This document shows, one piece after another, positions 1-64,000 of a stretch of DNA of 64,000 nt (position 1 is its first letter; every line of letters starts with the position of its first letter). Location of the stretch: the IMG/VR virus record IMGVR_UViG_3300010885_076238, positions 140,312 through 204,311 of that record, one strand, 5' to 3'. The position numbers were made by a program, and so were the translations under genes. The notes beneath the pieces were generated by a model. The model saw only the letters and a list, made by a program, of their open reading frames with translations, did not search any database and was not told the DNA's origin.

Positions 1-675
1 TCCTACGGGCATCGATCCGGCGACATTGATGAGAATAGTTTGTTCAAGATCAAGATGAATGATGATCGTGTTATGACTAAGGCCGATAGTGTTAGTAACA
101 AGAAGATTGCCATCTGTCTTCTTGTTGATGAAAGTGGTTCTATGGGCTGCGATAATCGAGTCGAAGAGGCTTGTAACACGGCCATTGTCATGGCAGAGAG
201 TCTTCGTGGTATGGAAGGTATTTCGGTATCCATCTACGGCCACTCTGCGGAAGAGTCTCATAAGTATCGCAATGTTACATTGCGTGAGTATTACTCTCCC
301 CGACAGAATAATCTCGCTGCCTGTATGGAAATTAGTGCCCGCGCTCAGAACCATGATTCATATGCTATCCTGCATACTGCTAACATTTTCAATCGTGACT
401 ATCTCGACTATGATCGAAAGATTCTGTTCGTTATTAGTGACGGTGAACCGGCTGGCAGCGGCTATGGCGGCGCTCCTGCTAGGAAGCATATGCTGAACGT
501 CAGTCAGGCTTGTGCTAAGAAGGGTGTTGAAGTGTATGGTGTTGGTGTAGCCAATGCTTTCACGCAGGCTGCTGGCGTGTCGATGTATGGCGATAATAAG
601 TTCGTAGTTCTCAGCGACGTTCGTAGTTCGCTTGGAATTATGAGTCGGTTCATCCGCCAGATTGCGATGAAATAA
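1..675 (+). CDS. vWA-domain protein (CobT/NorD-like), 3' part; gene starts before the window
   Basis: MIDAS motif LLVDESGSM and VISDGEP; the frame is open upstream of the ATG at 40. Confidence 0.8.
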   Translation, partial: SYGHRSGDIDENSLFKIKMNDDRVMTKADSVSNKKIAICLLVDESGSMGCDNRVEEACNTAIVMAESLRGMEGISVSIYGHSAEESHKYRNVTLREYYSPRQNNLAACMEISARAQNHDSYAILHTANIFNRDYLDYDRKILFVISDGEPAGSGYGGAPARKHMLNVSQACAKKGVEVYGVGVANAFTQAAGVSMYGDNKFVVLSDVRSSLGIMSRFIRQIAMK

Positions 676-740
676 AAGTTACCCCCAGGCGTTATCCAAA
701 TAGATCACTAACCCCTAGAATAGAAAGGAGAATAAAAAAA

Positions 741-1010
741 ATGACACGACTTGATACCAAGCAGTTTGCAGAAGTTCTGGATGTTTCATACGTGGTTGCT
801 GCTGGTCTGGTGAAGCATCTTGTTTCCACCGGACAGGCTACCCTCGTTGAGAAGCGTAAGAGCGAGAAGACCGAAAAGAATCCTGCGGGTCTCGGAAAGC
901 CCACTCGTATTTACGAGGTTGCTGACTCTGTGACTCTCAGTCTTCTGCCGCGTGAAGTTGCTACTGTTACCGTTGATGAGACCGTCGATGCTGTTGCTGA
1001 AGCGGCCTAA
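741..1010 (+). CDS. Small winged-HTH-like protein, paralog 1 of 3
   Basis: AEVLDVSYVVAAGLVKHL...GKPTRIYEV shared with 8960 and 12985; AGGAG RBS. Confidence 0.7.
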   Translation: MTRLDTKQFAEVLDVSYVVAAGLVKHLVSTGQATLVEKRKSEKTEKNPAGLGKPTRIYEVADSVTLSLLPREVATVTVDETVDAVAEAA

Positions 1011-1016
1011 CGTCAC

Positions 1017-1073
1017 ACCACCAAGAGAGGGGCGAGAAGTTCCAATACGATTCTCGCCCCTCTTCGATGGTGG
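1017..1073 (+). terminator. Long hairpin after the HTH gene
   Basis: gaggggcgagaa...ttctcgcccctc inverted repeat. Confidence 0.6.
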
Positions 1074-1101
1074 TTGACAAATAAAGTTTCTGGACTATAA
1101 T
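1074..1101 (+). promoter_or_regulatory. sigma70-type promoter
   Basis: TTGACA-N16-TATAAT, both hexamers perfect consensus. Confidence 0.7.
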
Positions 1102-1106
1102 ATGAA

Positions 1107-1250
1107 AGTGTAGGTGCAATCTTTGTGTAGCTACGACAGTCAAGTAGAACTTAATATTAGTGGACATGAAAGCGGGTAAAACCGCCTAGTTAAGAAAAAT
1201 ATGGTGGGCATTCGGGGGAGGATAAATTAGTTTTTATCCTCCCCCTGCGT
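1107..1250 (+). ncRNA. Candidate small RNA between a sigma70 promoter and a terminator
   Basis: No plus-strand ORF; internal hairpin gcgg-gtaaaa-ccgc; ends in hairpin gggggaggataaa...tttatcctcccc followed by a T-run. Confidence 0.45.
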
Positions 1251-1286
1251 TTTTAAATAAAAATAATTTCCATCCGTTATACTTCT

Positions 1287-1589
1287 ATGAACACAAGCAC
1301 CATAAAAGAATACGAGCAGGCATTGATTGAGTGGATCGACACCCTCACGCTCAATGGCAAGTCTGGCCGAAGGGCCGTGTTCGTTGAGAGAAGCCTCAAG
1401 CGAAGGTACAAATTGACGGTGCAGAAGGCCGTTAGAATGTCCCCCAGTCAAATTCCAACCAACTGGTTCAAGGGCTTAGATGAGTTCAAGCTGCTCACAC
1501 TGTGGCATCTGACAAACAATATCAGTCGAAAATTTAAGACTGAAATTCCAGAGCAGTTCAAATTCCGAAAACTTTTGGCGGAGCTGTAA
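1287..1589 (+). CDS. Hypothetical protein
   Basis: ORF directly after a CGTTAT promoter. Confidence 0.6.
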   Translation: MNTSTIKEYEQALIEWIDTLTLNGKSGRRAVFVERSLKRRYKLTVQKAVRMSPSQIPTNWFKGLDEFKLLTLWHLTNNISRKFKTEIPEQFKFRKLLAEL

Positions 1590-1656
1590 AAGTTTTCGGA
1601 ACAAACACCTGATGTTTATAGGCTACCAATAAATAAAAATTATTCTATTTCGTTAT

Positions 1657-2139
1657 ATGATTATGAGCGGCGTAGCAGATATTGAGTATGTGGAATTTGT
1701 CGGAGTTTTAGCCAAGGGAATAGGCAAGAAGCATAAGCGTGATATAGTTTTGTCTTGCGATCTTACGGGTCTGTTGAATCGCCAAGGAATAAGCGGCGGA
1801 AGCTGTTATCAAATTGTCACCAATGACAAAAAATTAATTCAAAAATCACGGGAAACTCTATCGGATTGTTGGATCGACAAAGACTTCAAGAAAAATTTAC
1901 GATCCAACATCAAGAACCACCTCCCAGAGAAACTTTATAATTATCTGGTAATGAGGAGCTTGGATGAAGAAGCCAATCTAAAAGATTTGCTAAATTATAG
2001 TGGTTGGGAAGTTTTAGAGTTGTTGCTGGAGACTGTTAGTCACGAAAGCGATTTCCGCAAATTCTTCGTCAAGATAAGCAAGGATAATTTAGAAATAATT
2101 CCTGCCGATGGTCAAGACAAAGTTAGCATTTCTTGGTAA
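1657..2139 (+). CDS. Hypothetical protein
   Basis: ORF after box + promoter. Confidence 0.6.
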   Translation: MIMSGVADIEYVEFVGVLAKGIGKKHKRDIVLSCDLTGLLNRQGISGGSCYQIVTNDKKLIQKSRETLSDCWIDKDFKKNLRSNIKNHLPEKLYNYLVMRSLDEEANLKDLLNYSGWEVLELLLETVSHESDFRKFFVKISKDNLEIIPADGQDKVSISW

Positions 2140-2141
2140 TT

Positions 2142-2429
2142 ATGCGATTATTAATTAGAAATCCCTACCGTATTAAAAATAATTTCAAGAACCTGTTTTG
2201 CAGGTATTGCCATATTTTTGGTCATAAATATTTTGAGTTCGAAATACTAAGGGATAATTATTATTTATTTGAAGCCGAAGCTAAGTGGACAACCAAACGA
2301 GATCATGCAGGAATTAAAATAATAATTGGAATTTTTGGTTATGCCATTGGAGCAACCATTTACGATAATCGACATTGGGACACTAAAAAAAATTGTTGGA
2401 TTGAATCGCCGCTGGTAAAACCAAAGTAG
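2142..2429 (+). CDS. Hypothetical protein
   Basis: ORF coupled to the upstream gene. Confidence 0.55.
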   Translation: MRLLIRNPYRIKNNFKNLFCRYCHIFGHKYFEFEILRDNYYLFEAEAKWTTKRDHAGIKIIIGIFGYAIGATIYDNRHWDTKKNCWIESPLVKPK

Positions 2430-2594
2430 ACTCGGCGGGCCATAAACCCCCTAATGCGTACCTGAGCAGATCGCCTTCGTGGTGGATGGTGATACAGGTG
2501 CATTACAAAAGCCGAAATGTACCTAGTTGTCTGGTAATCAGTAGGGCTAAACCCCGAATGCCAGTCCCAAAAGGACAAGGGACAACCGGCGATT
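2404..2594 (+). ncRNA. Unassigned multi-stem structured RNA candidate
   Basis: Closing stem aatcgccg/cggcgatt; internal stems tcggc/gccga, taatgc..acctg/caggt.gcatta, gttgtc/gacaac, gtcc/ggac. Confidence 0.55.
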
Positions 2595-2640
2595 TTTTCT
2601 CTTGAAAATTAAAAATTTAACGCTATAATAATCATGTGAC

Positions 2641-2713
2641 GGCCCCATCTTCTAGAGGCCTAGGAAAGCGGACTTTCACTCCGCTAACATGGGTTCGAAT
2701 CCCATTGGGGTCA
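2641..2713 (+). tRNA. tRNA-Glu(TTC)
   Basis: Cloverleaf; anticodon arm GCGGA-CTTTCAC-TCCGC; GGTTCGAATCC T-arm; TTGAAA-N16-TATAAT promoter at 2602-2629; no encoded CCA. Confidence 0.95.
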
Positions 2714-2725
2714 CTATAATTCATC

Positions 2726-2986
2726 ATGCTCAATCACGAAGGCAAAGTTTTCAATCCTTACTCTTTCAAAGAGCTTACTGGTTGGGAATTAGAGATTGTT
2801 GCTTTTTTAGATGATCAATATGATGCCAAAGCCAAGGATTATTTACTTGGAGACTTGAGTTGGGCAGATTACGTTCAGTCTAAAGAGCAAATCATATCGG
2901 ACTTTTTTACAAAAAGGTACGGTAAAATTTATCTCGACCGTCTGCCTGATAATTTGAAAAATAAAATATTGGCTTATTCGTTATGA
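2726..2986 (+). CDS. Hypothetical protein, ...NKILAYSL C-terminal family
   Basis: C-terminus shared with the next two genes. Confidence 0.65.
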   Translation: MLNHEGKVFNPYSFKELTGWELEIVAFLDDQYDAKAKDYLLGDLSWADYVQSKEQIISDFFTKRYGKIYLDRLPDNLKNKILAYSL

Positions 2987-2990
2987 AACT

Positions 2991-3200
2991 ATGAAATCCG
3001 ATATTGATCTTTTTTTGAAGCCAGTTTGTGAAGAATATAACAAAAACCAAAGTGAAATGTCATTAAAATTAATTTTGGATCTGGTCACTTGTTTGCCAAA
3101 CAAAAAAGAACCGATATTTGATCCAAAGTTTGTTTTTCAACTTATTCATAAAGAATTGCACGAAGAACTAAAAAATAAAATATTGGCTTATTCGTTATGA
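2991..3200 (+). CDS. Hypothetical protein, ...NKILAYSL family
   Basis: Same C-terminus. Confidence 0.6.
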   Translation: MKSDIDLFLKPVCEEYNKNQSEMSLKLILDLVTCLPNKKEPIFDPKFVFQLIHKELHEELKNKILAYSL

Positions 3201-3532
3201 AATATGAAACAAGTACGAACATTAGAGACTGGCTGCCTACTTGGCTTAAGTATGACAAAGTAGAAAATATAAAATTCTATAACGGAATTCCAGCAGTAGA
3301 ATTTGTGAATGAACTTCTTGATTGGGTAGATAATTCCAAGCTGGGCGATCTTAGAAAGAAAAAATACACACACTTCATCATATATCATGCAGTTCAAGCC
3401 CTAACCAGAGAAGTGAAAAATCTCCAGATAGCTTATAAAGAATTAGTTGATTACATTAATTGGCTAAGTAAGAAGCTTAAGAAACCTCTTCCCGAAAATG
3501 CTCGTAATCAAGTAATCGCATATAGCCTGTAG
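3197..3532 (+). CDS. Hypothetical protein, ...NQVIAYSL family
   Basis: Related C-terminus LPENARNQVIAYSL. Confidence 0.65.
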   Translation: MKYETSTNIRDWLPTWLKYDKVENIKFYNGIPAVEFVNELLDWVDNSKLGDLRKKKYTHFIIYHAVQALTREVKNLQIAYKELVDYINWLSKKLKKPLPENARNQVIAYSL

Positions 3533-3708
3533 TCATGTTATACTGTGTAACATGATTGAATTCATATTTTCTTGTTTTTGTATTATTATTTGCGGAATTT
3601 CTGGCTATTTAATTGGCGAATTTATTAAATTAAACACCTGATGTTTATCTGAGTCTGACCTGTCCGCTAATATACAAAAATAATAAAAAAGCCAATTCGT
3701 TATGAATT

Positions 3709-3969
3709 ATGGCAAATACTTCCGTTCTTGAAGAGTTGAAGAAGTTCATTCCCTACGCTGTGCAAAACAGTGTTAGAAGGAAAGAGCGCCAAGGATCTGA
3801 GCAGTGGATGAAAGAGTTTGACGAGCAATTAATTAATATGTATTTGACCGGAGTGAAGAAGCGTAAGAGCGATAAGGCTCTATGCGAATATGCCAAGTTG
3901 ATTGCTACTGCAAATGGCGTTGAACTTCCTGACAACATTAAATATTTTCTAATTTTATTGAACATATAA
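3709..3969 (+). CDS. Hypothetical protein
   Basis: ORF after promoter; LPDNIK C-terminal motif. Confidence 0.6.
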   Translation: MANTSVLEELKKFIPYAVQNSVRRKERQGSEQWMKEFDEQLINMYLTGVKKRKSDKALCEYAKLIATANGVELPDNIKYFLILLNI

Positions 3970-4002
3970 AATAAAAATTAGTGTCGTTCGTTATGACATT
4001 AT

Positions 4003-4075
4003 GGGGCGTTCGTCTAACGGTCAAAGACGCCAGTCTTATTAACTGGACATGGGTGTTCGATTCACTCACGCCCTA
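4003..4075 (+). tRNA. tRNA-Ile(TAT)-like with pyrimidine at position 37
   Basis: Acceptor GGGGCGT/ACGCCCT, D-stem GTCT/AGAC, anticodon arm CCAGT-CTTATTA-ACTGG, T-arm GGGTG-TTCGATT-CACTC. Confidence 0.8.
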
Positions 4076-4089
4076 CTAGGAGATTTACT

Positions 4090-4386
4090 ATGTGTGAAGA
4101 TTGCGAAAAGAAGTGGGCTGAAAGCATCTTTGAAGACGATGAGTTTCGTGGCAAGATTCTTGATGACTTTGAAATCCAACACTTTTGTGATGGGACATTC
4201 AGATTCAACAGCGTTATTGCAACTGACTTTGCAAAATTTCTAAAGGAACAAGGAGACGAACACGGTCAGTGGGAAGAAGATTCTTCTGAAGAAGAAAAGA
4301 TCGAATCGGCTACTGGCGTTGTTCATCGTTTGTTGGACATAGTCGGAGAAAGCCAGCAGCATCTTGCTAAATTTTCTTTGAATTAA
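4090..4386 (+). CDS. Acidic hypothetical protein
   Basis: AGGAG RBS; D/E-rich. Confidence 0.65.
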   Translation: MCEDCEKKWAESIFEDDEFRGKILDDFEIQHFCDGTFRFNSVIATDFAKFLKEQGDEHGQWEEDSSEEEKIESATGVVHRLLDIVGESQQHLAKFSLN

Positions 4387-4470
4387 ATTGCAAAAGGCTG
4401 GCTGGTTTTGTTGCAAAAGGCCGTATAAAATAAAAAGAAAATAATTTCGTTATGGTCTTAGAGGTGAAAT

Positions 4471-6189
4471 ATGGCGGATAGTGCGATTCTAAACAGATAC
4501 GATGGGCCTTGTTGTTCTTGTGGCAATTTTGTGCCATCTTCTGGAACTGAGCAAGGCTATGCCGTAAAGGAAAGCGGTCGTTGGAATCGTTACTGCAAAC
4601 TGTGCAGTCCGATCAAGCTAAAGACTGACCGCAAGCTTACAAAAGATGGTCGAATCTATATGCCATTCGACCGATCCGCTCTTGATATACTCAGGAGTGT
4701 TCCTGGTGCTTGGTTTGACCGTCAAGAAGTTTGTTGGCATGTGAGTTTGAAAGAGGGGGATCGTGCTCGTCTTTTGGAAATCGCTGCTGCTCTTGAATTG
4801 GAAGTAGACCCAGAACTCCAGAATATTGAGTTGTCTCAGCAATCTATCGATGCCGCTGACAGTGGTCTTTATCCATTTCAGGTTCATGGCGTCGATTGGC
4901 TGAGTAAGGGTTCCCATCGTCTTCTAGGAGACGATATGGGTTTGGGCAAGACTGTTCAAACCATCATGGCTCTTCCCAAAGATGCAGCAGCCATTGTTGT
5001 TGCACCTGCCAGCGTAAAATACAATTGGAAGAAAGAAGTAGAAAAGTGGAGGCCTGATCTGGAGGTTGCAATCATCCCTAATGAGAAGGGATTTAGGTTG
5101 CCTAGATTTGGCGAGGTTGTAATTTGCAATTATGAGACGCTCCCAGAATATCTGGAGCCTAAGAAGATTACTCCTACTTCTAAGAGTTGGGAAGTCGCCG
5201 TGACTTGGCCATCGTCAGAGATGGCTAAACATTCTAAGAATATCACCCTGATCGTTGACGAGGCGCAAAAAGTAAAAAACTATAAGACTAAACGATCCAA
5301 GCGTATCAAAGGCTTGAGCATGAGTGCCAAAAATATTTGGGCATTGACCGGCACTCCGTTGGAAAATCGCCCAGAAGATTTGTTCGGAATTCTTGAATCT
5401 CTTCAAATGCAGATGAAAGTATTCGGTGGATGGGGCAAGTTTGTCAAGTATATGAACGGCAACAAAAACAGATGGGGCGGATATGAATGGGGCAAGCCTA
5501 GTCCTATCGTTCCTGAGTTGCTCCGTCGTGTTATGCTTCGACGCAAACGCGAAGATGTCCTCCCAGACCTTCCGTCCAAAACTTACTCATATGTAAAGGT
5601 TGATCTTCCTAAGCATTTGAAGAAGTATATGGATGATCTCTGGGCCAGATATGAAGGCACTATCAGAGAAAAGAATCTTCCGCCGTTCGAAGAGTTCTCT
5701 AAAATTCGTGCCGATCTCGCAGCATCCAGAATTGACGCTGTCATTGAGCTAGTAGAGGAGCATGAGGAGGACGAAATTCCTCTTGTTGTATTTTGTTCGC
5801 ATCTTGAACCGTTGAATAAATTGGCGGAACGTGATGGGTGGAAGAAGATTACTGGAGATATTTCGCCTATCGAACGTCAAAAGATTGTCGATGAATTTCA
5901 GTCTGGGAAACTCAAGGGAGTTGCCGTCAGCATCAAAGCCGGTGGTGTCGGTATTACTTTGACTAAAGCATGGAAAGCAATCTTCGTTGACCTTGATTGG
6001 GTTCCGGGCGCAAACCAGCAAGCCGAAGACAGAATCTGCCGTATCGGTCAAGAATCAAATAAAATTGAAATCGTTCGAATGGTGAGCGATCACGCTCTCG
6101 ATATCCACGTTCTTGATCTAATCGATTGGAAGATGCGTATCATCGAACAGTCGGTTGACGCTAGTGTGACAAGTGTAAAAAAAAAGTAG
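4471..6189 (+). CDS. SNF2-family (SMARCAL1/HARP-like) helicase with N-terminal Cys cluster
   Basis: LLGDDMGLGKT, IVDEAQ, LTGTPLEN, QAEDRICRIGQ motifs. Confidence 0.92.
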   Translation: MADSAILNRYDGPCCSCGNFVPSSGTEQGYAVKESGRWNRYCKLCSPIKLKTDRKLTKDGRIYMPFDRSALDILRSVPGAWFDRQEVCWHVSLKEGDRARLLEIAAALELEVDPELQNIELSQQSIDAADSGLYPFQVHGVDWLSKGSHRLLGDDMGLGKTVQTIMALPKDAAAIVVAPASVKYNWKKEVEKWRPDLEVAIIPNEKGFRLPRFGEVVICNYETLPEYLEPKKITPTSKSWEVAVTWPSSEMAKHSKNITLIVDEAQKVKNYKTKRSKRIKGLSMSAKNIWALTGTPLENRPEDLFGILESLQMQMKVFGGWGKFVKYMNGNKNRWGGYEWGKPSPIVPELLRRVMLRRKREDVLPDLPSKTYSYVKVDLPKHLKKYMDDLWARYEGTIREKNLPPFEEFSKIRADLAASRIDAVIELVEEHEEDEIPLVVFCSHLEPLNKLAERDGWKKITGDISPIERQKIVDEFQSGKLKGVAVSIKAGGVGITLTKAWKAIFVDLDWVPGANQQAEDRICRIGQESNKIEIVRMVSDHALDIHVLDLIDWKMRIIEQSVDASVTSVKKK

Positions 6190-6625
6190 TAGTAGATAAA
6201 AAAGAACCAGAGCTAGATGCTAAGACGTTACGAGAATTAGACGAACAATATTCAAAAGAAAAATCAGATAGAAAGAATCTCCAAGAAACAATAAATTTCA
6301 TGAAGTCTCTTCTAGATGACGATGACGAATGAATGCCTTGCACAAATTTTAATTACTAAAGTCCAACTTAAGAATAATTTTTAATTTACTTAATTTGGGC
6401 GTTAGTAATTAATAATTTATATGACGAATACCTGATGTTTATTAACTGATTTTTCTTTTCGAAAATAAGTCAAGTTTACGCAAACCTTTGTGGCATAAGG
6501 ACTTACGACAAAAAACTTTAACTTATTCATCCTAAGTCCTTATGTGACAGTAGTTTACGTCAAATCAAAGATTGCAAAAATAAAAATATATATTGATCGT
6601 TATCTGGGAACAAGGAGAAAATTTT

Positions 6626-7012
6626 ATGGGCTTGGACATGTACGCTTACGCTGTTGACCCCAAGGAATGTGAGAATTTTGATGAATTCTCGTGCAAATTC
6701 AAAGGCGAATACAAGCCAGATGAAATTTATTACTGGCGCAAACATCATGATTTGCATGGATGGATGGAAAATCTGTACCGTAGCAAGGGCGGTCTTGAGG
6801 AGTTCAACTGCCAGAAGGTGATGCTGACTGTGGATGATTTGAATGAGCTTGAGAAGGCACTTATCTCTAAAGGATTGCCTAGCACCACAGGATTTTTCTT
6901 CGGAAATAATCCTCCTGATGAAGAAACTTTGAACGAAGACCTTCTTTTTGTTGCTAAGGCCAGAAAAGTAATAGAAGAAGGAAATGTTGTATACTACGAC
7001 AGTTGGTGGTAA
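6626..7012 (+). CDS. Conserved phage hypothetical protein (MGLDMY...WRK...YDSWW type)
   Basis: AAGGAG RBS before ATG 6626; familiar phage motif pattern. Confidence 0.75.
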   Translation: MGLDMYAYAVDPKECENFDEFSCKFKGEYKPDEIYYWRKHHDLHGWMENLYRSKGGLEEFNCQKVMLTVDDLNELEKALISKGLPSTTGFFFGNNPPDEETLNEDLLFVAKARKVIEEGNVVYYDSWW

Positions 7013-7043
7013 AATAATAAAAAATAAGGAGCGTTATAAGATT

Positions 7044-7625
7044 ATGGACACTAAACTTTTTGATAGTCTGACCCGAGGTTGTTTTGAAGAACGATTTTTC
7101 GCCTATATGAAGGCTGTTGGTCTTGATCTAGTAACTGTCGCCTACAGTGGTGGTGGCGATAGTGGAGGAATGGACTATATGGAGTTCGATCCAGCCGTAA
7201 ACGACAAGATCAAGGACGGGATCAAGAATGATTTAGAAGAGCAACTTTGCAACCCAATTTATAGTAAGCATGGAGGCTTTGCCGATGGCGGCGGGTATCA
7301 TGTAAATGGTCAAGTGGTTTATGACGCTAATACTCAAACTGTCAACATTAGCGGAACAGACCATATAACCACCTACACTTATGAAGAAGGGCTAGAAGAC
7401 GAAGAGGCGGATGAAGAGACCAGACAAGAAGACTGGGAAGAGTGCGTTTATAGTAGGAGCGCAAAGCATCCCAAAAGTAAGGAATCCGACTACCTGTTTG
7501 CCTATCTATACGCCAGAGATTTTCTTGATAAGAAGTTGCCGGAAGACCTTCATAATAAAATGATGACCGAAGCGTCCATCAACGAAGATGAACACGCTAT
7601 AAAATATATGATAGAAATAAAATGA
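7044..7625 (+). CDS. DUF6878-like protein
   Basis: YSGGGDSG motif. Confidence 0.55.
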   Translation: MDTKLFDSLTRGCFEERFFAYMKAVGLDLVTVAYSGGGDSGGMDYMEFDPAVNDKIKDGIKNDLEEQLCNPIYSKHGGFADGGGYHVNGQVVYDANTQTVNISGTDHITTYTYEEGLEDEEADEETRQEDWEECVYSRSAKHPKSKESDYLFAYLYARDFLDKKLPEDLHNKMMTEASINEDEHAIKYMIEIK

Positions 7626-7834
7626 TGCGATATAACATTGACACTACGAATGGCGACCTTGTTCAAATCGACCTTGCTGGTGATTCTTGGATTGCCTCTG
7701 ACGACACTTCAATCCTTGTCACTTTGATAAAGTTCAACACTGACCCTTCTCAAAGTCTTTCTCTTTCCGTTACTAAGAAGGACTTGGAAAAAATAGTTTC
7801 TAATTTAAATATCATCCTGCCTAATAATAATTAA
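7622..7834 (+). CDS. Hypothetical protein
   Basis: ATGA overlap with the upstream gene. Confidence 0.55.
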   Translation: MMRYNIDTTNGDLVQIDLAGDSWIASDDTSILVTLIKFNTDPSQSLSLSVTKKDLEKIVSNLNIILPNNN

Positions 7835-7853
7835 TCTAAAGAGTTATGTAAAT

Positions 7854-8084
7854 ATGAGATATCGAGATCAAATTAAAGAAGCCCGTAAGTGGTCGTATGT
7901 TGAAGCCGGATTCAGCGAGGAACTTCCTCCTGATGAGCGACAGGTCGCTCTTGAACGAGCGAATGCTTTGTACGAAGAAGCTGTCAAAGAGTTAGAAGAA
8001 CTTGAGGCAGAAGAAGACGAGAGCTATAGTAAGTACGAACGCAAGTATATCAAGACTAAGAAACGTTGGGATAATGCAGCATGA
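7854..8084 (+). CDS. Hypothetical charged protein
   Basis: ORF ending in -NAA. Confidence 0.6.
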   Translation: MRYRDQIKEARKWSYVEAGFSEELPPDERQVALERANALYEEAVKELEELEAEEDESYSKYERKYIKTKKRWDNAA

Positions 8085-8308
8085 TCTGCACAAATTCCAA
8101 GGAAACAAAATAAAATAAAAAATAATTTGTTTCCTCTACGGAATTAGGCTCCTATAATTAATATTTTATAGGGTCGAAACACCTGATGTTTATTTTTGGT
8201 GCAGCACTTTCTACTACTTATAGAGAGGCGGTCAAAAATAATTTTCCTCTTCGACCGTTATGCAGTATGGCAGCGATTGAGACTGCCAAGCTCAACTGGG
8301 AACATGAA

Positions 8309-8551
8309 ATGTATCTGGTTCTGATGATTAGCAACAACCGCGTCACCTACGCAAAGGCGTTTGACCAGTGGGATTCGGCTGTGCTGTGTGCTGACAACGT
8401 GGTTATGGATATTGCCGGGGTTTCAAACGATATGCTCGATTGGGAGAACGGCGATTACCGCACGGTCTACGAGCATACAAACGGCACTACAGTGACGATT
8501 GAGACGCTGGACGGGCCGGGAGCTAAGAGTTCGGAAATTCTTGGTTCGTAA
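8309..8551 (+). CDS. Hypothetical cassette protein
   Basis: Start re-assigned downstream of promoter and leader hairpin. Confidence 0.6.
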   Translation: MYLVLMISNNRVTYAKAFDQWDSAVLCADNVVMDIAGVSNDMLDWENGDYRTVYEHTNGTTVTIETLDGPGAKSSEILGS

Positions 8552-8626
8552 GAAATAATTTTCGATCTAGTTCGTTATCCCAATGTGGCAGCGATTGAGA
8601 CTGCCGCAGCAACCGGAGCAAAAAAG

Positions 8627-8872
8627 ATGAAGAAAAATGTTTGGTTGAGTTCTGACCCCGCAAACACCGAGGGCGGAGACATGGGCTTCTGGTGGAATCG
8701 TGGTTGCAACAGCATTGCCGCTGTCTCTGTTGATGAAACCGGGCTGCGTTTCGATGGCAGCGACTTCACGGTCGTCATCGACAACCCAGGCCAGACCAAC
8801 GAGAGCGTGAAAGTGCTGGTCAACGACGTGGTCGTCTTCGGTTCTGTCAAGACCAAGGCCAAGGCGAGTTGA
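8627..8872 (+). CDS. Hypothetical cassette protein
   Basis: GGAG RBS after the leader hairpin. Confidence 0.6.
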   Translation: MKKNVWLSSDPANTEGGDMGFWWNRGCNSIAAVSVDETGLRFDGSDFTVVIDNPGQTNESVKVLVNDVVVFGSVKTKAKAS

Positions 8873-8878
8873 GTCCTA

Positions 8879-8910
8879 CCCTCCCCTGCCCATCAAGGGC
8901 AGGGGAGGGA
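8879..8910 (+). terminator. GC-rich hairpin between cassettes (no U-tract)
   Basis: ccctcccctgccc-atcaa-gggcaggggaggg. Confidence 0.55.
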
Positions 8911-8959
8911 GCTAGAAAATAATTTTCAATCCAGTTCGTTATACAAGTAGGAGAAAAAA

Positions 8960-9322
8960 ATGAGAATTACTGCTAAAGAAGCTGCTGATCGTTTGCGTGT
9001 GAGTTATGTAGTTGCTGCGGGCATCATGGCCCACCTAGAAGAGACAGGCGCAGCGAAGGTTGTGGAAAAGAAGTTCCATGCCAGCGGGAAGGGAAAGCCG
9101 ACTCGCGTGTATGAAGTTGAACAGCATACTGTGCTGAACTTCGGAGACGTTGCTGCTGCTGCCGCCGCACCCGTAGTCGAGCCAGTTGTAGTCGAGCCAG
9201 TTGTGTTCACGACTCCGGTTGTCGAGGCTCCGGCTGTTGTCGAGGTTGTCGAGGAGAAGATCGAAACGCTCGACCATGTAGCGGCTGCGTTGGCTCGACT
9301 CAAGGCCGACAACGCCGCGTGA
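8960..9322 (+). CDS. Small winged-HTH-like protein, paralog 2
   Basis: TAKEAADRLRVSY...GKGKPTRVYEV with a low-complexity V/E/P linker. Confidence 0.75.
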   Translation: MRITAKEAADRLRVSYVVAAGIMAHLEETGAAKVVEKKFHASGKGKPTRVYEVEQHTVLNFGDVAAAAAAPVVEPVVVEPVVFTTPVVEAPAVVEVVEEKIETLDHVAAALARLKADNAA

Positions 9323-9363
9323 AATAAAAATTGATTTATTTCGTTATCTGATTAGGAGAAACA

Positions 9364-9750
9364 ATGACCACTACAAATCGTTCCCCCTACACTGCCGCTG
9401 TACTTGAAGCCGACAGTCACACCACCCTAATGGGATGGGTTCGTGACAATCACGAAATCCCCGGCGATTTTCTGCTCAAGGGACACCATTGCACTGCCGA
9501 CACTAAGCCCGCCGCAAAAAGCTTGGCAGGCCATATGGTCGGCCAGCGTGTCGAACTGCGTGTTGTTCGATTCGGTCGGCTTGAAGGAATTATGGCAGTA
9601 GAAGTAGAAACTGTGATGCCATCGAAGAATACTCGAAAGCACGTTACGATTTGCCATGCACCCGATGTCAAGCCCATGATGTCAAACAGCATAGTCGAAT
9701 GGGTTGATGTGCAGCCGTTCATCCTGTACGGGGTAGTGCAGGAGGTGTAA
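9364..9750 (+). CDS. Hypothetical protein (possible 2H/PNK-associated-like fold)
   Basis: HHCT and HVT motifs; RBS AGGAG. Confidence 0.55.
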   Translation: MTTTNRSPYTAAVLEADSHTTLMGWVRDNHEIPGDFLLKGHHCTADTKPAAKSLAGHMVGQRVELRVVRFGRLEGIMAVEVETVMPSKNTRKHVTICHAPDVKPMMSNSIVEWVDVQPFILYGVVQEV

Positions 9751-9837
9751 AGGCGAACACCTAATGTCTATAAAGCGGTTGGCTAGATAGCATAAAATAA
9801 AAATTGATTTATTTCGTTATCTGATTAGGAGAAATTC

Positions 9838-10014
9838 ATGGAAAATTTCGTAGGAAAAACTGTTGCGTCGGTAGAGTACCCATCCAAGTACGCCCGAGTA
9901 GTTTTGACCTTTACTGATGGCACGAAGTTGCTTATAAAGGAAGTTGGGTACGAAGGTGAACTTGAGGTTCGAGTCGATGGAACTGTTGTGGAAGGCGAAG
10001 AGGATGGAGAGTAA
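9838..10014 (+). CDS. Small hypothetical protein (58 aa, absent from the ORF track)
   Basis: Promoter + AGGAG + MENFVGKTVASVEY... Confidence 0.6.
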   Translation: MENFVGKTVASVEYPSKYARVVLTFTDGTKLLIKEVGYEGELEVRVDGTVVEGEEDGE

Positions 10015-10025
10015 GTAAACACCTA

Positions 10026-10343
10026 ATGTCTATAAAAATGCAGTGGATTAGTTTTTTCGGCCCGCGCCGTCCAATCAACGGACAAAAGATTTTCTACTAC
10101 GGCGAGCATATCGGCGTTTGGAGTGGAACGTACAGCCTAGACTGGAATGATCCGGTTAGCCCCCATAGGATAATTTGTGGGGAAAAGCCAAGCAAGGAAA
10201 CCTCCGATGTATTGGCTGAGTACGGCTTGAACAATATCACCATGATTGTAGATCGAATGGATGCTCCTTGGTGGATGCCAGACGAGGGTCAGCCCAAGCC
10301 AGAAAAGCCAGATCAAAATTACCCGCCAGAATATCCAAAATAA
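10026..10343 (+). CDS. Hypothetical protein
   Basis: ORF overlapping the box at 10017. Confidence 0.6.
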   Translation: MSIKMQWISFFGPRRPINGQKIFYYGEHIGVWSGTYSLDWNDPVSPHRIICGEKPSKETSDVLAEYGLNNITMIVDRMDAPWWMPDEGQPKPEKPDQNYPPEYPK

Positions 10344-10380
10344 TTTTTAGTTCGGTTCGTTATACAAATAACAATACAAT

Positions 10381-10509
10381 ACGCGGCCTGCTGAAGTAGG
10401 TGGAACGTAACCACCTATACCAGTTCTGTGCGAGGAACTGGCAGGGGTAGTAGGGCAATCGCAAGCCCGAAATGAGAAAAGCCACAGCAATTACCACCGT
10501 GGCCCGCGT
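10381..10509 (+). ncRNA. Structured RNA 1 of cluster
   Basis: Closing acgcgg/ccgcgt; hairpins taggtgg/ccaccta, ccagttc/gaactgg, gggc/gccc, gccac/gtggc; follows a promoter. Confidence 0.65.
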
Positions 10510-10524
10510 AAAAATAATTTATTA

Positions 10525-10628
10525 CAATGCGTAGGTTAAGCGTTGAGCAGCCAGCGGTTGGCGGGAGTACTACCACAACCGTCCGTTAGACCAGCATAGG
10601 AAAGTGTGGGTAAAATCCCGCCGCATTG
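10525..10628 (+). ncRNA. Structured RNA 2 of cluster
   Basis: Closing caatgcg/cgcattg; internal cggttg/caaccg. Confidence 0.55.
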
Positions 10629-10650
10629 ATAATTTTAGTTATGTGATTAG

Positions 10651-10787
10651 AGAGAACAAGACAGGGGACGCAAGGTTGTTCGCGGCTGTCGAAGGCCAAG
10701 ACGGTTCGCTAAATAGACCTACGTTGAAGCAACATAGATCGCGTTCTGTGGCCGGTGCGACTCCGGGCGTCTCCTGTCCTGTTCTCT
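10651..10787 (+). ncRNA. Structured RNA 3 of cluster, with tRNA-like acceptor/T-arm end
   Basis: ~20-bp closing stem agagaaca-a-gacaggggacgc/gcgtctcctgtc-c-tgttctct; T-arm-like ccgg-tgcgact-ccgg. Confidence 0.65.
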
Positions 10788-10822
10788 TGAAAAATAATTT
10801 TCCTTTCTGTTCGTTATGTGAT

Positions 10823-10939
10823 TGTGGTGGGTTGCAAGGCCGGATGAACGGCTCCCCAATGGCTGTCATGAAAGCCGGGAAGTTGAATAGGTGGTCAAGT
10901 CGATGGTTTCAAACCAAAGGCGAATCCACTCACCCACAT
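10823..10939 (+). ncRNA. Structured RNA 4 of cluster
   Basis: Own CGTTAT promoter; closing tgtgg.tgggt/actca.cccaca; T-run at the end. Confidence 0.5.
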
Positions 10940-10961
10940 TTTTTCTTCTAATTTCTATATA

Positions 10962-11029
10962 CAGCAGAGAGAACTCGCCAAGAGGCCCAACGGCCACACT
11001 GGGAGAATTGGAGTAAGGAGCCTCTGCTG
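10962..11029 (+). ncRNA. Structured RNA 5 of cluster, or leader of the next gene
   Basis: Closing cagcagag/ctctgctg. Confidence 0.4.
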
Positions 11030-11047
11030 GGTTTCAAAGGAGTAAAT

Positions 11048-11203
11048 ATGTCAAAGCAAGAAATGATCGAAATTGTGGATTCTCAGGTCAAGTACGGACT
11101 GCCCAGAGAGGAAGCAATCCGCCTACTAGCTTTCTTTATGGACGAAGATGATCCAGAGAACAACGCAGAGATTTGGTTTCAGCAAAAAATCGGCGGCGGT
11201 TGA
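11048..11203 (+). CDS. Small hypothetical protein
   Basis: AAGGAG RBS, MSKQEMIEIVDSQ... Confidence 0.55.
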   Translation: MSKQEMIEIVDSQVKYGLPREEAIRLLAFFMDEDDPENNAEIWFQQKIGGG

Positions 11204-11248
11204 AAATAATTTCTGCCCTAATTCGTTATAAAATCAAGGAGATCATCA

Positions 11249-11473
11249 ATGACACTTGCAGAAGCCCGCAAGATGGCCCAAGAAGATGCTGACGATTATC
11301 AAGTCGTCGTCAATCTGATCTATGACAAACTCGCTGAGTACCCTGTGACTGACGATGGCGAGGACAACCGATACGGATTCTGTGCAGTAGGTGCTATGGA
11401 CATTATGTTTCCAGAATACCTCAAGGATTACTGGAACGTAGTGGGCGTGGTAAGCCCCAAGGGAGGAATATGA
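11249..11473 (+). CDS. Hypothetical protein
   Basis: Promoter + RBS. Confidence 0.65.
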   Translation: MTLAEARKMAQEDADDYQVVVNLIYDKLAEYPVTDDGEDNRYGFCAVGAMDIMFPEYLKDYWNVVGVVSPKGGI

Positions 11474-11658
11474 AAATGTTAGGAAGTTGCCATTGCGGAT
11501 CAGGCCAGCCTAGTTGGTGGGAAAACGATGCCAGAGGAATCCCTCTTGCAAGAATTTGCGAAAAGTGCAAAGAGGAAAAGCTGTCTAAGTACCGACCAGA
11601 AGTTCTGTCTAACTCAAACTACGAGGCAGACGAACCTATAGAGCCAGAAGATTACTAA
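11470..11658 (+). CDS. Small Cys-rich protein (CxCGSG...DARGI...CxxC)
   Basis: Zn-binding-type motif; coupled gene. Confidence 0.7.
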   Translation: MKMLGSCHCGSGQPSWWENDARGIPLARICEKCKEEKLSKYRPEVLSNSNYEADEPIEPEDY

Positions 11659-11673
11659 ACGGAGAGAATAATT

Positions 11674-11901
11674 ATGCAGGCGGACATAGCCACCTTGACC
11701 GTCAAGGCGAGGCAAAAGGCTCGCAAATGGGTCAAGGAAAGGCTGAAAATGCACCCCGGCAAGTTCGTGGTCAAACAAGGTGAGCAGTCTTGTCCTTGCT
11801 GGAACGGGGAAAACGCTATTCAGTTAGAGAACACGACCGACAGATGGAGCGGTTGGTTCCCCGTAACAGACATAGAAATCTCTAGCGACAATGAAAAATA
11901 A
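11674..11901 (+). CDS. Hypothetical protein
   Basis: GGAG RBS. Confidence 0.6.
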   Translation: MQADIATLTVKARQKARKWVKERLKMHPGKFVVKQGEQSCPCWNGENAIQLENTTDRWSGWFPVTDIEISSDNEK

Positions 11902-11927
11902 TTTTCACTTTTACTCGTTATCTATAT

Positions 11928-12158
11928 ATGGAACATTTAGGACATCAAAAATGGTGGTGCGACGTTTGCGACTCCAGGCAAGTGGATAGCAAAGATTCCA
12001 CAACTGGTTCGTACTATCAAGTAGCTGGCATGGAACATCCAGCCAGATCAAAAGAAGAAAAATGGACATCCATTATTTTCGCTGTCTGCTGCGAGTGTGA
12101 ACCAATCAAGGCTTTGCACAAAATCAAAGTCGAAAACCAAGTCGTTCGTAAAAATTAG
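11928..12158 (+). CDS. Small Zn-finger-like protein
   Basis: CxxC...CCEC. Confidence 0.55.
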   Translation: MEHLGHQKWWCDVCDSRQVDSKDSTTGSYYQVAGMEHPARSKEEKWTSIIFAVCCECEPIKALHKIKVENQVVRKN

Positions 12159-12284
12159 CTAATATACAAAATATTAATTAGCCAATAATTATTATTTTCA
12201 ACACCTGATGTTTATATGGAAACTAGACGGGGGCAATAAAATAATTTTCATTTCAAATCGTTATGTTCTTAGGAGGACAATGAA

Positions 12285-12467
12285 ATGAAAATTTGCACCA
12301 CCGATTCTATCTTGGAAAGCATCACTCAAAACAAGTTTGATGATGAATCCAATTCTCGTTCTGGCCGCATGAGTGGCGAAATGATGCGAATTGCCGACGA
12401 AGTCGAGCAAGAGCTAGAGGACGAGTTCATGGACGAGTGTGACGAGAGCAACAGGGAAGCGGCGTAA
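12285..12467 (+). CDS. Small acidic protein
   Basis: AGGAGG RBS; ends in -EAA. Confidence 0.6.
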   Translation: MKICTTDSILESITQNKFDDESNSRSGRMSGEMMRIADEVEQELEDEFMDECDESNREAA

Positions 12468-12555
12468 AGCCAGCATTTCCAAGGGTTTGCTGCTTGTCTC
12501 TTTTTTTTGGAAGCGCCGACCGACATTGGTCGTAGTTATCTCACAGGAGGAACCT

Positions 12556-12906
12556 ATGTATCGAAATTATGAAGAATACGAATCTGCTTTCGACAAGTTG
12601 CTAGATAACGCTCCTGCAAACGTCAAAATCAAAAAAAAGACGAGACAGGAGTTCGATTACGAAAATTATCGTGACAAGATCGAATGGTATTTGATGGAGG
12701 AATGGGGCACTGAGCCTTTCCACGAAATTTTCTTCGGCCATATCAGTGAGATCGAATCGGACGAGCCTACTCCCGAAGATTTTCGTGCAGAGGAATTGCA
12801 TGGCTGCGTCTATGACATCATCGACAGTTGCTACGAGAAGAAATTCAGCGTGAATCAGGCAGCGTCGAAAATTTATTTGTATTTGAAAAAAGAGAAGGCC
12901 ATCTAA
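12556..12906 (+). CDS. Acidic hypothetical protein
   Basis: AGGAGG RBS before ATG 12556. Confidence 0.65.
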   Translation: MYRNYEEYESAFDKLLDNAPANVKIKKKTRQEFDYENYRDKIEWYLMEEWGTEPFHEIFFGHISEIESDEPTPEDFRAEELHGCVYDIIDSCYEKKFSVNQAASKIYLYLKKEKAI

Positions 12907-12984
12907 TCAGGGCAAAATTTTTTTCGGTTCGGATCGTTATACCAATACAGGCCATGTGGCCTACTAACAAGGAGAAAAAGAAAA

Positions 12985-13341
12985 ATGCGTTTGACTGCGA
13001 AAGAAGCCGCCGAAAGGCTGAGTGTGAGTTATGTGATTGCCGCCGGTATTATGTCTTATCTTGAGGACACTGGTAAGGCCAAGGTTGTAGAGAAGAAGTT
13101 TCATGCAAGTGGGAAGGGTAAGCCAACCCGTGTCTATGAAGTAGATCAACTTACAGTGATTGACTTTGGTGATGCCGTTGCAAAGCCAGAAGTCGTGACG
13201 GTGACGGAGACAGTTGCAGTGACGGAGACGGTTGCGGTGACGGAGACGCTTCCAGCCGTGGCAGAGATTGCAGAGGATCGCGTCGAAACGCTGGATCATG
13301 TCGCTGCGGCTCTGGCTAGGCTGAAGTCTGAGGCTGCGTAA
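12985..13341 (+). CDS. Small winged-HTH-like protein, paralog 3
   Basis: N- and C-termini near-identical to 8960; VTETVA repeats in the linker. Confidence 0.75.
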   Translation: MRLTAKEAAERLSVSYVIAAGIMSYLEDTGKAKVVEKKFHASGKGKPTRVYEVDQLTVIDFGDAVAKPEVVTVTETVAVTETVAVTETLPAVAEIAEDRVETLDHVAAALARLKSEAA

Positions 13342-13522
13342 TACGCGCCCATAGGAATCCATCCCCCTCTGCTTCTCAATCGCGGAGGGGGGTGGATAAA
13401 CCTAAATTTGTGCTACTATAATAATACAACAATCGGCCGTCCGGCCGTGCCGCCACAAGCGCCACGGGTTGATTCCCCACGGGAGCCAGCCATCAAAGAC
13501 CGGCCCGCCGATTATTGCACAA

Positions 13523-13606
13523 GCCGAAGTGGCGGAATTGGCAGACGCGCCAGACTCAAAATCTGGTGTCCAAAAAGACGTGTGGGTTCAATTCCCACCT
13601 TCGGCA
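13523..13606 (+). tRNA. tRNA-Leu(CAA)
   Basis: GCCGAAG/CTTCGGC acceptor, CCAGA-CTCAAAA-TCTGG, long variable arm. Confidence 0.95.
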
Positions 13607-13691
13607 GTAACACCTACCGTTTATTATTAATTAATAATAAACCTATAAAATAATTAGTTCGCTCAATCGTTATTTGGTATGGAGGAAGGAT

Positions 13692-13868
13692 ATGTTTAGC
13701 AGGGAAGATTTACTTACAATTTTAGCGTGTTTGGAATGTAAAGAATACAACACGCAAGGCAAGATAGATTCAAGAGTTCCAGTAGAGGACGGCAAGAACG
13801 TCATCGACATCGTTGATATGTTGAACAGGATCGAAAAAATCAAAACTGTTATCAGGGATCAATTGTAA
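13692..13868 (+). CDS. Small hypothetical protein
   Basis: Promoter + GGAGG RBS. Confidence 0.55.
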   Translation: MFSREDLLTILACLECKEYNTQGKIDSRVPVEDGKNVIDIVDMLNRIEKIKTVIRDQL

Positions 13869-13937
13869 ATTCCTAAAATAATTAGTTCGCTCAATCGTTA
13901 TTTGGTATAGGGAAGATTTACTAAAAGAGAGAGTCTT

Positions 13938-14177
13938 ATGATTTTCAAACTGTTCAATGGAGCAAAAACTACAGAGGCTTGGAATCCTAATAGCCCTGAG
14001 TTTATTGACGATTGGAAACCGGAAGAACACATCATCAAGTGTCAGGCGGTTCAAGTTACTTACTGCAATCATATCAAAGTTCATGTTGACGATGATATGA
14101 TCGAGTTTCACTGGGACGAAGATGGCTTTATTGAACACGATGGCGTGTTTTATGGCGATTTCATCGTAGAAGGATAA
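13938..14177 (+). CDS. Hypothetical protein
   Basis: Promoter duplicated from 13647. Confidence 0.6.
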   Translation: MIFKLFNGAKTTEAWNPNSPEFIDDWKPEEHIIKCQAVQVTYCNHIKVHVDDDMIEFHWDEDGFIEHDGVFYGDFIVEG

Positions 14178-14184
14178 ATTACAA

Positions 14185-14856
14185 ATGTCTAACAACTATG
14201 TCACAATGAACATAAGAATGTATGCCTCCAAGCCAGATAAGGTTATGGAGCAAGTCATTCTAAATCTTGGATGGGAATGGTACTCAGCAAGCAAGGCTTG
14301 TGAATACGCCAGAAAAGTTATAAAGGGCAGATGGATCAAAGGCGAAAGAAAGATCAAGAAAAATCCATACTCCGCCTACTTTTATGCTCGCCATGTTATC
14401 GGAGGAAGATGGCCCGAAGCAGAAAATTTTATCTTGAAGGATGAACACGCCTCTTACTTGTACGCTAAGTATGTTCTCAAAGGCAGGTTTGAGAAAGCAG
14501 AGAAAAAGAGAGGGCTTTTCAAGTCGCCTAGAGAAATATACTTCTACTCCAAATACGTTATGAAGTCTAGGTGGAAAGAAAAAGAAAAGTCTATGGTAGA
14601 CTTTGTTGTAAAAAATACCTGGGGCTTTGAGAAGGTTTTCGACTACTGTATTCAGATCAGAAAAGAAAGATGGCCCCAAATTGAAGGCGAAATTGTAAAG
14701 TCCAGCAAAGAATACATCGGTCGTTATTTCAAATTATTGAAAGAAAAGGACAAGGAAGAATTTTATAATAAAGTTCTCGCCCAGTCTCTCGTAGAACCAA
14801 GAAGTTCTTGGCAACGAAACGAAGCCAGAGAATTTATCAAAACTATGAAAAACTAG
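14185..14856 (+). CDS. Helical repeat protein (YA..V.KGRW.EAE repeats)
   Basis: About five internal ~25-aa repeats. Confidence 0.7.
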   Translation: MSNNYVTMNIRMYASKPDKVMEQVILNLGWEWYSASKACEYARKVIKGRWIKGERKIKKNPYSAYFYARHVIGGRWPEAENFILKDEHASYLYAKYVLKGRFEKAEKKRGLFKSPREIYFYSKYVMKSRWKEKEKSMVDFVVKNTWGFEKVFDYCIQIRKERWPQIEGEIVKSSKEYIGRYFKLLKEKDKEEFYNKVLAQSLVEPRSSWQRNEAREFIKTMKN

Positions 14857-14878
14857 TTTGAACATACTATTATAAAGT

Positions 14879-15139
14879 ATGTATTCTGAAAAACATTGCA
14901 TCATTACAATAAATGGCGACGAGTGTACCGTAGAGGGAAAATGCCTACTGACCGATAAACGTCAATTTGTAAAAGTAGCAAAGGAAGATTATGAAAAATG
15001 GGTCAGGGGAGAAGGAGCTATAAAAACTCTTATGCCCTATCTAACCGAAAGCGAAATGAACTTTCTTGAACACGGCGTTACAGATGAAGGTTGGGGAAAA
15101 GTAGTAAGTCCAAAAATTTCAATCCCAAAAGCAGAGTAG
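14879..15139 (+). CDS. Hypothetical protein
   Basis: PYLT..E..FL..G.T..GW pattern. Confidence 0.6.
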   Translation: MYSEKHCIITINGDECTVEGKCLLTDKRQFVKVAKEDYEKWVRGEGAIKTLMPYLTESEMNFLEHGVTDEGWGKVVSPKISIPKAE

Positions 15140-15328
15140 CCCGCACAAATTTAGACGGCAATATCTTATAAATATTCTGCCTCGCATTCGTTACGACTAA
15201 AAACATATAAAATAATAATTGTCATAAAAATAAAAATCACCTGATGTTTATATGGTCAGCAGAAGGATAAAAATAATTTTCGATCCAGTGCGTTATGGAA
15301 ATATAAGTTCCACAACCGGAGAAAAGGT

Positions 15329-15574
15329 ATGACAAAGAGAGAGCAGCAGACGGTAAAAAGGATGCTGGAAACGGGCCGCGTGATTGATTTCCGTGACGAA
15401 CGCCGACCGGGGGAAGTCGCGGAGGATGGCAACGGCTTGTGGGCATACCTCAAACCTGGCCTGAGATGCAGTCTGTCCGACACCCACATTTGCCACGAAT
15501 ATACGGTGGCTGACCTAGCTCGTGCCGTCAAGTGGGCTGAACCGTGCAATTGCAACGAGTGCAATATAAAATAA
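15329..15574 (+). CDS. Hypothetical Cys-containing protein
   Basis: Promoter + RBS. Confidence 0.6.
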   Translation: MTKREQQTVKRMLETGRVIDFRDERRPGEVAEDGNGLWAYLKPGLRCSLSDTHICHEYTVADLARAVKWAEPCNCNECNIK

Positions 15575-15612
15575 TTTTCGATCCAGTGCGTTATCCCAGC
15601 AGAGGAGACAAT

Positions 15613-15768
15613 TATGCCAAACTGGTTTGAAGATCCCGCCGTTTTGGATAAGTGGACGATCATTGAAGTTCAGTTGGATGAAGCCGACTGTCAAGAATAC
15701 AACGAGTACCTTGACTGGCTTGAGGCAACAACCGGCGAACAAGAGATGCCAGAAGATTTTTCTTACTA
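15613..15768 (+). CDS. Small acidic protein (51 aa)
   Basis: Promoter + GAGGAG RBS, MPNWFEDP... Confidence 0.6.
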
Positions 15769-15819
15769 GTAAAAAATAATTTTCGATCCATTTCGTTATA
15801 GAAAACAGGAGAAAAAATA

Positions 15820-16140
15820 ATGATTACTGCAAAAAATGCGTTAGAAGCACTTTGTCGTGATGGACTCGCTACAAGTTGGACGAGGAAAACTGAGGGTAGC
15901 GGAAGGCTTCGCTACACAGATTACACTGTGAAAAGCGATGCCTTTTCCCTCTCAAACGAAACCTATGGACAAAGAAGTTTTTTATACTTTCGATGCAAAA
16001 GCCCAGAACTTACTTATCAAATAATCAAAGTTCTTCGTGAAAATGGAGGCAACCCAGGAACTAGTTGGAATGGTGGGCCTGAACAGGGACACATCGAAAT
16101 GCAAGTCAGTAGGTTCAAAGGTTGGCATTGGTGGGAGTAA
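15820..16140 (+). CDS. Hypothetical protein
   Basis: Promoter + AGGAG. Confidence 0.65.
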   Translation: MITAKNALEALCRDGLATSWTRKTEGSGRLRYTDYTVKSDAFSLSNETYGQRSFLYFRCKSPELTYQIIKVLRENGGNPGTSWNGGPEQGHIEMQVSRFKGWHWWE

Positions 16141-16405
16141 GAAGCACAAAAATAAAAATAAAGTCTAGCCCAACCTGCCCAATACATATTCATACAGAAT
16201 GGCAGGTTGGGCTTAGGTGCTTAAACACCTAGTGTTTATTATAAGAATAAATAAAAAATTGGGGTTGGGCGCATTTCTATCGCTCTTATCGCTGTGACAA
16301 TTTGATAACGATTCTTTTCAAAAATAATTTTCCCAAAAATTATTTTCCCTTTCGACCGTTGTGCAGTATGGCCGCGATTGAGACGGCCAAGCCAAATCGG
16401 GAAAC

Positions 16406-16987
16406 ATGAAAATGGATACGATGACTTCGGATCAGTTGGTTGACCGTCTGCTTGATCTGCGTGGTGCGAAGTGCGGCTTTCGCATGGTCGCTGAAACCCC
16501 GACCCGTCTGAATAAGACGATTCGTGATGCGGCGGGCAATCGCGTTCCGAACCCCGCCTACGGCACTACAAAGTTGTCGGAAGTGGAAGTGACGCTGAAC
16601 CCGATCCATCAGAACAACGTAAACGCTCAGAAAAAGCGTGAGGGACACGATCCCGATTACGTTGCTGGGCCTTGCCAGTGGGGCAAGCGTCTGTTTCGGG
16701 AGGATGGTACGGTCGTGCCGATTCGGATTCACGACGGCAAGCCGCATAGCATGGTCGTGAAGTTTGAGAGAACGATCCAACGCGAGTTCCTCCGCGACGG
16801 CAAGCCGGTTGATGCGGCATCGGCCGCAGAGATTGCAAAGCAGTTGGCAGAGAAGAATGAAAAGGCCAACGACGCTGCGGAAGAAAAGCAGGGCGTGGAA
16901 AAGCCGGTGATCCACTTGACCTACAGTTTCGAGAACATTCGTCAAGTCACGCTCGACGGCGTGGTTTACGAAATCACTAAGGGTTGA
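16406..16987 (+). CDS. Hypothetical cassette protein
   Basis: Promoter, leader hairpin, high-GC codon usage, downstream hairpin at ~16996-17026. Confidence 0.7.
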   Translation: MKMDTMTSDQLVDRLLDLRGAKCGFRMVAETPTRLNKTIRDAAGNRVPNPAYGTTKLSEVEVTLNPIHQNNVNAQKKREGHDPDYVAGPCQWGKRLFREDGTVVPIRIHDGKPHSMVVKFERTIQREFLRDGKPVDAASAAEIAKQLAEKNEKANDAAEEKQGVEKPVIHLTYSFENIRQVTLDGVVYEITKG

Positions 16988-17101
16988 CCGATCCGGCCCC
17001 TCCCCCTACTGGGGGAGGGGTTAGGGGATAAAGAATAATTTCCGATCCGGTTCGTTATCTAGTATGGCCGCGATTGAGACGGCCAAAAAAGGAGAGCGAT
17101 C

Positions 17102-17338
17102 ATGACCTACCTTCACGACATTCACCCCGCCGCGACGATCATCGAAAGCCCGTTCACCGGCCACAACGGCAGCGGAGTCGATGGATACGGCGGGAAAATC
17201 AAAACCGGATTCAAGGTCAGAATCAACAATCGACTCCATAGGCTCTACTGTATGTGCTGGTCGAACTCTGGCACACTTTGGGTCAACGTGGGCGGGAAGC
17301 AGATCATCGTTCACGAGCATCGGCATCCAAGGGAATAA
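17102..17338 (+). CDS. Conserved phage hypothetical protein (GYGGKI.T...RLY..CWSNSGT)
   Basis: Promoter, leader hairpin, AGGAG. Confidence 0.7.
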   Translation: MTYLHDIHPAATIIESPFTGHNGSGVDGYGGKIKTGFKVRINNRLHRLYCMCWSNSGTLWVNVGGKQIIVHEHRHPRE

Positions 17339-17545
17339 AATCCCATTCATCAAACACCTGATGTTTATATAGCGGCGGACGAGCCGCGCCGAGCCTGGGC
17401 TGGGCGCATTTCTATCGCTCTTGTCCCTCTGACATTTTGATAACGAATTAGATGGAAAAAAATTTTGGCCAAAATTATTTTGGCTTTCGACCGTTATGCA
17501 GTATGGCCGCGATTGAGACGGCCAGCCTTAGTGGGAGATTGAATC

Positions 17546-18487
17546 ATGGCTCATAAAGTCGAAAACATGTTCTACGTTGGCGAGACGCCTTGGCATGGTC
17601 TGGGCGTTGCTTTGGAAGAGGCTCCGATCATTTCCGACGCCATTACGGCGGCGGGTCTGGATTGGACTGTCGGACTCCGCGACCTTTTCACGGCAGACGG
17701 CGTAAAGGTGCCGAATCGTGCGACGGTTCGCGAGACGGACGGAAGTGTGCTGGGCGTTGTCGGCCCGCGTTACACTCCGCTCCAAAATGCGGCGGCTCTC
17801 GACTGGTTTCAGCCGTTCATCGACAGCGGAGAGGCTTCGCTTCACACTGCCGGTAGCCTTGACGAGGGTCGCAAGGTCTGGGTGCTTGCCCAGTTGAACC
17901 GCGACCCCAGTGTGATCGTTCCGGGCGACGACGTTCGCAAGTTCATTCTCTTGTCGAATTCGCACGACGGCACGACGGCGGTTCGTCCGGGTTTCACGCC
18001 GATTCGCGTTGTCTGTGCGAATACGCTCGCGGCGGCTCATTGCTCGACCGCCAGCAAGTTGATTCGCGTTCGTCACACTCGCAAGATTGCGACGAATTTG
18101 GAAAAGGTTCGCGAGTTGATGAACGCCGCGAACGCGGAATTCGAGGCGACTGCCGACCAGTATCGGCATCTTGCCAGCAAGGCGTTCAACCAGACCGACG
18201 TTCGCAAGTACGTCAAGGTGCTGCTCGACGTTGAGACGGTTTCGGATGCCGACCTGCCCACTCGCACCAAGAATACCATCGAGGAAATTCTTGGACTGAT
18301 CGAGGGGCCGAAGCAATCGATGCCGGGCGTTCAAGGCACTTGGTGGGCCGCGTACAACGGGTTCAACGAATACTTGAACTACAATCGCGGTCGCACGACC
18401 GACAACCGTATGAACAGCCTATGGTTCGGCATGGGTGCGACCGACAACCGCAAGGCTCTCGACCTTGCCCTTAGCTTGTCGGCCTAG
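17546..18487 (+). CDS. DUF932 (LGT_TIGR03299)-family protein
   Basis: PWHGLG, Y.PLQN, NSHDG, TPIRVVCANTL, GTWWAAYN motifs. Confidence 0.9.
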   Translation: MAHKVENMFYVGETPWHGLGVALEEAPIISDAITAAGLDWTVGLRDLFTADGVKVPNRATVRETDGSVLGVVGPRYTPLQNAAALDWFQPFIDSGEASLHTAGSLDEGRKVWVLAQLNRDPSVIVPGDDVRKFILLSNSHDGTTAVRPGFTPIRVVCANTLAAAHCSTASKLIRVRHTRKIATNLEKVRELMNAANAEFEATADQYRHLASKAFNQTDVRKYVKVLLDVETVSDADLPTRTKNTIEEILGLIEGPKQSMPGVQGTWWAAYNGFNEYLNYNRGRTTDNRMNSLWFGMGATDNRKALDLALSLSA

Positions 18488-18607
18488 TGCGAACGATGCC
18501 CCCTACCCGAAAGGGTAGGGGGGATTCATCGTAAAATTATTTTCGGTTTGATTCGTTATCTAGTATGGCCGCGATTGAGACGGCCAAGCCAATCGGGAGA
18601 CCTAATC

Positions 18608-18796
18608 ATGATCATCGCCGCCATCCTCGCCGCCGCGTACGTCGCTTTCGGCATCGCCGGGACATCGTACGTCAACCGTTGGATTCGCAACGCTGACGAC
18701 GGGGATGCAGGCTGCGGCCTGTCGAGCCTGCACATTCTCAACCCCATCATGGTGGTGGTTGGAGCGAGAATGATGCTCGACAAGCTGTCCTCCTAG
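18608..18796 (+). CDS. Small membrane protein, copy 1
   Basis: Hydrophobic N-terminus; paralog of 25015. Confidence 0.7.
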   Translation: MIIAAILAAAYVAFGIAGTSYVNRWIRNADDGDAGCGLSSLHILNPIMVVVGARMMLDKLSS

Positions 18797-18926
18797 CGGG
18801 GGGCAGCCGCCCAACTCAACACCTAATGTTTATTGGCAAAGGTGAGCAATAAAAAATAAATTCCCAGCTAATTCGTTATCTAGTATGGCCGCGACAGTGA
18901 CGGCCAAGCCAATCTAGGAAATAACG

Positions 18927-19268
18927 ATGGCTCGCAAGCGTAGGTCAGACCGTAATCACGCGGTCTATCAGATTGTTTGCAAACCAACTGGAGAGCGTTA
19001 CATCGGACTGACGGTAGTGCGTGGAAGAGCCGTTCAGAAGAGCGTGAAGATTCGTTGGGACGGCCATGTTCATCACGCCGTAGTAGAGAGAGACAACCCG
19101 CTTCAACGTAGAATTCGTGAGTTTGGCCCCGAAGCATTTTCTCACGAACTGCTTCAAGTTGTGAGAGGCAAGCAGCCCGCTCATGACATTGAAAGGGGCT
19201 TGATCGTCAATATGAAGCCCGAACTGAATGTGGAGTGTACCGGCAAGAAACAAGCAAATCGTTCCTAA
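18927..19268 (+). CDS. GIY-YIG nuclease-like protein
   Basis: VYQI...YIGLT...RW..H...E...PELN. Confidence 0.75.
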   Translation: MARKRRSDRNHAVYQIVCKPTGERYIGLTVVRGRAVQKSVKIRWDGHVHHAVVERDNPLQRRIREFGPEAFSHELLQVVRGKQPAHDIERGLIVNMKPELNVECTGKKQANRS

Positions 19269-19324
19269 TTTTTTCGACTCTCATTCGTTATACAAATGTA
19301 GCCACCACCCCAAGCAGGAAAAAA

Positions 19325-19528
19325 ATGACTATCACAGAAGTCATCACGCCCGGCCCAGGCGGATTCAAATTTCTCAACATGACGAACGAGAAGTTCGACT
19401 CGTTCACCGCAGACGAAATCATTGCCGCTGCGGAAGCGGCCGGTCTGTGGACATACTACGAACTGGACGACGACGGGAAGCTGACCGGCTTGGCGATCAC
19501 CACGAAAGAAAGAGAGCCAAACGGATAG
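19325..19528 (+). CDS. Small hypothetical protein
   Basis: Promoter + AGGA. Confidence 0.6.
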   Translation: MTITEVITPGPGGFKFLNMTNEKFDSFTADEIIAAAEAAGLWTYYELDDDGKLTGLAITTKEREPNG

Positions 19529-19763
19529 CGGGCTTTGGCCCAATGCTCTAACACCTAATGTTTATAATCAACAGTGAGTTGCTTGCCAAAACCAAAGGAG
19601 CCGGACATGGAAACTTTTGAGCAGTGGTGCAAGAGGATGCAAGAAGAACACGATCAATGGATTTCAAGTCCCGAAGGACAAATCTGGATCAAGGGCTAAA
19701 AATTATTTTCGGTTTGATTCGTTATCAAGTATGGCCGATCATTCAACACCTAAGGAACAAGTC

Positions 19764-20078
19764 ATGAAAGCCAAAGAAGTGCAGATTGGACAGGAGTTCT
19801 ACACCAACTACGCGAGCATGGAACACTGCAAGCCGCTGTCTAACGTTCATCGTTGGAAAATGATCGCTCCAGAGCATCGGTTGGCGCAGCTTGTGCTTGT
19901 CACCGGGGACGTTTGCGATCACACTCGCATCATCGATGAAAAGGAAGAAGTGTTCGCCACAGCCGGTGAAGCTTGGCAAGATTGTGCGACTCAACTCAAC
20001 GCGATCATCGAAAAGATTCGTGAAGCCGTCAAGGATTGCGAGTCCAAAGTTCCCCGCCAGTGCAAGGAATCCGCGTGA
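19764..20078 (+). CDS. Hypothetical protein
   Basis: Promoter + AAGGA; start re-assigned. Confidence 0.6.
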   Translation: MKAKEVQIGQEFYTNYASMEHCKPLSNVHRWKMIAPEHRLAQLVLVTGDVCDHTRIIDEKEEVFATAGEAWQDCATQLNAIIEKIREAVKDCESKVPRQCKESA

Positions 20079-20137
20079 AAAAGGGGGCTTGGGAAACCAA
20101 GTCCCCAATAATTAACACCAAATGTCTATTATAGAGT

Positions 20138-20422
20138 ATGAGACTATTTATTGATGACATCAGAACTCCATCCGAAGACTACATCGTTCTCCGGTCTTCT
20201 GAGGATGCCATTCAATTCATAAAGCAAAATGGCTGGCCTGAGTTCATCAGTTTTGACCACGATCTTGGCGGCGACGATACCACTATGGTCTTTCTCAAAA
20301 GGCTTGTAAACGAAGTATGGGACGGCAAAACCATGCCGCCAGACTATATCGTTCATAGTGCCAACCCAATTGGATCGAAGAACATCGTGAGTTTCATGGA
20401 AAGCTGGAAGAAGTCAATCTAA
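20138..20422 (+). CDS. Cyclic-phosphate-processing receiver-like domain protein
   Basis: LFIDDIR...ISFDHDLG...VHSANPIG signature. Confidence 0.8.
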   Translation: MRLFIDDIRTPSEDYIVLRSSEDAIQFIKQNGWPEFISFDHDLGGDDTTMVFLKRLVNEVWDGKTMPPDYIVHSANPIGSKNIVSFMESWKKSI

Positions 20423-20496
20423 AAAATTTTTTTTACTTTCATTCGTTATACCAATATGGCAGCAATTGAGACTGCCGGATTACTAGGATTGCTCTA

Positions 20497-20574
20497 ATGT
20501 TTGGACTCGTTTCTATGATTTTGTTTAGCGTCGGAACTATTGGATTTTTCTACGTCACTAAGGAGGGCAACTAA
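20497..20574 (+). CDS. Putative 25-aa membrane peptide
   Basis: After leader hairpin + AGGA; MFGLVSMILFSVGTIGFFYVTKEGN. Confidence 0.45.
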   Translation: MFGLVSMILFSVGTIGFFYVTKEGN

Positions 20575-20726
20575 TGTTTATCGTAATTGAGCAGAAGGAA
20601 GACGGCACGACTCAGATTCTTTCGCCCGTAATCAACGACCAGAAAGAAGCAGAAGTAGAGGCTGCTTGGATTTCCCACCTGAACGGTTGGAGTTGCACAG
20701 TAAAGCAAGTGGATCAAGCCGCTTGA
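20574..20726 (+). CDS. Small hypothetical protein (50 aa)
   Basis: AAGGAGG RBS; TAATG coupling; ends in -QAA. Confidence 0.55.
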   Translation: MFIVIEQKEDGTTQILSPVINDQKEAEVEAAWISHLNGWSCTVKQVDQAA

Positions 20727-20858
20727 AACAATCGGCAGTAAACCTGCCACCCAACCCAAAAGGTTGGGCCATTAGCAAATACCTAATGTTTATTGTTGAA
20801 TCGAACCTGATAAAAATAATTTTCGATCTAGTTCGTTATAGATTTAGGAGGACGTTTT

Positions 20859-21071
20859 ATGACTAAGCCCGTTGAAATCTCAACCAAGGAAATGTGGGAA
20901 CTCTCAGCAGTGGGAGCCTGCATTCTTCTAGCTGTTCAAGAGATGGAAGAAGATGCTGTCGGCAGGCAAAAGGTGATCGAAGCGGGAAACCGTTTGTTCG
21001 ATCTCATGGGCAAAATTGGAGAACGAGATGATTGGTCATCCAGAAGCCCAAAAGGAGAGGAAAAAGTATGA
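20859..21071 (+). CDS. Hypothetical protein
   Basis: Promoter + AGGAGG. Confidence 0.6.
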   Translation: MTKPVEISTKEMWELSAVGACILLAVQEMEEDAVGRQKVIEAGNRLFDLMGKIGERDDWSSRSPKGEEKV

Positions 21072-21234
21072 AAAAAACTGTCGGAGCAACCAAGGCTCAC
21101 GCATCATGCGGATATTGCAAACACTTGCGCAAGTTCGGAAAGCGACTTGCCAATAAGGCTTCTCGCAAACACGGAAATAATTTTCGATTCAATGCGTTAT
21201 CAAATATAGAGAATCCCAACCCCGGAGAATAATC

Positions 21235-21465
21235 ATGTTCAAGAAGAAAACCGATGGTCGATTCCGTGTCGAGCTGAAGTATAAGAACGGCAGCGAAGCA
21301 TTCATGGTCAGCAACGACTACCAGCAAATCTGCCGCCTGTACGAGCTTGCCAGAACTCCCATTTGCGAAAATTTCACACAGTCGATCTACGAAGTGATCT
21401 TGTTCGACGGCGATAAGCCCCTTGCAAACTGGACTAACTCAGCCGCATTAGTCAAAGTGGCTTGA
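21235..21465 (+). CDS. Hypothetical protein
   Basis: Promoter + GGAG. Confidence 0.6.
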   Translation: MFKKKTDGRFRVELKYKNGSEAFMVSNDYQQICRLYELARTPICENFTQSIYEVILFDGDKPLANWTNSAALVKVA

Positions 21466-21473
21466 CAATCCTA

Positions 21474-21550
21474 GGCGATTCTGGGTAGGGCCGGTCTCAT
21501 GAGCCGGATTGGGTAGCACCCCCCGCGTGGTTCGATTCCACGACTCGCCA
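21474..21550 (+). tRNA. Atypical D-arm-less tRNA-like RNA, anticodon CAT
   Basis: Acceptor GGCGATT/ACTCGCC-A, anticodon arm CCGGT-CTCATGA-GCCGG, T-arm CGTGG-TTCGATT-CCACG; only 10 nt in place of the D-arm. Confidence 0.65.
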
Positions 21551-21585
21551 TTTAGAATGCGGTAAAATGCAACAAGGAGCAAACC

Positions 21586-21825
21586 ATGAATACTGAATTT
21601 TATGTGGGCGAACACCGTGGTATCTGGGTAGGCCCAGTCATCCGAAATAAACAGACGAATCATCCTGTGGCATTCGTCGCAGCCGGATCAGAACACTTTT
21701 CCGAAATATTATCCCTAGCACCAGAAATGCTTGAAGCACTACGGAAAATCAGGAATAACTCAGACAACGCGGAAGTCAACAAAATCGCATCAGAAATCCT
21801 ACTCAAGGCAACCAAACACGCCTAA
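21586..21825 (+). CDS. Hypothetical protein (APEMLEAL motif)
   Basis: AAGGAG RBS; common phage motif. Confidence 0.65.
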   Translation: MNTEFYVGEHRGIWVGPVIRNKQTNHPVAFVAAGSEHFSEILSLAPEMLEALRKIRNNSDNAEVNKIASEILLKATKHA

Positions 21826-22011
21826 TCGTCAACACCTAATGTTTATTTCCCGAACGGGACAATTCAGACAAAAATCAGGCAATTTATAATAATTATTCCC
21901 GCTCGGGAAAGTTAGGTAATCTGTGCAAGCCCATAAAAGAAAATAAAAAATCCAAGGCCCGATTGACGATAGATAAGGTACGGGACAGAAAACCATTCAA
22001 AGGAGTGAATC

Positions 22012-22278
22012 ATGTTGGCTTGGATCGGAATCGCAATAACCGCCGTTGGAATGATTTTTAGTAGCTATGAGTTCGTGAAAAAAAATCCAGAACTCTTGCC
22101 CAAAGTTCAAAACGTACAACTGCTGGCCCATCGTCAACGTCAATCAGCGTTCATGTACAGTCAAGTAAATTTGGCCTATGATGTTGTGAACGGAAAACAT
22201 TGGTTTCAACACCCAGACGGTCAGTGGAGAGAATTCCCACCAAAACCCTCTCAAGTCGATATGCAAAACAGCCGATAA
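22012..22278 (+). CDS. Membrane-anchored hypothetical protein
   Basis: N-terminal hydrophobic helix; AAGGAG. Confidence 0.6.
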   Translation: MLAWIGIAITAVGMIFSSYEFVKKNPELLPKVQNVQLLAHRQRQSAFMYSQVNLAYDVVNGKHWFQHPDGQWREFPPKPSQVDMQNSR

Positions 22279-22902
22279 ATAAAATAAGGAAAGGAATCCA
22301 AAATGAAAAAAATCAACTGGAACCAAATCGTCAACGCTCTTATTCTTGTCAAAATAGGACAAGACTTAGGAACCAACTCGCAACTTACCCAATCCATCCA
22401 TCATATCATCGACGTTATTGCTACGTTCGCTAATGCCTTTGTAAGAATATAAAATAATTTCTCGATCAGTTCGTTATACAATAGTGGCCGTCCCATTCTC
22501 AGGAGAGCAAACATGAACACTGACACCAACTGGACTTACGAGCGCGAGGGAGCCAAAGAGATGATCGCAAGGCTCGAAGAAGAAATTCAGAATTCGACCT
22601 CCAAGCAGGATCGAATCAACAAACAGGAAGAAATACAAAGACTCCAATCGTAAAGAGTCAAAAAATAATTTTCAATCCCGTTCGTTATACAATAGTGGTC
22701 AACTAAAGGTGCTGACTGAAAGTGACACACGGCGGACAAGGTGGCCGACCGCAGGATCAGCACCACTCTAAAGGATCAAAAATGTATCTGACTCTCAATG
22801 ATTGGATGATGCTCGTTGGACTGATTTCTTTCGCAGGATTCTGTTCCTACACTGCCCACGAAATTCAAGGTGCAATCCACAACTACTTACATGGAGAATA
22901 TA

Positions 22903-23247
22903 ATGATTTTTGAAGTTGAAATGCTCGCGTTCGGAAAACCAGGAGAAGTTCGCAAGGTCAATGTTCCCGATGAGGCTCTAACTCGCGCAAAAGAAGATAC
23001 AGACAATATTCTTGAAGCCGCGTTTTATTACGGCCAAAACGATTTCCAGCCGCAAAACCACCCGTCAGTAAGTGCTGGCGATGTGATCCGCTGGAAAGAA
23101 GAAAACTATCTGGTTGCTGGTATGGGTTTCAAAAAGCTGACCGATGAACAACTAAATGATTATCGATCTCTCGACCAAAACGATAAGTTCATCGGAAGAT
23201 GCCAAATTGAAATAGGCGAACCAGTAGTAGGACGCAGAAACAAGTAA
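22903..23247 (+). CDS. YodL-like protein
   Basis: PSVSAGDVI...YLVAGMGFKKL resembles the YodL signature. Confidence 0.6.
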   Translation: MIFEVEMLAFGKPGEVRKVNVPDEALTRAKEDTDNILEAAFYYGQNDFQPQNHPSVSAGDVIRWKEENYLVAGMGFKKLTDEQLNDYRSLDQNDKFIGRCQIEIGEPVVGRRNK

Positions 23248-23442
23248 CCTGCACAATTCCATCAAACCATCAAAGCCCTAATAAATAATAAATATCGCTT
23301 ACGAAAGTGATATTTATAGGGCTTTATCTAACACCTAATGTTTATAAAACATCGCTAGTCGAAAAAAATAATTTTCGATCCAGTGCGTTATGCCAATGTG
23401 GGCAGCAATTGAGACTGCCCCCGTTTTCAGGAGGTTTGAATC

Positions 23443-23652
23443 ATGGGTGACGAAGATTCCTTTCTCGATTCGCGTTGGGAAGAAATTTGCGAGTATGAAG
23501 ACTCGTACGAGCAAGAGGATTGCTTCGATGACTTCGACGATGAAGATGATGAATACGATTGCTTCAGCGAAGACGACAACGACGACTTTGAAGACGACTT
23601 CGCTGACGACAACTACGACGACTACGACGACTTCTACGAGGAAGCCGCGTGA
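23443..23652 (+). CDS. Extremely acidic small protein (DNA-mimic candidate)
   Basis: More than half D/E with spaced F/Y; promoter, leader hairpin, AGGAGG. Confidence 0.7.
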   Translation: MGDEDSFLDSRWEEICEYEDSYEQEDCFDDFDDEDDEYDCFSEDDNDDFEDDFADDNYDDYDDFYEEAA

Positions 23653-23797
23653 AAATAGGGGGCTTGGGAAACCAAGCTTCCCCCAACTATCAACACCTAA
23701 TGTTTATAATGCCAACCCGCCGGAAACTTCTCGAAGAAAAATAATTTTCCATTCAAATCGTTATAAATCATCGGCCCAAAACCCTGAGGATCAAATC

Positions 23798-24343
23798 ATG
23801 AGCTACGAAAACGCCCCCGCCACCATCATGCTCGCGACCCACTGCTGCTGCTGCGGTCGCCCACTGGTCGATGCTATCTCTGTTGAGATGGGTATCGGCC
23901 CCGATTGCCGTCAAGGTCGCACCGATGGCATTTCCAAAGAACAGCAAGAAATCTGCAACAAACTCACCCATGCCGCCGCTCTTGCCGCGCAGGAAGGTCA
24001 AGTCGAGAAGGTTCGCGCGATTGCCGCCGAAATTGCCGCTCTAGGTCTGACTGAATTGGCCGATAAGGTTCAGCACCGTTTCGTCAACGCTGAAAGATTG
24101 GCAAAGATCAATATCATTCAGACCGGCGACCGTCTGACCGTTACAACCCCGTGGAAACGTAGCAGCGACTTTGTTGCCGCATGGAGAACCATTCCCGGCA
24201 GACGATATGGCGGGGCCGGTAAGAACATCATCCCCCTTAGCAGCAAGGGTGAGTTGTGGAATCTGCTACAGAAGTTCTTCCCCGGCCAATTCGGCAAGGG
24301 GCCAAAGGGACTGTTCAGAGTCCCTAAGAACGAGGCGGCTTGA
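23798..24343 (+). CDS. DUF6011-like Zn-ribbon protein
   Basis: CCCCGRPLVD..S...GIGPDC; start re-assigned after the promoter at 23737. Confidence 0.75.
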   Translation: MSYENAPATIMLATHCCCCGRPLVDAISVEMGIGPDCRQGRTDGISKEQQEICNKLTHAAALAAQEGQVEKVRAIAAEIAALGLTELADKVQHRFVNAERLAKINIIQTGDRLTVTTPWKRSSDFVAAWRTIPGRRYGGAGKNIIPLSSKGELWNLLQKFFPGQFGKGPKGLFRVPKNEAA

Positions 24344-24567
24344 CTGCCTGCACAAATTATATGCCCCCGAAATCCAAATGGAGAGTAGGGGTCGCGTTAT
24401 ACAGAAAAAACTTTAGAAATAAATATTAATACCTAATGTTTATTTTTATTCGCGCCGGTAGCCGGTAGCCGGTCGAGTTCGCCGGTAGTAAAAAAATAAT
24501 TTCCGATCCGGTTCGTTATACCAATATGGCCGCGATTGAGACGGCCAGCCAATCGGGAGGATGGGAC

Positions 24568-24858
24568 ATGGCGACTTGGATCAACGGCGACCCGGTGAAT
24601 GTTGTTGCAGGCATGATCAGGAGCCGCTGGTTGCTTCTGCCCGCAACTTGGTTTGAATCAGGCATGGGCGTCAAAGTGGACGACGAACGCAAATTCGTCC
24701 ATGTGATCGACCGACGCGGAAAGCCCGTGGGCAATCCCATAAAGTTTTGGGATGATGCTCCGGCCGGTGGCGGATCAAAAGAAGATGCCATCAACGAGTG
24801 CAAAGCATTCGGAGAGACATACGCACAAATTTTCCGCCCCCGAAATCCACAAGGATAG
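24568..24858 (+). CDS. Hypothetical cassette protein
   Basis: Promoter, leader hairpin, GGAGG. Confidence 0.6.
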   Translation: MATWINGDPVNVVAGMIRSRWLLLPATWFESGMGVKVDDERKFVHVIDRRGKPVGNPIKFWDDAPAGGGSKEDAINECKAFGETYAQIFRPRNPQG

Positions 24859-25014
24859 TAGGGGTCGCGTTATACAGAAACGGCAGAAAATATTTGGCCT
24901 GCCACTTAACACCTAACGTTTATTTTTGATGGTGGGCAGCAAAAAATAATTTTCGGTTTGGTGCGTTATCTAGTATGGCCGCAATTGAGACGGCCAGCCA
25001 ATCGGGAGCTTGTC

Positions 25015-25209
25015 ATGATCGCCATCGTCATCGTCACCGCCGCGTACGTCGCTTTCGGCATCGCGGGGTACTCGTACGTCAACCGTTGGATTTGCCACGG
25101 CCTTGACGACGGCAATGAGTCTGGAACTGGCCTGTCGTGCTTGCACATTCTCAACCCCATCATGGTGGCGGTTGGAGCGAGAATAATGCTCGACAAGCTG
25201 TCCTCCTAG
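25015..25209 (+). CDS. Small membrane protein, copy 2
   Basis: Paralog of 18608 in a duplicated cassette. Confidence 0.7.
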   Translation: MIAIVIVTAAYVAFGIAGYSYVNRWICHGLDDGNESGTGLSCLHILNPIMVAVGARIMLDKLSS

Positions 25210-25343
25210 CGGAGGGCAGCCGCCCAACCAAACACCTAATGTTTATAAGTGAGCGAACGCGCGGCTCCCGAATAATTTTCAATTTCATTCGTTATCCAGT
25301 ATCGCCGCACTTGTGACGGCAGGCCGACCATAGGAACCAACCC

Positions 25344-25649
25344 ATGACCACCACTCGCGAAACGCTTCTGGCCGAGTTTGCCTCCGTCTACAGCCGCACA
25401 GGCTGGAGGGTCGCCGCTTCTCTCGACGGCATGACCGTGGATCAGTTGCAGACCACGCTCGACGGTCTGTACGAAGCCATCAGTGAGGAAAGGGAAAAGA
25501 TGGACGCTTGGTTCGCAAGACAGAACGAGGATGCTGAAATGTCTGCCCGTGAGTGGGAGCAGTTGCAGGCAAAAGCCGATGCTGAGGCTGCTGCCGAAGC
25601 TGAGTGGTCGAAGTGGCAACACCACTACGACAGGCTGGTAGGGGTGTGA
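25344..25649 (+). CDS. Hypothetical acidic helical protein
   Basis: Promoter, variant leader hairpin, AGGA. Confidence 0.65.
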   Translation: MTTTRETLLAEFASVYSRTGWRVAASLDGMTVDQLQTTLDGLYEAISEEREKMDAWFARQNEDAEMSAREWEQLQAKADAEAAAEAEWSKWQHHYDRLVGV

Positions 25650-25778
25650 CCCGCCTCATATCGAAACACCTAATGTTTATAATGGGCCTGAGTTAGCCGA
25701 AAATAATCCGCCCACCCAACCGTTATCAGTGTAGCGACCGCATATGTGACGGTCTCGCCTACCCTTGGAGTTCCTGCC

Positions 25779-26207
25779 ATGTACACCACTCCCTCCTTCG
25801 TGAAGAACGTTCTCCCCGCTGGCAAGATCCCCGGCATGGAAGCCCACTACAGCGATCTGTCCGACTTGAGCATCACCATCCCCTTCGCACTCATGGGATG
25901 GGACGATGGCCTCGACTGTGGCTACCAAGACTCCCCGCCCACTGATTACGTTGTAGGGGCTTTCGAGAATCGTGATGAGGCTGAGGATCAGCTTGCTTCC
26001 TGTGTGCAAAACAACCCAGCCGGTATCTATTGGATCGTGGAGAGCTATCAGGAGCCGCTGTACAGCTTCAATAGCGTCAGCTGGGACGGAATCAATAGGG
26101 ATGCCTATCTGTCCATGTCGCTCACCCGCGAGGATGTCATACGCCTTGAGAGCAGGCTGGTAAGGGAGAAGACCCAGAGCGACCATACAGTTGTGCGACT
26201 GGCCTAA
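25779..26207 (+). CDS. Hypothetical protein
   Basis: Promoter, variant leader hairpin, GGAG. Confidence 0.6.
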   Translation: MYTTPSFVKNVLPAGKIPGMEAHYSDLSDLSITIPFALMGWDDGLDCGYQDSPPTDYVVGAFENRDEAEDQLASCVQNNPAGIYWIVESYQEPLYSFNSVSWDGINRDAYLSMSLTREDVIRLESRLVREKTQSDHTVVRLA

Positions 26208-26314
26208 TGCACAGCACGACTGCACAGAACCAAGGCATCCTGCTGCCAGAACGGCAAGCAGGGCCGCAATCAAACACCTACGGTCTATTATATAATCGAA
26301 CACCCAATGTTTAT

Positions 26315-26570
26315 TAAAAAACCAAGATCAAACCTTAAAAATATTTTACAAAAATTTTAATTAAGAAATTATATTTAAAAAACCTACAGGTTGGGTCCCT
26401 ACCCAGGGGGGTTCCACAGCTAACGCACCCCTTTTTATAAAAAAGATTTTACAAAATTAATAATTCATAAACTTTCCATCAAAACTATTAGACTTGGTTC
26501 CCCCAAAACATGTTGCAAAAATTTTAATTAATTAAATATTTTGTAAACCTTATAGAGTTGGTTCCATGAA
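26315..26570. repeat. AT-rich non-coding boundary with three imperfect ~55-bp repeats
   Basis: TTTTACAAAA(A)TTTTAATTAA...AAACCT..AG..TTGG(G/T)TCC at ~26345, 26447, 26512. Confidence 0.55.
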
Positions 26571-26600
26571 TCATTGTGAAGAAAATGTATATATAATATT

Positions 26601-27026
26601 ATGGATTTCAAATCATTTGATAAGAAAATAGTTGCAGCAGCTTCTGTAATTTATAATTCTGACAACAAGCTTCTTTTATTAAGAAGAGGACCAACAGCTC
26701 CTTGGATGCCGGGCAAATGGAATCTTCCTGGTGGCAATATTGATGAAAATGAAAGTGGTTTGCAAGCGGCGAAAAGAGAAGCAAAAGAAGAAATCAATAT
26801 TATTATAAATAATGCTCGTAGTTTAGGAATTGTTACTGAACAAGATTGGGGCGTTGCTTTCTTTTGTTGTTTAGATAATGAATGGTCGGGAAATCCCACA
26901 TTATCTGTTACTAATGGAATATTAGAAAATGATGATTTAGTATGGGAACTTCCAGAAAGTGCTCTTAAATATTCACTAGTTCCTACGGTAGATACAGCTA
27001 TAATCCGATCAATGAGATATTTATGA
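26601..27026 (+). CDS. NUDIX hydrolase
   Basis: PGGNIDENESGLQAAKREAKEEINI Nudix box. Confidence 0.9.
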   Translation: MDFKSFDKKIVAAASVIYNSDNKLLLLRRGPTAPWMPGKWNLPGGNIDENESGLQAAKREAKEEINIIINNARSLGIVTEQDWGVAFFCCLDNEWSGNPTLSVTNGILENDDLVWELPESALKYSLVPTVDTAIIRSMRYL

Positions 27027-27745
27027 TTAACGAAAGCCCAGATGCTATAAAACATAGAGAAGATATCGATAGTCCTTCTTATGGAGATCAAGACAGCGTA
27101 ACTTTTTCTTTATTTGATAACTTTACTGTCTACAGCCTAAGATACAACACAAGTCATGGAGACTTATACAAATTTGTAAGAATATACAGTAAGCCTTCAG
27201 ACATAGAATTATTTAAGTGGAGTGAGAACAGAGGCAAATATAGTTGGTATCTTGATCCAGAACAATTCAAGAAAAATTATGAAATATATCATAAAGGTGA
27301 ACTAACAGATAACGAAAAGAACAAAATTATAAATTTTGATATTTTTGAATTAGATAGAAGTCCAATACTAAAAGAATTTCCTAGTGTTATTCAGGGAAGA
27401 GCATGGACCGAGAGTAAAATGATTAGCTTCTGGAATGATTTGGTTTATATAGCTTCTAGAAAAGATGATATAATAAAATTTATTAATTTAATAGGAGGTA
27501 ATCCACATGCCTACCAATATGAAATCAAGGATAATTTATATAATTATGATGATTTTGTGTCGGGCAAATATAATGATAATTTAAAATTTGACCGCACAGT
27601 ACTTCATACTTTACCCCCAGATAAAAAGGGAGAAGCTTTAAAGAAAATGGGAGCTGCTCCTAAACAGCCAGTTCCTTTGCAGTTCAAACAAATGTTGCAA
27701 GGTGAGAGTTTTAGAAGTTGGCTGTATAAGCATGAGCAAAAATGA
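27023..27745 (+). CDS. Hypothetical protein, tandem paralog A
   Basis: QGR.W...KMISFWNDLVYIASRK shared with the next gene. Confidence 0.75.
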   Translation: MINESPDAIKHREDIDSPSYGDQDSVTFSLFDNFTVYSLRYNTSHGDLYKFVRIYSKPSDIELFKWSENRGKYSWYLDPEQFKKNYEIYHKGELTDNEKNKIINFDIFELDRSPILKEFPSVIQGRAWTESKMISFWNDLVYIASRKDDIIKFINLIGGNPHAYQYEIKDNLYNYDDFVSGKYNDNLKFDRTVLHTLPPDKKGEALKKMGAAPKQPVPLQFKQMLQGESFRSWLYKHEQK

Positions 27746-28410
27746 TTATAAATGAAAATCCAAATAATATAAAAACAGTTGCGAATACTCATTATGGAGC
27801 CTCTGGTGCTACTGCTTTTGTTTTATTTAATAAATTTTATGTGCATAGTGATTGGGCTTGGGCATCTCATGATACTTTATTAAGATATATTGCTTTATAC
27901 ATTCAACATGAAAAAAAAGAACTAGCTAATCAATTTAGAGAAAAAAATAAAATTAAGCATATTGGCGATCTAACAGGTGAAGAAGTAGATAAACTAAATA
28001 GTGAAAGGGATATTGATCGACATATTATTTTAGAAATTTCACCATATGTTATTCAAGGAAGATTGTGGAGAACCACTAAAATGATTAGCTTCTGGAATGA
28101 TTTGGTTTATATAGCTTCTAGAAAAAATGATATAATAAAATTTATTGAATCATTAAATAATGATCCTAAAAAATATCAATATGAAATAAAAGACAAGTTA
28201 TATGACTATAATCAATTTTTATCTGGAAAGTACACGGATGATTTAGATTTTGACCCAGAGGTTGTTCACATGCTTCCTCCAGATAAAAAGGGAGAAGCTT
28301 TGAAGAAAATGGGAGTACGTCCTAAAGCTCCAGTTCCTTTACAGTTCAAACAAATGGTTCAGGGTGAGAGTTTTAGAAGTTGGCTACAAAAAGGAGAAAA
28401 AAATGGTTAA
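27742..28410 (+). CDS. Hypothetical protein, tandem paralog B
   Basis: C-terminal half near-identical to 27023. Confidence 0.75.
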   Translation: MIINENPNNIKTVANTHYGASGATAFVLFNKFYVHSDWAWASHDTLLRYIALYIQHEKKELANQFREKNKIKHIGDLTGEEVDKLNSERDIDRHIILEISPYVIQGRLWRTTKMISFWNDLVYIASRKNDIIKFIESLNNDPKKYQYEIKDKLYDYNQFLSGKYTDDLDFDPEVVHMLPPDKKGEALKKMGVRPKAPVPLQFKQMVQGESFRSWLQKGEKNG

Positions 28411-28582
28411 TTTTTATGATTTTGAAATGATTATGGAAGGCAAGGGAGATGATGTTGTTAAATGTTCTTGTAAATGCAAAGCATGTAAATATAATTTTTG
28501 TAAAAATTGCAGTTGCAAAGATTGTAAATGTGAAGGTTGCAGATGTGAGAGTAATATTGGAAAAAATAAGAAAAATAACTAA
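28403..28582 (+). CDS. Metallothionein-like Cys-rich protein
   Basis: CSCKCKAC...CKNCSCKDCKCEGCRC; AAGGAG RBS. Confidence 0.6.
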   Translation: MVNFYDFEMIMEGKGDDVVKCSCKCKACKYNFCKNCSCKDCKCEGCRCESNIGKNKKNN

Positions 28583-28590
28583 TTTATAGC

Positions 28591-29202
28591 ATGACTTATA
28601 TATTTCAGCATATTCCTAGAACAGGCGGCATAACGTTATTATCTATTGTCAGGGAGGTTTATGATAATAATGATATAATTATAGATATTGACGGGAATAA
28701 CTTGTGTTACAAAATGCATGATCTTTTTTATTTACAAAAGTCTCCTAAGGCTATTTTTGGACATTTACCGTTTGGTATTCATAAATTATTAGACGGTGAA
28801 TTTTCTTATATAACGGTAATGAGAGATCCGGTAGAAAGAATTAAGAGTGTTATAAATCATTTGAACGAATCAAATATTTTAAATGTTGAAGAATATTTAA
28901 AAAATTATAGTCAGAATGATATGACAAAAGCATTTGTTTATAAGCCACACACCAAGAATGAAGAAGATCACTTAGAAGAAGCTAAAGATAACATTAAAAA
29001 ATATTATACTATTGGATTTACTTCTAATTTTAAAACATTTGTAAAGTCTTTAGGTAAAAAACTAGGTTGGACTCCTTTTTATTATATTAATAAAAATGAA
29101 AGTAGACCCTTGGTTGATTTTACAAAAAATGATATTAAAGAAATAAAAGAAAAAAATCAATTAGATATAAAGTTATATGAATGGGCCAAAAAAGAATTTT
29201 AA
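28591..29202 (+). CDS. Sulfotransferase family protein
   Basis: FQHIPRTGG, RDPVERIKS, N.LD..LY motifs. Confidence 0.85.
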   Translation: MTYIFQHIPRTGGITLLSIVREVYDNNDIIIDIDGNNLCYKMHDLFYLQKSPKAIFGHLPFGIHKLLDGEFSYITVMRDPVERIKSVINHLNESNILNVEEYLKNYSQNDMTKAFVYKPHTKNEEDHLEEAKDNIKKYYTIGFTSNFKTFVKSLGKKLGWTPFYYINKNESRPLVDFTKNDIKEIKEKNQLDIKLYEWAKKEF

Positions 29203-29463
29203 TTTGATATATAATTTTGGAAAAAAAAGGTAAAGATTTTGGTCGCATCACGCCAGAGGTAATTTTATGTCGTCTCAAATATTAGAAGTTTGCGTTCTTG
29301 TGATAAGTATTAGTTTCACATCTGTTGTGGCTATGGGAAGCTTATGCATGGTTTATGGTTTACTTATGGTGTTATTTGGGAAAGATGTTGATTAAATTGT
29401 GGTTTCCGCCTACTAAAAATATTTATTTGAAAAAGACTAGATAAAGAACACTGAGGAGAAAAA

Positions 29464-30012
29464 ATGAAAAATTTTCACGAATGGTTAGAAGAAAAACACC
29501 CTGAATCCCTAGAAGAGGGAATGTTTGGGGACTATATGAAAAAGGTTGCACTCCCAGTAACAGCTGCGATGGGGATGACAGCAGCACTCAGCGGAAACGT
29601 ACCGCAAACAAACAACAATAAGCCCGCCGTCGTCAGGGGTGTTGGACACGCTCAAGGAGCTTCAATGAAGCCACAGTCACAGCTACAAGATCTATACGGC
29701 CCCGAGCGAGATGATAATGGAAGACGATGGACGGATAATGAAGAATTCATGGACTATGCCGTACAGCAAGTTGAAAGACAGCTTGGGGGATCGCAGAGCA
29801 GCAGAATACCCAAACCAGAAGGATGGGACGATTTGAGCGACGACGCACAGTATCAAATATATAACCATGCCATCTACGCACTCGTTCAGCAACATGGCGT
29901 AAAAGACAAGGACGAACTTCAGAGTATGTTTGACAGGGAGACAGCTCAAGGAAGATATGACGGATCAAATCCTTATAGAATCAATTTCAATCCTGCTCAA
30001 TTCAATCGTTGA
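29464..30012 (+). CDS. Putative internal head protein
   Basis: N-terminal MKNFHEWLEE capsid-targeting-like sequence. Confidence 0.6.
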   Translation: MKNFHEWLEEKHPESLEEGMFGDYMKKVALPVTAAMGMTAALSGNVPQTNNNKPAVVRGVGHAQGASMKPQSQLQDLYGPERDDNGRRWTDNEEFMDYAVQQVERQLGGSQSSRIPKPEGWDDLSDDAQYQIYNHAIYALVQQHGVKDKDELQSMFDRETAQGRYDGSNPYRINFNPAQFNR

Positions 30013-30387
30013 ATGAAAACCTTCTATCAATATATTTCAGAAAATCATTTTGATCAATCATTATACACAATTAATGGTAAAAATTATAAAGTTTCTGAGC
30101 TTGCCGATTGGGCAAAGAAAAATCTACGTCCAGTTGCTTTGAATATCTCAGACATTCAAAGTAAGTATATTGATGCAAAAGGTTTGTTTATAGACGTAGA
30201 AAAAGGCGAAGATTGGTACGAAAGATCTATGAATGCAAATCTATCGTTTCCGATTTTAGTGTTGGAAAATCCAGATAACAAGTGGGAAATTATAGATGGA
30301 AACCATAGAGTCTGGAAAGCTTGGAAAACAGGAATGCAAACTATTAATGCATATCTAATTAATCCAAATTCTTTACAGCAAATTTAA
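30013..30387 (+). CDS. ParB/Srx-fold protein
   Basis: PILV...IIDGNHRVWKA; N-terminal MKTFYQYISE. Confidence 0.8.
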   Translation: MKTFYQYISENHFDQSLYTINGKNYKVSELADWAKKNLRPVALNISDIQSKYIDAKGLFIDVEKGEDWYERSMNANLSFPILVLENPDNKWEIIDGNHRVWKAWKTGMQTINAYLINPNSLQQI

Positions 30388-30480
30388 ATAAATTCCCATT
30401 TGGATAAAAAAATAATAGTTGTCAGTCGATTACGCCAATTAATAATTATTTATAAGTATGCTTAGCTGCAAGGAGGTTAA

Positions 30481-31092
30481 ATGGCATACAGTCAACTAGG
30501 TCAAGACGAATGGGTGGTTGGATTATACGGTAAAAACCCAGGATTTTTTGTTGACGTTGGTTTTAATGATGGAATAGTATTTTCTAATACTTATCTTCTT
30601 GAAAAAAAGGGTTGGATTGGCATAGGAATAGATCCATTTCCTTTTAATTATAAAAACAGACCCAGAACAATGATCTATGAAGATCTGGTTTATGACAAGT
30701 CGAACATTACTGTTGATGTTTGTGTTTGTGATGTTTATACTGGCGTTTTTGATGACATTCGCCGCCACAAAGAAAAAACTGTTGGCAAACCCATGGTGAG
30801 TTTAGTAACAAAGACTTTAGAGTCTGTGCTAGATGTTGCAAATTGTCCTAAGTTTATAGAATATTTATCATTAGACACTGAGGGTTCGGAGCATAAGATA
30901 TTATCTTCTTTTGATTTTAATAAATATTGTTTTGGTTGTATAACGGTTGAGCATAATCACGAGAAAGAAAAACGAAAAAATATTAGAAATAAACTAGAAG
31001 AAAATGGATATGAAATTTACAAGCAAGTAAAATTTGATGACTGGTACATCAAGTCTAGTATGAAAGAATATTTCAGTAAAAACCTACTATGA
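30481..31092 (+). CDS. FkbM-family methyltransferase
   Basis: YSQLGQD, FVDVG..DG...SNT, LSLDTEGSE. Confidence 0.88.
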   Translation: MAYSQLGQDEWVVGLYGKNPGFFVDVGFNDGIVFSNTYLLEKKGWIGIGIDPFPFNYKNRPRTMIYEDLVYDKSNITVDVCVCDVYTGVFDDIRRHKEKTVGKPMVSLVTKTLESVLDVANCPKFIEYLSLDTEGSEHKILSSFDFNKYCFGCITVEHNHEKEKRKNIRNKLEENGYEIYKQVKFDDWYIKSSMKEYFSKNLL

Positions 31093-31099
31093 TATTTTC

Positions 31100-31828
31100 A
31101 TGAACAAAGTTTATTATCATACGTTTGCTCCTTCTGAGAATTCCGTTAATATTATTATTGATTATTTTAAGAAATGTTTAGTTGACAATTTTTTTAATAA
31201 AATAGATCAATTTAATGTTATACTCACAGGTGATTTTCAACAAATAGCTTATAATGAGATGAAGAAGTTGTCAGATGATAAAAAAATTAATTTTATTATA
31301 AAGGAAAAGGCTTCTGAGGGTGAAACTTTGCTGCTTCTTTATGACGAAGCTTCTAATGAGGATAAAATTTTATATTTTCATTCGAAAGGAGTAACGCAGA
31401 TGAATAGTTTTTGTTTTAATAATGTAAAAGCTTGGTCGAATAAATTGCTATATTTTTTAGTAGACAAGGCAGAAGACTGTTTAAATTTCTTAGATAATTA
31501 TGATTTAGTTGGAGCTAATTATTGGGGAGAACACACAACAGATGATTGTCACAAGAGTTGCAATCAGGATAAAAAGCCTCCTCCTCATTTTTCTGGTAAT
31601 TTTTGGTGGACGAGGGGCGATTATATAAAAAAGCTTTCTAGGCCGGAGAACTTACAACGTGATTCTCACATAAATGGAAAAACGGATCAGGACCCTGAGT
31701 TCTGGATTTTTTCTACTAGACCGATTAGAATAGCAGCTATGAGCAATATTAAAATAAATCCTTATATTGATCCTAGTCTTTTTGAATCTTACAAGGATGA
31801 AACTCCCACATTTTCATTAATTAATTAA
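31100..31828 (+). CDS. Probable glycosyltransferase-like protein
   Basis: LYFHSKG...HFSGNFWW motif of large-virus glycosylation clusters. Confidence 0.55.
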   Translation: MNKVYYHTFAPSENSVNIIIDYFKKCLVDNFFNKIDQFNVILTGDFQQIAYNEMKKLSDDKKINFIIKEKASEGETLLLLYDEASNEDKILYFHSKGVTQMNSFCFNNVKAWSNKLLYFLVDKAEDCLNFLDNYDLVGANYWGEHTTDDCHKSCNQDKKPPPHFSGNFWWTRGDYIKKLSRPENLQRDSHINGKTDQDPEFWIFSTRPIRIAAMSNIKINPYIDPSLFESYKDETPTFSLIN

Positions 31829-32144
31829 TATGAAACAAATAGAAACAGAGATGAGTCTTGCCAAGAAGTATTTGAATGGGGATTACACAGACGTGCAATT
31901 GAATTACTGGGTAGTTCAGAATAAATTTGACAAACAAAAAATTGAAAATCTTATAGATTGTTTGAGAATGGCAGAGCCTTTTTTGGTCGCTACTAAATTA
32001 ATTATAGCTTTTATTTTGATAAATTATTTATTGGGATTTGCTTTATCTGTTATTTATTTTGTCCAATAATGGAAAAAATTTAATTTTATCTTGGTGGCAA
32101 TTTCATAAATATCTATTAGTACCAACAAGGTACAAGGAGGTATT

Positions 32145-32546
32145 ATGAAAAGGTTACTTGTGGGCTTATTTTTAGTCCTAGGATCAATTTCAGTTGTTTC
32201 TTCTGCTCAGGAGAGAATCATAAAGGTTGTTGATTTGGAAATCACATCTTATGAAGATTCATTAGTTTTGGCTAAGAATCAAGATAAAAAAGTTCTAGTT
32301 TTCTTTTCGGCAGATTATTGTGGATGGTGCAAAAAGCAAAAGGATGTTTTTTTAGAATCTGCTGTTGTGGATAAGATTAATGACTATGTTATTTGCTACG
32401 TTGACATGAGTAAAAAAGATTTGGTGTCAAAGTATAATGTTAGAACTATTCCAGCATATTTTGTTATTGATAAAAATGAAAAAATAATTAAGAAAAATAT
32501 TGGCTATAAAGAAAAGAATGATTTTATTAGATGGCTAGACAACTAA
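32145..32546 (+). CDS. Secreted thioredoxin-family protein
   Basis: Signal peptide, CGWC, TIP cis-Pro motif. Confidence 0.85.
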   Translation: MKRLLVGLFLVLGSISVVSSAQERIIKVVDLEITSYEDSLVLAKNQDKKVLVFFSADYCGWCKKQKDVFLESAVVDKINDYVICYVDMSKKDLVSKYNVRTIPAYFVIDKNEKIIKKNIGYKEKNDFIRWLDN

Positions 32547-32582
32547 TATTTTTTATACTATAATCTATTGAAAGGATTATTC

Positions 32583-33509
32583 ATGAATAAGTTTTTATTT
32601 ATATTTATTATTTTATTATCGAGGCCTGTTTTCTCTCAGGAGAAGACAGGCTTTGCTATTGATCCAAATGCAAATAATGTAGCTGCATTGTTTACAATGA
32701 CAGATGAAGGCGGAAGAACTAAGAATTTAGACTTAATGGACAGCATATTTAAAGATGGATCTTTAGGATTTGAATGTCAACGTTACCATAATGTTTCTTC
32801 TGTATTTATTTATAAAAAATTAACAGAGCTAGCTTTAAAATTAGAAGAGGACGCGACCTTACTGTTATATTTTAATAGTCATGGAGGAGGAAGCGGCGAC
32901 AGGTTTGCTATGACCGCTCAGGGTGGGAGTTTTAAATTTAGTAAAGCTTTAGAATCATTGGGCAAATCTAATAAAAAAATAAAAAGGCTTATATTCCTTG
33001 TGGATACTTGTCATGCTGCTGGAAGTATACAGGATAGTTTAAAGCAGGATGGGGAATTATTAAAAAACATTCAATCAGCAAAGCCTACTGATTATCTTCC
33101 TGAACTTTCTGACGCGGCAGTTTATAATCAGCGTCCATTTAGATCTATATTTGATATTAAAAATAATAAATTAGATTTCGGTGAAAATAGTGGGATTTAC
33201 AGTGAAATACTAATCATTAGTTCTTCTAGTGTTGAGGATCTTTCTATAAGGGGAGCATTTGCTTCTAGGTTGGCAACAACTTTTGGAAAAATTAAAGATA
33301 ATAAGGAAGTAACAGTTGGTCAGTTTTTGAAAAAGTTTGCAGATAGTCATTTGGCAAGTGGTCAACAACCTTATTACAAGATCCTTCCTGATAATTCCAT
33401 GTTTGATGAATTATTATTTGGAATACCTTATGCTAGATTGATTCCGATTGTTGATTGGGACAATGACAATAAAAATAAATCTGATTTCATCCCTTTGCCG
33501 AGATTATGA
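32583..33509 (+). CDS. Secreted caspase-fold (clan CD) protease-like protein
   Basis: LLLYFNSHG...FLVDTCHA His/Cys dyad; signal peptide. Confidence 0.7.
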   Translation: MNKFLFIFIILLSRPVFSQEKTGFAIDPNANNVAALFTMTDEGGRTKNLDLMDSIFKDGSLGFECQRYHNVSSVFIYKKLTELALKLEEDATLLLYFNSHGGGSGDRFAMTAQGGSFKFSKALESLGKSNKKIKRLIFLVDTCHAAGSIQDSLKQDGELLKNIQSAKPTDYLPELSDAAVYNQRPFRSIFDIKNNKLDFGENSGIYSEILIISSSSVEDLSIRGAFASRLATTFGKIKDNKEVTVGQFLKKFADSHLASGQQPYYKILPDNSMFDELLFGIPYARLIPIVDWDNDNKNKSDFIPLPRL

Positions 33510-34117
33510 ACAAAGTTTTTCAAATTGGATTTAATAAATGTGCAACGACTTCTTTTTTCTTGTTATTTGGAAAAACAACAAGACCAAGTGTAAAGTCTAT
33601 CCATTGGGATGTTGGAAGACTTGCTTATAAAATTCACAGAAACCATCTAGAAAACAAGCCTCTTCTTACTGGTTATGAGGAGTACACTTTTTTTAGTGAC
33701 ATAGAGGGGCCAATAGACGGAGACAAAAATTCTCCTTTGATATATGTTCATAAAGAATATTATAAAGATTTAGATAAACAATATCCAGATAGTAAATTTA
33801 TATTGAACACAAGAAATGTTTATGATTGGCTAGAAAGTAGAAAAAAACATTTAAATAGAAAAGACTATCAAATAAGATCGTATTTTGAAAGATGTAAATT
33901 TCATTATAAATTAAATGATCATCAGCTAGTTGAGAAATGGCTTTTGGAATGGGAAGATCATCATAACGATGTTTTAAATTATTTTAAAGATAGGCCAGAC
34001 GATTTATTGATTTATAATATTGATCATGATAATTTAGATAAAATTAAAAAATTCTTTCCCGAAATAAACTTTAGGTGCAAAGAATTTCCTTGGTCTAAAA
34101 AATTTAAGTGCTACTAG
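33506..34117 (+). CDS. Sulfotransferase family protein
   Basis: IGFNKCATTS, YPDSKFILNTR..W..S. Confidence 0.85.
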   Translation: MNKVFQIGFNKCATTSFFLLFGKTTRPSVKSIHWDVGRLAYKIHRNHLENKPLLTGYEEYTFFSDIEGPIDGDKNSPLIYVHKEYYKDLDKQYPDSKFILNTRNVYDWLESRKKHLNRKDYQIRSYFERCKFHYKLNDHQLVEKWLLEWEDHHNDVLNYFKDRPDDLLIYNIDHDNLDKIKKFFPEINFRCKEFPWSKKFKCY

Positions 34118-36117
34118 TAATAAGCATTTTGTGGTATGATGCCATTTCCAAATGAATCAAATGTAACACGATATATTCCATCAGGATGTCTAGTAGGGTA
34201 ATCCCAATAATCTTCATTTCTACTATTTAGTGGATCTGGTCCTTTGTAATAGCCAGCTTTTAGCCATTCGTCTTCAGTAGGAACCCTATACAATGCATTT
34301 TGATTTGCTTGTATGTTTGGCTGATATCCATTCAATGTGTAAGCTCCATCTAAAGTATACTCAAGACCAATAGGAGTTTGTCCCAGAACGGCCATATTAT
34401 GTAACCAATTAGCAAATTTTACAGCACTAAACCAATCTATAAAAACAACAGGTTTATTTCCCATATTTGTTTTTACAGAATATTTACTTCCAATAGAAGC
34501 AGAATTATTAAATAATATTCCCCCAGTGATATCACTACTCATTTTGGAATTATAAAAGTCATATCTGTTTCCTTCATGATCGGCTGCGTTCAAAAATAAT
34601 ACGTATTCGGCATTTGTTACCGGGTATTTCATTATTTTGTACTCATAATCAACTTGTCCAATCAGCTTGTAGGCGTATCCGTATTGAGCTTGTCCTCCAA
34701 CATTATTGGCAGTATAATTTAAATAAGGCGGATTTCCCAAATCTCCGACCGTTAAGAATTCATTTGATCCAGACGTGAAAGAATGATAATCTAAAGGATC
34801 AGTTGAACTGGACAATCTGAATCCAATAACATCACTTTTAATTGGATAACTATTTACCGTTCCGTCCTCATTTAAATTAATTCCTGGGTTGTTGAAGAAC
34901 CTGGCGTTGGTGTGTCCCATAGAAACGTTGCCTCCTGCCCAATGTCCGCTTCTAATTCCTCTTTGATATTGTCGGTTGAACATTTCTAGTGCATCATTCC
35001 ATTCGTAAACAAGACCTCCTTGATCATACGTTCCGTAATATGAAGATCCTCCATTTGTTCCTACTGTGGTGATTTTATTAGATCTACCCAGAACACCTAT
35101 ATTTGAGCAGTGCGGTCCGCGATTACTACCACTAAAAGTAAACTGAACCGTATCGCTTACAACAGAATTAGCTCCTGATGCTATTACAAATCTATATCTA
35201 TCTCTCGTTACAGAATCAAAATAGTCTGCGTTATTTGTGCCAAAAGATTGGCTTCGAGTTGCTTCGAAAATGCTACCATTTTGAAGAAGATTAGAGGCTA
35301 TTGTTGTGTTTTGATCTACAAATTCTCCCAAGCCATTTGTTTGCTTTTGTGTGGTGACTGTTGTGGTGCTTGGAGATGTGGTTGTAAATCTGACAGTAAA
35401 AACCCCACGGTATTCATCGATTGAAGAATTTTGTGGTTGATTTACTATTGTTATGCTAGCTCCCATCGGAGTTTGGGTTGGCGTGGGCGTTGGTGTGATT
35501 GTATCTAAGCATTCTAAGTAATGAAATCCATCGGTAATAGATTTAATTTTATATGTTCCATTATACACTCTAGGGTCCATAATGTCCCAGACAGGGTGTG
35601 TAGGATCCAAATCTTTTTCTGCATTTGAGATGACCACTGATTCTCCGACAATAAATCCTAAATTGCCAATGGTACTATCAATGCTATTATACAATGCAAA
35701 ATAGGGATCTATGAGCAGATCCTCTCGATTAACAATATCCAAGCTGCCATGACAACCCCAATCATTAGAGACTCCTTGAATTATAATTCCACTGGTTTGC
35801 CCTGTGATAGTAGCTCTGGAATACAAATTGTTGTTATTTGGCCATTGATCAAGATTACAATTATCTTCTGGCGTTAGATTTTTCGTTGGCGTCAATGTAG
35901 GGGTTGGTGTTGGTGTTGGCCTTAAGCTTTCAATTACGCAGTTTGAATCATATTCTTCAAAGTACAAATGAACAGTTCCGTACCAATCATCAGTAGTCCA
36001 TAGATAGGGTATAATTTGATATCCCAAGTCTATAGGCTCCCCAAGAGAGTCAGGAAAAAATAATATATGGGCCAACTTTCCATTATAATTGTTTGATGAT
36101 ATTTTTATTGTTTGCAT
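34114..36117 (-). CDS. Large protein with PT linkers and an FGE/SUMF1-like domain (permuted)
   Basis: SYYGTYDQGG.VYEW, GFR, KYPVTNAEY, PTEDEWLKAGYY; TPTPTP repeats. Confidence 0.75.
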   Translation of the reverse strand: MQTIKISSNNYNGKLAHILFFPDSLGEPIDLGYQIIPYLWTTDDWYGTVHLYFEEYDSNCVIESLRPTPTPTPTLTPTKNLTPEDNCNLDQWPNNNNLYSRATITGQTSGIIIQGVSNDWGCHGSLDIVNREDLLIDPYFALYNSIDSTIGNLGFIVGESVVISNAEKDLDPTHPVWDIMDPRVYNGTYKIKSITDGFHYLECLDTITPTPTPTQTPMGASITIVNQPQNSSIDEYRGVFTVRFTTTSPSTTTVTTQKQTNGLGEFVDQNTTIASNLLQNGSIFEATRSQSFGTNNADYFDSVTRDRYRFVIASGANSVVSDTVQFTFSGSNRGPHCSNIGVLGRSNKITTVGTNGGSSYYGTYDQGGLVYEWNDALEMFNRQYQRGIRSGHWAGGNVSMGHTNARFFNNPGINLNEDGTVNSYPIKSDVIGFRLSSSTDPLDYHSFTSGSNEFLTVGDLGNPPYLNYTANNVGGQAQYGYAYKLIGQVDYEYKIMKYPVTNAEYVLFLNAADHEGNRYDFYNSKMSSDITGGILFNNSASIGSKYSVKTNMGNKPVVFIDWFSAVKFANWLHNMAVLGQTPIGLEYTLDGAYTLNGYQPNIQANQNALYRVPTEDEWLKAGYYKGPDPLNSRNEDYWDYPTRHPDGIYRVTFDSFGNGIIPQNAYY

Positions 36118-36174
36118 AATGAATTAATTTATTGAATTTATCAATACAATATATATATAATTTGGAGGTAATTT

Positions 36175-36384
36175 ATGAAATTTTCACTATGGCTCGAAAG
36201 AAGAAATCAAAAATCAGCTACAAAAGAACCAATTAAAAAGAGCGCTTTAGAACTAGCTAAAAGAGCAGCCAGTAAAAATATCCATGATATGCAACATGGA
36301 AGAGCTGGTGCGATGGAGCCTAGAACAATAAATAAGAAATCAAGAGGCGAACAAAATAGACGAGCCATAAGAGACCAGTATTAA
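36175..36384 (+). CDS. Small basic putative internal protein
   Basis: MKFSLWLE; GGAGG RBS. Confidence 0.6.
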   Translation: MKFSLWLERRNQKSATKEPIKKSALELAKRAASKNIHDMQHGRAGAMEPRTINKKSRGEQNRRAIRDQY

Positions 36385-36408
36385 AATGCTCGTGTTCGGA
36401 ACAATTTC

Positions 36409-36657
36409 CTAGGAGATTTTCATTGATTTTCTAAGTATTTCAGCTGCCTTTAGTATAGTTTGAGCTTCTTCTTGTGATATGTTTAGCATTCCTAAAGCCT
36501 GAACAACTCCTCCATCAATTTTATTAGGAGTGAAATCTATCAGATTAAGATCTAATTTTGAATATAAGTTGTCGTTTTTAACAACTCCATTTATTATTCT
36601 TGGTTTTATATTTTCTACTGATCCTGGGCCTGTGCCTTCTGTTGTTGTTGCTGTCAT
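36409..36657 (-). CDS. Hypothetical protein
   Basis: AAGGA RBS. Confidence 0.55.
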   Translation of the reverse strand: MTATTTEGTGPGSVENIKPRIINGVVKNDNLYSKLDLNLIDFTPNKIDGGVVQALGMLNISQEEAQTILKAAEILRKSMKIS

Positions 36658-37179
36658 TTTTTTTCCTTTATAATTTTTCCTGTTGCATTTATTTATTGCG
36701 CTTTGGCCAAAAATTACAAACCAAATATTTTATTATGAATAAATATTTTAAACAATACGACATGAGGTTTGTATTCCATGACAGAACTAAGCAGAATGCA
36801 ATTAATACAAAAAGCAGATGAAATATGTGAATTTGCTAGAAAAATTTTTAATAATAAGCGAGCAGAGTTATTAAGAAAAGCAGCACAATTTTATAAAGAA
36901 GCTACATTATCAGTTATGGCTGAAAAGGTTGAAAAAGAAGCCGCTGATTGGGAAATGTGGGAAAAAGGAGAGTGATTTTAACTTTCGGAAAATTAAATAC
37001 TAGAGTATTTGTATGAACGAACAGCAAATCAAAGATAAAATATCAGAAATAAGAAGTTATATAATATCTGAATATTGCAGTGTAGATCAAGCTAAAGAAC
37101 TGCATCAAGAAATCAAGAAATATGAAGATATGTTAAAAAAAGTTCTCGAAGATAAATAGAAATTTTTAATCTTTACTTA

Positions 37180-37743
37180 TTATACAAAAATTTCACCTTC
37201 GGCGTCGAAGCCGATATTTTGAGCCATAAGTTGTTTGTGTGTTGCTAAAATATCACTGACTGGTTGTAATGAAAAGTTGTTTTGCAATAATCGCCAAGTG
37301 TTTTTTATTTGCGATTGTTTGTGTGCTACTGGGGGTTTTTCTGTGAAGAACTCTCCTTGTCCTTCCCGTCCCAATTCTTCAAAATCAGTTTTTTTAAATG
37401 TTGATATCCAAGGTTTGTAGTCTTTAACAACTTGTACATCTTGTTGTCTAATATACAAAGTTTTCTTTGGTTTAGTAGGAACCAGTATCCAAGGCATATT
37501 CCTAGGTATTAGGTAAGATACAACATTGTGATATTTTCCAGCAAAAGCTCCTGATCTAAAACGTCCGGGTGTTGTTCCTTGTGGTGTTTGTGCCCAATTT
37601 GGAACTTCGTTTGGAACAGATGTTGGACCACTTTCACCATTGTTTGTAATATAAAATTGTCTAAGATTAGAGTGGTCCCCAAAATCTCTTTTTTCTGCGT
37701 CTATTCTGAATACACGATTTTCAAGCCATAATTTAAAGTTCAT
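37180..37743 (-). CDS. Putative internal head protein
   Basis: MNFKLWLE start at 37743. Confidence 0.65.
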   Translation of the reverse strand: MNFKLWLENRVFRIDAEKRDFGDHSNLRQFYITNNGESGPTSVPNEVPNWAQTPQGTTPGRFRSGAFAGKYHNVVSYLIPRNMPWILVPTKPKKTLYIRQQDVQVVKDYKPWISTFKKTDFEELGREGQGEFFTEKPPVAHKQSQIKNTWRLLQNNFSLQPVSDILATHKQLMAQNIGFDAEGEIFV

Positions 37744-37747
37744 AATT

Positions 37748-37963
37748 TTATAAAATATAAGCTTCACCATTTTCAATTAATTTCAATATGAAATCGTAAG
37801 CTTTTCCTGAGTCTTTTCTTTCCATTTTTCTAATCTTATTATGATAAATTGAATCAACGATTATTGTTTTTCGTTCTCCATTTATATTAATGAGTATTCT
37901 TCCGTCTTTTGAATAACCGGTAAAGAGTACATTTTCATTTATAAAATCACGAAAGCTTTTCAT
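37748..37963 (-). CDS. Putative internal head protein
   Basis: MKSFRDFINE. Confidence 0.6.
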   Translation of the reverse strand: MKSFRDFINENVLFTGYSKDGRILININGERKTIIVDSIYHNKIRKMERKDSGKAYDFILKLIENGEAYIL

Positions 37964-38142
37964 TATTTTTTAGTCTTTTTAGTAAACAAATACAAGTTGG
38001 AAACTGTGCGTTCTCAGAATAATTTGATCCGCTAGATGGCATTCCTGTTTCACGAACTGGTTCCCATCCTTCTTCCAATAGTTTTTCAAGACTTTTTATA
38101 GAAGAGTTTTTTTCGTCTAAAACTAAAATTTGATATTTATAT

Positions 38143-38562
38143 TCATATTCCATATTGATCGTAATCTTCCTCTCCTGGGTGTTTTGAAATTCTACTATCA
38201 AGTTGTTTTTCTACATCTTGCTTCCATCCCATTTTATCTATATATTCATTTGTTTTTTTTATTAAATGATCTATATGATCCATGTAAGTGTTATAAGCTA
38301 ATCTAGCACTCATCTTTTTTTTATGATCATGTGATCCTGCTGAGTTTGAGTGATCAATATCTTCTTGAGACATTTTAATCATTTCTAATTCATCAGCATC
38401 TTCACCAAGACCTAACACTCTTAATTTTCTTACAAGATTATTATGATAGCTCTTATCTTGATAAACACCTTTATTTGGTCGGATATCATCCGCTTCCAAT
38501 AAATGAAAAAAAAGGTCAACCCATAAATCTTTTTTATCAAGCCATTCATAAAAGTTTTGCAT
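38143..38562 (-). CDS. Putative internal head protein
   Basis: MQNFYEWL...LLE. Confidence 0.6.
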   Translation of the reverse strand: MQNFYEWLDKKDLWVDLFFHLLEADDIRPNKGVYQDKSYHNNLVRKLRVLGLGEDADELEMIKMSQEDIDHSNSAGSHDHKKKMSARLAYNTYMDHIDHLIKKTNEYIDKMGWKQDVEKQLDSRISKHPGEEDYDQYGI

Positions 38563-38615
38563 ACATTATATATAATTTAATGATTAATTAATATGTTCGC
38601 ATTTATTTCGGAGAG

Positions 38616-38867
38616 ATGATGAGTGCCAAAAATTTTAGTTTTAAATTATGGTTGGAAGAAAACGCAGCACCAGCACCAGCACCAGCACCAGCACCAACTT
38701 CATCAACACCATCATCAACACAAACTTCGGATTCTGGATCTACCCTTTCTAAGGACATAGCAAAGGTGCCGACCAAAGTGGGATGCAGCACTGTTAGTTG
38801 TTGCAGTAAAGATTTTTTCAGAAATTGGCATTACAAAAAAAAGAGAAAAAAGAGGAAGAAAAAATGA
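38616..38867 (+). CDS. Small protein with AP repeat and basic tail
   Basis: FSFKLWLEE, APAPAPAP, KKKRKKRKKK. Confidence 0.55.
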   Translation: MMSAKNFSFKLWLEENAAPAPAPAPAPTSSTPSSTQTSDSGSTLSKDIAKVPTKVGCSTVSCCSKDFFRNWHYKKKRKKRKKK

Positions 38868-39679
38868 AAACGGGTTTCTGTTTTACAGGAGAAGGAGCTA
38901 GAGGAGCAATACAAGCAGGAATAGCCTTGGGTTTGCATAATCAAGGCATAAATGCTGACTTTACAATTGGAATATCATCAGGATCTATTTGTGCTGCTTC
39001 ATATGCGTATCTAGGACCTAAAGGATTAGCTGAAATGTGGTCTAATGTTAATAATATTTTTGATGTTTTTGGAATTAATTATAATTTAATTGGCAAAACA
39101 GGACTATTGAATCAGAAGCCAATGCAAAAAATCTTGCAAAAAGCGATGGAAAACGAACCAATATGTGAAAGCGTTGTTATTAGAATGAATATAGAAGATG
39201 GTTATTTAGACTATGTGTCAAATAAAGATGTATCTTCTAGCGAATTCGCAGAAGCAGTTTTAGGAAGCGTAGCCATTACTGCTTTAGTAGAAGATAGAAA
39301 TGGCTGGGTAGATGCTGGGAGTCGTCAAATAGCCCCTCTAGATCAATGTATAAGGGCAGGTTGTGATAATATCTATGTGATTATGGGTAGGCCTCTTCAT
39401 TTGCCTCCTTGGCAAAAACCTAAAGGTTTATTTAAATTATTTAATATGGCATTTAGGGCGTTCGATATAACCCTCTATGAAATAATGATTAGAGATATAA
39501 ATAGTTGCATAAGGGACAAGTCACACCCCGATTTCAAAAATGTAAATATTTTTTTAGTAGAGCCTAAAGAATTATTTTATGAAAGCGTTGAATTTGCCAA
39601 ATGCAAAAAAGGCGTTGTTTATGGGACAACAGAATACAACAGACATGATAAAAAAGGATTGAGAAAATTTATAAAATGA
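38864..39679 (+). CDS. Patatin-like phospholipase
   Basis: GEGARG, GISSG, DAG motifs. Confidence 0.85.
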   Translation: MKTGFCFTGEGARGAIQAGIALGLHNQGINADFTIGISSGSICAASYAYLGPKGLAEMWSNVNNIFDVFGINYNLIGKTGLLNQKPMQKILQKAMENEPICESVVIRMNIEDGYLDYVSNKDVSSSEFAEAVLGSVAITALVEDRNGWVDAGSRQIAPLDQCIRAGCDNIYVIMGRPLHLPPWQKPKGLFKLFNMAFRAFDITLYEIMIRDINSCIRDKSHPDFKNVNIFLVEPKELFYESVEFAKCKKGVVYGTTEYNRHDKKGLRKFIK

Positions 39680-39942
39680 ACTTCAAAGAATGGCTTATGA
39701 AAGAAGGTTCTAATACCGGATCTAAAACTGGTCTGTACCCTTTGGGATACGGAGGCGTAGGTTTGTATCCTCCATCATGGTACATAACAAGAAGCGCAGA
39801 TGCAATTTATTATTTCACAATTGATGAAAGAATATATAAATCTAAGGATGGAGGTCTTTTTGATATTAGTCATATTCCAGGCAATAATATAAAACAAAAC
39901 TCTGGCGAGGGTGGATCTTGGAACATTACGAAAATAAAATAA
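39676..39942 (+). CDS. Putative internal head protein
   Basis: MNFKEWLMKE. Confidence 0.6.
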   Translation: MNFKEWLMKEGSNTGSKTGLYPLGYGGVGLYPPSWYITRSADAIYYFTIDERIYKSKDGGLFDISHIPGNNIKQNSGEGGSWNITKIK

Positions 39943-39943
39943 C

Positions 39944-40405
39944 ATGACATTATCAATAAGAAAAATTAATTCTAAAGATTATAATGAAATAGAAAATATA
40001 GCAAATCAAAGCTACTCAGAAGATTATTATGAATCTGAAGAAAGTTTCATTAGCAAGATAGAGAAATTTCCAGATGGATGTTATGTCGCTGATCTAGACG
40101 GTGTTGTGGGATACGTAATATCATTTCCTTATTACGTAGGAAAATCTTTTCCCATCAATACGAATTACGAAATAGTAGAAAATCCAAATTGTTGGTATAT
40201 ACACGACCTTTGTGTTGTTGAAAGATTCAGAAACAAAGGTGTTGCAAAAACACTTGCAAAAGAAATAATTAAAAAATCATGGAATGTCGTGGCTCTAACA
40301 GCAGTGCAAAATTCAACTTCTTTTTGGAACAAGTTTGGATTTTTATCTTTTAAAATAGTAAATTACTGTAACCAAAAAGCAGACTATATGATATTAATTA
40401 AATAA
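39944..40405 (+). CDS. GNAT acetyltransferase
   Basis: YIHDLCV...RNKGVAK...FW.KFGF. Confidence 0.88.
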   Translation: MTLSIRKINSKDYNEIENIANQSYSEDYYESEESFISKIEKFPDGCYVADLDGVVGYVISFPYYVGKSFPINTNYEIVENPNCWYIHDLCVVERFRNKGVAKTLAKEIIKKSWNVVALTAVQNSTSFWNKFGFLSFKIVNYCNQKADYMILIK

Positions 40406-40858
40406 AGGAAAAAATGATTGAAGAAATAGATTATTCAGAAGAAGCAAAATTTGATCTGTTCGAATCAGTTAAAAAAGAAAAGACCTCCTGGGCCAGTTGC
40501 ATCATATCAAAAATGCCACCTTCTTATGAAGATGTTAAAATAAAATTAGAAAAGATGGATATGTCAATAACAAAAAAAGAATATGAAAAAATATGCAAAG
40601 AATTAGGATTTAATTTTTAGTCATAAATCTTTTCATAAATTGACTGCCGCTGTATTCGTTTCTTAGTTTTCTAATTTCTAAAATCGCTTCTTTTATTATT
40701 TCTTCTTTTTCTTTATCTTCAAACGTAATTTTACTTAATTTTTCAATTATATCCATAAGACTACCTCTTTAAAAATCTAAAGATACAACACTTTTCACCT
40801 CGAAATCTTCTGATTGAGTATTTCAATTTTTCAACTAATAATTTTAATTTAATAAACA

Positions 40859-41227
40859 TTATTTTATCCAAAATACAAAATCGTTTAGTTCTTCGTCAAA
40901 AGCAGATTCTAAGGCCCCAGAAGAAACCAAATTGACCAAAGAGTTACTAATCATTCTACTATTTAAATTTTCTATAATTTTATATAATGTCTTTTTAGAA
41001 AACTTATAGCCAGACTTGTATTTTTTGATCATAGTCATAGCTATGTTTTTAGTTTCTTCAATTGTTATAATAGAATCGATATTTTTTGGTTTTTCTAATT
41101 TCAATAAATAATCTTCTTTATCTTGAAAGGAATCATTGATTTCAATAAATTTTTCAAACGAGATTTCTCTTACTCGTTGTAAAAAATTATCTATTTCTTG
41201 ATCTTCTATGTAAAACCAATCATTCAT
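40859..41227 (-). CDS. Hypothetical protein
   Basis: ORF in a minus-strand operon. Confidence 0.6.
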   Translation of the reverse strand: MNDWFYIEDQEIDNFLQRVREISFEKFIEINDSFQDKEDYLLKLEKPKNIDSIITIEETKNIAMTMIKKYKSGYKFSKKTLYKIIENLNSRMISNSLVNLVSSGALESAFDEELNDFVFWIK

Positions 41228-41456
41228 CTTTTTTCTTTTTCTTTTTCTTAGGTTTTTCTTCCAAGTCTTGATCTTGTTTCTTTACTTCATTTTTCTTGTT
41301 CACAATAGAAAGAAGTCTGGCTCTTTCTTTTTTTGCTCCAACATCTTTTCCAAAAACAGAGTCTAAAGAAGATATTTGGTCCTGTGGACTTCTTTTATCT
41401 CTTTTTTGCTGTCTATCTTCAGCCTCTTGTTTTTTTAGATCTTTACTCTTTCCCAT
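41220..41456 (-). CDS. Small basic protein
   Basis: R(S/T)PQ.Q...LD...G...GAKKERARL pattern. Confidence 0.65.
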   Translation of the reverse strand: MGKSKDLKKQEAEDRQQKRDKRSPQDQISSLDSVFGKDVGAKKERARLLSIVNKKNEVKKQDQDLEEKPKKKKKKKDE

Positions 41457-41475
41457 ATTTATCCCTTTGTTAATG

Positions 41476-41697
41476 TTATTTCCAAAAACTTTTAATCTTG
41501 GTTTCTTCGTTTTTTGAAACTATTGTTTTTGCCAAAGTAGACAAAATAAAAACAGAAATCCAAGTCTTCCAATTATAAGGAGTGTCTAAATGAAATAAAT
41601 TATTCAATGCCCATATTACTAATAGAGGCGTATAAAATATAAGAAAAAAAGACAATAAAACCAAGCAAAATGTAACTAAAATTTCTTTATTATTCAT
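41476..41697 (-). CDS. Small membrane protein
   Basis: IWALNNLF...Y.WKTW; two hydrophobic segments. Confidence 0.65.
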   Translation of the reverse strand: MNNKEILVTFCLVLLSFFLIFYTPLLVIWALNNLFHLDTPYNWKTWISVFILSTLAKTIVSKNEETKIKSFWK

Positions 41698-43094
41698 TAT
41701 AAACTCCTTATAAAATCTTCCCAGTCCTGGGCAGATTTTTTTTCTTCAAACAAAACTCTAGACTTTTCTAGCAATTCTGTTCTTTTACTTTTATCTTTAT
41801 TTGTGGCTATGCTGACTGCCTTTTCAATATACTCTTCCACAGTATTAACACAGTAATCTTTTTCTAAATTTATTTTTTTATAGAAGCCATAAGTAAATCT
41901 GCCATTAATCTTATTAGTTGGCATAGAAACAACAGGAAGCCCACAGGCAAAACACTCAAGAGTAGAATTCATATTTCCAAAAGGATAGCTTTCTATAAAT
42001 ACATCACTTAGATACAACAAGTTCATATTGTCATTGGAATCTAATCTAGACAGAAATCTTATTCTATTAGCATATTCCAAACCAAGGTTTTTCTCAAGAG
42101 CAGTATAAAATATTAAATCAAAATTAGAAAATCCCAATTTGGTAAGAACAATTAAAGCCTTTTCGTCCTTTTCCAAGATGCCTTTAAATATATCAAACAT
42201 TTCTTTGCCCATCTTAAAAAAAGAAGAATTGCAAAAGTAAATGTTATTATCCTTATGTATTTGGAAATATTCTCTTGGTTTAAAGTTATTTATATAATTT
42301 TCTAGTTGTATTTTCTTATAAACAATCCCCAAAGAATCAAAAAGAATTGGCTTTTCTGTGTAGTTATTTTCCGGCTCTGTTTCATAGTACTTGGAAGTGA
42401 CAAAATAGTCCGCCGTTCCACTCGATTCACTATGTCCAAACGTGGTCACCTGAACAGGCGCAAGTCTAAAAAGCCCTATGCAAGAAGTCATAGCATCCAT
42501 GTTCATATCAGGATAAACTATAACGTCATACCGCCCAGCACCTATTTTTTCTATGTTTTTTTCTATGTTGTCTGTTTGTATTATGTTTTTACAATCTTTA
42601 TAAGACTCCATAACATCATTGCTAACAGGATATTGAGTCATTAGATCAATATGAAAATCAGGAACTTTTGATAAATGCTCTAAAATTCCATGAGTTGATT
42701 TATAAACAGAAGAATTACAATTCATTCTTGAGCTAAAAAACAATATTTTTTTATAAGGCTTATTGTATGGAGTTTCACATTTATATTTTTCATTTATTTT
42801 ATTAATATAATTGCCAAATGAATTTTTATAAATATAAATAAAATCTTCTAAAATATCTTTTATACTCAAGCCATAATAAGCCAAATAAAAAACAGGCAAG
42901 CCATTATTTAATAAATTTATATCAGCCTTCTCTTTTTCATAACTTGGTACGCTATCAACATACTCTTTGAATTTAGCTAAATGCTCTCTTACTTTTAATA
43001 AATGTTGGCCTCTTTCTTTATGATCCATTTCCAAAATGTAATGAGGAATTTGACTAAGAGGCTCAATTGCTTTTGATATTAGATTTTCATTCAT
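41697..43094 (-). CDS. GT41 (O-GlcNAc transferase/HMW1C-like) glycosyltransferase
   Basis: RLAPVQVTTFGHSESSG..DYF, DVFIESYPFG...STLE....GLPVV. Confidence 0.85.
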   Translation of the reverse strand: MNENLISKAIEPLSQIPHYILEMDHKERGQHLLKVREHLAKFKEYVDSVPSYEKEKADINLLNNGLPVFYLAYYGLSIKDILEDFIYIYKNSFGNYINKINEKYKCETPYNKPYKKILFFSSRMNCNSSVYKSTHGILEHLSKVPDFHIDLMTQYPVSNDVMESYKDCKNIIQTDNIEKNIEKIGAGRYDVIVYPDMNMDAMTSCIGLFRLAPVQVTTFGHSESSGTADYFVTSKYYETEPENNYTEKPILFDSLGIVYKKIQLENYINNFKPREYFQIHKDNNIYFCNSSFFKMGKEMFDIFKGILEKDEKALIVLTKLGFSNFDLIFYTALEKNLGLEYANRIRFLSRLDSNDNMNLLYLSDVFIESYPFGNMNSTLECFACGLPVVSMPTNKINGRFTYGFYKKINLEKDYCVNTVEEYIEKAVSIATNKDKSKRTELLEKSRVLFEEKKSAQDWEDFIRSL

Positions 43095-43110
43095 TATAAA
43101 ATTTCTACAG

Positions 43111-43192
43111 TGGTGGATGCTGGATTTGAACCAGCGAAGGCAATGCCATCAAATTTACAGTCTGACCCCTTTGACCGCTCGGGAAATCCACC
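43111..43192 (-). tRNA. tRNA-Tyr(GTA)
   Basis: Cloverleaf with long variable arm; loop CTGTAAA. Confidence 0.93.
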
Positions 43193-43198
43193 GGAAAA

Positions 43199-43269
43199 CA
43201 CGGAAAGAAGGAATCGAACCCTCACCAGCCGCTTTGGAGACGGCAGTTCTACCATTAAACTATTTCCGC
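43199..43269 (-). tRNA. tRNA-Trp(CCA)
   Basis: GCCGT-CTCCAAA-GCGGC anticodon arm. Confidence 0.92.
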
Positions 43270-43327
43270 ACTCGCAACTCTGCGTCAGCCTCCGAGTAAT
43301 ATATTATAATAAAATGCTATAGAAAAA

Positions 43328-43807
43328 TCAACATAATTTTTTGTATCTATTTTTTCTTCCATTTCCCCTATTCCTGCCTTTGAAAGTTGGCAAAGTTGCA
43401 TCGCAATTATTACATATAATTCTAAAATTAGATATTTCGTTATTTTTTGAATTTCCATCAATGTGGTCACTGACCAATGGAATTTTAAGCCCTGTCCATT
43501 CTGATAGGCCGCACATCATACATTTATGTCCGTATTTATGTATTAAATACGCTCTAACTAATCTACGAATGCTACAGTCTGTGTGTGTTTTGTAATTTCC
43601 ACTTTCTACTGTTTCAGTTAGTCTTCTAATATTTTTTTCTTGAAAATTTTTATTTTTATTCCAAGGAATGGATCCTTTCTTTTTACCAGCTAATTTTGAA
43701 TGAGTGTGTTTTATTTTTTGAAGATTGTTTTTACAACACATTTCGTGTGCAACTAGCGAGCCTTTGTTTTCTATTTTTTTATTACAAAATTGACATTGAT
43801 TTTTCAT
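43328..43807 (-). CDS. HNH homing endonuclease inserted in the tRNA cluster
   Basis: CMMC...DHIDGN..NN...N...C.NC; N-terminal C2H-type finger, PWNK motif. Confidence 0.88.
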   Translation of the reverse strand: MKNQCQFCNKKIENKGSLVAHEMCCKNNLQKIKHTHSKLAGKKKGSIPWNKNKNFQEKNIRRLTETVESGNYKTHTDCSIRRLVRAYLIHKYGHKCMMCGLSEWTGLKIPLVSDHIDGNSKNNEISNFRIICNNCDATLPTFKGRNRGNGRKNRYKKLC

Positions 43808-43817
43808 AATGCTTGAG

Positions 43818-43904
43818 CAGAGGCCCAGGGAATCTAACCCTGACCGGTTTTATCCGGTCCGCTTTAGCAAAGCGGTGCAGCAAAACAGTATCTGCCTGAC
43901 CTCT
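43818..43904 (-). tRNA. tRNA-Ser(GCT), atypical D/T loops
   Basis: CCGCT-TTGCTAA-AGCGG, long variable arm, G73; D-loop lacks GG and T-loop is TTAGATT. Confidence 0.85.
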
Positions 43905-43908
43905 AAAA

Positions 43909-44044
43909 CTGGCGAAACAGGATTCGAACCTGTAACCTAGCGGTTAATCCACTGCTGGGGTTTGAACCCAGTAATCTCCAGCCTTTTGGGCTTTAATTCA
44001 GTGGCTTTATACAGCCGCTCGCTCTACCGTTGAGCTATTCGCCA
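43909..44044 (-). tRNA. tRNA-Asn(GTT) interrupted by a 64-nt insert in the anticodon
   Basis: 5' half 44044-44011 ends AGCGG-CT-GT; 3' half 43946-43909 starts T-AA-CCGCT; U1-A72 and G73. Confidence 0.88.
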
Positions 44045-44059
44045 ATAAATCTAATTATA

Positions 44060-44251
44060 TTATAGAGAACATTTTTTTTCAATAGCAGTTTCAGATATAG
44101 CAACTGTATTCAATACTTTATCATATCCACAAATTTCCCAATCTACTTTATAAAATAGTTTATCTTCTATTTTTTCTAATATTTTTGTTTCAACGGTTCT
44201 TTGTCCTATTTTAAGAATAACCAATTCATTAACGGAAAATTTATGATTCAT
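44060..44251 (-). CDS. Small hypothetical protein
   Basis: Coupled ORF with GAGG RBS. Confidence 0.5.
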   Translation of the reverse strand: MNHKFSVNELVILKIGQRTVETKILEKIEDKLFYKVDWEICGYDKVLNTVAISETAIEKKCSL

Positions 44252-44466
44252 TTGTTTGCCTCAAGTACAAAATAATCAGGCTTTGAAGCAAAAACTCTAC
44301 CAAATAAAGTTAGCTTTTCTGCTCGATCAAACGCTTCATTTTTGTCATTTGTTTCATATACTATTTGTGAAAAACTATCAACCACTACATATTTTTTTTC
44401 AGATTTAGGCGTAGAGCAAGAGCAAAAATTTATAATTAATAGAGAAATAATTAAGCGAGAAAGCAT
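44248..44466 (-). CDS. Small putative lipoprotein
   Basis: Hydrophobic N-terminus followed by Cys. Confidence 0.5.
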   Translation of the reverse strand: MLSRLIISLLIINFCSCSTPKSEKKYVVVDSFSQIVYETNDKNEAFDRAEKLTLFGRVFASKPDYFVLEANK

Positions 44467-44520
44467 TTGTTTTCATCCTTGATGGGTTAATGTGAGTATA
44501 CCAGAATAACAATTAAATAA

Positions 44521-44551
44521 AAAGGGAGGATTGTTTTCACAATCCTCCCTT
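44521..44551 (-). terminator. Intrinsic terminator after tmRNA
   Basis: agggaggattg-ttttca-caatcctccct with a T-run on the minus strand. Confidence 0.8.
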
Positions 44552-44553
44552 AG

Positions 44554-44902
44554 TGGAGTCGAGGGGAGTCGAACCCCTGTCCGTAAGCGTACTCAATACG
44601 GCCTCTACACGTTTGTTTCATTGTTCATAAGACTTCATTAACCACAATGAACAAAGGTCTTTGAGTCTTTCAACCTATTTTCTCATATTGGGCTAAGTTG
44701 ACCAGTCCAATACCAGCAGGATTTTACATCAAACTTTTGGACGCTTCCCGCGTGGCTTCCTAAGTTCGTGGTTGCCTTCTCAGGCAGCCATTGCGTAACT
44801 ATTTGTGCCGGTTAAGGCTTTAGTCGATTTTTACGAGGCCATCGACCAACCTCGACGTGCCACCAATATCTCCTATCACTACGTCGATACCATTACGACC
44901 CC
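44554..44902 (-). ncRNA. ssrA: tmRNA; predicted tag (A)GTNSYAMAA
   Basis: 5' GGGGTCG..GGTATCGAC, 3' GGGGTTCGACTCCCCTCGACTCCA with G3.U70; tag ORF GGC ACA AAT AGT TAC GCA ATG GCT GCC TGA. Confidence 0.93.
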
Positions 44903-44913
44903 TTCACGGAATA

Positions 44914-45156
44914 TTATAGTTCATTATCGGCAAAAGTAAACTCTTCTTCTTTAATTAATCCTCTTGAAATTAAATATTCAAAAGTATCAAATAATTTTTT
45001 ACATTTTAGTTCATGCAATTGAGCTATTCCTATAAGAGCGTTTGAAATTTCATCTGCTTCTAGATTGTAATCCAAAATAGATTCGGCCAAAAGACTAACG
45101 TCGTCTTTTGTGTTCCAACACTTCATTATTTGCTCTTCTAAATCAAAACGATTCAT
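44914..45156 (-). CDS. Conserved phage hypothetical protein (RFDLEEQIM.CW)
   Basis: Familiar large-phage motif; AAGGA RBS. Confidence 0.7.
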   Translation of the reverse strand: MNRFDLEEQIMKCWNTKDDVSLLAESILDYNLEADEISNALIGIAQLHELKCKKLFDTFEYLISRGLIKEEEFTFADNEL

Positions 45157-45178
45157 GATTATTCCTTTTTAAAGTTAC

Positions 45179-46342
45179 TCAACAAAATCTTTGATCAAAA
45201 TTGCCAAATAGAAAATCTTGACGCAAAGAAATCATATCCATAATATGAAATTTAGACAATATCAAATTATCATAGAAATATAGATTTTCTTGTTTCTTGC
45301 TAAATTTTATCTTTTGATCATTAGAATCCTCAAAAGCAATTCCATTTTCAAAAATCCATTTCTTGTCATTGAAGTTATAGTTTTCAAAATTAAAATTTAT
45401 ATTAGAAACTATAGTATCAACCACTTCAACAAAACCGTTTTTATTTAATTTAAGAATGCATCTAGAATTTATTTTAGATGCATCTTTTGCATAAAAAACC
45501 CATAAACTATCTTCGAACTTTTGTTCAAATATTTCTATTATTTCTTTAGGATCCTCAAATTCTTTAGATTCTATGAGAAGCTCTTCTAATTGATCGCAAT
45601 TAGCAATATTGCCTATATGTGTGAATCTTGCATTTTCAATTAATCCTGTGTAGCTTTCAAAATTAGGATTAGGAGATAAAAAATAACATTCAGTCACAGG
45701 AACTTTAGCTATTCTAGCTAATAAATATATAACTTCGTCATCAACAATAGAAGATTCTTCGGAACAATTGTTCAAATAATCATTTGCTCTTTCATAATTT
45801 CTAATTTTATCCAAAGCAAATTTCGATAAAACAACATGCTCGCAGCCAGATGCAAAATATGGAATTGTCTTAAATTTATTTAAATCATTTGTTCCAACAA
45901 ATAAATCCATTTTCTTAATTACATTTTGAAGACCTTCGCTGATTTCATTTTTACTTAATAAAATTCTTAGAGAAGTCCTGTCGATATATCTTGGCAAATT
46001 ATAAAAAAAAGATGAAGAACCGGTGATTACAATAGGATCTTCATAATTATAAAAATAATCTAATCGTTTTATTGTTGAATCAATATCGGTGCAAGAATCA
46101 TCGCCAACTTGAAAAGCCCATCTAGATTCAATTTCATTTTTTAAAATATATTCAATAAATCTTGTTGAAGAGCTTCCAGAAAAAATAACCCAATCAAATG
46201 CTTCTGGCAAAAAGGAAGGTCTTGGCTCATTAGATAAAAATGCAACCTTAAATTTAAATTTATTAGATTTAAATCCTATTTTTAAAAAATTAAAAATTTT
46301 ATTTATATCAGAAACAAGAACAAAAAGAGTTAGATCTAACAT
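45179..46342 (-). CDS. Hypothetical protein, possible GT-A glycosyltransferase
   Basis: W.FQVGDDS resembles a degenerate DxD context. Confidence 0.5.
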   Translation of the reverse strand: MLDLTLFVLVSDINKIFNFLKIGFKSNKFKFKVAFLSNEPRPSFLPEAFDWVIFSGSSSTRFIEYILKNEIESRWAFQVGDDSCTDIDSTIKRLDYFYNYEDPIVITGSSSFFYNLPRYIDRTSLRILLSKNEISEGLQNVIKKMDLFVGTNDLNKFKTIPYFASGCEHVVLSKFALDKIRNYERANDYLNNCSEESSIVDDEVIYLLARIAKVPVTECYFLSPNPNFESYTGLIENARFTHIGNIANCDQLEELLIESKEFEDPKEIIEIFEQKFEDSLWVFYAKDASKINSRCILKLNKNGFVEVVDTIVSNINFNFENYNFNDKKWIFENGIAFEDSNDQKIKFSKKQENLYFYDNLILSKFHIMDMISLRQDFLFGNFDQRFC

Positions 46343-46360
46343 TGTGATAAGAATCCTAAA

Positions 46361-46434
46361 TCTAGGTGGAGGGAATTGAACTCTCGACCTCTTGCTCCCA
46401 AAGCAAGCGTTCTGCCAGACTGAACTACACCTAG
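46361..46434 (-). tRNA. tRNA-Pro(TGG)
   Basis: CTTGC-TTTGGGA-GCAAG. Confidence 0.93.
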
Positions 46435-46438
46435 TAAG

Positions 46439-46511
46439 TGGAGAAGATGGGACTCAAACCCACAACCTCCGCGTTGCAAACGCGATGCTCTATCAATTGA
46501 GCTACTTCCCC
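46439..46511 (-). tRNA. tRNA-Ala(TGC)
   Basis: G3.U70; loop TTTGCAA. Confidence 0.92.
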
Positions 46512-46515
46512 TTAG

Positions 46516-46586
46516 TTCCGGGACTACGATTCGAACGTAGAAAAAAAGAACCAAAATCTTTTGTGATACCGTTTCACCATCCCGGA
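46516..46586 (-). tRNA. tRNA-Gln(TTG)
   Basis: AAAGA-TTTTGGT-TCTTT. Confidence 0.9.
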
Positions 46587-46603
46587 GAATTACATGAATC
46601 GAG

Positions 46604-46676
46604 AGCGGGTGATCGGGTTCGAACCGACGACAGTTTGATTGGAAATCAAAAACTCTACCAACTGAGTTACACCCGC
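46604..46676 (-). tRNA. tRNA-Gly(TCC)
   Basis: GCGGGTG acceptor, U73, loop TTTCCAA. Confidence 0.93.
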
Positions 46677-46679
46677 AAA

Positions 46680-46752
46680 AGCTAGCGGTCGGAATTGAAC
46701 CGACGACAGGCAGTTTACAAAACTGCTACTCTACCAACTGAGTTACGCTAGC
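46680..46752 (-). tRNA. tRNA-Thr(TGT)
   Basis: GCAGT-TTTGTAA-ACTGC. Confidence 0.93.
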
Positions 46753-46774
46753 GTCAAATTATATTAGTATGTCA

Positions 46775-49108
46775 TCAACATTCTTTTCTTAAATTTGCAG
46801 CATAAAAATCGAATCTTTCATGTTCTGTTGGGGTTGCTAATAAAACTGCTGCTCTAATATTTTCTTTTAGTAGTTCTTGATAGCAGTGGCTCATTATTGT
46901 TTGTTCAAAAGGATGGGCATATTTTGTTTTCAGATAGCAATTATAATTTCCTTCTTTGGATAATACAATAGGCCAATTACAAATATAAATTTCTCCGGTT
47001 GCATAAGGAACTCCGTCATGAGATTTTATATTTTCAAATTTAAGGCAAGGAGAATTTGGGTCAAATCCGTGTTCGGGAAGCTTGCAATAATTTGGCCATC
47101 TTTCTTGTCTGACTGATTGGGGCACGTTGTACCAAGCCCATTGTTTTTCATTTGTTCCATAGAACTCAGAAAAATTTAGCTTTAAGAAATCAAATTTTTC
47201 TTTTTTAATTATTTCTAAACACTTATTGAATAGATCATCTATGTATCTATTGAATCCTGTTTTGCAGACGTAGTCCTGTGTGTCAACAAAAAACATATCG
47301 TCTTCAAAAAAGAAATAGTGACTTAGGTCTTTTTGTTCATTGAAATGCTCAGCGACCCATTGTCTTCCACCTGTGATGCCTATATTATCTTTCTTGATAT
47401 GTTCGAATCCATATTCTTCACATAACTCTAAATATCTTGGTGTTGTTGACAAGTCTGTTGAATTATCTAATAAAAATTTCTTGGTTTTCTTTAGAAAATT
47501 TTCATCATAACTTACCATTGATTTCAATAGAGTTTCAAATTGTTTTGGAGAATTAAATGTTATAACATATAGTCCTACGCCGTTAGTTTTAGGCTTAGGG
47601 ACTACTTGCGTATACTTTTTGAGTTCTTCAAAAAAGGGCCAAACCAAACCGTTTCCTTCTACCTCGAATCTGTGAATGGTCTCAGGATTCTGATGGCAGA
47701 GTATTGTGAATATGCACTCGTCTGCCCCCATTAAATTTTGTTGCAAGGTTGAATTAAGTGTAGCGTAATATGATTCATTGATTTTATGAATCGCTTCTTT
47801 TTCTCCTCCAAAAAACCCACCACGAGCCACATAGTTTACAAAATCTGTTCTGCAATGTTTTGCCATAGCATTACGTTCAAAGCCATGTATTTCGGTATTG
47901 CCTGTATACGGGTAGGTTATATTCATAAATTCAGCATGGTTTGAAACCATGTAATTTTCTAAATTATTTAAAACTTTATCTTGATGAAAGTACCCGGAAC
48001 CGACAGTGTTTGTTAGTCCTCCATCTATCCAGAAAAAATACTTTGAATTGAATGGATTTAGTACTGCTGAGTCGTTTACCATAAACATTTTTGTAAACAT
48101 CATGGCGTTATAATATCTTAGAGCTGCTTGTGGAGATTCTCTAAGCCATCCTGCCTGGGAGAGCCAATTTTCGTCTTGTCTAATTTCTTGGATTTTATCA
48201 AAAAAGGGATTCCAAGTTTCAAAATCTTTATTTTCTTTTATGAATATTTTGGTTGGTTTTCCTTCTCTTATTTTTTCGACTTCTTCTCTTAGAGAGCTTG
48301 GTATCCAAATACACATTTGGACGTTTGTTGCTAGCATCTCAAAGAATTTTTCTTTATAGTAAGAAAACTCTCTATGCGCCCAACCTTGTAAATTTTCTCT
48401 TTCCAAATCCCAAAGTCCAGTAACAATAGTTATATCTTTGTTTATTTCATTATCATCAACCATTACAACCTCTTTTTTTATATTTCTTCTTATTATTTTA
48501 AGGGCCATAGAAGACCAGCCAGATTCCCATCCACAAGTCGCAATAGTTTCAAATCTATATTTTTTTTCGTCGAAGGAATCGGAAAATGCTTTTATACTAT
48601 GATGTTCCCAACCAGGATAGTTGTGAACATCATCTATAATTAGTACGGCTTCATCTTCTAGCCAATTGAATATAATATCAAAAGCGTTTTTAGAAGAAGA
48701 ATAGAGATCTAGATCAACATGGGCAAATTTTATTTTTTGATTTTTTTCTAGTAGGAATTTTTCAAGAGTATCTTCTATTTTACCTACGATAAATTTATTT
48801 TTTTCAGTATCATTTGGAACATTTGTGTTGAAGTGATCTTTGCTAAAGATTAATTCATCTTTTTCTGTTTTCCAATCTTCAGGTAAGCCAGAAAAAGTAT
48901 CAAATCCATAAACAACATGATCTTTCGTATTGTTGTTTATCATTTGTAGCGTATGACCACTAAAAACGCCCAATTCCATAAAAAGAGAATTTATGTTTAT
49001 GTCTTTTAAGACATGCTTGAAGTAATCTGGCTGATACCTCCAATCTTTGACGGGATAGTCAGGGGCACCAGAATTTTCTATTATTTTAACTATTTCATTT
49101 ACATTCAT
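46775..49108 (-). CDS. Fusion: TylF-like methyltransferase + HtrL/WlaTC-like + GT-A glycosyltransferase
   Basis: ELGVFSG..GFDTFSGLPEDW..HVDLDLYSS; TIVTGLWD..FFWIDGG; FFEDD. Confidence 0.8.
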   Translation of the reverse strand: MNVNEIVKIIENSGAPDYPVKDWRYQPDYFKHVLKDININSLFMELGVFSGHTLQMINNNTKDHVVYGFDTFSGLPEDWKTEKDELIFSKDHFNTNVPNDTEKNKFIVGKIEDTLEKFLLEKNQKIKFAHVDLDLYSSSKNAFDIIFNWLEDEAVLIIDDVHNYPGWEHHSIKAFSDSFDEKKYRFETIATCGWESGWSSMALKIIRRNIKKEVVMVDDNEINKDITIVTGLWDLERENLQGWAHREFSYYKEKFFEMLATNVQMCIWIPSSLREEVEKIREGKPTKIFIKENKDFETWNPFFDKIQEIRQDENWLSQAGWLRESPQAALRYYNAMMFTKMFMVNDSAVLNPFNSKYFFWIDGGLTNTVGSGYFHQDKVLNNLENYMVSNHAEFMNITYPYTGNTEIHGFERNAMAKHCRTDFVNYVARGGFFGGEKEAIHKINESYYATLNSTLQQNLMGADECIFTILCHQNPETIHRFEVEGNGLVWPFFEELKKYTQVVPKPKTNGVGLYVITFNSPKQFETLLKSMVSYDENFLKKTKKFLLDNSTDLSTTPRYLELCEEYGFEHIKKDNIGITGGRQWVAEHFNEQKDLSHYFFFEDDMFFVDTQDYVCKTGFNRYIDDLFNKCLEIIKKEKFDFLKLNFSEFYGTNEKQWAWYNVPQSVRQERWPNYCKLPEHGFDPNSPCLKFENIKSHDGVPYATGEIYICNWPIVLSKEGNYNCYLKTKYAHPFEQTIMSHCYQELLKENIRAAVLLATPTEHERFDFYAANLRKEC

Positions 49109-49132
49109 AAACTAAAGTAGTTTCTATCAGTA

Positions 49133-49360
49133 TTATTTTTCACAATGAGACTTCTCACAAAATGGAAAATTTGGTGTAATAAGAATTAGTTTATTATTTT
49201 TTTTAATATAATATCCTCCATTTTTTAAAGGATTATTTCCAAAAAGTTCTTTTTCAGCTTCTACCCAATACTGTTCAGAATTGCCAAGTTTTCCAGATTG
49301 CTCCCACTTAATATAAGCTAATTCTCTAATTTTTTGTTGCAAATCTTGAAACGTGATCAT
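49133..49360 (-). CDS. DUF2934-like protein
   Basis: IRELAYIKWEQSG......W..AEKEL. Confidence 0.7.
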   Translation of the reverse strand: MITFQDLQQKIRELAYIKWEQSGKLGNSEQYWVEAEKELFGNNPLKNGGYYIKKNNKLILITPNFPFCEKSHCEK

Positions 49361-49460
49361 TTTATTTCGCCTTGAGGTTGTCAAGAACTCGAATCAATCA
49401 GAGTACCAAATTTTTAATTAATTTACAAGCATTGGGCATAAATAAAAATAAAAGGAAAAA

Positions 49461-50777
49461 ATGAATTTTTTATTATACTGTCAAAATAAAGAAAAATACA
49501 ATGAGGCTTTTTTAGACTCTATGACAAAGAGTTTCAAGTCCAGTTATGATCAGTCTCAGCAAGGAATTGATCAAAATTATGAGAAATACACAGATGTAGC
49601 AAAGCAAGCTTTATCAAAGGCTGGCAGCACAGCAAAAATGCTTTCTCAGAAAACGGGAGTTCCTCTTCCTTTAGCAACCGCACTTATAGCAGCTGGAATG
49701 ACCGGAGGACCAACAGCAATTCCATTTGCTGCACTCCTTTATTTTGTCAAACAACCACTAATGAAAGGTGCAAATAAAGCATTTGATTCGACTTGGGATG
49801 CTGGGGCCAAGGCTGTTCAGGGCGTTAGAAATGCTGTTTCTAGAGACCAACCTCAGTCACAGGCCCAATTGCAACCTGAATCTTTTAGGGCATTTATAGA
49901 AGCCGATAGTTGGGGAGATTGGGCAGGAGAGAAATTGGGAGGAGCCGCCGGAACTGTTGCTGGGAATTTAGCAGGATATGGTGGAAAGATTGCCACCTCA
50001 ATAGGCAGTAGAATGAAAGAAATTGGGCAGTACGCTAAAAATAATCCAAAAGAAGTTGCAAGAATGGCATTTTTGGTAGGTGCTGGTGCCGCTATTGGTG
50101 CTGGAGTGGGTAAAATCACTCATGAGGTCAAAGATTTCATAATGGAAAAAATAAAAGACCAAGGAATAGATCCACAAGTTCTTAGCTGGGTGAAACAAAA
50201 TGTGGTATTAGATGATAACGGAAAGTCGGCAACTTCAAGTAGAATTACTTCTAAAGGCGGACAAGAAGTAAATCATCCTTATTTCATCAACGATGACGGA
50301 CACAAAGTTTACGGCGATCAATCAATTTCAACAACAGATAAATTATTGGGAAACAAGGGGGTAAGTAACCCTGGGCCTAGTGATCTTCATGGTCACGGTA
50401 GAGGAATTGGAATGACCACAACTTCAAGTAGTACCGGAGGTTCAAATACACTTACTAGAGTTGGCGTCCCGAGCAGTCCCGATTTAAGAGACACCTATAG
50501 AGATGCTGCAAGAGTTCTGCAAGGAGAGTATAAACCTGGGGTTCTTGGTGGCATTTTAGGAGGGGATGCAGAAAGAAGTGACGCAACAAATGCAATGCTT
50601 CAGTCTTCTCCTACTCCATTAACTTCTAAATTAGATTTAAAACATTACGGTCATAGTGGCTCTGAAGAAATTGCCAAAAGATTGGCTGCTGCAAAAGCAC
50701 AGTTCTCACCAGACACTTATACTAGAGCTGGGGCGATGGCGGGCGGAGCGGTTGGCGGAACAGGCAATAGGAGATAA
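49461..50777 (+). CDS. Gly/Ala-rich putative ejected/internal protein
   Basis: Hydrophobic glycine-zipper helices; internal ESFRAFIEA. Confidence 0.6.
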   Translation: MNFLLYCQNKEKYNEAFLDSMTKSFKSSYDQSQQGIDQNYEKYTDVAKQALSKAGSTAKMLSQKTGVPLPLATALIAAGMTGGPTAIPFAALLYFVKQPLMKGANKAFDSTWDAGAKAVQGVRNAVSRDQPQSQAQLQPESFRAFIEADSWGDWAGEKLGGAAGTVAGNLAGYGGKIATSIGSRMKEIGQYAKNNPKEVARMAFLVGAGAAIGAGVGKITHEVKDFIMEKIKDQGIDPQVLSWVKQNVVLDDNGKSATSSRITSKGGQEVNHPYFINDDGHKVYGDQSISTTDKLLGNKGVSNPGPSDLHGHGRGIGMTTTSSSTGGSNTLTRVGVPSSPDLRDTYRDAARVLQGEYKPGVLGGILGGDAERSDATNAMLQSSPTPLTSKLDLKHYGHSGSEEIAKRLAAAKAQFSPDTYTRAGAMAGGAVGGTGNRR

Positions 50778-51662
50778 TTATCTATTTCTTTTGATATAGG
50801 ACTTAATTACTTGTTGTAAAAAGCTTGTGTTTTCTGTTGGATTATTTTCTAACAAAAATTCATAAGGACCTTCAAAATTATTGTGATAAGTTCCTGGCTC
50901 GAATTTGAAAAATCTTTTATTGAATACTGGGGGAATTCCATTTTTATAATGAATGAATGGAACATCTAAATCTTCAGAGTGCATTAATTCACAAGTTAAG
51001 AAAGAACCTGTTGCACTGTAGAAGCCGATTGATTCTAAGAAAGTATAAATCCAACATGTTTTTTCAATCGGAAAACTTGAATCTTTTGTCTTAATTAGTT
51101 GTTCTAAATTTATAATAAGTTTATCAAAAAATTTAGACAAAAAGTCTCTATTCAAACTTTCATTGAATATAATTGGCATTGAATATGGAAAAGTTTCGAT
51201 AATATTATCTATATCTTCTTCTTTTGCTGCATCTTTTTCAACGAGCCTTTCTTTTACACCAGAACTTCTAATGTATTCTAATGTCAAGTCATTCTTGAAA
51301 ACATTCTGATTATTTATTACAATGTCCGCTTCTTTATTATACTTGTCGATTGGATTTTTCATAATCATATCGGCATGTATAACAGTAAATGGCAGATCTA
51401 TTTCTCCAGATTCAAAAAATCTTTTTATTGTATAGAAACGGTTGGCTGGGGGGAATCCTCTTTCTTTTCCAACGTTTGAATGAATTATCTTTTTGCCATA
51501 TTTAACTATATTTTTTGAATATCCTCTAAATTTTGGCTCGTCGTTTTCGGCAATTGATATAACCAGATTATCTTGAAGCCCTTGCATAAGAAAGCTTTCA
51601 ATTAATAGTTCTAATTGCCAATAAAAATAATTAGAATTCTCAACACTTACTAGATATTGCAT
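50778..51662 (-). CDS. Peptidyl-Ser/Hyp O-glycosyltransferase-like (SGT1/HPAT-like) protein
   Basis: YFYWQ..L..SF, P.NR, IHADMI, IHY motifs. Confidence 0.55.
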   Translation of the reverse strand: MQYLVSVENSNYFYWQLELLIESFLMQGLQDNLVISIAENDEPKFRGYSKNIVKYGKKIIHSNVGKERGFPPANRFYTIKRFFESGEIDLPFTVIHADMIMKNPIDKYNKEADIVINNQNVFKNDLTLEYIRSSGVKERLVEKDAAKEEDIDNIIETFPYSMPIIFNESLNRDFLSKFFDKLIINLEQLIKTKDSSFPIEKTCWIYTFLESIGFYSATGSFLTCELMHSEDLDVPFIHYKNGIPPVFNKRFFKFEPGTYHNNFEGPYEFLLENNPTENTSFLQQVIKSYIKRNR

Positions 51663-51709
51663 ATTTTTTCCCCATAAAAATCTACAATAAAATAGTAATA
51701 AAAAAAATT

Positions 51710-53011
51710 TTATTCCAATTGTTTTTTAAACATTTCTTTAATTTTTTCTTTATTAATAGTTTTAATTAATTGGTTTCTTGCAAAAGGATGCGAATTAGAA
51801 AGTTCAGCAGAATTCCATCCAACTAATTCTTCTCTATTTGGGACAAATTTAGCAAAGGCTTTAACCATTTTTGTCCATTTTGGTTTTAGACTTCTTCCTT
51901 CTACATTGAAGAGTTCGACCCAATTTCTTATTTGTTCTTCTGATAGTCCTGAGATTTTTTTACTTGCAAGTAAATCTTCTAAGTTATCTAAATTGAAATC
52001 TTTGAGTTTCAACAAACAAACAACTGCACATTTTTCTTGACTAGTCCAGTTTGACAAGACATTTTCAACTTCATCTATTGGATTGTCTTGTAATATCCAT
52101 GCTAAGGCCAAGATTTTATCTTTTTTATTAGAAAAATCAGGAGGAACATCTAAATTTAAAGAAACATTTTTAAATATTTTTTCTAAAAGTCCAACTTTGC
52201 TATAGTTTTCCAAATATTTTCTTGGATCAATATCAGGATTGGTGAGTCCTTTCAAGAATTCTTCTCTTATTTTTTCATAAGGAAGACTATCAACTTCTGA
52301 TCTTAATTCTGCTATTGCCTTTTTTATATCTTTATCTAATTCACCCTTTCCGTATTGAGAATAAAATCTTATTGTTCTCATCATTCTTAGTTTATCTTCT
52401 CTAAATTTAGTCTCAGGATTTCCTATAGATTTTATATTGCCATGGACTATATCGTACCATCCCTTTTTAGTTGGATCGTATAATTTATTATTTTCCCCAT
52501 CAGATTTTGATAATTCAATATACAAAGAGTTTATGGTGAGATCTCTTCTTTGGGAATCATGTTCGATGTTATCTGTGTATTGGTCGCCTTTCATAAGTGT
52601 TGAAATTTGAAATTCGTCTCCTTCAACATTAACGATTACATTGTTTCCTTCTATTGTGAAAGATTTCTTATGATTATCTTGAGAAAATCCATAATTTTTA
52701 AGTATGATTGATACTTGTTTTGGAGTGGCATCAGTTGCGAGGTTGTAATTCTTGGGAGTTTTATTTCTCAAGAAATCCCGAACAGAACCGCCTGTTAAGT
52801 ATAGGGATTTTCTAGGCATCTTAATTTCTTTCGAAGTATCTTTCATTAAAGAAATATCACTGCTTTCTTCAAAAGCTTTTATAATTGGCTTCATGTTTGA
52901 TGGTGGTACAAAGCCTTTTTCTAATTTTATAAATTCTTTCTTCCAATCCTTATTTTCGGTTTGTTCCGAGTTTTCTATTTTGGATTCAAGAAATTTCTTA
53001 AAAGATTTCAC
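51710..53011 (-). CDS. Class II CCA-adding/poly(A) polymerase homolog with DxD replaced by NxN
   Basis: GGSVRD..PKNYNLATDATP, RRDLTINSL, EDKLRMMR.IRF; GTG start with GGAGG RBS. Confidence 0.85.
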   Translation of the reverse strand: MKSFKKFLESKIENSEQTENKDWKKEFIKLEKGFVPPSNMKPIIKAFEESSDISLMKDTSKEIKMPRKSLYLTGGSVRDFLRNKTPKNYNLATDATPKQVSIILKNYGFSQDNHKKSFTIEGNNVIVNVEGDEFQISTLMKGDQYTDNIEHDSQRRDLTINSLYIELSKSDGENNKLYDPTKKGWYDIVHGNIKSIGNPETKFREDKLRMMRTIRFYSQYGKGELDKDIKKAIAELRSEVDSLPYEKIREEFLKGLTNPDIDPRKYLENYSKVGLLEKIFKNVSLNLDVPPDFSNKKDKILALAWILQDNPIDEVENVLSNWTSQEKCAVVCLLKLKDFNLDNLEDLLASKKISGLSEEQIRNWVELFNVEGRSLKPKWTKMVKAFAKFVPNREELVGWNSAELSNSHPFARNQLIKTINKEKIKEMFKKQLE

Positions 53012-53760
53012 ATTTCCTCCTCTTCTCTTTGCCAATTATAATCACCACTAGCAGTTTTTTTCTTATTATATTTGAATACGTTAATTAAAATAAAATAACC
53101 ATTTTTTTCCAAATTCATTTGTTTTTCAATGGTTGGATTTTCTATATCGTATATATTTTGCATTTTTTTATCTTTATCTTTTAATCTTAATTGATTATAA
53201 ATTTTAATTTTAGACAAAGCGGTTGTAAATTCTAAAGCAATATTATAAAGAGACATTTTGTAATTTCCAACAATGTCTTTATTTTCTGTCTCTAAACCTT
53301 CATAATAAGGTTGAAACTTATTTTCAAAATTTGAATTATTAAGTTCGCCAACCTGAACTACTCGGGGATCTCTTTCAGGTTCTGGGATTATTTGTGAAAC
53401 TTTAAAGAACGTATGTCTTCTATTAGAAATGGAAATGGGATTCCAACCTTCAGGCACGTTGTCTGGGCCAAATGGCATCTGTAGGACCATGTTGTCTTGA
53501 ACCATTTGATCTTTGGTAAATAAATCAAGTTTTAAAATTGTACTAGCAGCATCAACAGGCCCCGTTTCTTTTCTCATTCTATCGCCCATGGCTTGAACCA
53601 AATTGCCAGCAACTGTTAGTGGAATGCCAGGTTCATTCGAATGGCCGAACGTAGAATAAGGGCTTAGTTTTCCTATTCTTAAATTTTGAAGGTCAGCGGC
53701 AGCAGATCGAACTTTGCCAGTGGCTTCTTTTATTTGTATCCATTCACTAAATTTTTTCAT
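53008..53760 (-). CDS. Putative internal head protein
   Basis: MKKFSEWIQIKE start at 53760. Confidence 0.6.
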   Translation of the reverse strand: MKKFSEWIQIKEATGKVRSAAADLQNLRIGKLSPYSTFGHSNEPGIPLTVAGNLVQAMGDRMRKETGPVDAASTILKLDLFTKDQMVQDNMVLQMPFGPDNVPEGWNPISISNRRHTFFKVSQIIPEPERDPRVVQVGELNNSNFENKFQPYYEGLETENKDIVGNYKMSLYNIALEFTTALSKIKIYNQLRLKDKDKKMQNIYDIENPTIEKQMNLEKNGYFILINVFKYNKKKTASGDYNWQREEEEM

Positions 53761-54074
53761 ATTGGTGGTTGTAATCCTAATTTTAATAATATATATGCAG
53801 CCATTGTCACCCAAATTATTTGCACAACAAAATTAAAAATTGATTTCCAATTTTGATCATGGTCTTTCTGGGAAATTTCTACGGTTTTAATCCTAATTTC
53901 TAATTCATGTATATTGTCATTTAGTTTATCAATGTTTTTATTTTCTAAAATTTTAACAAAAGTGTCTATTTGTGCATGTTTTTCTTCTAATTCTTTTGTT
54001 TTCTTAAATAAAAACTTAATTTTATCTTGGTGCTTATCCAGCGTTTCTTTGTGATTGAAATTTTCTTCTGTCAT
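53757..54074 (-). CDS. Coiled-coil protein with C-terminal TM helix
   Basis: Heptad pattern, then IFNFVVQIIWVTMAAYILL. Confidence 0.6.
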   Translation of the reverse strand: MTEENFNHKETLDKHQDKIKFLFKKTKELEEKHAQIDTFVKILENKNIDKLNDNIHELEIRIKTVEISQKDHDQNWKSIFNFVVQIIWVTMAAYILLKLGLQPPI

Positions 54075-54116
54075 TTGTTCCTTTAAACAATTATTACAGC
54101 ACAATATATATATTAT

Positions 54117-54557
54117 ATGAGCAAAGAAGAAGAAGAACATAAAGAAAATATTATTCCAATTAATAATTTGGAAAAAAAAGAAGAATTATCAATAATTTCT
54201 GATGAAAGCCTGTTAGGGGTTTATGGTGAAATAATGACTAATTTAAGGTCTGATCGTGACCAAGTTGCAGAATTAGTAAATACATTTTCGAACATGGTAA
54301 TAAACGATGGAGATTCATCAACTTCCAGTAAAGAAGCTTTGGTAAATCTTCTTAAGACAAAAATAGACGCTAGCGACAAAATGTCAAAAATTGCAGACCT
54401 GATGACGAGAATAAAATTAAAACAACCAGATACTTTCCAACCTTGGATGAATAAAAATAAAGAATCAAATGGCACCATAAATATCTATGACGCAAGTGGA
54501 GTCAATAGAAAATCGCTAATGGAAAGAATTCAAAAGGAAAAGAAAAATGAAAAATAA
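54117..54557 (+). CDS. Hypothetical helical protein
   Basis: First gene of a plus-strand late operon. Confidence 0.65.
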   Translation: MSKEEEEHKENIIPINNLEKKEELSIISDESLLGVYGEIMTNLRSDRDQVAELVNTFSNMVINDGDSSTSSKEALVNLLKTKIDASDKMSKIADLMTRIKLKQPDTFQPWMNKNKESNGTINIYDASGVNRKSLMERIQKEKKNEK

Positions 54558-55866
54558 TCTTGAAGATTGGCTAGTAGAATTTGAAATTCCTGCAGCAGCG
54601 GCAAATCCAGATTCTCCTATGGGACCTCCTACTGGAAATCCTGACTTTGCAGACACAATGTCAAATGACAATATGCCTCCTGACCCAAATGCCTCCAATA
54701 TGAGCCAAGACGATATGGGTCAAGAACCAGAACAAGAACCAGAAAATGCACCTCCTCCAGAAGAACAAGATAATGTTGAAATTCCAGATATGCCAGAAGA
54801 AAATTCAGAAAGTCAGGATTTTGAAGTTTGGAAATCAAATTATTTCAAAGAAACTATAAAAGGTAACGCAAATGATTTGGTGGACATGATATCACCAATA
54901 AGAGATAGAGAGGAGCTTCAGCCTTATCAAAGAAAGTTTGTAGAAGACAATTATAACATTCAACTAATTAGACTCAACTCTAATATTTTAGAGGCTTCAA
55001 GACTGATTAGAAAAAACATAAGAGAACAACTAGACAAGAATAATCCTGCAACAAGTGTGGTAACGCACGTTGTTAGCGTGTTGGATACAATGCCCCATCT
55101 TAATAACACTTTTATAAAAATGATGGGATATTCAGGTAATAAAGGAGAACTTCACAGAAAGTTCATAGCGGCCTTAACGGGATCCGTTCAGGTTAGCAGT
55201 AGTCCAGATAAAGAAAATATAATTTTCAATGAAAAAGAATATTCTATTAAGATGCCAACCAGATTGAATTCTGAGTGGGGTGACGTTGCTTTAGGAAGTT
55301 GGACTCTAAAAGAAGACGATCCAGAAAAATACCTATCAGAGCCAGAATTGAAGAGATTATCTGAGGGTAGTCCTGAAGAAAGAAATGTTCTAAGAAGAAG
55401 AGTTATAATTGAATCTATCTCCAAACAATTTGAAGAGCAAGCGTTCATTATAGATGTGGTTTCAGATAATGGAACAATTTATCATTTGGGATGGGACATT
55501 TCAAATGCTCTAAGAGGAGCATATACAGAAGGCAAAATTATAGTTAAAAACAACCCATCAGAAAATTCAGAGGCCATGATAAACGACGATGGAGCAATAA
55601 TCCCAGTTTTTGATTTGAAAATTTATTTTACAAGAGAGACAGGAAATCAGGATGAAAACGGCCCTGTTTATGAAGAAGTTGAATTTATGGCAAAAAGAAA
55701 CGGAATGCTTTTCTTGACTGCCGGGTTGGATCTAGTGAAGGAAGCATCTTCTGCAATGCAGGGGATTTCATTCAAAGAAGTTCCATATCAAGGAAATCCG
55801 AGCGACTTGAAATCAATGAGAAGATGTGTTTACAGTGCTCACGACATGTTAATGAGGCAATGCTAA
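54547..55866 (+). CDS. Hypothetical (probably virion) protein with acidic Pro-rich N-terminus
   Basis: 439-aa ORF; WLVE putative maturation site. Confidence 0.65.
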   Translation: MKNNLEDWLVEFEIPAAAANPDSPMGPPTGNPDFADTMSNDNMPPDPNASNMSQDDMGQEPEQEPENAPPPEEQDNVEIPDMPEENSESQDFEVWKSNYFKETIKGNANDLVDMISPIRDREELQPYQRKFVEDNYNIQLIRLNSNILEASRLIRKNIREQLDKNNPATSVVTHVVSVLDTMPHLNNTFIKMMGYSGNKGELHRKFIAALTGSVQVSSSPDKENIIFNEKEYSIKMPTRLNSEWGDVALGSWTLKEDDPEKYLSEPELKRLSEGSPEERNVLRRRVIIESISKQFEEQAFIIDVVSDNGTIYHLGWDISNALRGAYTEGKIIVKNNPSENSEAMINDDGAIIPVFDLKIYFTRETGNQDENGPVYEEVEFMAKRNGMLFLTAGLDLVKEASSAMQGISFKEVPYQGNPSDLKSMRRCVYSAHDMLMRQC

Positions 55867-56342
55867 TGAAATTTTCAAGCTTTATAGATATCAAGAATAA
55901 AAAAATAATAAAAGAATTAAAAATTCTTGAAGAAGTTTTGTCTAAAAATTTTGACATAAAGTCATTTTTAGAAAGTGAAAGTCCTTATATTTACTTAAAA
56001 TGCACGAAACAAGACGTTCCATTTGATGGAGTAAGACTTTATAAAATAGGATCCAATTGGGCCTACAGAGTTCAAAATGAAAGTGATAAAGAACCATACG
56101 GAAAAGCATATCCTTTAGATATAGAAAAAATGTTTGAAGATTTAATTCCAGATATGTCAGAAGAAGAGGCGGGAGAGAGCATTGCAGAAGCTCTAGTTGA
56201 TGAATTTAATAAGTTTTTCAGCAAAAGCTGTCAGATTGAGAAGGAAATTGGAATTGGCCTTTTTGATAAGAAAGATATTACCAATCAAAATCTAATAGTT
56301 GGAAGTAATAGCGGAGATTTTTCAAATAGCATTTATAAATAA
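55866..56342 (+). CDS. Hypothetical protein
   Basis: TAATG coupling; MKFSSFID. Confidence 0.6.
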   Translation: MKFSSFIDIKNKKIIKELKILEEVLSKNFDIKSFLESESPYIYLKCTKQDVPFDGVRLYKIGSNWAYRVQNESDKEPYGKAYPLDIEKMFEDLIPDMSEEEAGESIAEALVDEFNKFFSKSCQIEKEIGIGLFDKKDITNQNLIVGSNSGDFSNSIYK

Positions 56343-56347
56343 TCTTT

Positions 56348-56938
56348 ATGGCAGTTAATAAAGATTTATTATCAAGTATTTTTAAGCCCGTTAATCAAGA
56401 TGTAATTAAAAATCCCAATCCAAGAATTGATGCTAGATTTCCTTTCAAGAGGGGAAATTTAATTACTTTTAATTATACTTTTTGGAAAACCGACCCCTAC
56501 CCTCTCATAATTATTTCAAAAGAAGACAAAGCAAAAGGTTTTATCTGGGGGATAAATTTACATCGTTTATTGCATAACGATATACAAAAATTAGTATTGT
56601 TTTCTAAAGGTGGTAATTTTTCATATAGTAAAAATATTAAAACTTACACTCCATTTAAAGAAGCTTATAGGTCATATAAAATGCAAGGAATTAGGCAAGT
56701 AAAGACTTTAAATAAAGATTTTTTACTAAACATAATAGGAACAATAAGAAATCAAGATCCAGCTCAGGTTGAAATTATAAGAAAAAACGTACAAGAACAG
56801 ATTAGAAAACAAATTAATCCAAAAGCTTACGAAGTTAACGTGAAAACACTAAATAAACAAGAAGATCAATCTCAATCCCAAATAGGAATCGCTCCCGTCA
56901 TAAAGACAGTGCCTGTTGTACAAAATAAAACGGAATAA
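56348..56938 (+). CDS. T4 gp2-like DNA end-protector homolog
   Basis: G.LITFNY....D.YPLII......GINLH.L...AYRSY pattern. Confidence 0.55.
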   Translation: MAVNKDLLSSIFKPVNQDVIKNPNPRIDARFPFKRGNLITFNYTFWKTDPYPLIIISKEDKAKGFIWGINLHRLLHNDIQKLVLFSKGGNFSYSKNIKTYTPFKEAYRSYKMQGIRQVKTLNKDFLLNIIGTIRNQDPAQVEIIRKNVQEQIRKQINPKAYEVNVKTLNKQEDQSQSQIGIAPVIKTVPVVQNKTE

Positions 56939-56941
56939 TAA

Positions 56942-59900
56942 ATGGAAGAATTAAGAGATTCACTTAATAGAATGAAGTCATTTACAAATATGCTAAATGA
57001 CATACAAAAAGAATTAGAATCCGCTACAACGAGCAAGGATAAAATAGAAGAAAATGCTGAATTAAGTTCTGATATGGCTAGTTTGATACAAGAAAGTAAA
57101 AACCTTCAAAAGCAACAAGAAGAAGCAATACCAAAATTAAAAGAAGCGATAGACGAAGCAAAAAAAACATTGGTTGGCGAAGAAGAAATTGAAAACATGG
57201 AAGAATTTAGTGCTGCGATTACAGAACTATCAGGTAAAATTTTAGAAAGCAGTAAAGTTGAAAAGAAAACAATTAGTCAGCAAAAAAAACTCAACATATT
57301 AAATGAAAAATTTAACAAAGTAATATCTGAGGGTCTGGATTCTATTAGAGGAGGTACAATTAAAACTCCCCTTGCTGAAGCGGCACTATCTAGTGCTAGC
57401 CTGGCCGATGTTGGCTCTCCAGTAGTTGCAAGCGCCATTCAAGAATCTCAAGAAAAATTATCGACACCCTCCCCAGTAGATTTTGCTAGAGAAAAAATAA
57501 AAGAACTAAATGTCGAACAATTAAAAGCTAAAATATTAAGTGGCAGTATTGCAGGAGGAGGAATTGGTGGAGGCGGTGGAGGAAAAGGTAAAGGCAAAGG
57601 AGAATTTGGAGATGGAAATGATGATGATATAAATATTAAAGAATATTTAGAAAAACAAAAGTTATCACAATGGAGAGATAAGATTTCTTCTCAAATTTCT
57701 GACTATGTTGTAGGAATTTTAGGAGGAGCGTCTTTAGGACAAAAGCTATTTAGAGGTTCTTTTAAAGATGCTTTAGATTTTAGAGTAGAGATGAGAAAAA
57801 TTGCAATGCAAGTGGAAGGGATCGGCTCTTCAACAAGAGGATTGCAAAATGATTTTACAGATTTAGGCAAAAATATAGTTGCTGAAACCGGACTTCCTTT
57901 AGAAAAATTGCAAGAAGCGGTGCTAAAAAATTCTCAGAAAGGATTGCTATCAATAGGAAAAGGAAATAAGTCCCAAAAAGAAGGCGTAAAAGTTTTAAAG
58001 AGCGGTCTTCATGTTTCTGGAATGATAGGCTCTGATGCCGCTCAAACAGCAGATCTTTTTGGAGACTGGCACAGAACATTAGCTCTAAGTTCAGATCAAA
58101 TGGATCAATTGGCTAGAGATTCAAGATCTGTAGCTAGGGCAACCGGAATTACCGGAGATGAATTATTAGATGCTATGAAATCATCTGAGAAGGTTTTAGA
58201 GAACCTAAGAAACCAAGGAAATCTTACCAATGTCGCAATGAAAAATGTAATCAGAGGAGCGGCAGAAGCTAAAAAGTTAGGTGTAAGTGAATCGTTCAGC
58301 AAAATAACTGATGCGATGACAAGCACTAATAAATTTTTATTCGAAGCTGATGATCAAACAAAAGCTTTCTTGGGATCAATTGCCTCTAGCACAGGTACAT
58401 TTGACAAGCTTATATCAGGAAGAATGACTCAATCTCAAGATGGAATGGCAAGGTTTGCTGAGGGAATGGAAGAACAAATAAAAAGAATGAGCGGCGGCAG
58501 AATAACAAGTTTTGAAAATTTTGATGATCAAATATCAAAAATGTCAGATAGAGACATAACAGCATTGTCTGCGACTATAAAAAAATTGACGGGATTAGAG
58601 CTAGGAGAATTTGGAAAATTAGGAAATGTTTATAAAAAAATGGGAGAAGGTTTGGCTGGGACTTTAAAAGATTTGTCCCAAGTAATGAATAGTTCTACTG
58701 CGACTACTGAGGAAAGAAAAAAAGCTGAGCAGGATTATTCCAAAGCAATAAAAGATGGCGGACTTTCCATGCTAAATAACATCGGGGAAAGAATAAAAAT
58801 TTCTGGCCAGGGCACAAAAGAGTACTTTGAAAACTTAACAAATCCAAAAAATGAATCTCAAATATCGCAACGTAAAGATTTCGACTTGAATGCAGAGGCA
58901 ATTCTAGGCAAATCCATTAAGGGAATGAACCCAGAAGAAATTATGAGGCAAGTTGCCCAAGTCACAAATGAAAAATTACAAAAATTAGCTAAAGATCAAA
59001 ATGTTAGTGTGGAAGACTTTGGCCCAGCTTTAGAAAAAGCCTTTTCTAAAGGAGGGGCTGGGGGGCAAGAATTTAGAGAACTTCTAGGGAAGATGAGCGA
59101 ATCAGAAAAAAAAGTATCCATGAAAGAAAATAAATCTGTGGATCCTTTTGTGCAGCTTGGACAAACCTTAGAAGAAACAAATGAATACTTAAGAAAATTG
59201 AGTGGAGGATTGCTTGGAAAGCTAATAGACGGACTAGGAAGCACAGGATTAATGCTTGCTGCTTTCGGAGGGACATTTGCAGCAATTACTTTCAAACTCA
59301 GAAACTCACTTGAAGACGGAATACTTGGTAAGTTTTTAGGAAAGAGTAAAAATCCCGATGGTACTGAAGGCACTTCTAAACTTAGCTCTGCGTTTTCTAG
59401 ATTTAGCAAAGAATTTAAGAGTGCTAGAAAAGGATTTGGAGGTGAAGGAACCGTCGGGAGTATTGCTAGGTTTAGGGAACTAAGGAACCAAGGACTTTCT
59501 TTAAGAGATGCCAGAGATAAAGTAAAAGAATCAGGCGGGTCTTTTTATAATCCCGCAACTTTATTTCAATCTTTCAAAAAAGGAACAAGCGGATTCATAG
59601 ATGAACTTACAGGAGAGCAAGACTCGATACTTAAATTAAAAAATGGATTTAATAATACGGTATCTACTCTAAAAAGTGCTTCTTCTAATTTTGGAAAAGC
59701 ATTTAAAGAGTCTGGGTCTATAATTGATGGTTTCAAGAATGGAGGCGATGCATTTATAGCAACAATAACAGGAAAAACCGGTGCGATTTCTGGGGCCTTT
59801 TCTAAAGCCACTGCATTTATGGCAGGACCAATCGGTCAAGTATTGAAAAAGGCAATAGGTCCCGCAGTTCTTTTATTGGGAGCTGTAAAAGGAGTGATGG

Positions 59901-62900
59901 AATCAAAAGAAGCAGGCAGAACAAAAACTGAGGGTGCAATTCTAGGAGCTTTGACCGGTGGTGCTAAAACAGGTTCTTTCTTAAGTTCTAGTCTTGGAAT
60001 TAAAAAAGGATCAACGGCAGATAAAACTCTCGGTGTAGGAGGTGCAGCAGTTTGGGGAGCAACAGCAGGAGCTGCCATAAGCTTGTCTTTGGGTGGAATG
60101 GATTTAGGGGCAAGTGCCATAGTCGGAGCTGTGATAGGAGCTTTTGTAGAAATTATAAAAATAGTAACAGCAGGCACTGATATACTAGAAACTATAGTTA
60201 AGCCAGTTCAGGTTTTAGTAGATTATGTTTATTTCATATGTCAAGACATATATGACATTCTAGCGGGCATTGTTACTTTAGATTTGGGAAGAGTATTCAA
60301 AGGAATATTTAATGCAATTGGTAGTACCATAGCATTAATACCAAGATTTCTGATGGGAGCCATAGAATCTATATTTATAGGTGTTCCTAAGTTGATACTA
60401 AGATCTATAAGTATGATTTGGGAAATTCCCAAGATGCTTATGGAATCTATTTTAGGTGGATTAGCCAGCATGGCAAATAATGCTTGGGTAGGTCCTATAT
60501 TCAAGACTTTACATGATGCGTTCAAAGCTTTGTTTGATGGATTTATGGCTGTTTGGACTCCAATATCAGAAATATTCAGTGGGCTTTATACAGTATTTAA
60601 TGATTTAGGAAAAGCTTTATTTGGGGCTAGTGCGGGTGGAGGAATTTTGTCGGGTTTGATGTGGGCCTTACAAAAGGCGGTGTGGGGAGTCGCATATGTT
60701 ATTAGTTGGATTTTATCTCCTCTTATTTTACTTGCAAAAGCTTTGGGTTTTGTTTTGAAAATTGTTGGAGCTTTAATCAAAGGCATCATATATCCATTCC
60801 AATATCTATATGAGGTTCTTGTTGGACATTCAATTGTTCCAGATCTTGTCACTGCTATTATCTCTTGGTTCACAAAGCTACCAGAAAAAATTCCAGGTTT
60901 AATCATGGGAATAGTCTCTTTGTTTGCCAAGCTTCCATTTTTAATTTTTTCATCTCTACTGTCTATTCCAAAAATGATTGGTGCTGCATTTTCAAATGCT
61001 GGGTCTTATTTAGAAGGCTTTTCAACAATACCACTTATTGGACCGATGATAGCTCAGATTGGAAATCTTATAAGATTTATAGGAAATACAATTTCAATAT
61101 TTGCAAATGGTTTGGGTTATTTGGCTTCAATCATTGAAGGTATTTTTACTTTTGATGGAACCAAGTTGCTAAACGGAATAAAAGGAATTGGCAGCACGAT
61201 AATAGCATCAATATCAAACATAGGATCTTTTTTATATAAAACAATTGCCAATGCATTTGCTAATGTTGTTGGACTAATAACCTTCATACCATCTTTAATT
61301 GGCAAGGTCATATCAGGAATTGCCAGCATAATAATTGCAATACCATCTTTACTTGGTAAAGCCATAGCAGGCATTGGCAGTATGATCGTTGCAATACCAT
61401 CTATGATTGCAAAAGCATTTCTAAATATAGGTTCTTATCTTCAAAGTTTTGGAACAGGAAACATATTTTCTGGTTTTATTTCTCAATTAGGTAATTTTTA
61501 TTCTTACATAGGAAATACAATAAGCAATGTTGTAAAGTCTGTTCTAGGTTTTTTCAAGATACTACAAGGAATAGTCACTCTTGATTTTGGGAAAATATGG
61601 GAAGGAATTTCAGCGATTGGATCAGCAATAATTGGACAAATTAAAAACTTTGGGACATTCTTGATTCAAGGAATTAAGAACTTTGGATCTTCTTTATTAA
61701 ATACATTCAAAAAAGTCTCACAGTTTTTCTTTTATATATTAAAGAAAACATTAATAGATTTCCCTAAGTGGCTCTTAGGAAAAGTCATGGAAGTTGCCTA
61801 TTTATTTGGCAACTTCTTGATGGGAGTGCCGAAAATTTTACTAAATGGATTTGTTAATGCAATAAGAGCTGTTGGAAAGTACATTTACGATACTATAACT
61901 TATCCATTTAGAAAAATATGGGAAGGATTAGTTTGGGCAGGTAATAAAGCAAATGAAATTTGGAATGGATTTGTTTCCTACGTTGGGTCATTTTTTAATT
62001 TGGACTCTTGGTCTAGTTGGTTTTCTGGTCTAGGTGAATCAATTTTTGGATCTATCAAATCAGCTCTTGTAGATTTCCCATCTTGGCTTGGTTCTAAAAT
62101 AATTAGTGGATTATCTACAATTGGAGATGGATTGAAATCTGTATTTATGGATTTTCCCATGTGGTTGGGATCAACTATTGCTAGTGGTTTGAAATCTGTG
62201 TTTTTGGACTTGCCAACATGGTTGGGATCAACTATTGCTAGTGGTTTAAAGTCTGTATTTGTCGATTTGCCGATGTGGATAGGATCAACAATAAAAGACG
62301 CTTTTGTTAATTTATTTTCTAGTATACCTTCTGCAATTTATGGTGCTTTCCATTCTGCTGCCTCGGCTGTTGGCTTAGGTTGGCTCGTTGAAAAAATGGG
62401 AGGTGGAGGTGGAGGCAAGGGAAAAACAGCTGAAGCAAACAATGCGTCTGCGGAAGCAGGAAAGACACAGTTCAGTATGGTCAATAGTCTGGTCGGATTC
62501 GGAGCTTTGGGAGCTGCTGTATTAGGCTTCAAAAAAATAATTCCAGGAATCTACAACTCAGCAACTGCCGCTTTCAGCAAAGTTGGATCATTTGTTCCAA
62601 GTTTATCTGCAATTGCTAGTGGCTCTTTTGATAAATTAAAATCATTCGTTCCAAGCTTGTCAAAAATTGCTGGTGGGGCATTCGATAGGTTAAAATCATT
62701 TGTTCCAAGCTTGTCAAAAATTGCCAGTGGAGCATTCGATAAGTTAAAATCATTTGCTCCAGGTTTGTCAAAAATTGCCAGCGTGGCGTTTGATAAAGTA
62801 AAGAATTTCTTTGCACCCATGACAAAAGGATTTTCTAAAGCAATAAAATCAGGAGAAGGAATGTTTTCTTCGATTGGCAGAGGAATTAAGAGTCAATTCA

Positions 62901-64000
62901 TGTCAATGACCAAAGGAAAGCCAATAGGAGAATTAGCAAAAGCAGCGTTTGGCAAAGTTAAAAATCTAGTTCCTAAAAATGTAACCAACTTTGCAAAAAG
63001 TTCATTTGATAAAGTGAAAAATCTAGCTCCTAAGAGCATAACCAATTTCACAAAAAGTTCATTTGATAATGCAAAAAATTTCTTTAGTCCTATGACAAAA
63101 GCATTTTCTAAGGCTATGAAATCTGGGGAGGGTGTGTTTTCCTCCATGAGCAGGGCGGCCAAGAGCCAGTTTATGTCAATGACCAAGGGGAAACCAATAG
63201 GAGAATTGGCGAAAAGTGCGTTTGATAAAATAAAAAATCTAGCTCCTAAGAGCATAACCAATTTCGCAAAAAGTTCATTTGATAAAATAAAAAATCTAGC
63301 TCCTAAGAGCATAACCAATTTCGCAAAAAGTTCATTTGATAAAGTAAAGAGCTTAGTTCCTAAAAACGTAACCAATTTCGCAAAAAGTTCATTTGATAAA
63401 ATAAAAAATCTAGCTCCTAAGAGCATAACCAATTTCGCAAAAGGTTCATTTGATAAAGTAAAGAGCTTAGTTCCTAAAAACGTAACCAATTTCGCAAAAA
63501 GTTCATTTGATAAAGTAAAGAGCTTAGTTCCTAAAAACGTAACCAAATTTGCAAAAGGTTCATTCGATAAAATAAAAAATCTAACTCCCAAAGGCATAAC
63601 GAATTTTGCGAAAAAATCATTATCTAAAGGGTTTGGAGTCGCTAAAGGTCTAGCAGGAAAAGCAGGAGGATTATTATCTAGTGGTGCTGGAATGGCCAAG
63701 GGTCTAGCAGGAAAAGCAGGAGGATTACTATCAAAAGGTGCTGGGGTGGCTAAAGATCTAGCAGGAAAAGCAGGAGGATTACTATCAAAAGGTGCTGGCA
63801 TGGCCAAGGGTCTAGCAGGAAAAGCAGGGGGATTATTATCTAGTGGTGCTGGAATGACAGGAGGATTGTTGTCCAAAGGTGCTGGCATGGCCAAGGGTCT
63901 AGCAGGAAAAGCAGGGGGATTATTATCTAGTGGTGCTGGGGCGGCAGGAGGATTACTATCAAAAGGTGCTGGAGTGGCCAAGGGTCTAGCAGGAAAAGCA
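56942..64000 (+). CDS. Very large tape-measure-like protein (>=2353 aa, runs off the window; missing from the ORF track)
   Basis: ATG 56942 and in-frame reads at sampled points to the window end; coiled-coil N-terminus, hydrophobic amphipathic middle, 18/19-aa repeats. Confidence 0.8.
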   Translation, partial: MEELRDSLNRMKSFTNMLNDIQKELESATTSKDKIEENAELSSDMASLIQESKNLQKQQEEAIPKLKEAIDEAKKTLVGEEEIENMEEFSAAITELSGKILESSKVEKKTISQQKKLNILNEKFNKVISEGLDSIRGGTIKTPLAEAALSSASLADVGSPVVASAIQESQEKLSTPSPVDFAREKIKELNVEQLKAKILSGSIAGGGIGGGGGGKGKGKGEFGDGNDDDINIKEYLEKQKLSQWRDKISSQISDYVVGILGGASLGQKLFRGSFKDALDFRVEMRKIAMQVEGIGSSTRGLQNDFTDLGKNIVAETGLPLEKLQEAVLKNSQKGLLSIGKGNKSQKEGVKVLKSGLHVSGMIGSDAAQTADLFGDWHRTLALSSDQMDQLARDSRSVARATGITGDELLDAMKSSEKVLENLRNQGNLTNVAMKNVIRGAAEAKKLGVSESFSKITDAMTSTNKFLFEADDQTKAFLGSIASSTGTFDKLISGRMTQSQDGMARFAEGMEEQIKRMSGGRITSFENFDDQISKMSDRDITALSATIKKLTGLELGEFGKLGNVYKKMGEGLAGTLKDLSQVMNSSTATTEERKKAEQDYSKAIKDGGLSMLNNIGERIKISGQGTKEYFENLTNPKNESQISQRKDFDLNAEAILGKSIKGMNPEEIMRQVAQVTNEKLQKLAKDQNVSVEDFGPALEKAFSKGGAGGQEFRELLGKMSESEKKVSMKENKSVDPFVQLGQTLEETNEYLRKLSGGLLGKLIDGLGSTGLMLAAFGGTFAAITFKLRNSLEDGILGKFLGKSKNPDGTEGTSKLSSAFSRFSKEFKSARKGFGGEGTVGSIARFRELRNQGLSLRDARDKVKESGGSFYNPATLFQSFKKGTSGFIDELTGEQDSILKLKNGFNNTVSTLKSASSNFGKAFKESGSIIDGFKNGGDAFIATITGKTGAISGAFSKATAFMAGPIGQVLKKAIGPAVLLLGAVKGVMESKEAGRTKTEGAILGALTGGAKTGSFLSSSLGIKKGSTADKTLGVGGAAVWGATAGAAISLSLGGMDLGASAIVGAVIGAFVEIIKIVTAGTDILETIVKPVQVLVDYVYFICQDIYDILAGIVTLDLGRVFKGIFNAIGSTIALIPRFLMGAIESIFIGVPKLILRSISMIWEIPKMLMESILGGLASMANNAWVGPIFKTLHDAFKALFDGFMAVWTPISEIFSGLYTVFNDLGKALFGASAGGGILSGLMWALQKAVWGVAYVISWILSPLILLAKALGFVLKIVGALIKGIIYPFQYLYEVLVGHSIVPDLVTAIISWFTKLPEKIPGLIMGIVSLFAKLPFLIFSSLLSIPKMIGAAFSNAGSYLEGFSTIPLIGPMIAQIGNLIRFIGNTISIFANGLGYLASIIEGIFTFDGTKLLNGIKGIGSTIIASISNIGSFLYKTIANAFANVVGLITFIPSLIGKVISGIASIIIAIPSLLGKAIAGIGSMIVAIPSMIAKAFLNIGSYLQSFGTGNIFSGFISQLGNFYSYIGNTISNVVKSVLGFFKILQGIVTLDFGKIWEGISAIGSAIIGQIKNFGTFLIQGIKNFGSSLLNTFKKVSQFFFYILKKTLIDFPKWLLGKVMEVAYLFGNFLMGVPKILLNGFVNAIRAVGKYIYDTITYPFRKIWEGLVWAGNKANEIWNGFVSYVGSFFNLDSWSSWFSGLGESIFGSIKSALVDFPSWLGSKIISGLSTIGDGLKSVFMDFPMWLGSTIASGLKSVFLDLPTWLGSTIASGLKSVFVDLPMWIGSTIKDAFVNLFSSIPSAIYGAFHSAASAVGLGWLVEKMGGGGGGKGKTAEANNASAEAGKTQFSMVNSLVGFGALGAAVLGFKKIIPGIYNSATAAFSKVGSFVPSLSAIASGSFDKLKSFVPSLSKIAGGAFDRLKSFVPSLSKIASGAFDKLKSFAPGLSKIASVAFDKVKNFFAPMTKGFSKAIKSGEGMFSSIGRGIKSQFMSMTKGKPIGELAKAAFGKVKNLVPKNVTNFAKSSFDKVKNLAPKSITNFTKSSFDNAKNFFSPMTKAFSKAMKSGEGVFSSMSRAAKSQFMSMTKGKPIGELAKSAFDKIKNLAPKSITNFAKSSFDKIKNLAPKSITNFAKSSFDKVKSLVPKNVTNFAKSSFDKIKNLAPKSITNFAKGSFDKVKSLVPKNVTNFAKSSFDKVKSLVPKNVTKFAKGSFDKIKNLTPKGITNFAKKSLSKGFGVAKGLAGKAGGLLSSGAGMAKGLAGKAGGLLSKGAGVAKDLAGKAGGLLSKGAGMAKGLAGKAGGLLSSGAGMTGGLLSKGAGMAKGLAGKAGGLLSSGAGAAGGLLSKGAGVAKGLAGKA
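62560..64000 (+). repeat. Coding tandem repeats (57-bp and 54-bp units) in the tape-measure-like gene
   Basis: FDKIKNLAPKSITNFAKSS (19 aa) and GLAGKAGGLLSKGAGMAK (18 aa) arrays. Confidence 0.85.

What the first reader, a model, noticed from the sequence alone, without database searches (positions are those of the whole stretch)
8269..25754. Covarying bulged-A hairpin at the very 5' end of 13 early transcripts
Seen: 7-10 nt after the CGTTAT element, 13 cassettes carry a stem with a 9-nt loop. Stems are GGCCG/CGGCC, GGCAG/CTGCC, GCCG/CGGC and GACCG/CGGTC (compensatory changes). Loops are CGATTGAGA, CAATTGAGA, CGACAGTGA, CACTTGTGA and CATATGTGA; the invariant C...GA can form a C-G pair with a bulged A. 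The genes downstream are unrelated. Inference: a protein-recognised RNA tag (antitermination nut-like site, self-mRNA mark against a host-shutoff nuclease, translation enhancer or 5' stabiliser) defining a phage regulon.
Basis: partly seen in the sequence, partly recalled or inferred. Interest (0 to 1): 0.85.

Follow-up and report, generated by a model that had tools for sequence, protein, structure and literature searches.

The report
Conserved hairpin starting phage early transcripts
Thirteen early gene cassettes of an uncultured 204-kb freshwater phage begin with the same small RNA hairpin, whose stem changes freely but whose loop is conserved; the hairpin recurs in related and unrelated phages, matches no described RNA family, and its function is unknown.

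Summary
Thirteen hairpins lie at the stated coordinates, all on the + strand, each 5-7 nt after a CGTTAT promoter element.

By itself the window gives weak covariation. Its cassettes are paralogous copies, and its C:G to A:U swaps are also synonymous third-codon positions of an ATG-GCN-GCN-ATT-GAG-ACN-GCC reading.

Relatives fetched from metagenomes settle the question:
- 30 hairpins from three promoter types are 97% paired.
- 6 of 7 pairs show double changes.
- G.U outnumbers A.C 8 to 1, which points to sense-strand RNA.
- The loop is conserved as C-R-A-U-U-G-N-G-A.

The same 21-mer follows a sigma70-type promoter in unrelated high-GC phages. Leaderless and SD-first cassettes in the same phage place the predicted transcription start 5-6 nt after the hexamer, so the stem starts at +1 to +3.

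Best reading: a portable 5'-terminal leader hairpin that shields the mRNA 5' end and is read through its loop by an unknown partner. The evidence does not support nut-like antitermination, a MAAIETA leader peptide, or a DNA operator. One candidate partner, a 16-bp hairpin at 13356-13395, has a loop complementary to the motif loop, but this is only a lead. Rfam and cultured-phage databases give no match.

The parts
8268..8288 (+). 5' leader hairpin TGGCAG-CGATTGAGA-CTGCCA. Hexamer at 8256-8261; main ORF starts at 8309.
8587..8605 (+). 5' leader hairpin GGCAG-CGATTGAGA-CTGCC (extendable to 8584-8608). Hexamer at 8573-8578; main ORF 8627-8872.
16369..16389 (+). 5' leader hairpin TGGCCG-CGATTGAGA-CGGCCA. 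Hexamer variant CGTTGT at 16357-16362; main ORF 16406-16987. Orthologous sites in L212, L375 and L376 carry other stems.
17065..17085 (+). 5' leader hairpin TGGCCG-CGATTGAGA-CGGCCA. Hexamer at 17053; main ORF 17102-17338.
17504..17524 (+). 5' leader hairpin TGGCCG-CGATTGAGA-CGGCCA. Hexamer at 17492; main ORF 17546-18487 (DUF932).
   Evidence: The relative L382 keeps a hairpin before its DUF932. 76 other DUF932 loci have none.
18566..18586 (+). 5' leader hairpin TGGCCG-CGATTGAGA-CGGCCA. Hexamer at 18554; main ORF 18608-18796 (small membrane protein).
18886..18906 (+). 5' leader hairpin TGGCCG-CGACAGTGA-CGGCCA. Hexamer at 18874; main ORF 18927-19268.
20458..20476 (+). 5' leader hairpin GGCAG-CAATTGAGA-CTGCC. 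Hexamer at 20444; followed by a short ORF.
23400..23420 (+). 5' leader hairpin GGGCAG-CAATTGAGA-CTGCCC. Hexamer at 23386; SD-led ORF at 23443; a 317-aa DUF6011 reading frame runs 23390-24343.
24527..24547 (+). 5' leader hairpin TGGCCG-CGATTGAGA-CGGCCA. Hexamer at 24514; main ORF 24568-24858.
24976..24996 (+). 5' leader hairpin TGGCCG-CAATTGAGA-CGGCCA. Hexamer at 24964; main ORF 25015-25209 (paralogue of 18608).
25304..25320 (+). 5' leader hairpin GCCG-CACTTGTGA-CGGC (weakest, -6.8 kcal/mol). Hexamer at 25290; main ORF 25344-25649.
25736..25754 (+). 5' leader hairpin GACCG-CATATGTGA-CGGTC (both stem changes are non-synonymous in the AAIETA frame). Hexamer at 25721; main ORF 25779-26207. The orthologue in L398 has GCCG-CACCTGTGA-CGGC.
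1245..25726 (+). Family of about 45 promoter-like cassettes: AAAATAATTTTC, 9 nt, CGTTAT. The predicted start is an A 5-6 nt downstream. 13 cassettes carry the hairpin, about 10 start directly with an SD, and about 7 are leaderless (ATG at the predicted +1).
6431..26315 (+). 15 copies of a terminator-like or processing motif, ACA-CCTAATGTTTAT(T/A), closing the cassettes. It often lies exactly 52 nt before the next CGTTAT.
13356..13395 (+). Candidate trans partner (a lead only): a hairpin with a 16-bp stem and the 9-nt loop UUCUCAAUC. The loop is complementary to GAUUGAGA of the leader loops. It lies between an ArsR-like gene (12985-13341) and tRNA-Leu (13523-13606).

Best explanation
The element is a cis-acting RNA stem-loop that forms the first 20-25 nucleotides of a subset of this phage's early mRNAs. 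It belongs to a portable unit made of a terminator motif, an AT-rich block, a CGTTAT hexamer, a start at A, the hairpin, a short spacer, a Shine-Dalgarno sequence and the gene.

Shown:
- The stem is under selection for pairing while its sequence drifts.
- The 9-nt loop C-R-A-U-U-G-N-G-A is conserved.
- The mismatch polarity is that of the sense strand.
- The hairpin keeps the same place, directly after the -10-like element, under three different promoter types.
- It is attached by the phage lineage, not inherited with the gene.

Inferred:
- Transcription starts 5-6 nt after the hexamer, so only 0-2 nucleotides remain unpaired at the 5' end.
- That is fewer than RppH-type pyrophosphohydrolases and 5'-end-dependent RNases (RNase E/G, RNase J) need. 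The hairpin would therefore prolong the life of these mRNAs and keep the 5' AUG from being used as a leaderless start.
- The conserved loop would be the docking site for one trans-acting partner, protein or RNA, that treats the tagged mRNAs as a group.
For: Structure:
- Exactly 13 copies in the window, E <= 3.4e-5.
- In 30 hairpins from the window, its relatives and an unrelated phage family, 97% of cells are paired and 6 of 7 pairs have changes on both sides. No shuffle out of 500 reaches any measure, and slid registers drop to 20-45% paired.
- G.U versus A.C mismatches are 8 to 1 on the sense strand.
- Loop positions 6 and 8 are invariant; positions 1, 3 and 9 are 27/29, position 5 is 26/29 and position 4 is 25/29.

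Orthologous sites:
- The site before gene 16406 reads GGCCG, GGCAG and GTCAG with matching 3' arms in the window, L212 and L376.
- L375 and L382 differ by G.U versus A-U at one site.

Position:
- Leaderless cassettes have ATG 5-6 nt after the hexamer with ORFs of 69-193 aa. SD-first cassettes have AGGAG starting 6-8 nt after it. tRNA-Ile starts 9 nt after it.
- The same placement is seen after ATCGTATA-type promoters (L376, L398) and after TTGCCA-N17-TATAGT promoters of the GP88 phage family.
- In AR9, phiKZ and phiR1-37, the phiKZ-related jumbo phages studied experimentally, transcription starts 6 nt after the early promoter element (PMC5312081).
- B. subtilis RppH needs at least 2 unpaired 5' nucleotides (PMC3997798).

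Not tied to the gene: 76 DUF932 homologues behind ordinary sigma70 promoters lack the hairpin.
Against: - No transcription start has been measured.
- A pure stabiliser needs no conserved loop, and no partner has been identified.
- No protein is shared between the window and the fetched parts of the GP88-family loci.
- Only 13 of about 45 cassettes carry the hairpin, and nothing known distinguishes them except higher G+C.
- Two copies (25304, 25736) fold no better than shuffles.
- The host, and so its RNase set, is unknown.
Confidence: 0.45

Rival explanations
1. Kissing-loop control by a phage RNA. The loop of the very stable hairpin at 13356-13395 (UUCUCAAUC) pairs with the GAUUGAGA loops of 7-10 of the tagged mRNAs and co-ordinately alters their stability or translation. 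This could be the 'partner' in the best explanation rather than a separate mechanism.
For: - There are 8 consecutive Watson-Crick pairs between two 9-nt loops, and 11-12 if the stem ends open.
- It is the best loop among 1109 hairpins in the window, with dG -9.3 kcal/mol.
- Only 4 of 20000 random 9-mer loops bind as well.
- It lies on the same strand in the early region.
- The apical 27 nt are identical in relatives L386-L388 although the flanks differ.
Against: - After correcting for the number of hairpins scanned, chance expectation is about 0.05-0.2.
- Relatives L375 and L382 keep the long hairpin and have leader hairpins, but their apical loop (GATGCAAATTT) is not complementary.
- The loops CGACAGTGA, CACTTGTGA and CATATGTGA would not pair.
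- Expression and processing of this RNA are unknown.
Confidence: 0.12
2. Nut-like processive antitermination. A phage or host factor binds the nascent hairpin and makes RNA polymerase resistant to the cassette terminators.
For: - The hairpin is promoter-proximal on the nascent RNA and has a conserved loop.
- The cassettes are separated by a conserved terminator-like motif.
Against: - No boxA-like sequence lies next to any hairpin: 9 matches against 10.3 expected, the nearest 88 nt away.
- The 9-nt loop is unlike boxB pentaloops.
- Canonical terminators are not enriched (21 found, 21.5 expected).
- Nearly every gene has its own promoter, so read-through is not needed.
- Strict placement at +1 to +3 is not a requirement of nut or put sites.
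Confidence: 0.1
3. A leaderless mini-ORF (M-A-A-I-E-T-A...) translated from the 5' AUG and coupled to the main gene. On this view the hairpin is secondary.
For: - ATG or GTG sits at the predicted +1 in 17 of 22 cassettes.
- All variation in the common window copies is synonymous.
- The frame ends on ATGA at the main start in 5 cassettes.
- The phage appears to use leaderless mRNAs.
Against: - There is no start codon at that place in 5 of 22 cassettes (TGG, GCG, ATA, GAG, TAG), and ATC at 25296 is at best doubtful. L007 and L295 (TCG) also lack one.
- The orthologous pair L375/L382 has ATG versus no start.
- The peptide is not conserved where the hairpin is: SPIVRL, TAYVTV, VGTVST.
- ATGA occurs at 11 of the 22 main starts, and the frame matches in 5 against about 3.7 expected (counted).
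- The U and G of the AUG are paired in a stem of -10 kcal/mol.
Confidence: 0.07
4. A DNA-level element: an operator for a dimeric repressor, a cruciform, or an N4-type hairpin promoter.
For: - It is an inverted repeat overlapping +2 to +22 of a promoter.
- ArsR-like winged-helix genes are conserved in the early region.
Against: - The arms vary freely while the asymmetric spacer is conserved, which is the reverse of a dimer operator.
- G.U-type mismatches are tolerated on the sense strand only (8 to 1).
- N4 promoter hairpins have 3-nt loops, act on the template strand and lie upstream of the start (from memory).
Confidence: 0.06
5. A functionless passenger: a leader fragment copied along with the promoter during cassette shuffling.
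For: - The cassettes are clearly duplicated and shuffled.
- Half-copies exist at 19720 and 22472.
- L376 has a hairpin followed directly by another promoter.
Against: - Compensatory changes occur at six of the seven pairs, including every pair of the 5-bp core stem.
- The loop is conserved across phages whose orthologous proteins are 57-88% identical.
- The hairpin is present in an unrelated high-GC phage family.
Confidence: 0.05

Closest known systems
5'-terminal stabiliser stem-loops of bacterial mRNAs (ompA, papA; Emory, Bouvet and Belasco 1992, as listed in PMC3997798)
   Same: A hairpin within 0-2 nt of the 5' end, upstream of a free SD. This is predicted to block access of RppH and 5'-end-dependent RNases.
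   Different: Those act independently of sequence and occur on single genes. Here the loop is conserved, the element is reused on 13 genes, and it is shared between phage lineages. Stabilisation has not been tested.
PeSL / PmSL composite terminator-promoter cassettes of T4-like phages (PMC2839356, PMC4122927)
   Same: Short conserved regulatory cassettes flank ORFans in hyperplastic early regions and probably mediate shuffling. DUF932 homologues in T4-like contigs sit behind such sigma70 cassettes.
   Different: In PeSLs the stem-loop is a terminator upstream of a sigma70 promoter. Here the promoter is not sigma70-like, the terminator is a sequence motif without a hairpin, and the conserved hairpin lies downstream of the promoter in the transcript.
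SAS / ESAS repeats of Cluster K mycobacteriophages (PMC3203893)
   Same: A repeated, oriented motif in front of a subset of unrelated phage genes, partly with inverted repeats. Its function is unknown and a role in initiation has been proposed.
   Different: The SAS is a 13-nt sequence 3-8 nt before the start codon that includes the SD, and the ESAS arms are 17 nt. No SAS sequence occurs in the window. The hairpin here is tied to the transcript 5' end, not to the start codon.
Lambda-type nut boxB, HK022 put
   Same: A promoter-proximal RNA hairpin on early transcripts, read on the nascent RNA.
   Different: There is no boxA, the loop is 9 nt rather than a GNRA-like pentaloop, there are many copies with one promoter each, and the position at +1 to +3 is strict.
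Early promoters and unexplained 5' UTR motifs of jumbo phages (AR9, phiKZ; PMC5312081, PMC8244752)
   Same: An extended AT-rich conserved promoter element with the start about 6 nt downstream. AR9 early 5' UTRs carry a predicted motif of unknown function.
   Different: The consensus is different. phiKZ has no leaderless transcripts (PMC8244752). No RNA polymerase gene was identified in this window.

Membership tests
Any Rfam family | Score at or above the family's gathering threshold | tested here: not met
   In the whole window only tRNA and tmRNA pass the threshold. A permissive E-value scan of 16300-19000 gives two chance hits with E >= 3.
Lambda-type nut site | boxA (CGCTCTTA-like) a few nt upstream of the hairpin | tested here: not met
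   There are 9 matches with up to 1 mismatch in 27 kb against 10.3 expected, and none is adjacent to a hairpin.
Lambda-type nut site | boxB: a 5-bp stem with a 5-nt GNRA-like loop | tested here: not met
   The loop is 9 nt, C-R-A-U-U-G-N-G-A.
Lambda-type nut site | Terminators downstream that must be read through in a long operon | tested here: not met
   Intrinsic terminators are not enriched (21 found, 21.5 expected), and nearly every gene has its own promoter. A sequence motif that may terminate does exist.
5'-terminal stabiliser hairpin | Stem begins within about 2 nt of the transcript 5' end | tested here: inconclusive
   This is met by prediction only. Leaderless and SD-first cassettes place +1 at 5-6 nt after the hexamer, so the stem starts at +1 to +3. 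No start has been mapped.
5'-terminal stabiliser hairpin | Longer mRNA half-life that depends on the stem and on its position | not testable with these tools
   This needs half-life measurements.
PeSL cassettes of T4-like phages | A terminator stem-loop immediately upstream of a sigma70 early promoter | tested here: not met
   The hexamer CGTTAT has G at -11, and there is an AT-rich block instead of TTGACA. The hairpin lies downstream of the promoter. The terminator motif has no hairpin.
SAS/ESAS of Cluster K mycobacteriophages | GGGATAGGAGCCC 3-8 nt before the start codon | tested here: not met
   There is no match with up to 2 mismatches.
N4-type hairpin promoter | A 5-7 bp stem with a 3-nt loop on the template strand, upstream of the start | tested here: not met
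   The loop is 9 nt. Mismatch polarity is that of the sense strand (8 G.U, 1 A.C). The hairpin lies downstream of the predicted start. The family's features are recalled from memory.
Leader peptide / leaderless uORF | A conserved start codon and a conserved peptide or conserved coupling | tested here: not met
   There is a non-start codon in 5 of 22 cassettes and a doubtful ATC in one more. The peptide is replaced where the hairpin persists. The ATGA frame match is not above chance.
Loop-loop (kissing) antisense pairs such as CopA/CopT | Complementary loops on two stable hairpins, conserved together | tested here: inconclusive
   The complement is present in the window and in L386-L388. It is absent from the homologous hairpin of L375/L382.

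The most novel reading that the evidence does not exclude
The hairpin is an RNA 'address label'. Its conserved loop would be read by one trans-acting partner, either a conserved host protein or a phage RNA such as the complementary loop at 13356-13395. That partner would control a whole set of horizontally acquired, G+C-rich early genes. The same label is used by unrelated phages with different transcription machineries.
Probability: 0.25. Interest if true: 0.8.

Novelty: new variant of a known kind. Interest (0 to 1): 0.6.

Why it matters
How large uncultured phages organise early gene expression is almost unknown. Here a small RNA motif with good comparative support marks about a quarter of the early cassettes. 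It survives changes of promoter type and recurs in an unrelated phage family, which implies a shared and still unidentified reader or constraint.

If the loop is a docking site, it would define a post-transcriptional regulon in phages. It would also give a simple handle (a 21-nt RNA) with which to fish for the partner. If it is only a stabiliser, it is still a compact, portable 5' element of possible practical use. The finding also yields a covariance model that can be run on large collections.

Tried and rejected
- Loose promoter pattern scan of IMG/VR: only noise; a wasted scan.
- Strict promoter pattern: only the source contig.
- Exact hairpin scans of GTDB genomes and JGI metagenomes: most hits are coding 'AAIETA' sequences with mixed, non-complementary stems. 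They are useful only as a negative control.
- Second loop-variant scan: only the already known GP88-family loci.
- DUF932 homologues: no hairpin, so the element is not inherited with the gene.
- Shared proteins between the window and the GP88-family loci: none.
- Cultured-phage database: nothing.
- Pfam and PHROGs on the tagged genes: nothing.
- A pseudoknot between the loop CGAUUG and a CAAUCG just 5' of the SD (read off the leaders): exact in the three paralogous leaders 18554, 24514 and 24964, and in L375_4688. Homologous leaders do not keep it, the linkers are very short, and no statistics were run. Not pursued.
- K-turn, T-loop, anticodon-arm and CRISPR-repeat resemblances were considered by eye and did not fit.

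Full report
**Context.** The window is the last 64 kb of a 204,311-nt uncultured viral contig, IMGVR_UViG_3300010885_076238. It carries 11 tRNA genes and a tmRNA. It has no near relative among cultured phages, and most of its proteins match no Pfam or PHROG family.

**The cassettes.** The first 26 kb are a one-strand array of about 45 small cassettes.
- Each cassette has an AT-rich block (AAAATAATTTTC), 9 nt, then CGTTAT. CGTTAT occurs 68 times against 25.8 expected.
- Many cassettes end in a second repeated motif, ACACCTAATGTTTAT(T/A). It has 15 copies on the + strand between 6431 and 26315 against about 1 expected, often exactly 52 nt before the next hexamer.
- Canonical intrinsic terminators are not enriched.

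**Observation.**
- A covariance model built from them finds exactly these 13 in the window (E <= 3.4e-5, next hit E = 0.18).
- They fold at -7 to -14 kcal/mol. Most beat shuffled controls, but 25304 and 25736 do not.

**Where the transcripts start.** No start has been measured, but the phage supplies internal rulers.
- About seven cassettes have no Shine-Dalgarno sequence and an ATG exactly 5-6 nt after the hexamer, opening ORFs of 69-193 aa.
- About ten cassettes have AGGAG beginning 6-8 nt after the hexamer.
- tRNA-Ile begins 9 nt after a hexamer.
- The start is therefore an A 5-6 nt after CGTTAT. This is the geometry reported for virion-polymerase early promoters in AR9, phiKZ and phiR1-37, the phiKZ-related jumbo phages studied experimentally (PMC5312081).
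- In the hairpin cassettes that A is followed by UG, which pairs with CA at the 3' foot of the stem. The RNA would begin pppA followed at once by the hairpin, then 15-25 free nucleotides holding the SD.

**A caveat on the window's own covariation.**
- In 10 of 13 copies the 5' ATG opens the reading ATG-GCN-GCN-ATT-GAG-ACN-GCC.
- The stem swap C:G to A:U and the loop G to A change are all synonymous third positions of that reading.
- The cassettes are also paralogous, so the window alone cannot separate 'RNA structure' from 'leader peptide MAAIETA'.

**Relatives resolve it.** Exact-pattern scans mostly returned coding AAIETA sequences with mixed, non-complementary stems, a useful negative control. 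They also returned L212 and an unrelated family. Orthologues of two window genes led to further contigs of related phages.

Related phages and their hairpins:
- These phages have the same cassette plan but drifted hexamers (CGTTAT/C/G, ATCGTATA, GGTTAT).
- New stems appear around the same loop: GTCAG/CTGAC, AGCAG/CTGCT, GAGCC/GGCTC, CGCAG/CTGCG, GACAG/CTGTC and GGCGG/CTGCC (G.U).
- At the orthologous site before gene 16406 the stem reads GGCCG, GGCAG and GTCAG in three phages.

The unrelated family:
- It has 60-65% G+C and a GP88-domain gene.
- It carries the identical 21-mer, or variants, 6 nt after a TTGCCA-N17-TATAGT promoter. The variants are GGTCG/CGACC, GGTCG/CGGCC, the loops CGATTGTGA and GCACAGTGT, and two 7-nt loops.

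Statistics over 30 sequences:
- 97% of cells are paired and 6 of 7 pairs have double changes. No shuffle out of 500 reaches any measure, and slid registers fall to 20-45% paired.
- Non-Watson-Crick cells are G.U 8 times and A.C once, the polarity expected for sense-strand RNA.
- The loop is C-R-A-U-U-G-N-G-A, with positions 6 and 8 invariant.
- The proposed C-G pair with a bulged A never covaries. The A is absent or replaced by U in some relatives.

**The leader-peptide reading fails.**
- The start-position codon is not a start in 5 of 22 cassettes, plus a doubtful ATC in one more, and it is TCG in L007 and L295.
- One orthologous pair has ATG in one phage and no start in the other.
- The peptide is replaced (SPIVRL, TAYVTV, VGTVST) where the hairpin persists.
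- The frame ends on ATGA at the main start in 5 cassettes. ATGA occurs at 11 of the 22 main starts, so about 3.7 frame matches are expected by chance (counted).

**The DNA-operator reading fails.** The arms vary while the asymmetric centre is conserved, and G.U pairs are tolerated on one strand only.

**The nut-like reading is weak.** There is no boxA, the loop is not boxB-like, there is no terminator enrichment, and there is one promoter per gene.

**The hairpin belongs to the phage's expression cassette, not to the gene.** DUF932, tagged here and in relative L382, sits behind ordinary sigma70 promoters without the hairpin in 76 other viral contigs. Tagged genes are richer in G+C (0.554) than other early cassettes (0.459; p = 3e-4), and the rest of the window is at 0.331. 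They look like imported genes.

**Mechanism.** What is constant across three promoter systems is the position. The core stem starts at +1 to +3 of the predicted transcript.
- That is the defining property of 5'-terminal stabiliser hairpins. B. subtilis RppH needs at least two unpaired 5' nucleotides, and RNase E and RNase J act from accessible 5' ends (PMC3997798 and references listed there).
- I therefore favour 5'-end shielding, which would also mask the terminal AUG from leaderless initiation. The conserved loop would add recognition by a partner.
- The shielding step is inferred from position. The partner is inferred from loop conservation and is unidentified.
- No protein is shared between the window and the fetched GP88-family loci.

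**One lead for the partner.** The sequence at 13356-13395 folds into a 16-bp stem with the loop UUCUCAAUC, complementary to GAUUGAGA.
- It is the best-matching loop among 1109 hairpins in the window.
- Only 4 of 20000 random 9-mer loops bind as well.
- The loop is conserved in relatives L386-L388.
- After correcting for multiple testing, chance expectation is about 0.05-0.2.
- Relatives L375 and L382 carry a different loop there although they have leader hairpins.
- It remains a testable hypothesis, not a finding.

**Comparison with known systems.**
- Nothing matches in Rfam or in cultured phages.
- The cassette logic resembles PeSLs of T4-like phages (PMC2839356, PMC4122927). The 'motif in front of a subset of genes' resembles SAS/ESAS of Cluster K mycobacteriophages (PMC3203893). 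The defining features of both were tested and not met.
- The promoter geometry resembles jumbo-phage virion-polymerase promoters, and AR9 also has unexplained 5' UTR motifs (PMC5312081).
- I rate this a new variant of a known kind: a real, well-supported RNA motif whose function is still open.

Noticed in passing
window 6431-26315 (15 sites, e.g. 18822, 20782, 24432, 24912): A repeated motif, ACA-CCTAATGTTTAT(T/A), occurs on the + strand only, at cassette 3' ends and often exactly 52 nt before the next CGTTAT. No hairpin accompanies it. It looks like a sequence-specific terminator or processing signal. Variants occur in the relatives (CTCCTGATGTTTATA in L386, TACCTAACATTTATCC in L398).
   Followed up: partly
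window 1275, 1651, 2979, 3698, 7032, 11916, 19720: These are apparent leaderless genes, with an ATG 5-6 nt after the CGTTAT hexamer, no SD and ORFs of 69-193 aa. Other cassettes start directly with AGGAG. The promoter is not sigma70-like (G at -11), which suggests a phage-specific polymerase or sigma factor.
   Followed up: partly
window 13356-13395 and 13427-13515: A very stable structured region (z = -5.6) lies between an ArsR-like gene and tRNA-Leu. Its first hairpin has a loop complementary to the leader-hairpin loop. The stem is conserved with covariation in L375, L382 and L386-L388.
   Followed up: partly
window 1-26000 versus 27000-64000: There is a strong compositional mosaic. Early cassettes have 0.35-0.55 G+C (hairpin cassettes 0.554), while the rest of the window has 0.331. 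The early genes look horizontally acquired.
   Followed up: partly
window 19720-19745 and 22472-22500: Two cassettes begin with ATGGCCG or GTGGCCG, the 5' arm of the hairpin, but lack the loop and the 3' arm. They are probably decayed copies.
   Followed up: no
L376 1081-1185: A promoter plus hairpin is followed, with no gene between, by a second promoter plus hairpin. This looks like a scar of gene loss by recombination between cassettes.
   Followed up: no
L378 (1075, 1829, 2826), L376 (1975, 2615): More distant relatives use another recurring leader, GTA(C/A)GAACGATC(C/A), in place of the hairpin. This includes the site before the orthologue of gene 16406.
   Followed up: no
window 18554-18610, 24514-24570, 24964-25017: In these three leaders, CAAUCG just 5' of the SD is complementary to the loop CGAUUG, so a pseudoknot or alternative pairing is possible (in 24964, whose loop is CAAUUG, with one mismatch). 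Homologous leaders do not conserve it.
   Followed up: partly
window 43909-44044 (- strand): Rfam reports a tRNA match spanning 136 nt that ARAGORN did not call. It may be a tRNA gene with an insertion or intron. A phage tmRNA with the tag GTNSYAMAA lies at 44553-44902.
   Followed up: no
L398 9817-11265: The related 245-kb phage contig carries a TnpB-like gene (Cas12f1-like_TNB) next to its early region.
   Followed up: no
L298-L373 (DUF932 loci): DUF932 genes in many 30-240-kb viral contigs sit behind near-consensus TTGACA-N17-TAGAAT promoters. These are preceded by a small hairpin and a T-run, which is PeSL-like.
   Followed up: no

What the first reader, a model, noticed from the sequence alone, without database searches (positions are those of the whole stretch)
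16261..17500. Two back-to-back promoter pairs firing a conserved antisense RNA toward the box
Seen: 16266-16311 and 17401-17446 share gggcgcatttctatcgctctt...gaca.tttgataacga. ATAACG plus the downstream A/T tract is the phage promoter on the minus strand, directly abutting the plus-strand promoter. These are the only minus-strand copies I found. The predicted transcript (...AAGAGCGAUAGAAAUGCGCCCA...) has no ORF and runs into a 17-bp box 60-70 nt away. Inference: a short regulatory RNA or a replication primer/R-loop (by analogy to T4 promoter-dependent origins).
Basis: partly seen in the sequence, partly recalled or inferred. Interest (0 to 1): 0.65.

Follow-up and report, generated by a model that had tools for sequence, protein, structure and literature searches.

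The report
Back-to-back phage promoters, leftward short RNA
In an uncultivated 204-kb freshwater phage, two intergenic regions each carry a leftward copy of the phage's own promoter set back-to-back against a normal rightward one; related phages keep this arrangement, so it is probably functional and most likely makes a short non-coding RNA of unknown role.

Summary
The 21-mer occurs exactly twice in the whole 204-kb virus record. It lies inside a 128-nt repeat (16262-16389 and 17397-17524). A matrix trained only on rightward promoters (AAAATAATTTT-N10-CGTTAT) finds 87 rightward sites and 2 leftward sites, and these are the two.

Three related metagenome contigs also have a leftward promoter abutting the rightward promoter of the orthologous gene. 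Their spacers are randomised but the promoter elements are kept. In one contig the -10 variant GGTTAT appears in both orientations.

The first ~40 leftward-transcribed bases are 78% identical between phages (21-mer 19/21). Four-fold sites of the neighbouring gene are only 45% identical.

In one relative the same promoter drives a leaderless 68-aa Cys-rich protein gene. This phage has only 60-67 nt before the AACACCT..TGTTTAT box, and no conserved ORF.

Best reading: a real divergent promoter that makes a short non-coding leftward RNA with a constrained, unstructured 5' end. Its role is inferred, not shown: regulatory or antisense RNA is more likely than a replication primer.

No RNA data, Rfam match, target or consensus fold was found. 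It is a new variant of promoter/terminator cassettes (PeSL-like) and of phage antisense RNAs. Interest is moderate.

The parts
16167..16213 (.). 13-bp-stem hairpin after the upstream gene (15820-16140). On the minus strand it is followed by a U-rich run (16163->16149), so it is a possible 3' end of the copy-1 leftward RNA.
   Evidence: (150-nt leftward RNA folds at -44.9 kcal/mol, z -4.65). A relative (L132) has the same gene-hairpin-box order without the A-tract, so the terminator reading is tentative.
16224..16239 (+).
   Evidence: about 28 copies on the + strand against 3 poor ones on -. Most lie 39-43 nt before the next CGTTAT, and some have no promoter after them.
16262..16304 (-). Conserved leftward-transcribed segment of copy 1, containing the 21-mer (16267-16287). 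Predicted start is at 16298-16300.
   Evidence: 38/43 identical to copy 2. 32/41 identical to L151, against 34/75 at four-fold sites of the adjacent gene. The start is placed from the leaderless-gene architecture.
16305..16331 (-). Leftward promoter, copy 1: TCGTTAT (16311->16305), 9-nt spacer, A/T block (16331->16321).
   Evidence: 23.8 bits. The -10 element is 7/7 and the block 10/11 identical to copy 2, but the spacer only 2/9.
16336..16362 (+). Rightward promoter, copy 1: A/T block 16336-16346 and CGTTGT 16357-16362.
   Evidence: 32.0 bits. It lies 4 bp from the leftward A/T block.
16370..16388 (+). 5'-terminal hairpin GGCCG-CGATTGAGA-CGGCC of the rightward mRNA for gene 16406-16987 (193 aa, no family).
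   Evidence: stem covariation across copies and phages.
17353..17368 (+). Box AACACCTGATGTTTAT, copy-2 side, after gene 17102-17338 (78 aa).
17397..17439 (-). Conserved leftward-transcribed segment of copy 2, with the 21-mer at 17402-17422. Predicted start is at 17433-17435.
17440..17466 (-). Leftward promoter, copy 2: TCGTTAT (17446->17440), spacer, A/T block (17466->17456).
   Evidence: 29.3 bits.
17471..17497 (+). Rightward promoter, copy 2: A/T block 17471-17481 and CGTTAT 17492-17497.
   Evidence: 35.1 bits.
17505..17523 (+). 5'-terminal hairpin of the rightward mRNA for gene 17546-18487 (313 aa, DUF932).

Best explanation
Each site is a genuine divergent pair of the phage's own promoter class. 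The rightward member starts the mRNA of the 193-aa gene or of the DUF932 gene. That mRNA begins with the conserved GGCCG-CGATTGAGA-CGGCC hairpin.

The leftward member, 4 bp away at the A/T blocks, starts about 70 bp from the rightward start. It launches a short non-coding RNA of roughly 75-150 nt. This RNA runs through a conserved, unstructured, purine-rich 5' segment of about 40 nt, reaches the box at +60 to +67, and then meets the hairpin that closes the upstream gene.

Shown from sequence: the promoter match, its uniqueness on that strand, its retention in relatives, and selection on the first ~40 transcribed bases.

Inferred: that it fires, where the RNA ends, and what it does. I take the RNA to be regulatory. 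The likeliest roles are pairing with the 3' end or read-through of the upstream cassette (lambda OOP-style), or acting in trans through its conserved single-stranded 5' end.

The slot is old. In one relative the same promoter expresses a leaderless 68-aa Cys-rich protein gene, and the RNA-only form here may descend from such a cassette.
For: 1. Strand-unique, high-scoring promoter matches: 87 on + and 2 on - at 14 bits or more, 0 in shuffles.

2. Between the two copies, differences pile up in the promoter's non-informative positions. The leftward spacer plus inter-block are 3/13 identical, against 106/115 elsewhere (Fisher p = 9e-8).

3. Orthologous back-to-back pairs exist in three independent contigs:
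- L132 (193-aa homolog 88% identical): leftward promoter at 18.1 bits.
- L150 (upstream of a DUF932 92% identical): CGTTAG, 11.4 bits.
- L151 (82% homolog): the leftward -10 is GGTTAT, exactly as in both rightward promoters of that contig.

4. Copy 1 vs L151: the leftward-transcribed segment is 32/41 identical and the 21-mer 19/21. Four-fold sites of the adjacent gene are 34/75, and the promoter spacers are 2/8 and 3/10 (p = 8e-4 and 1.7e-4).

5. The start site is fixed by about 20 rightward promoters whose ATG, 5-6 nt after CGTTAT, opens ORFs of 60-440 codons, implying leaderless mRNAs. L132's leftward promoter has the same geometry in front of a protein with 55 homologs, so this promoter type can work leftward.

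6. It is non-coding here. The MRP.. micro-ORFs (11 and 14 codons) lose their ATG and hit a stop after 3 codons in L151.

7. The module is kept in a second population: the 2022 metagenome contigs cover both copies, and the two listed changes in copy 1 (16288, 16341) turn it into the state of copy 2 or of the promoter consensus.
Against: There is no transcript evidence of any kind, because no RNA run holds the phage.

No Rfam family matches. There is no consensus fold (-1.27 kcal/mol).

No complementary target was found in the phage beyond chance. The 19-mer hits in prokaryote genomes are at chance level.

The two copies share no common 3' end or terminator.

The copy-2 ortholog in L150 keeps the motif only loosely (~60%). 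The exact identity of the two copies here may therefore owe something to gene conversion.

Conservation of the 21-mer would fit a DNA-binding site equally well.
Confidence: 0.45

Rival explanations
1. Relic. The leftward promoter once served a divergently oriented small gene, as it still does in L132. The gene was deleted, and the promoter plus a stub remain with no present function of their own.
For: L132 has a 68-aa conserved protein gene exactly in this slot, between the box and the leftward promoter. The own genome lacks any homolog. The stub reads ..DKSDRNAP.. in one frame and weakly resembles L132's ..RSDHANVAP.. linker (local DNA alignment p about 0.05 for copy 1 and 0.19 for copy 2).
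Against: A dead promoter and stub should decay. Instead the promoter elements and the 21-mer stay at 90-100% while spacers a few bases away are randomised, both within this genome and against L151. Three gene-less versions persist (two here, one in L151), plus a looser one in L150. The DNA similarity to the L132 gene is marginal and absent for other family members.
Confidence: 0.2
2. DNA operator. The conserved 21-mer and its neighbouring half-repeats (TATCGCTCT / TRTCSCKNT) bind a phage or host protein that controls one or both promoters. The sequence is conserved as DNA, not as RNA.
For: The segment has no conserved RNA fold and no RNA target. It contains two imperfect 9-nt direct repeats. 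It lies at +10 to +35 of the leftward start and about -80 to -105 of the rightward start, which are ordinary operator positions. It travels with the 193-aa gene (copy 1, L151).
Against: No candidate binding protein was identified; the neighbouring proteins have no family or solved relative. The motif is always tied to a conserved leftward promoter. A third promoter of the same subtype (8235) lacks both the leftward promoter and most of the motif.
Confidence: 0.15
3. Replication origin. The leftward transcript forms an R-loop or primer, as at T4 oriF/oriG or the T7 primary origin.
For: There is a promoter plus a purine-rich initial transcript (71-80% purine over the first ~25 nt, read). There is an AT-rich stretch downstream in copy 1 (16237-16262), and AT-only palindromic blocks lie between the two promoters.
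Against: The AT-rich downstream stretch is absent in copy 2 and in L150, which are GC-rich there. Every promoter of the class has the A/T block. Cumulative GC skew rises steadily through the site. In L132 the same promoter simply expresses a gene.
Confidence: 0.07
4. A translated micro-ORF or leader peptide: MRP... from the ATG inside the 21-mer, or the 7-codon leaderless ORF of copy 2.
For: An ATG with AAGAG 8 nt upstream is shared by both copies. All three micro-ORFs (copy 1, copy 2, L150) end at the TAA of the box.
Against: The peptides are unrelated beyond MRP. In L151 the ATG becomes TTG and a stop follows after 3 codons, although the 21-mer is 19/21 conserved. Copy 1 has TTG at the leaderless position.
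Confidence: 0.03

Closest known systems
PeSL cassettes (promoter-early stem-loop) of T4-type phages (PMC2839356, PMC4122927)
   Same: Both are short repeated intergenic composites of a stem-loop or terminator-like element, an AT-rich block and an early-type promoter. Both flank small orphan genes in a hyperplastic region. Population variants here differ by cassette-sized indels whose joints lie at these repeats (skips 15767->16143, 17085->18622 and others).
   Different: The promoter is not sigma-70-like (AAAATAATTTT-N10-CGTTAT). No T4 capsid (Gp23) or PolB family match was found in the 88%-complete record, though the Gp23 search had no positive control. PeSLs are described as one-directional: the 2010 paper contains no 'antisense' or 'opposite orientation'. 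Here two cassettes carry an extra inverted promoter arm that relatives conserve.
Phage lambda OOP RNA, and P22 sar (PMC5415839)
   Same: All are short non-coding RNAs made from a promoter that faces against the flow of early transcription and overlaps the 3' end of the convergent gene. Copy 2 would reach the stop codon region of gene 17102-17338.
   Different: There is no sequence relation. Transcription and RNase III-type decay are untested. Two copies exist per genome. The conserved part is the 5' end, which lies in intergenic DNA and is not opposite a coding region.
Promoter-dependent origins (T4 oriF/oriG, T7 primary origin; from general knowledge)
   Same: A phage promoter whose short transcript has no coding role.
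   Different: No conserved unwinding element lies downstream, there is no skew signal, and no replication data exist.
Back-to-back divergent promoters of bacteria (from general knowledge)
   Same: Two promoters have upstream elements that abut and starts about 70 bp apart, so they can compete or couple through supercoiling.
   Different: Here one arm has no gene, yet its first 40 transcribed bases are conserved.

Membership tests
PeSL cassettes | Repeated intergenic composite of a stem-loop, an AT-rich tract and an early promoter | tested here: met
   Box or hairpin, then A/T block, then CGTTAT, repeated dozens of times on the + strand.
PeSL cassettes | Promoter is a strong sigma-70-like -35/-10 pair | tested here: not met
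   The consensus has no TTGACA/TATAAT pair. The sigma-70 scan finds 1 site in 15700-17700 against 1.8 expected; the motif logo is.
PeSL cassettes | Recombination between copies shuffles orphan genes | tested here: met
   Contigs of a second population skip or replace whole cassettes, with joints at promoter or hairpin repeats.
PeSL cassettes | Host genome is a T4-type myovirus | tested here: inconclusive
   There is no Gp23 or DNA_pol_B match in the record. The Gp23 search had no positive control, and the record is only 88% complete.
cis-antisense RNA of the lambda OOP type | Own promoter on the strand opposite to the operon | tested here: met
   with relatives.
cis-antisense RNA of the lambda OOP type | Short, non-coding, ends at a terminator | tested here: inconclusive
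   It is non-coding. Copy 1 has a hairpin plus U-run. Copy 2 has only weak hairpins.
cis-antisense RNA of the lambda OOP type | Overlaps the 3' end of the convergent mRNA and triggers its cleavage | not testable with these tools
   This needs RNA 3'/5' ends and RNase mutants. No RNA runs are available.
Promoter-dependent replication origin | Conserved DNA-unwinding (AT-rich) element downstream of the promoter | tested here: not met
   It is present only in copy 1. Copy 2 and L150 are GC-rich there.
Promoter-dependent replication origin | Persistent RNA:DNA hybrid that primes the leading strand | not testable with these tools
   No nascent-strand or R-loop data exist.
Any Rfam RNA family | Covariance-model match | tested here: not met
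   Searches (gathering threshold, whole window; E up to 5 or 1) give nothing credible.

The most novel reading that the evidence does not exclude
The leftward product is a lineage-conserved phage regulatory RNA that acts in trans through its unstructured 5' end. It could be a seed against a host transcript. Alternatively it could be a decoy, since it carries GCGAUAGAAA, close to the GCGAUUGAGA loop of the hairpin that heads at least 12 early mRNAs, and so might titrate whatever binds that loop. On this reading the 'slot' promoter is a conserved device that different relatives load with an RNA or with a small Cys-rich protein.
Probability: 0.15. Interest if true: 0.65.

Novelty: new variant of a known kind. 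Interest (0 to 1): 0.45.

Why it matters
Regulatory signals of uncultivated jumbo phages are almost unknown. This record gives a clean promoter class: 87 sites, many of them serving leaderless mRNAs. It also gives two exceptional leftward copies that relatives keep under selection.

If the leftward RNA is real, it would be a conserved phage-encoded non-coding RNA that can be found from sequence alone. It would also extend the promoter/terminator-cassette (PeSL) idea beyond T4-type phages, with a divergent arm that can carry either an RNA or a gene.

If it is only a relic, the case shows how cassette shuffling leaves orphan promoters behind.

Tried and rejected
- Near-identical phage records: none.
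- IMG/VR scans found nothing related. I tried the 21-mer, a relaxed 19-mer, the back-to-back architecture and a common promoter variant. The one relaxed-motif hit lies in a coding region of an unrelated phage.
- JGI metagenome scan for the architecture: three loci, all 100% identical to the window, so not independent.
- IMG/VR relatives of the DUF932 gene (76 loci) belong to other phages with TTGACA/TAGAAT promoters and lack the module.
- Hairpin pattern in IMG/VR: almost all hits are coding-region coincidences, and only L113 is a true 5' hairpin.
- RNA runs: none.
- Trans targets: 10-12-mer complements in the phage are at chance level. Duplex energies against 303 start regions fall within the shuffle range. 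A first, larger duplex scan timed out.
- 19-mer in 185,579 prokaryote genomes: 5 scattered hits, about the number expected by chance.
- Consensus RNA fold of four leftward 5' regions: none. Single folds of the conserved 38 nt have z of -0.3 and -0.6.
- Long antisense ORFs (58 aa at 16193->16017; 110 aa at 17353->17021) were rejected. They overlap real + genes, and their start context is out of frame in L151.
- A lambda-type nut reading (copy 1 contains CGCTCTTA, which I recall as lambda boxA) was rejected. Copy 2 and L151 have CGCTCTTG, and the hairpin is about 80 nt away and on the far side of a promoter.
- The phage sigma-like gene (genome 58185-59198) sits behind a promoter of this same class, so it is probably not what defines the class. 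No T7-type RNA polymerase or RNA polymerase beta subunit was found.
- GC skew is uninformative.
- The 193-aa protein, the DUF932 protein and the 68-aa protein have no family or solved relative that suggests a function.

Full report
**Setting**

The window is the last 64 kb of a 204,311-bp IMG/VR virus record from a freshwater metagenome, estimated 88% complete. No close relative exists in the phage collection. The backbone is about 30% G+C. Window 8-26 kb is an island of small genes reaching 50-54% G+C.

**The promoter class**

A repeated motif precedes genes on the + strand: an 11-nt A/T palindrome (AAAATAATTTT), 10 variable bases, then CGTTAT.

- A weight matrix built from 46 rightward sites finds 87 sites at 14 bits or more on the + strand, all between genome 54.9 and 166 kb. 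None appear in shuffled sequence.
- About 20 of these sites have an ATG 5-6 nt after CGTTAT that opens an ORF of 60-440 codons. Those mRNAs must therefore be leaderless. This fixes the start site 5-7 nt after CGTTAT.
- Others are followed by a Shine-Dalgarno sequence, or by a 19-nt hairpin described under side observations.
- The record has a sigma-like gene but no RNA polymerase subunit or T7-type polymerase. The sigma gene itself sits behind a promoter of this class. The class is thus probably read by host polymerase, though that is an inference.

**Checking the observation**

The 21-mer is exact at 16267-16287 and 17402-17422 and occurs nowhere else in the record. It lies in a gapless 128-nt repeat.

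On the minus strand each copy has TCGTTAT, a 9-nt spacer and an A/T block at consensus spacing. They score 23.8 and 29.3 bits, and they are the only two minus-strand sites in 204 kb at 14 bits or more.

Each leftward A/T block lies 4 bp from the A/T block of a rightward promoter (32.0 and 35.1 bits). The predicted starts are therefore about 70 bp apart and diverge. The box AACACCTRRTGTTTAT begins 59-67 nt downstream of the leftward start.

**Is it more than a duplicated accident?**

Within the genome, the two copies differ almost only where the promoter model carries no information. The leftward spacer plus the 4-bp inter-block are 3/13 identical. The rest of the repeat is 106/115 identical (Fisher p = 9e-8).

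The stronger test came from relatives. Homologs of the 193-aa gene (16406-16987) lie on short metagenome contigs from other samples.

- L132 (88% protein identity) uses the same promoter class (7 rightward sites). It has one leftward site (18.1 bits), back-to-back with the promoter of the orthologous gene.
- L150 has a leftward CGTTAG site (11.4 bits) abutting the promoter of a DUF932 gene that is 92% identical to 17546-18487. This is the ortholog of copy 2.
- L151 (82% identity) has the arrangement upstream of the 193-aa homolog. Its leftward -10 reads GGTTAT, exactly as both rightward promoters of that contig do. The leftward element therefore changes together with the rightward ones, as expected if the same machinery reads it.

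In the five-way alignment the -10 elements, both A/T blocks and the rightward hairpin are kept, while the spacers are unalignable.

**The transcribed segment**

Between copy 1 and L151 the first 41 alignable leftward-transcribed bases are 78% identical, and the 21-mer is 19/21. By comparison:

- Four-fold degenerate sites of the adjacent gene are 34/75 (45%) identical.
- The two promoter spacers are 2/8 and 3/10 identical (p = 8e-4 and 1.7e-4).

Because randomised spacers lie within 10-30 nt of the conserved block, recent transfer of the module cannot explain this. The block is under constraint.

The L150 version is looser: GGTGGCATTTCCGCATCGCC, about 60% identical. The perfect identity of the two copies in this genome may therefore partly reflect conversion between them. 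The two listed changes in copy 1 in a 2022 population (16288 A>G, 16341 T>A) turn it into the state of copy 2 or of the promoter consensus. That fits either conversion or selection.

**What the promoter drives**

In L132 the ATG of a 68-aa ORF sits 5 nt after the leftward CGTTAT, which is the leaderless geometry. The ORF ends just before the box.

Its product belongs to a conserved Cys/His-rich family with 55 homologs at 62-85% identity, mostly in co-directional gene arrays of other phages. The family has no Pfam or PHROG name. So the leftward promoter is a working expression slot in at least one relative.

This phage has no homolog of that gene and only 59-67 nt between start and box. The short ORFs there (4-14 codons) are not conserved. 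L151 turns the shared ATG into TTG and stops after three codons while keeping the 21-mer.

In one frame the stub reads ..DKSDRNAP.., which faintly recalls the ..RSDHANVAP.. linker of the L132 protein. The DNA similarity is marginal (p about 0.05 and 0.19). Descent from a deleted gene is therefore possible but unproven.

**Properties of the predicted RNA**

- The conserved 38 nt do not fold better than shuffles (z -0.3 and -0.6).
- Four orthologs give no consensus structure.
- The first ~25 nt are 71-80% purine.
- Copy 1 continues through an AU-rich linker, the box hairpin and a 13-bp hairpin (16167-16213). On this strand that hairpin is followed by a U-rich run, so a 135-150-nt RNA is plausible. 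The equivalent hairpin in L132 lacks the run, so I do not lean on it.
- Copy 2 runs through GC-rich hairpins and the box, into the stop-codon hairpin of gene 17102-17338.
- I found no target. Complements in the phage are at chance level. Duplex energies with 303 start regions lie within the shuffle range. The 19-mer core occurs 5 times in scattered prokaryote genomes, about the chance number.
- No Rfam family matches.

**Weighing the readings**

That the leftward elements are functional promoters I put at about 0.75. This rests on their strand uniqueness, the substitution pattern, their retention in relatives, the shared GGTTAT variant in L151, and proven use for a gene in L132.

The product here is non-coding, because it has no conserved ORF.

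That the RNA itself is the functional product, acting as a regulatory or antisense RNA, is my best explanation at 0.45. The rivals are:

- A relic of a lost gene: 0.2. This is disfavoured by the selective pattern.
- A DNA operator shared by the two promoters: 0.15. It fits the lack of fold and target, and the two 9-nt half-repeats.
- A promoter-primed origin: 0.07. There is no conserved unwinding element and no skew signal.
- A micro-peptide: 0.03.

The remainder is chance or other explanations.

**Comparison with known systems**

The surrounding architecture works like the PeSL cassettes of T4-type phages. These are terminator-like stem-loops plus an AT tract plus an early promoter, flanking orphan genes and serving as recombination points (PMC2839356, PMC4122927). 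Contigs of a second population differ from the window by whole-cassette skips and replacements joined at these repeats.

It is not a member in the strict sense. The promoter is not sigma-70-like, no T4 capsid (Gp23) or PolB family match was found in the record (the Gp23 search had no positive control), and PeSLs are not described with an inverted arm.

The leftward RNA would work like lambda OOP (77 nt, antisense to the 3' end of cII; PMC5415839). Nothing beyond geometry could be tested.

**Side observations**

- The 19-nt hairpin at the 5' end of at least 12 rightward mRNAs has the loop CGATTGAGA. Its stems vary in a complementary way: GGCCG/CGGCC, GGCAG/CTGCC, GTCAG/CTGAC, GACCG/CGGTC, GAGCC/GGCTC, AGCAG/CTGCT, CGCCG/CGGCG. 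It also recurs behind quite different promoters in other phages.
- The leftward RNA carries GCGATAGAAA, which resembles that loop. I could not tell whether this is descent, mimicry or chance.

No step had to be left out or referred.

Noticed in passing
window 8269-8287, 8587-8605, 16370-16388, 17066-17084, 17505-17523, 18567-18585, 18887-18905, 20458-20476, 23401-23419, 24528-24546, 24977-24995, 25736-25754; also L113, L132, L133, L149-L153: A 19-nt hairpin (5-bp stem, 9-nt loop CGATTGAGA) lies 7-9 nt after the -10 element, at the very 5' end of many early mRNAs. At least seven stem variants are all complementary, and the loop is nearly invariant. It also occurs behind unrelated promoter types in other freshwater phages. 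It has no Rfam match. It is a candidate protein-binding or stabilising 5' element.
   Followed up: partly
about 28 copies on the + strand, e.g. window 1604, 3633, 8178, 9756, 12200, 15236, 16224, 17353, 18818, 23330, 25231: The box AACACCTRATGTTTAT is strictly strand-biased (3 poor matches on -). It usually lies 39-43 nt before the next CGTTAT, but sometimes has no promoter after it. It is often preceded by a GC-rich hairpin. It is probably the 3' or terminator part of a promoter/terminator cassette. It contains ACACCU, which resembles the anti-Shine-Dalgarno tail.
   Followed up: partly
genome-wide, e.g. window 1254, 1630, 2958, 3677, 7011, 11895: About 20 promoters have an ATG 5-6 nt after CGTTAT that opens a long ORF (up to 439 codons). 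A sizeable share of this phage's early mRNAs should therefore be leaderless.
   Followed up: partly
L132:3684-3887 (minus strand): A 68-aa Cys/His-rich protein (..PINDNNSRFDLVEI..PTPHCKIHGAMNCVA..LWRCIQSN..KDCRAGCEE) has 55 homologs at 62-85% identity, including on contigs longer than 200 kb. It has no Pfam or PHROG family. It is an unnamed, widespread small phage protein, probably zinc-binding.
   Followed up: partly
L150:677-830: In this relative, a rightward promoter is followed by about 100 nt with no ORF and then a canonical hairpin plus T-run terminator. This sits between the 189-aa gene and DUF932, and it converges on the box with the leftward promoter. It is a candidate small RNA gene.
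   Followed up: no
window 14500-19500 (contigs of runs X3-X6): A second population (2022 metagenome) is 96-99% identical but differs by whole-cassette indels or replacements. Examples are 15227->15568, 15767->16143 (loss of gene 15820-16140), 17085->18622 (joined at the 5' hairpins) and a 19261->18533 back-joint.
   Followed up: partly
window 8000-26000: This is an island of small genes at 45-54% G+C in a 30% G+C phage. Several of them (the 193-aa gene, DUF932) have close homologs in phages with other promoter types. The genes look acquired and then fitted with the resident promoter. The 193-aa gene and DUF932 are also neighbours in L136 and L150.
   Followed up: partly
window 43111-46752 and 44551-44902 (minus strand); 2641, 4003, 13523 (+): There is a phage-borne tmRNA (127 bits) and at least 11 tRNA genes. 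A tRNA nucleotidyltransferase-like gene lies at 51710-53035.
   Followed up: no
window 56942-64000: An ORF of more than 2,353 codons runs off the contig end. It has long arrays of 54- and 57-nt in-frame tandem repeats (62.5-64.0 kb).
   Followed up: no
window 18927-19268: A 113-aa ORF has weak matches to homing-endonuclease (GIY-YIG type) PHROGs. It is possibly a truncated mobile endonuclease inside the cassette island.
   Followed up: no
window 8198-8245: A third promoter of the same subtype (spacer CTTCGAC, 8235) has an upstream stretch faintly like the 21-mer (..GCACTTTCTAC..) but no leftward promoter. It may be a deleted or ancestral form of the module.
   Followed up: partly

What the first reader, a model, noticed from the sequence alone, without database searches (positions are those of the whole stretch)
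18532..25246. Whole-cassette duplication and shared cassette ends
Seen: 18532-18833 and 24942-25246 are the same unit (promoter, hairpin, membrane-protein ORF, hairpin, box), with similarity ending at the box. Unrelated ORFs 19764 and 23443 share the 3' end ccgcgtgaaaa..gggggcttgggaaaccaag..cccc-box. 24350-24408 and 24823-24880 share gcacaaatt..gcccc-gaaatcca..agtaggggtcgcgttatacagaaa. Promoter blocks 9322/9794 and 13647/13875 are also duplicated. Inference: active modular exchange of ORFs between standard flanks.
Basis: seen in the sequence. Interest (0 to 1): 0.6.

Follow-up and report, generated by a model that had tools for sequence, protein, structure and literature searches.

The report
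Phage gene cassettes swapped at promoters
An uncultured giant phage carries an 18-kb array of tiny genes, each bracketed by the same promoter and end-signal, and related strains differ by whole genes gained, lost or replaced at those signals. This matches the "regulatory cassette shuffling" known from T4-like phages, seen here in an unrelated phage with its own signals.

Summary

**Setting.** The window is the end of a 204-kb virus record. Window 8.1-26.3 kb is a hyperplastic early-gene region with:
- about 48 small + strand ORFs;
- 34 copies of a phage-specific promoter (A-tract, 11 nt, CGTTAT);
- about 20 copies of a 15-nt end box.

**Duplicated cassette.** Identity between 18533-18833 and 24943-25246 starts at the promoter A-tract and stops at the box.

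**Unrelated ORFs share flanks.** One pair (9317-10036) has 40/40 identical promoters and identical boxes.

**Related contigs.**
- Three assemblies are 99.98-100% identical to the window.
- Four other cassette arrangements exist at 87-98% identity.
- They show at least eleven ORF-precise insertions, deletions or replacements. Nearly all junctions lie in or within about 20 nt of promoters, A-tracts, ribosome-binding sites, the box or a composite repeat.

**A distant relative** keeps the same architecture with different promoter and box sequences. It is collinear outside the region and shuffled inside it.

**Closest known:** PeSL-mediated modular shuffling in T4-type phages.

**Different here:** a non-sigma-70 promoter, a separate 5' stem-loop, the box, and no detectable relative among the 50,697 deposited phage genomes. 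The function of the box is unresolved.

The parts
8100..26314 (+). Hyperplastic early-gene region: about 48 small + strand ORFs, 34 promoters and about 20 boxes. ORF GC is 0.37-0.61, against 0.31-0.35 for the backbone beyond 26.3 kb.
   Evidence: Synteny with relative G001 breaks at 8084 and the region ends at the tandem boxes 26274/26300.
18533..18559 (+). Promoter of cassette copy A (A-tract, 11 nt, CGTTAT).
   Evidence: The left edge of the duplication lies here (A1).
18567..18585 (+). 5' stem-loop just downstream of the inferred transcript start (5-bp stem, 9-nt conserved loop).
   Evidence: 13 copies; 98.5% of cells paired; one C-G to A-U compensated pair in 5 copies. Predicted fold.
18608..18796 (+). 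ORF of 62 aa, a small hydrophobic protein (copy A).
   Evidence: 100% aa identity in strain L210 with changes only at third codon positions. No Pfam or PHROG hit.
18784..18807 (+). 3' stem-loop spanning the stop codon (-18.6 kcal/mol), with no T-run after it.
   Evidence: Not counted as an intrinsic terminator.
18819..18833 (+). End box (ACACCTrATGTTTAT). The right edge of the duplication.
24943..25246 (+). Cassette copy B: promoter 24943-24969, 5' stem-loop 24977-24995, ORF 25015-25209 (64 aa), 3' stem-loop 25197-25220, box 25232-25246.
20065..20132 (+). Shared 3' module (last three codons, 10-bp stem-loop, box) on ORF 19764-20078.
23639..23710 (+). The same 3' module on the unrelated ORF 23443-23652.
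24350..24559 (+). Composite repeat, copy 1: 58-nt 3' element, box, promoter, 5' stem-loop, SD.
24568..24858 (+). ORF of 96 aa lying between the two composite repeats. Its last 12 codons are encoded by repeat copy 2. Absent from strain L210 and from the ERZ21844512 contig.
24823..25008 (+). Composite repeat, copy 2.
9317..10036 (+). Two adjacent cassettes with identical promoter+SD (40/40 nt) and identical boxes, but unrelated ORFs (9364-9750, 128 aa; 9838-10014, 58 aa).
13646..13915 (+). Adjacent promoter pair, 95% identical, in front of unrelated ORFs 13692-13868 and 13938-14177.
15329..15574 (+). ORF of 81 aa replaced in strain L210 by an unrelated 65-aa ORF, between two conserved promoters.
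15780..16142 (+). Promoter plus ORF 15820-16140, absent in strain L210. Both borders lie in an AAAAATAA tract.
19262..19680 (+). Promoter, ORF 19325-19528, stem-loop, box and ORF 19607-19699. Absent in L211, L212 and L213; partly replaced by a 105-aa ORF in L210.
20843..21174 (+). Promoter-to-promoter segment (ORFs 20859-21071 and most of 21068-21232) absent in L210. In L211 only ORF 20859 is deleted, SD to SD.
22489..22658 (+). 5' UTR plus ORF 22513-22653 (46 aa). In L211 it is replaced by a 96-aa paralogue of the 8960/12985 family. The replaced stretch runs from just after the CGTTATA of one promoter to the A-tract of the next.
   Evidence: A 211-nt shorter gap in the ERZ21844512 contig equals the promoter spacing.
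18927..19268 (+). ORF of 113 aa resembling only the GIY-YIG catalytic domain of phage homing endonucleases. It lies next to the most variable slot.
   Evidence: phrog_7168 at E 4.7e-7. No Pfam or PDB hit.
16262..16389 (.). 128-nt repeat (second copy 17397-17524, 85%) holding a back-to-back promoter pair. These are the only two - strand promoter copies in the 204-kb record.
   Evidence: Conserved in L204.

Best explanation
Window 8.1-26.3 kb is the hyperplastic early-gene region of an uncultured phage of about 230 kb.

**Anatomy (shown).** Small accessory genes are packaged as expression cassettes made of:
- a phage-specific promoter (A-tract, 11 nt, CGTTAT);
- often a conserved 5' stem-loop;
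- an SD and one to three ORFs;
- a 3' stem-loop;
- 5-13 nt later, a 15-nt box.

**Roles of the parts (inferred).**
- CGTTAT acts as the -10 element, with the start 6-7 nt downstream. At least 14 promoters have an ATG exactly there.
- The 5' stem-loop then sits at the very 5' end of the RNA and probably stabilises it.
- The stem-loop plus box ends the transcription unit.

**Exchange mechanism (inferred).** Dozens of copies of these short signals lie in one orientation. Recombination between them, within a genome or between co-infecting relatives, would delete, duplicate, insert or replace whole ORFs and leave each newcomer correctly wired.

**Shown:** the anatomy, the duplicates, the shared flanks and the strain-level ORF-precise polymorphisms.

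**Not shown:** that the motif is a promoter, where transcripts start and end, and whether the joints arise by homologous, microhomology-mediated or nuclease-stimulated recombination.
For: **Motif statistics**
- 96 promoter copies on the + strand and 2 on the - strand over 111 kb, none beyond 25721.
- Box: 25 matches against 0.27 expected, 24 of them on the + strand.

**Repeats within the genome**
- The edges of the cassette duplication sit at the A-tract and the box (A1).
- Unrelated ORFs share identical flanks.
- Neighbouring promoters are more alike than random pairs: 4 of the 13 pairs at 85% identity or more are neighbours, permutation p about 1e-4. The ORFs behind the three neighbour pairs that lie in the window are unrelated.

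**Strain variants**
- L210 shows 2 replacements and 3 indels plus a promoter indel over 10 kb.
- L211, L212 and L213 show a further deletion, a replacement, an insertion just before a box and two SD-to-SD deletions.
- The gene map of the ERZ21844512 contig combines these states differently.

**Evidence that the ORFs are real genes with different histories**
- Shared ORFs are under purifying selection: codon positions 1+2 are 0.81-1.00 identical and position 3 is 0.64-1.00.
- Third-position divergence is heterogeneous among cassettes (chi-square 99, df 17, p 1e-13).
- ORF GC3 ranges from 0.31 to 0.83.

**Distant relative G001**
- It is collinear from w-17716 to 8084. Inside the region only 12 of about 48 ORFs are shared, and they are out of order.
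- It has its own promoter and box sequences and its own cassette duplications.
Against: - No expression data exist.
- The motif is not sigma-70 consensus, and the 3' stem-loops are not classic intrinsic terminators.
- No RecA/UvsX, RecT or YqaJ homologue was found in the 88%-complete record.
- Several joints use only 5-8 nt of identity (SD, ATC). These fit microhomology-mediated better than homologous recombination.
- The duplicated cassette is old: dS is about 0.16 and dN/dS about 1.1.
- Three assemblies of the same strain show no variation.
- The variants are metagenome assemblies, so repeat-induced misjoins are conceivable for the simple deletions.
Confidence: 0.8

Rival explanations
1. The repeats are only conserved regulatory signals kept alike by selection. 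They play no part in gene exchange, and cassette differences arise by unrelated illegitimate events.
For: - The consensus parts (A-tract, CGTTAT, box) are what a transcription signal would conserve.
- Each lineage has its own sequences, which suggests co-evolution with a recognition factor.
- Some joints use only 5-8 nt.
Against: - Identity extends through non-consensus spacer positions (40/40 nt) and through module-specific stem-loops. That indicates common descent, not convergence.
- Nearly all of at least eleven strain breakpoints sit in or within about 20 nt of the signals.
- Indel lengths equal repeat spacings: 361, 473 and 211 nt.
Confidence: 0.08
2. Double-strand breaks made by the GIY-YIG homing-endonuclease-like protein (18927-19268), or by the HNH endonuclease elsewhere in the genome, drive the exchange. 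Repair from a co-infecting relative co-converts neighbouring cassettes.
For: - The ORF matches homing-endonuclease PHROGs.
- The slot just downstream of it has three different states among strains.
- An HNH endonuclease ORF exists at G000 126056-127375.
Against: - The ORF is only 113 aa, a catalytic domain without a DNA-binding domain, and has no Pfam hit.
- Polymorphic slots are spread over at least 10 kb, not only next to it.
- It does not explain why joints sit at regulatory signals.
Confidence: 0.1
3. This is an integron-like system. The box, or the stem-loop plus box, is a site for a dedicated site-specific recombinase that captures cassettes.
For: - There is one-orientation, ORF-by-ORF punctuation by a conserved short site after each unit.
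- An ORF insertion lies exactly in front of a box.
Against: - No tyrosine or serine recombinase was found in the record, while the controls rang.
- Many joints lie at promoters or SDs, not at the box.
- The box is conserved in sequence rather than as an imperfect palindrome.
- Most cassettes carry their own promoter.
Confidence: 0.03
4. The cassette differences are metagenome assembly artefacts caused by the repeats.
For: Simple deletions between direct repeats are what a collapsed assembly graph would give.
Against: - The variant contigs differ from the window by 2-13% throughout, so they are other strains.
- Replacements bring in new intact ORFs.
- The 19262-19680 deletion recurs in contigs from five samples.
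- Absence of the 96-aa ORF recurs in two samples.
- Several joints have under 10 nt of repeat.
- The window's own arrangement was assembled identically three times.
Confidence: 0.03

Closest known systems
PeSLs (promoter-early stem-loop cassettes) of T4-type phages: Arbiol et al. 2010 (PMC2839356); Comeau et al. 2014 (PMC4122927)
   Same: - Dozens of copies of a composite promoter/stem-loop motif are concentrated in hyperplastic regions, mostly just upstream of ORFans.
- Related phages differ by indels and replacements of the flanked ORFs.
- An ORF flanked by two copies in one phage corresponds to a single copy in another, as with ORF 24568 here.
- The proposed mechanism is recombination between the motifs.
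   Different: - The promoter is not sigma-70 consensus, and its sequence differs between relatives.
- The stem-loops are separate elements, one at the 5' end of the transcript and one at the 3' end.
- There is an additional conserved 15-nt box.
- SD-to-SD joints also occur.
- The two proteins searched (SNF2 helicase and an 828-aa ORF) have no close match among 50,697 deposited phage genomes, and no Gp23 hit was found, although that control was silent.
- Mini-circles could not be tested.
Morons (extra genes with their own promoter and terminator inserted between phage genes; Hendrix and colleagues, from memory)
   Same: They are autonomous promoter-ORF-terminator units of foreign composition inserted between genes.
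   Different: Here the units form one long one-orientation array with standardised flanks. They are not isolated insertions that each carry their own signals.
Integron gene cassettes
   Same: They are a one-orientation array of small, mostly unknown ORFs, each followed by a short conserved site, and cassette content varies between close relatives.
   Different: There is no integrase. The site is conserved in sequence and is not a structured attC. Most cassettes carry their own promoter, and joints also fall at promoters and SDs.
Cyanophage 'ORFanage' region (PMC4503421)
   Same: It is a cluster of small ORFans in a large phage that is gained and lost as blocks.
   Different: That paper describes a spontaneous large deletion. 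It does not describe a motif-bounded, ORF-by-ORF polymorphism with lineage-specific signals. I saw only its title, abstract start and term hits.

Membership tests
PeSL-type regulatory cassettes | A repeated composite motif containing an early promoter | tested here: inconclusive
   A repeated, strictly co-oriented promoter-like motif is present: 96 copies on the + strand, 2 on the - strand. It is not sigma-70 consensus and no expression data were obtainable.
PeSL-type regulatory cassettes | A stem-loop associated with the promoter that acts as terminator or attenuator | tested here: inconclusive
   Stable 3' stem-loops lie 5-13 nt before the box and 31-61 nt before the next promoter. None has a T-run. 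Terminator activity was not tested.
PeSL-type regulatory cassettes | Motifs concentrated in hyperplastic regions, next to ORFans | tested here: met
   There is one promoter per 514 bp in 8.2-25.7 kb, against one per 1.5 kb upstream. Most ORFs have no Pfam or PHROG hit.
PeSL-type regulatory cassettes | Indels and replacements between related phages are bounded by the motifs | tested here: met
   Junction alignments; gene-map distances.
PeSL-type regulatory cassettes | Circular excision products (mini-circles) | not testable with these tools
   This needs reads or PCR.
PeSL-type regulatory cassettes | Host phage belongs to the T4 superfamily | tested here: inconclusive
   There was no Gp23 match, but the control genomes were silent. 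The two large proteins searched found no close relative among deposited phages.
Integron | An IntI-type tyrosine recombinase next to the array | tested here: not met
   No PF00589 or PF00239 match in the 204-kb record, while the controls rang. The record is 88% complete.
Integron | attC sites: imperfect palindromes conserved in structure rather than sequence | tested here: not met
   The box is conserved in sequence. It has at most a 4-bp dyad, and the stem-loops before it differ in sequence.

The most novel reading that the evidence does not exclude
The box is not a passive terminator or promoter. It is the recognition site of an unidentified phage-encoded activity, either a nuclease/recombinase or an RNA-processing enzyme. 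Together with the lineage-specific promoter sequences, it would make the array a dedicated capture-and-express platform: a phage 'integron without integrase' whose address labels co-evolve with their reader in each lineage.
Probability: 0.07. Interest if true: 0.85.

Novelty: new variant of a known kind. Interest (0 to 1): 0.55.

Why it matters
- It would extend motif-mediated cassette shuffling, described so far for T4-type phages, to an unrelated uncultured giant phage.
- It does so with natural strain variants that show ORF-precise gain, loss and replacement. This points to a general way in which large phages turn over their accessory (probably host-takeover or anti-defence) genes.
- The lineage-specific promoter and box sequences give a handle on how the transcription signals and their reader co-evolve.
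- The motifs give a simple rule for delimiting real small genes in such genomes.

Tried and rejected
- **Near-identical DNA in deposited phages:** none.
- **Box and 5' stem-loop patterns in IMG/VR:** only single chance hits, or none.
- **Rfam:** nothing in 16-26.7 kb even at E of 1 or less.
- **Promoter pattern with a 12-nt gap:** chance level. The correct gap is 11 nt.
- **First structure string for the 5' stem-loop:** it was off register.
- **The single - strand box (34064-34078, 2 mismatches):** it lies in coding sequence and is compatible with chance, so it does not settle promoter versus terminator.
- **Sequencing-run search:** I did not try to reach reads by another route, so no reads were laid.
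- **T7-type RNA polymerase and Gp23 searches:** no hit, but the controls were silent, so they are uninformative.
- **PDB sequence searches of ORFs 8960 and 18927:** nothing.
- **Protein search with an 828-aa core ORF against deposited phages:** no match.
- **Structure prediction and complex prediction:** not used, because no claim depends on them.

Full report
**Context.** The window is the last 64 kb of a 204,311-bp IMG/VR virus record that is judged 88% complete.
- It carries 11 tRNAs and a tmRNA.
- GC is 0.31-0.35 beyond 26 kb and 0.44-0.54 between 8 and 26 kb.
- There is no near-identical deposited phage. The SNF2 helicase reaches only 32% identity in cultured phages, and an 828-aa ORF finds nothing.

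**The repeated signals.**
- *Promoter-like motif.* A position matrix built from the motif (A-tract AAAATAAT.., about 11 nt, CGTTAT) finds 96 copies on the + strand from window -85369 to 25721. It finds only two on the - strand. A simple pattern gives 39 matches against 0.79 expected.
- *Density.* There is one copy per 514 bp between 8.2 and 25.7 kb, and one per 1.5 kb upstream.
- *Leaderless arrangement.* In at least 14 copies an ATG that opens the gene lies 5-6 nt after CGTTAT. I therefore read CGTTAT as the -10 element with the start at that A. This is an inference.
- *5' stem-loop.* In 13 copies the same position begins a conserved stem-loop. 98.5% of cells are paired, and one C-G to A-U compensated pair occurs in five copies.
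- *Box.* A second signal, ACACCTrATGTTTAT, occurs 25 times against 0.27 expected, 24 of them on the + strand. Genome-wide it runs from -17788 to 26300. It follows gene ends, 5-13 nt after a stable stem-loop. In 18 of 23 cases a promoter follows within 46-138 nt.
- *Not the classic signals.* Sigma-70 consensus sites and classic intrinsic terminators are not what these are.

**Checking the finding.**
- Alignment A1 shows that 18533-18833 and 24943-25246 share nothing upstream of the A-tract. They are then alike through promoter, stem-loop, SD, ORF, 3' stem-loop and box, and diverge right after the box.
- The proteins are 73% identical with two in-frame indels. dS is about 0.16 and dN/dS about 1.1, and the flanks are 92% identical.
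- ORFs 19764-20078 and 23443-23652 share only their last three codons, a 10-bp stem-loop and the box (A4).
- The ten bases CCGCGTGAAA occur exactly three times in the window. Each time they lie across an ORF stop (9322, 20078, 23652).
- The 58-nt repeat at 24350/24823 is the start of a longer composite repeat: 3' element, box, promoter, 5' stem-loop. It brackets ORF 24568-24858, whose last 12 codons lie inside copy 2 (A3).
- The promoter pairs at 9322/9795 and 13646/13874 are 100% and 95% identical.
- The first pair also has identical boxes, with ORFs that give no BLASTP alignment at all.
- Across all promoters, neighbours are more alike than random pairs: 4 of the 13 pairs at 85% or more are neighbours, p about 1e-4. 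The ORFs behind the three neighbour pairs that lie in the window are unrelated.

**A distant relative.**
- One IMG/VR record (G001, 118.5 kb; helicase 69% identical) has the same architecture in different words. Its promoter is AAAATAAAA..TAGAATGTTAT and its box is GGTTAGCATTTATCC. It also has its own cassette duplications.
- Protein comparison shows strict collinearity from w-17716 to 8084. After that, only 12 of about 48 ORFs are shared, and they are out of order.
- For DUF932, nucleotide similarity covers the ORF and essentially nothing else.
- A 1.2-kb contig (L204) shows a third promoter version in front of an ORF that is 94% identical to 16406-16987.

**Strain variants, the decisive test.**
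- Two JGI contigs and one Logan contig are 99.98-100% identical to the window.
- A word search with the duplicated small protein, followed by cluster members and contig look-ups, gave other strains.

*L210 (87-91% identical) differs by:*
- replacement of ORF 15329-15574 by an unrelated 65-aa ORF between two conserved promoters;
- absence of promoter plus ORF 15820-16140, with both borders in an AAAAATAA tract;
- replacement of 19251-19588 by a 105-aa ORF, plus a promoter after box 19551 that the window lacks;
- absence of 20843-21174, from promoter core to promoter core;
- absence of 24560-24838, which leaves one copy of the composite repeat.

*L211 (95-98% identical), and L212/L213 for the first item, differ by:*
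- absence of 19262-19680;
- replacement of the 5' UTR plus the 46-aa ORF, from just after CGTTATA of one promoter to the A-tract of the next. The incoming 96-aa ORF is a paralogue of the 8960/12985 family and carries the typical 5' stem-loop;
- a 72-aa ORF inserted between the end of ORF 21586 and box 21832;
- two SD-to-SD deletions that remove exactly one ORF each.

*A contig without DNA (ERZ21844512)* combines these states in another way. Its gap lengths differ from the window by 211 and 455 nt, matching the repeat spacings.

*Shared ORFs:*
- They are under purifying selection.
- Third-position divergence varies from 0 to 36% between cassettes (chi-square p 1e-13). This points to different histories for neighbouring cassettes.
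- Promoters (mean 0.84 identity) are less conserved between strains than ORFs (0.92) or boxes (0.93).

**Mechanism.**
- The best reading is recombination between short regulatory signals that are repeated many times in one orientation. It acts within genomes and between co-infecting relatives.
- This is the model proposed for PeSLs in T4-type phages (PMC2839356, sections read; PMC4122927, abstract).
- The joints range from 170-210-nt repeats, through 27-40-nt promoter cores, to 5-8-nt SD or other microhomology. More than one recombination route is therefore likely.
- No RecA/UvsX, RecT or YqaJ gene, and no tyrosine or serine recombinase gene, was found in the record.
- A GIY-YIG catalytic-domain ORF lies beside the most variable slot and may contribute.
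- *What the box does is open.* Its place after stem-loops and the tandem copies at the end of the region suggest a terminator or processing signal. However, four boxes in the window, and several in G001, are followed directly by SD-ATG with no other promoter. That would fit a second promoter class, perhaps read by the phage's sigma-like ORF.

**Limits.**
- There are no expression or read-level data.
- The variants are metagenome assemblies. Even so, the recurrence of junctions across samples and the new ORFs in replacements argue against artefacts.

**Verdict.**
- The feature is a new variant of PeSL-type modular shuffling, in a phage with no detectable relative among deposited genomes.

Noticed in passing
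window 21474-21550 (+): A tRNA-like element with acceptor stem, T-arm with a TTCGATT loop, a long extra arm, a weak or absent D-arm and an odd anticodon loop. ARAGORN calls it only at a relaxed threshold, and Rfam gives no hit. It is nevertheless 100% identical over 78 nt (21476-21553) in strain L210, where the average identity is 91%.
   Followed up: partly
window 16262-16389 and 17397-17524: A 128-nt repeat containing the only two - strand promoter copies of the record, back to back with + strand promoters. The - strand transcript would run antisense into the preceding box and gene end. The element is conserved in L204 and L210.
   Followed up: partly
G000 promoters, e.g. window 2979, 3193, 3698, 7032, 11916: At least 14 promoters have the gene's ATG 5-6 nt after CGTTAT with no Shine-Dalgarno sequence. 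This suggests leaderless mRNAs.
   Followed up: no
window 26338-26549, 28865-28904, 29117-29156: A different AT-rich repeated motif (ATTTTACAAAAATTTTAATTAA-like) starts right after the tandem boxes at 26274/26300, where GC drops from 0.54 to 0.34. It may be another promoter class. GC-rich structured stretches lie between the copies.
   Followed up: no
G000:C1:58185-59198 (outside the window): An ORF of 337 aa with a weak sigma-70 region 2 match (24.9 bits in the genome search, over the 24-bit cut-off; 23.2 bits in the Pfam scan). It is a candidate reader of one of the phage-specific signals.
   Followed up: partly
window 43909-44044 (-): Rfam calls a tRNA spanning 136 nt, next to the ARAGORN tRNA-Ser at 43817-43904. 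It may be a tRNA with an insertion or intron.
   Followed up: no
window 27023-28410 (+): Two adjacent ORFs (240 and 222 aa) are tandem paralogues, 77-79% identical over 300-340 nt.
   Followed up: no
contig of ERZ21844512 (gene map only): After the homologue of the last cassette ORF (142 aa) comes a - strand 372-aa gene, not the + strand genes seen at window 26.6 kb. The right-hand neighbour of the region may therefore differ between strains.
   Followed up: no
window 741-1010, 8960-9322, 12985-13341; L211 4041-4331: A small multi-copy protein family (45-63% identical among the three window copies) occupies different slots in the window, in strain L211 and in G001. It has no Pfam or PDB hit.
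   Followed up: partly
window 56942-64000 (+): An open reading frame of at least 2353 aa runs off the end of the record.
   Followed up: no
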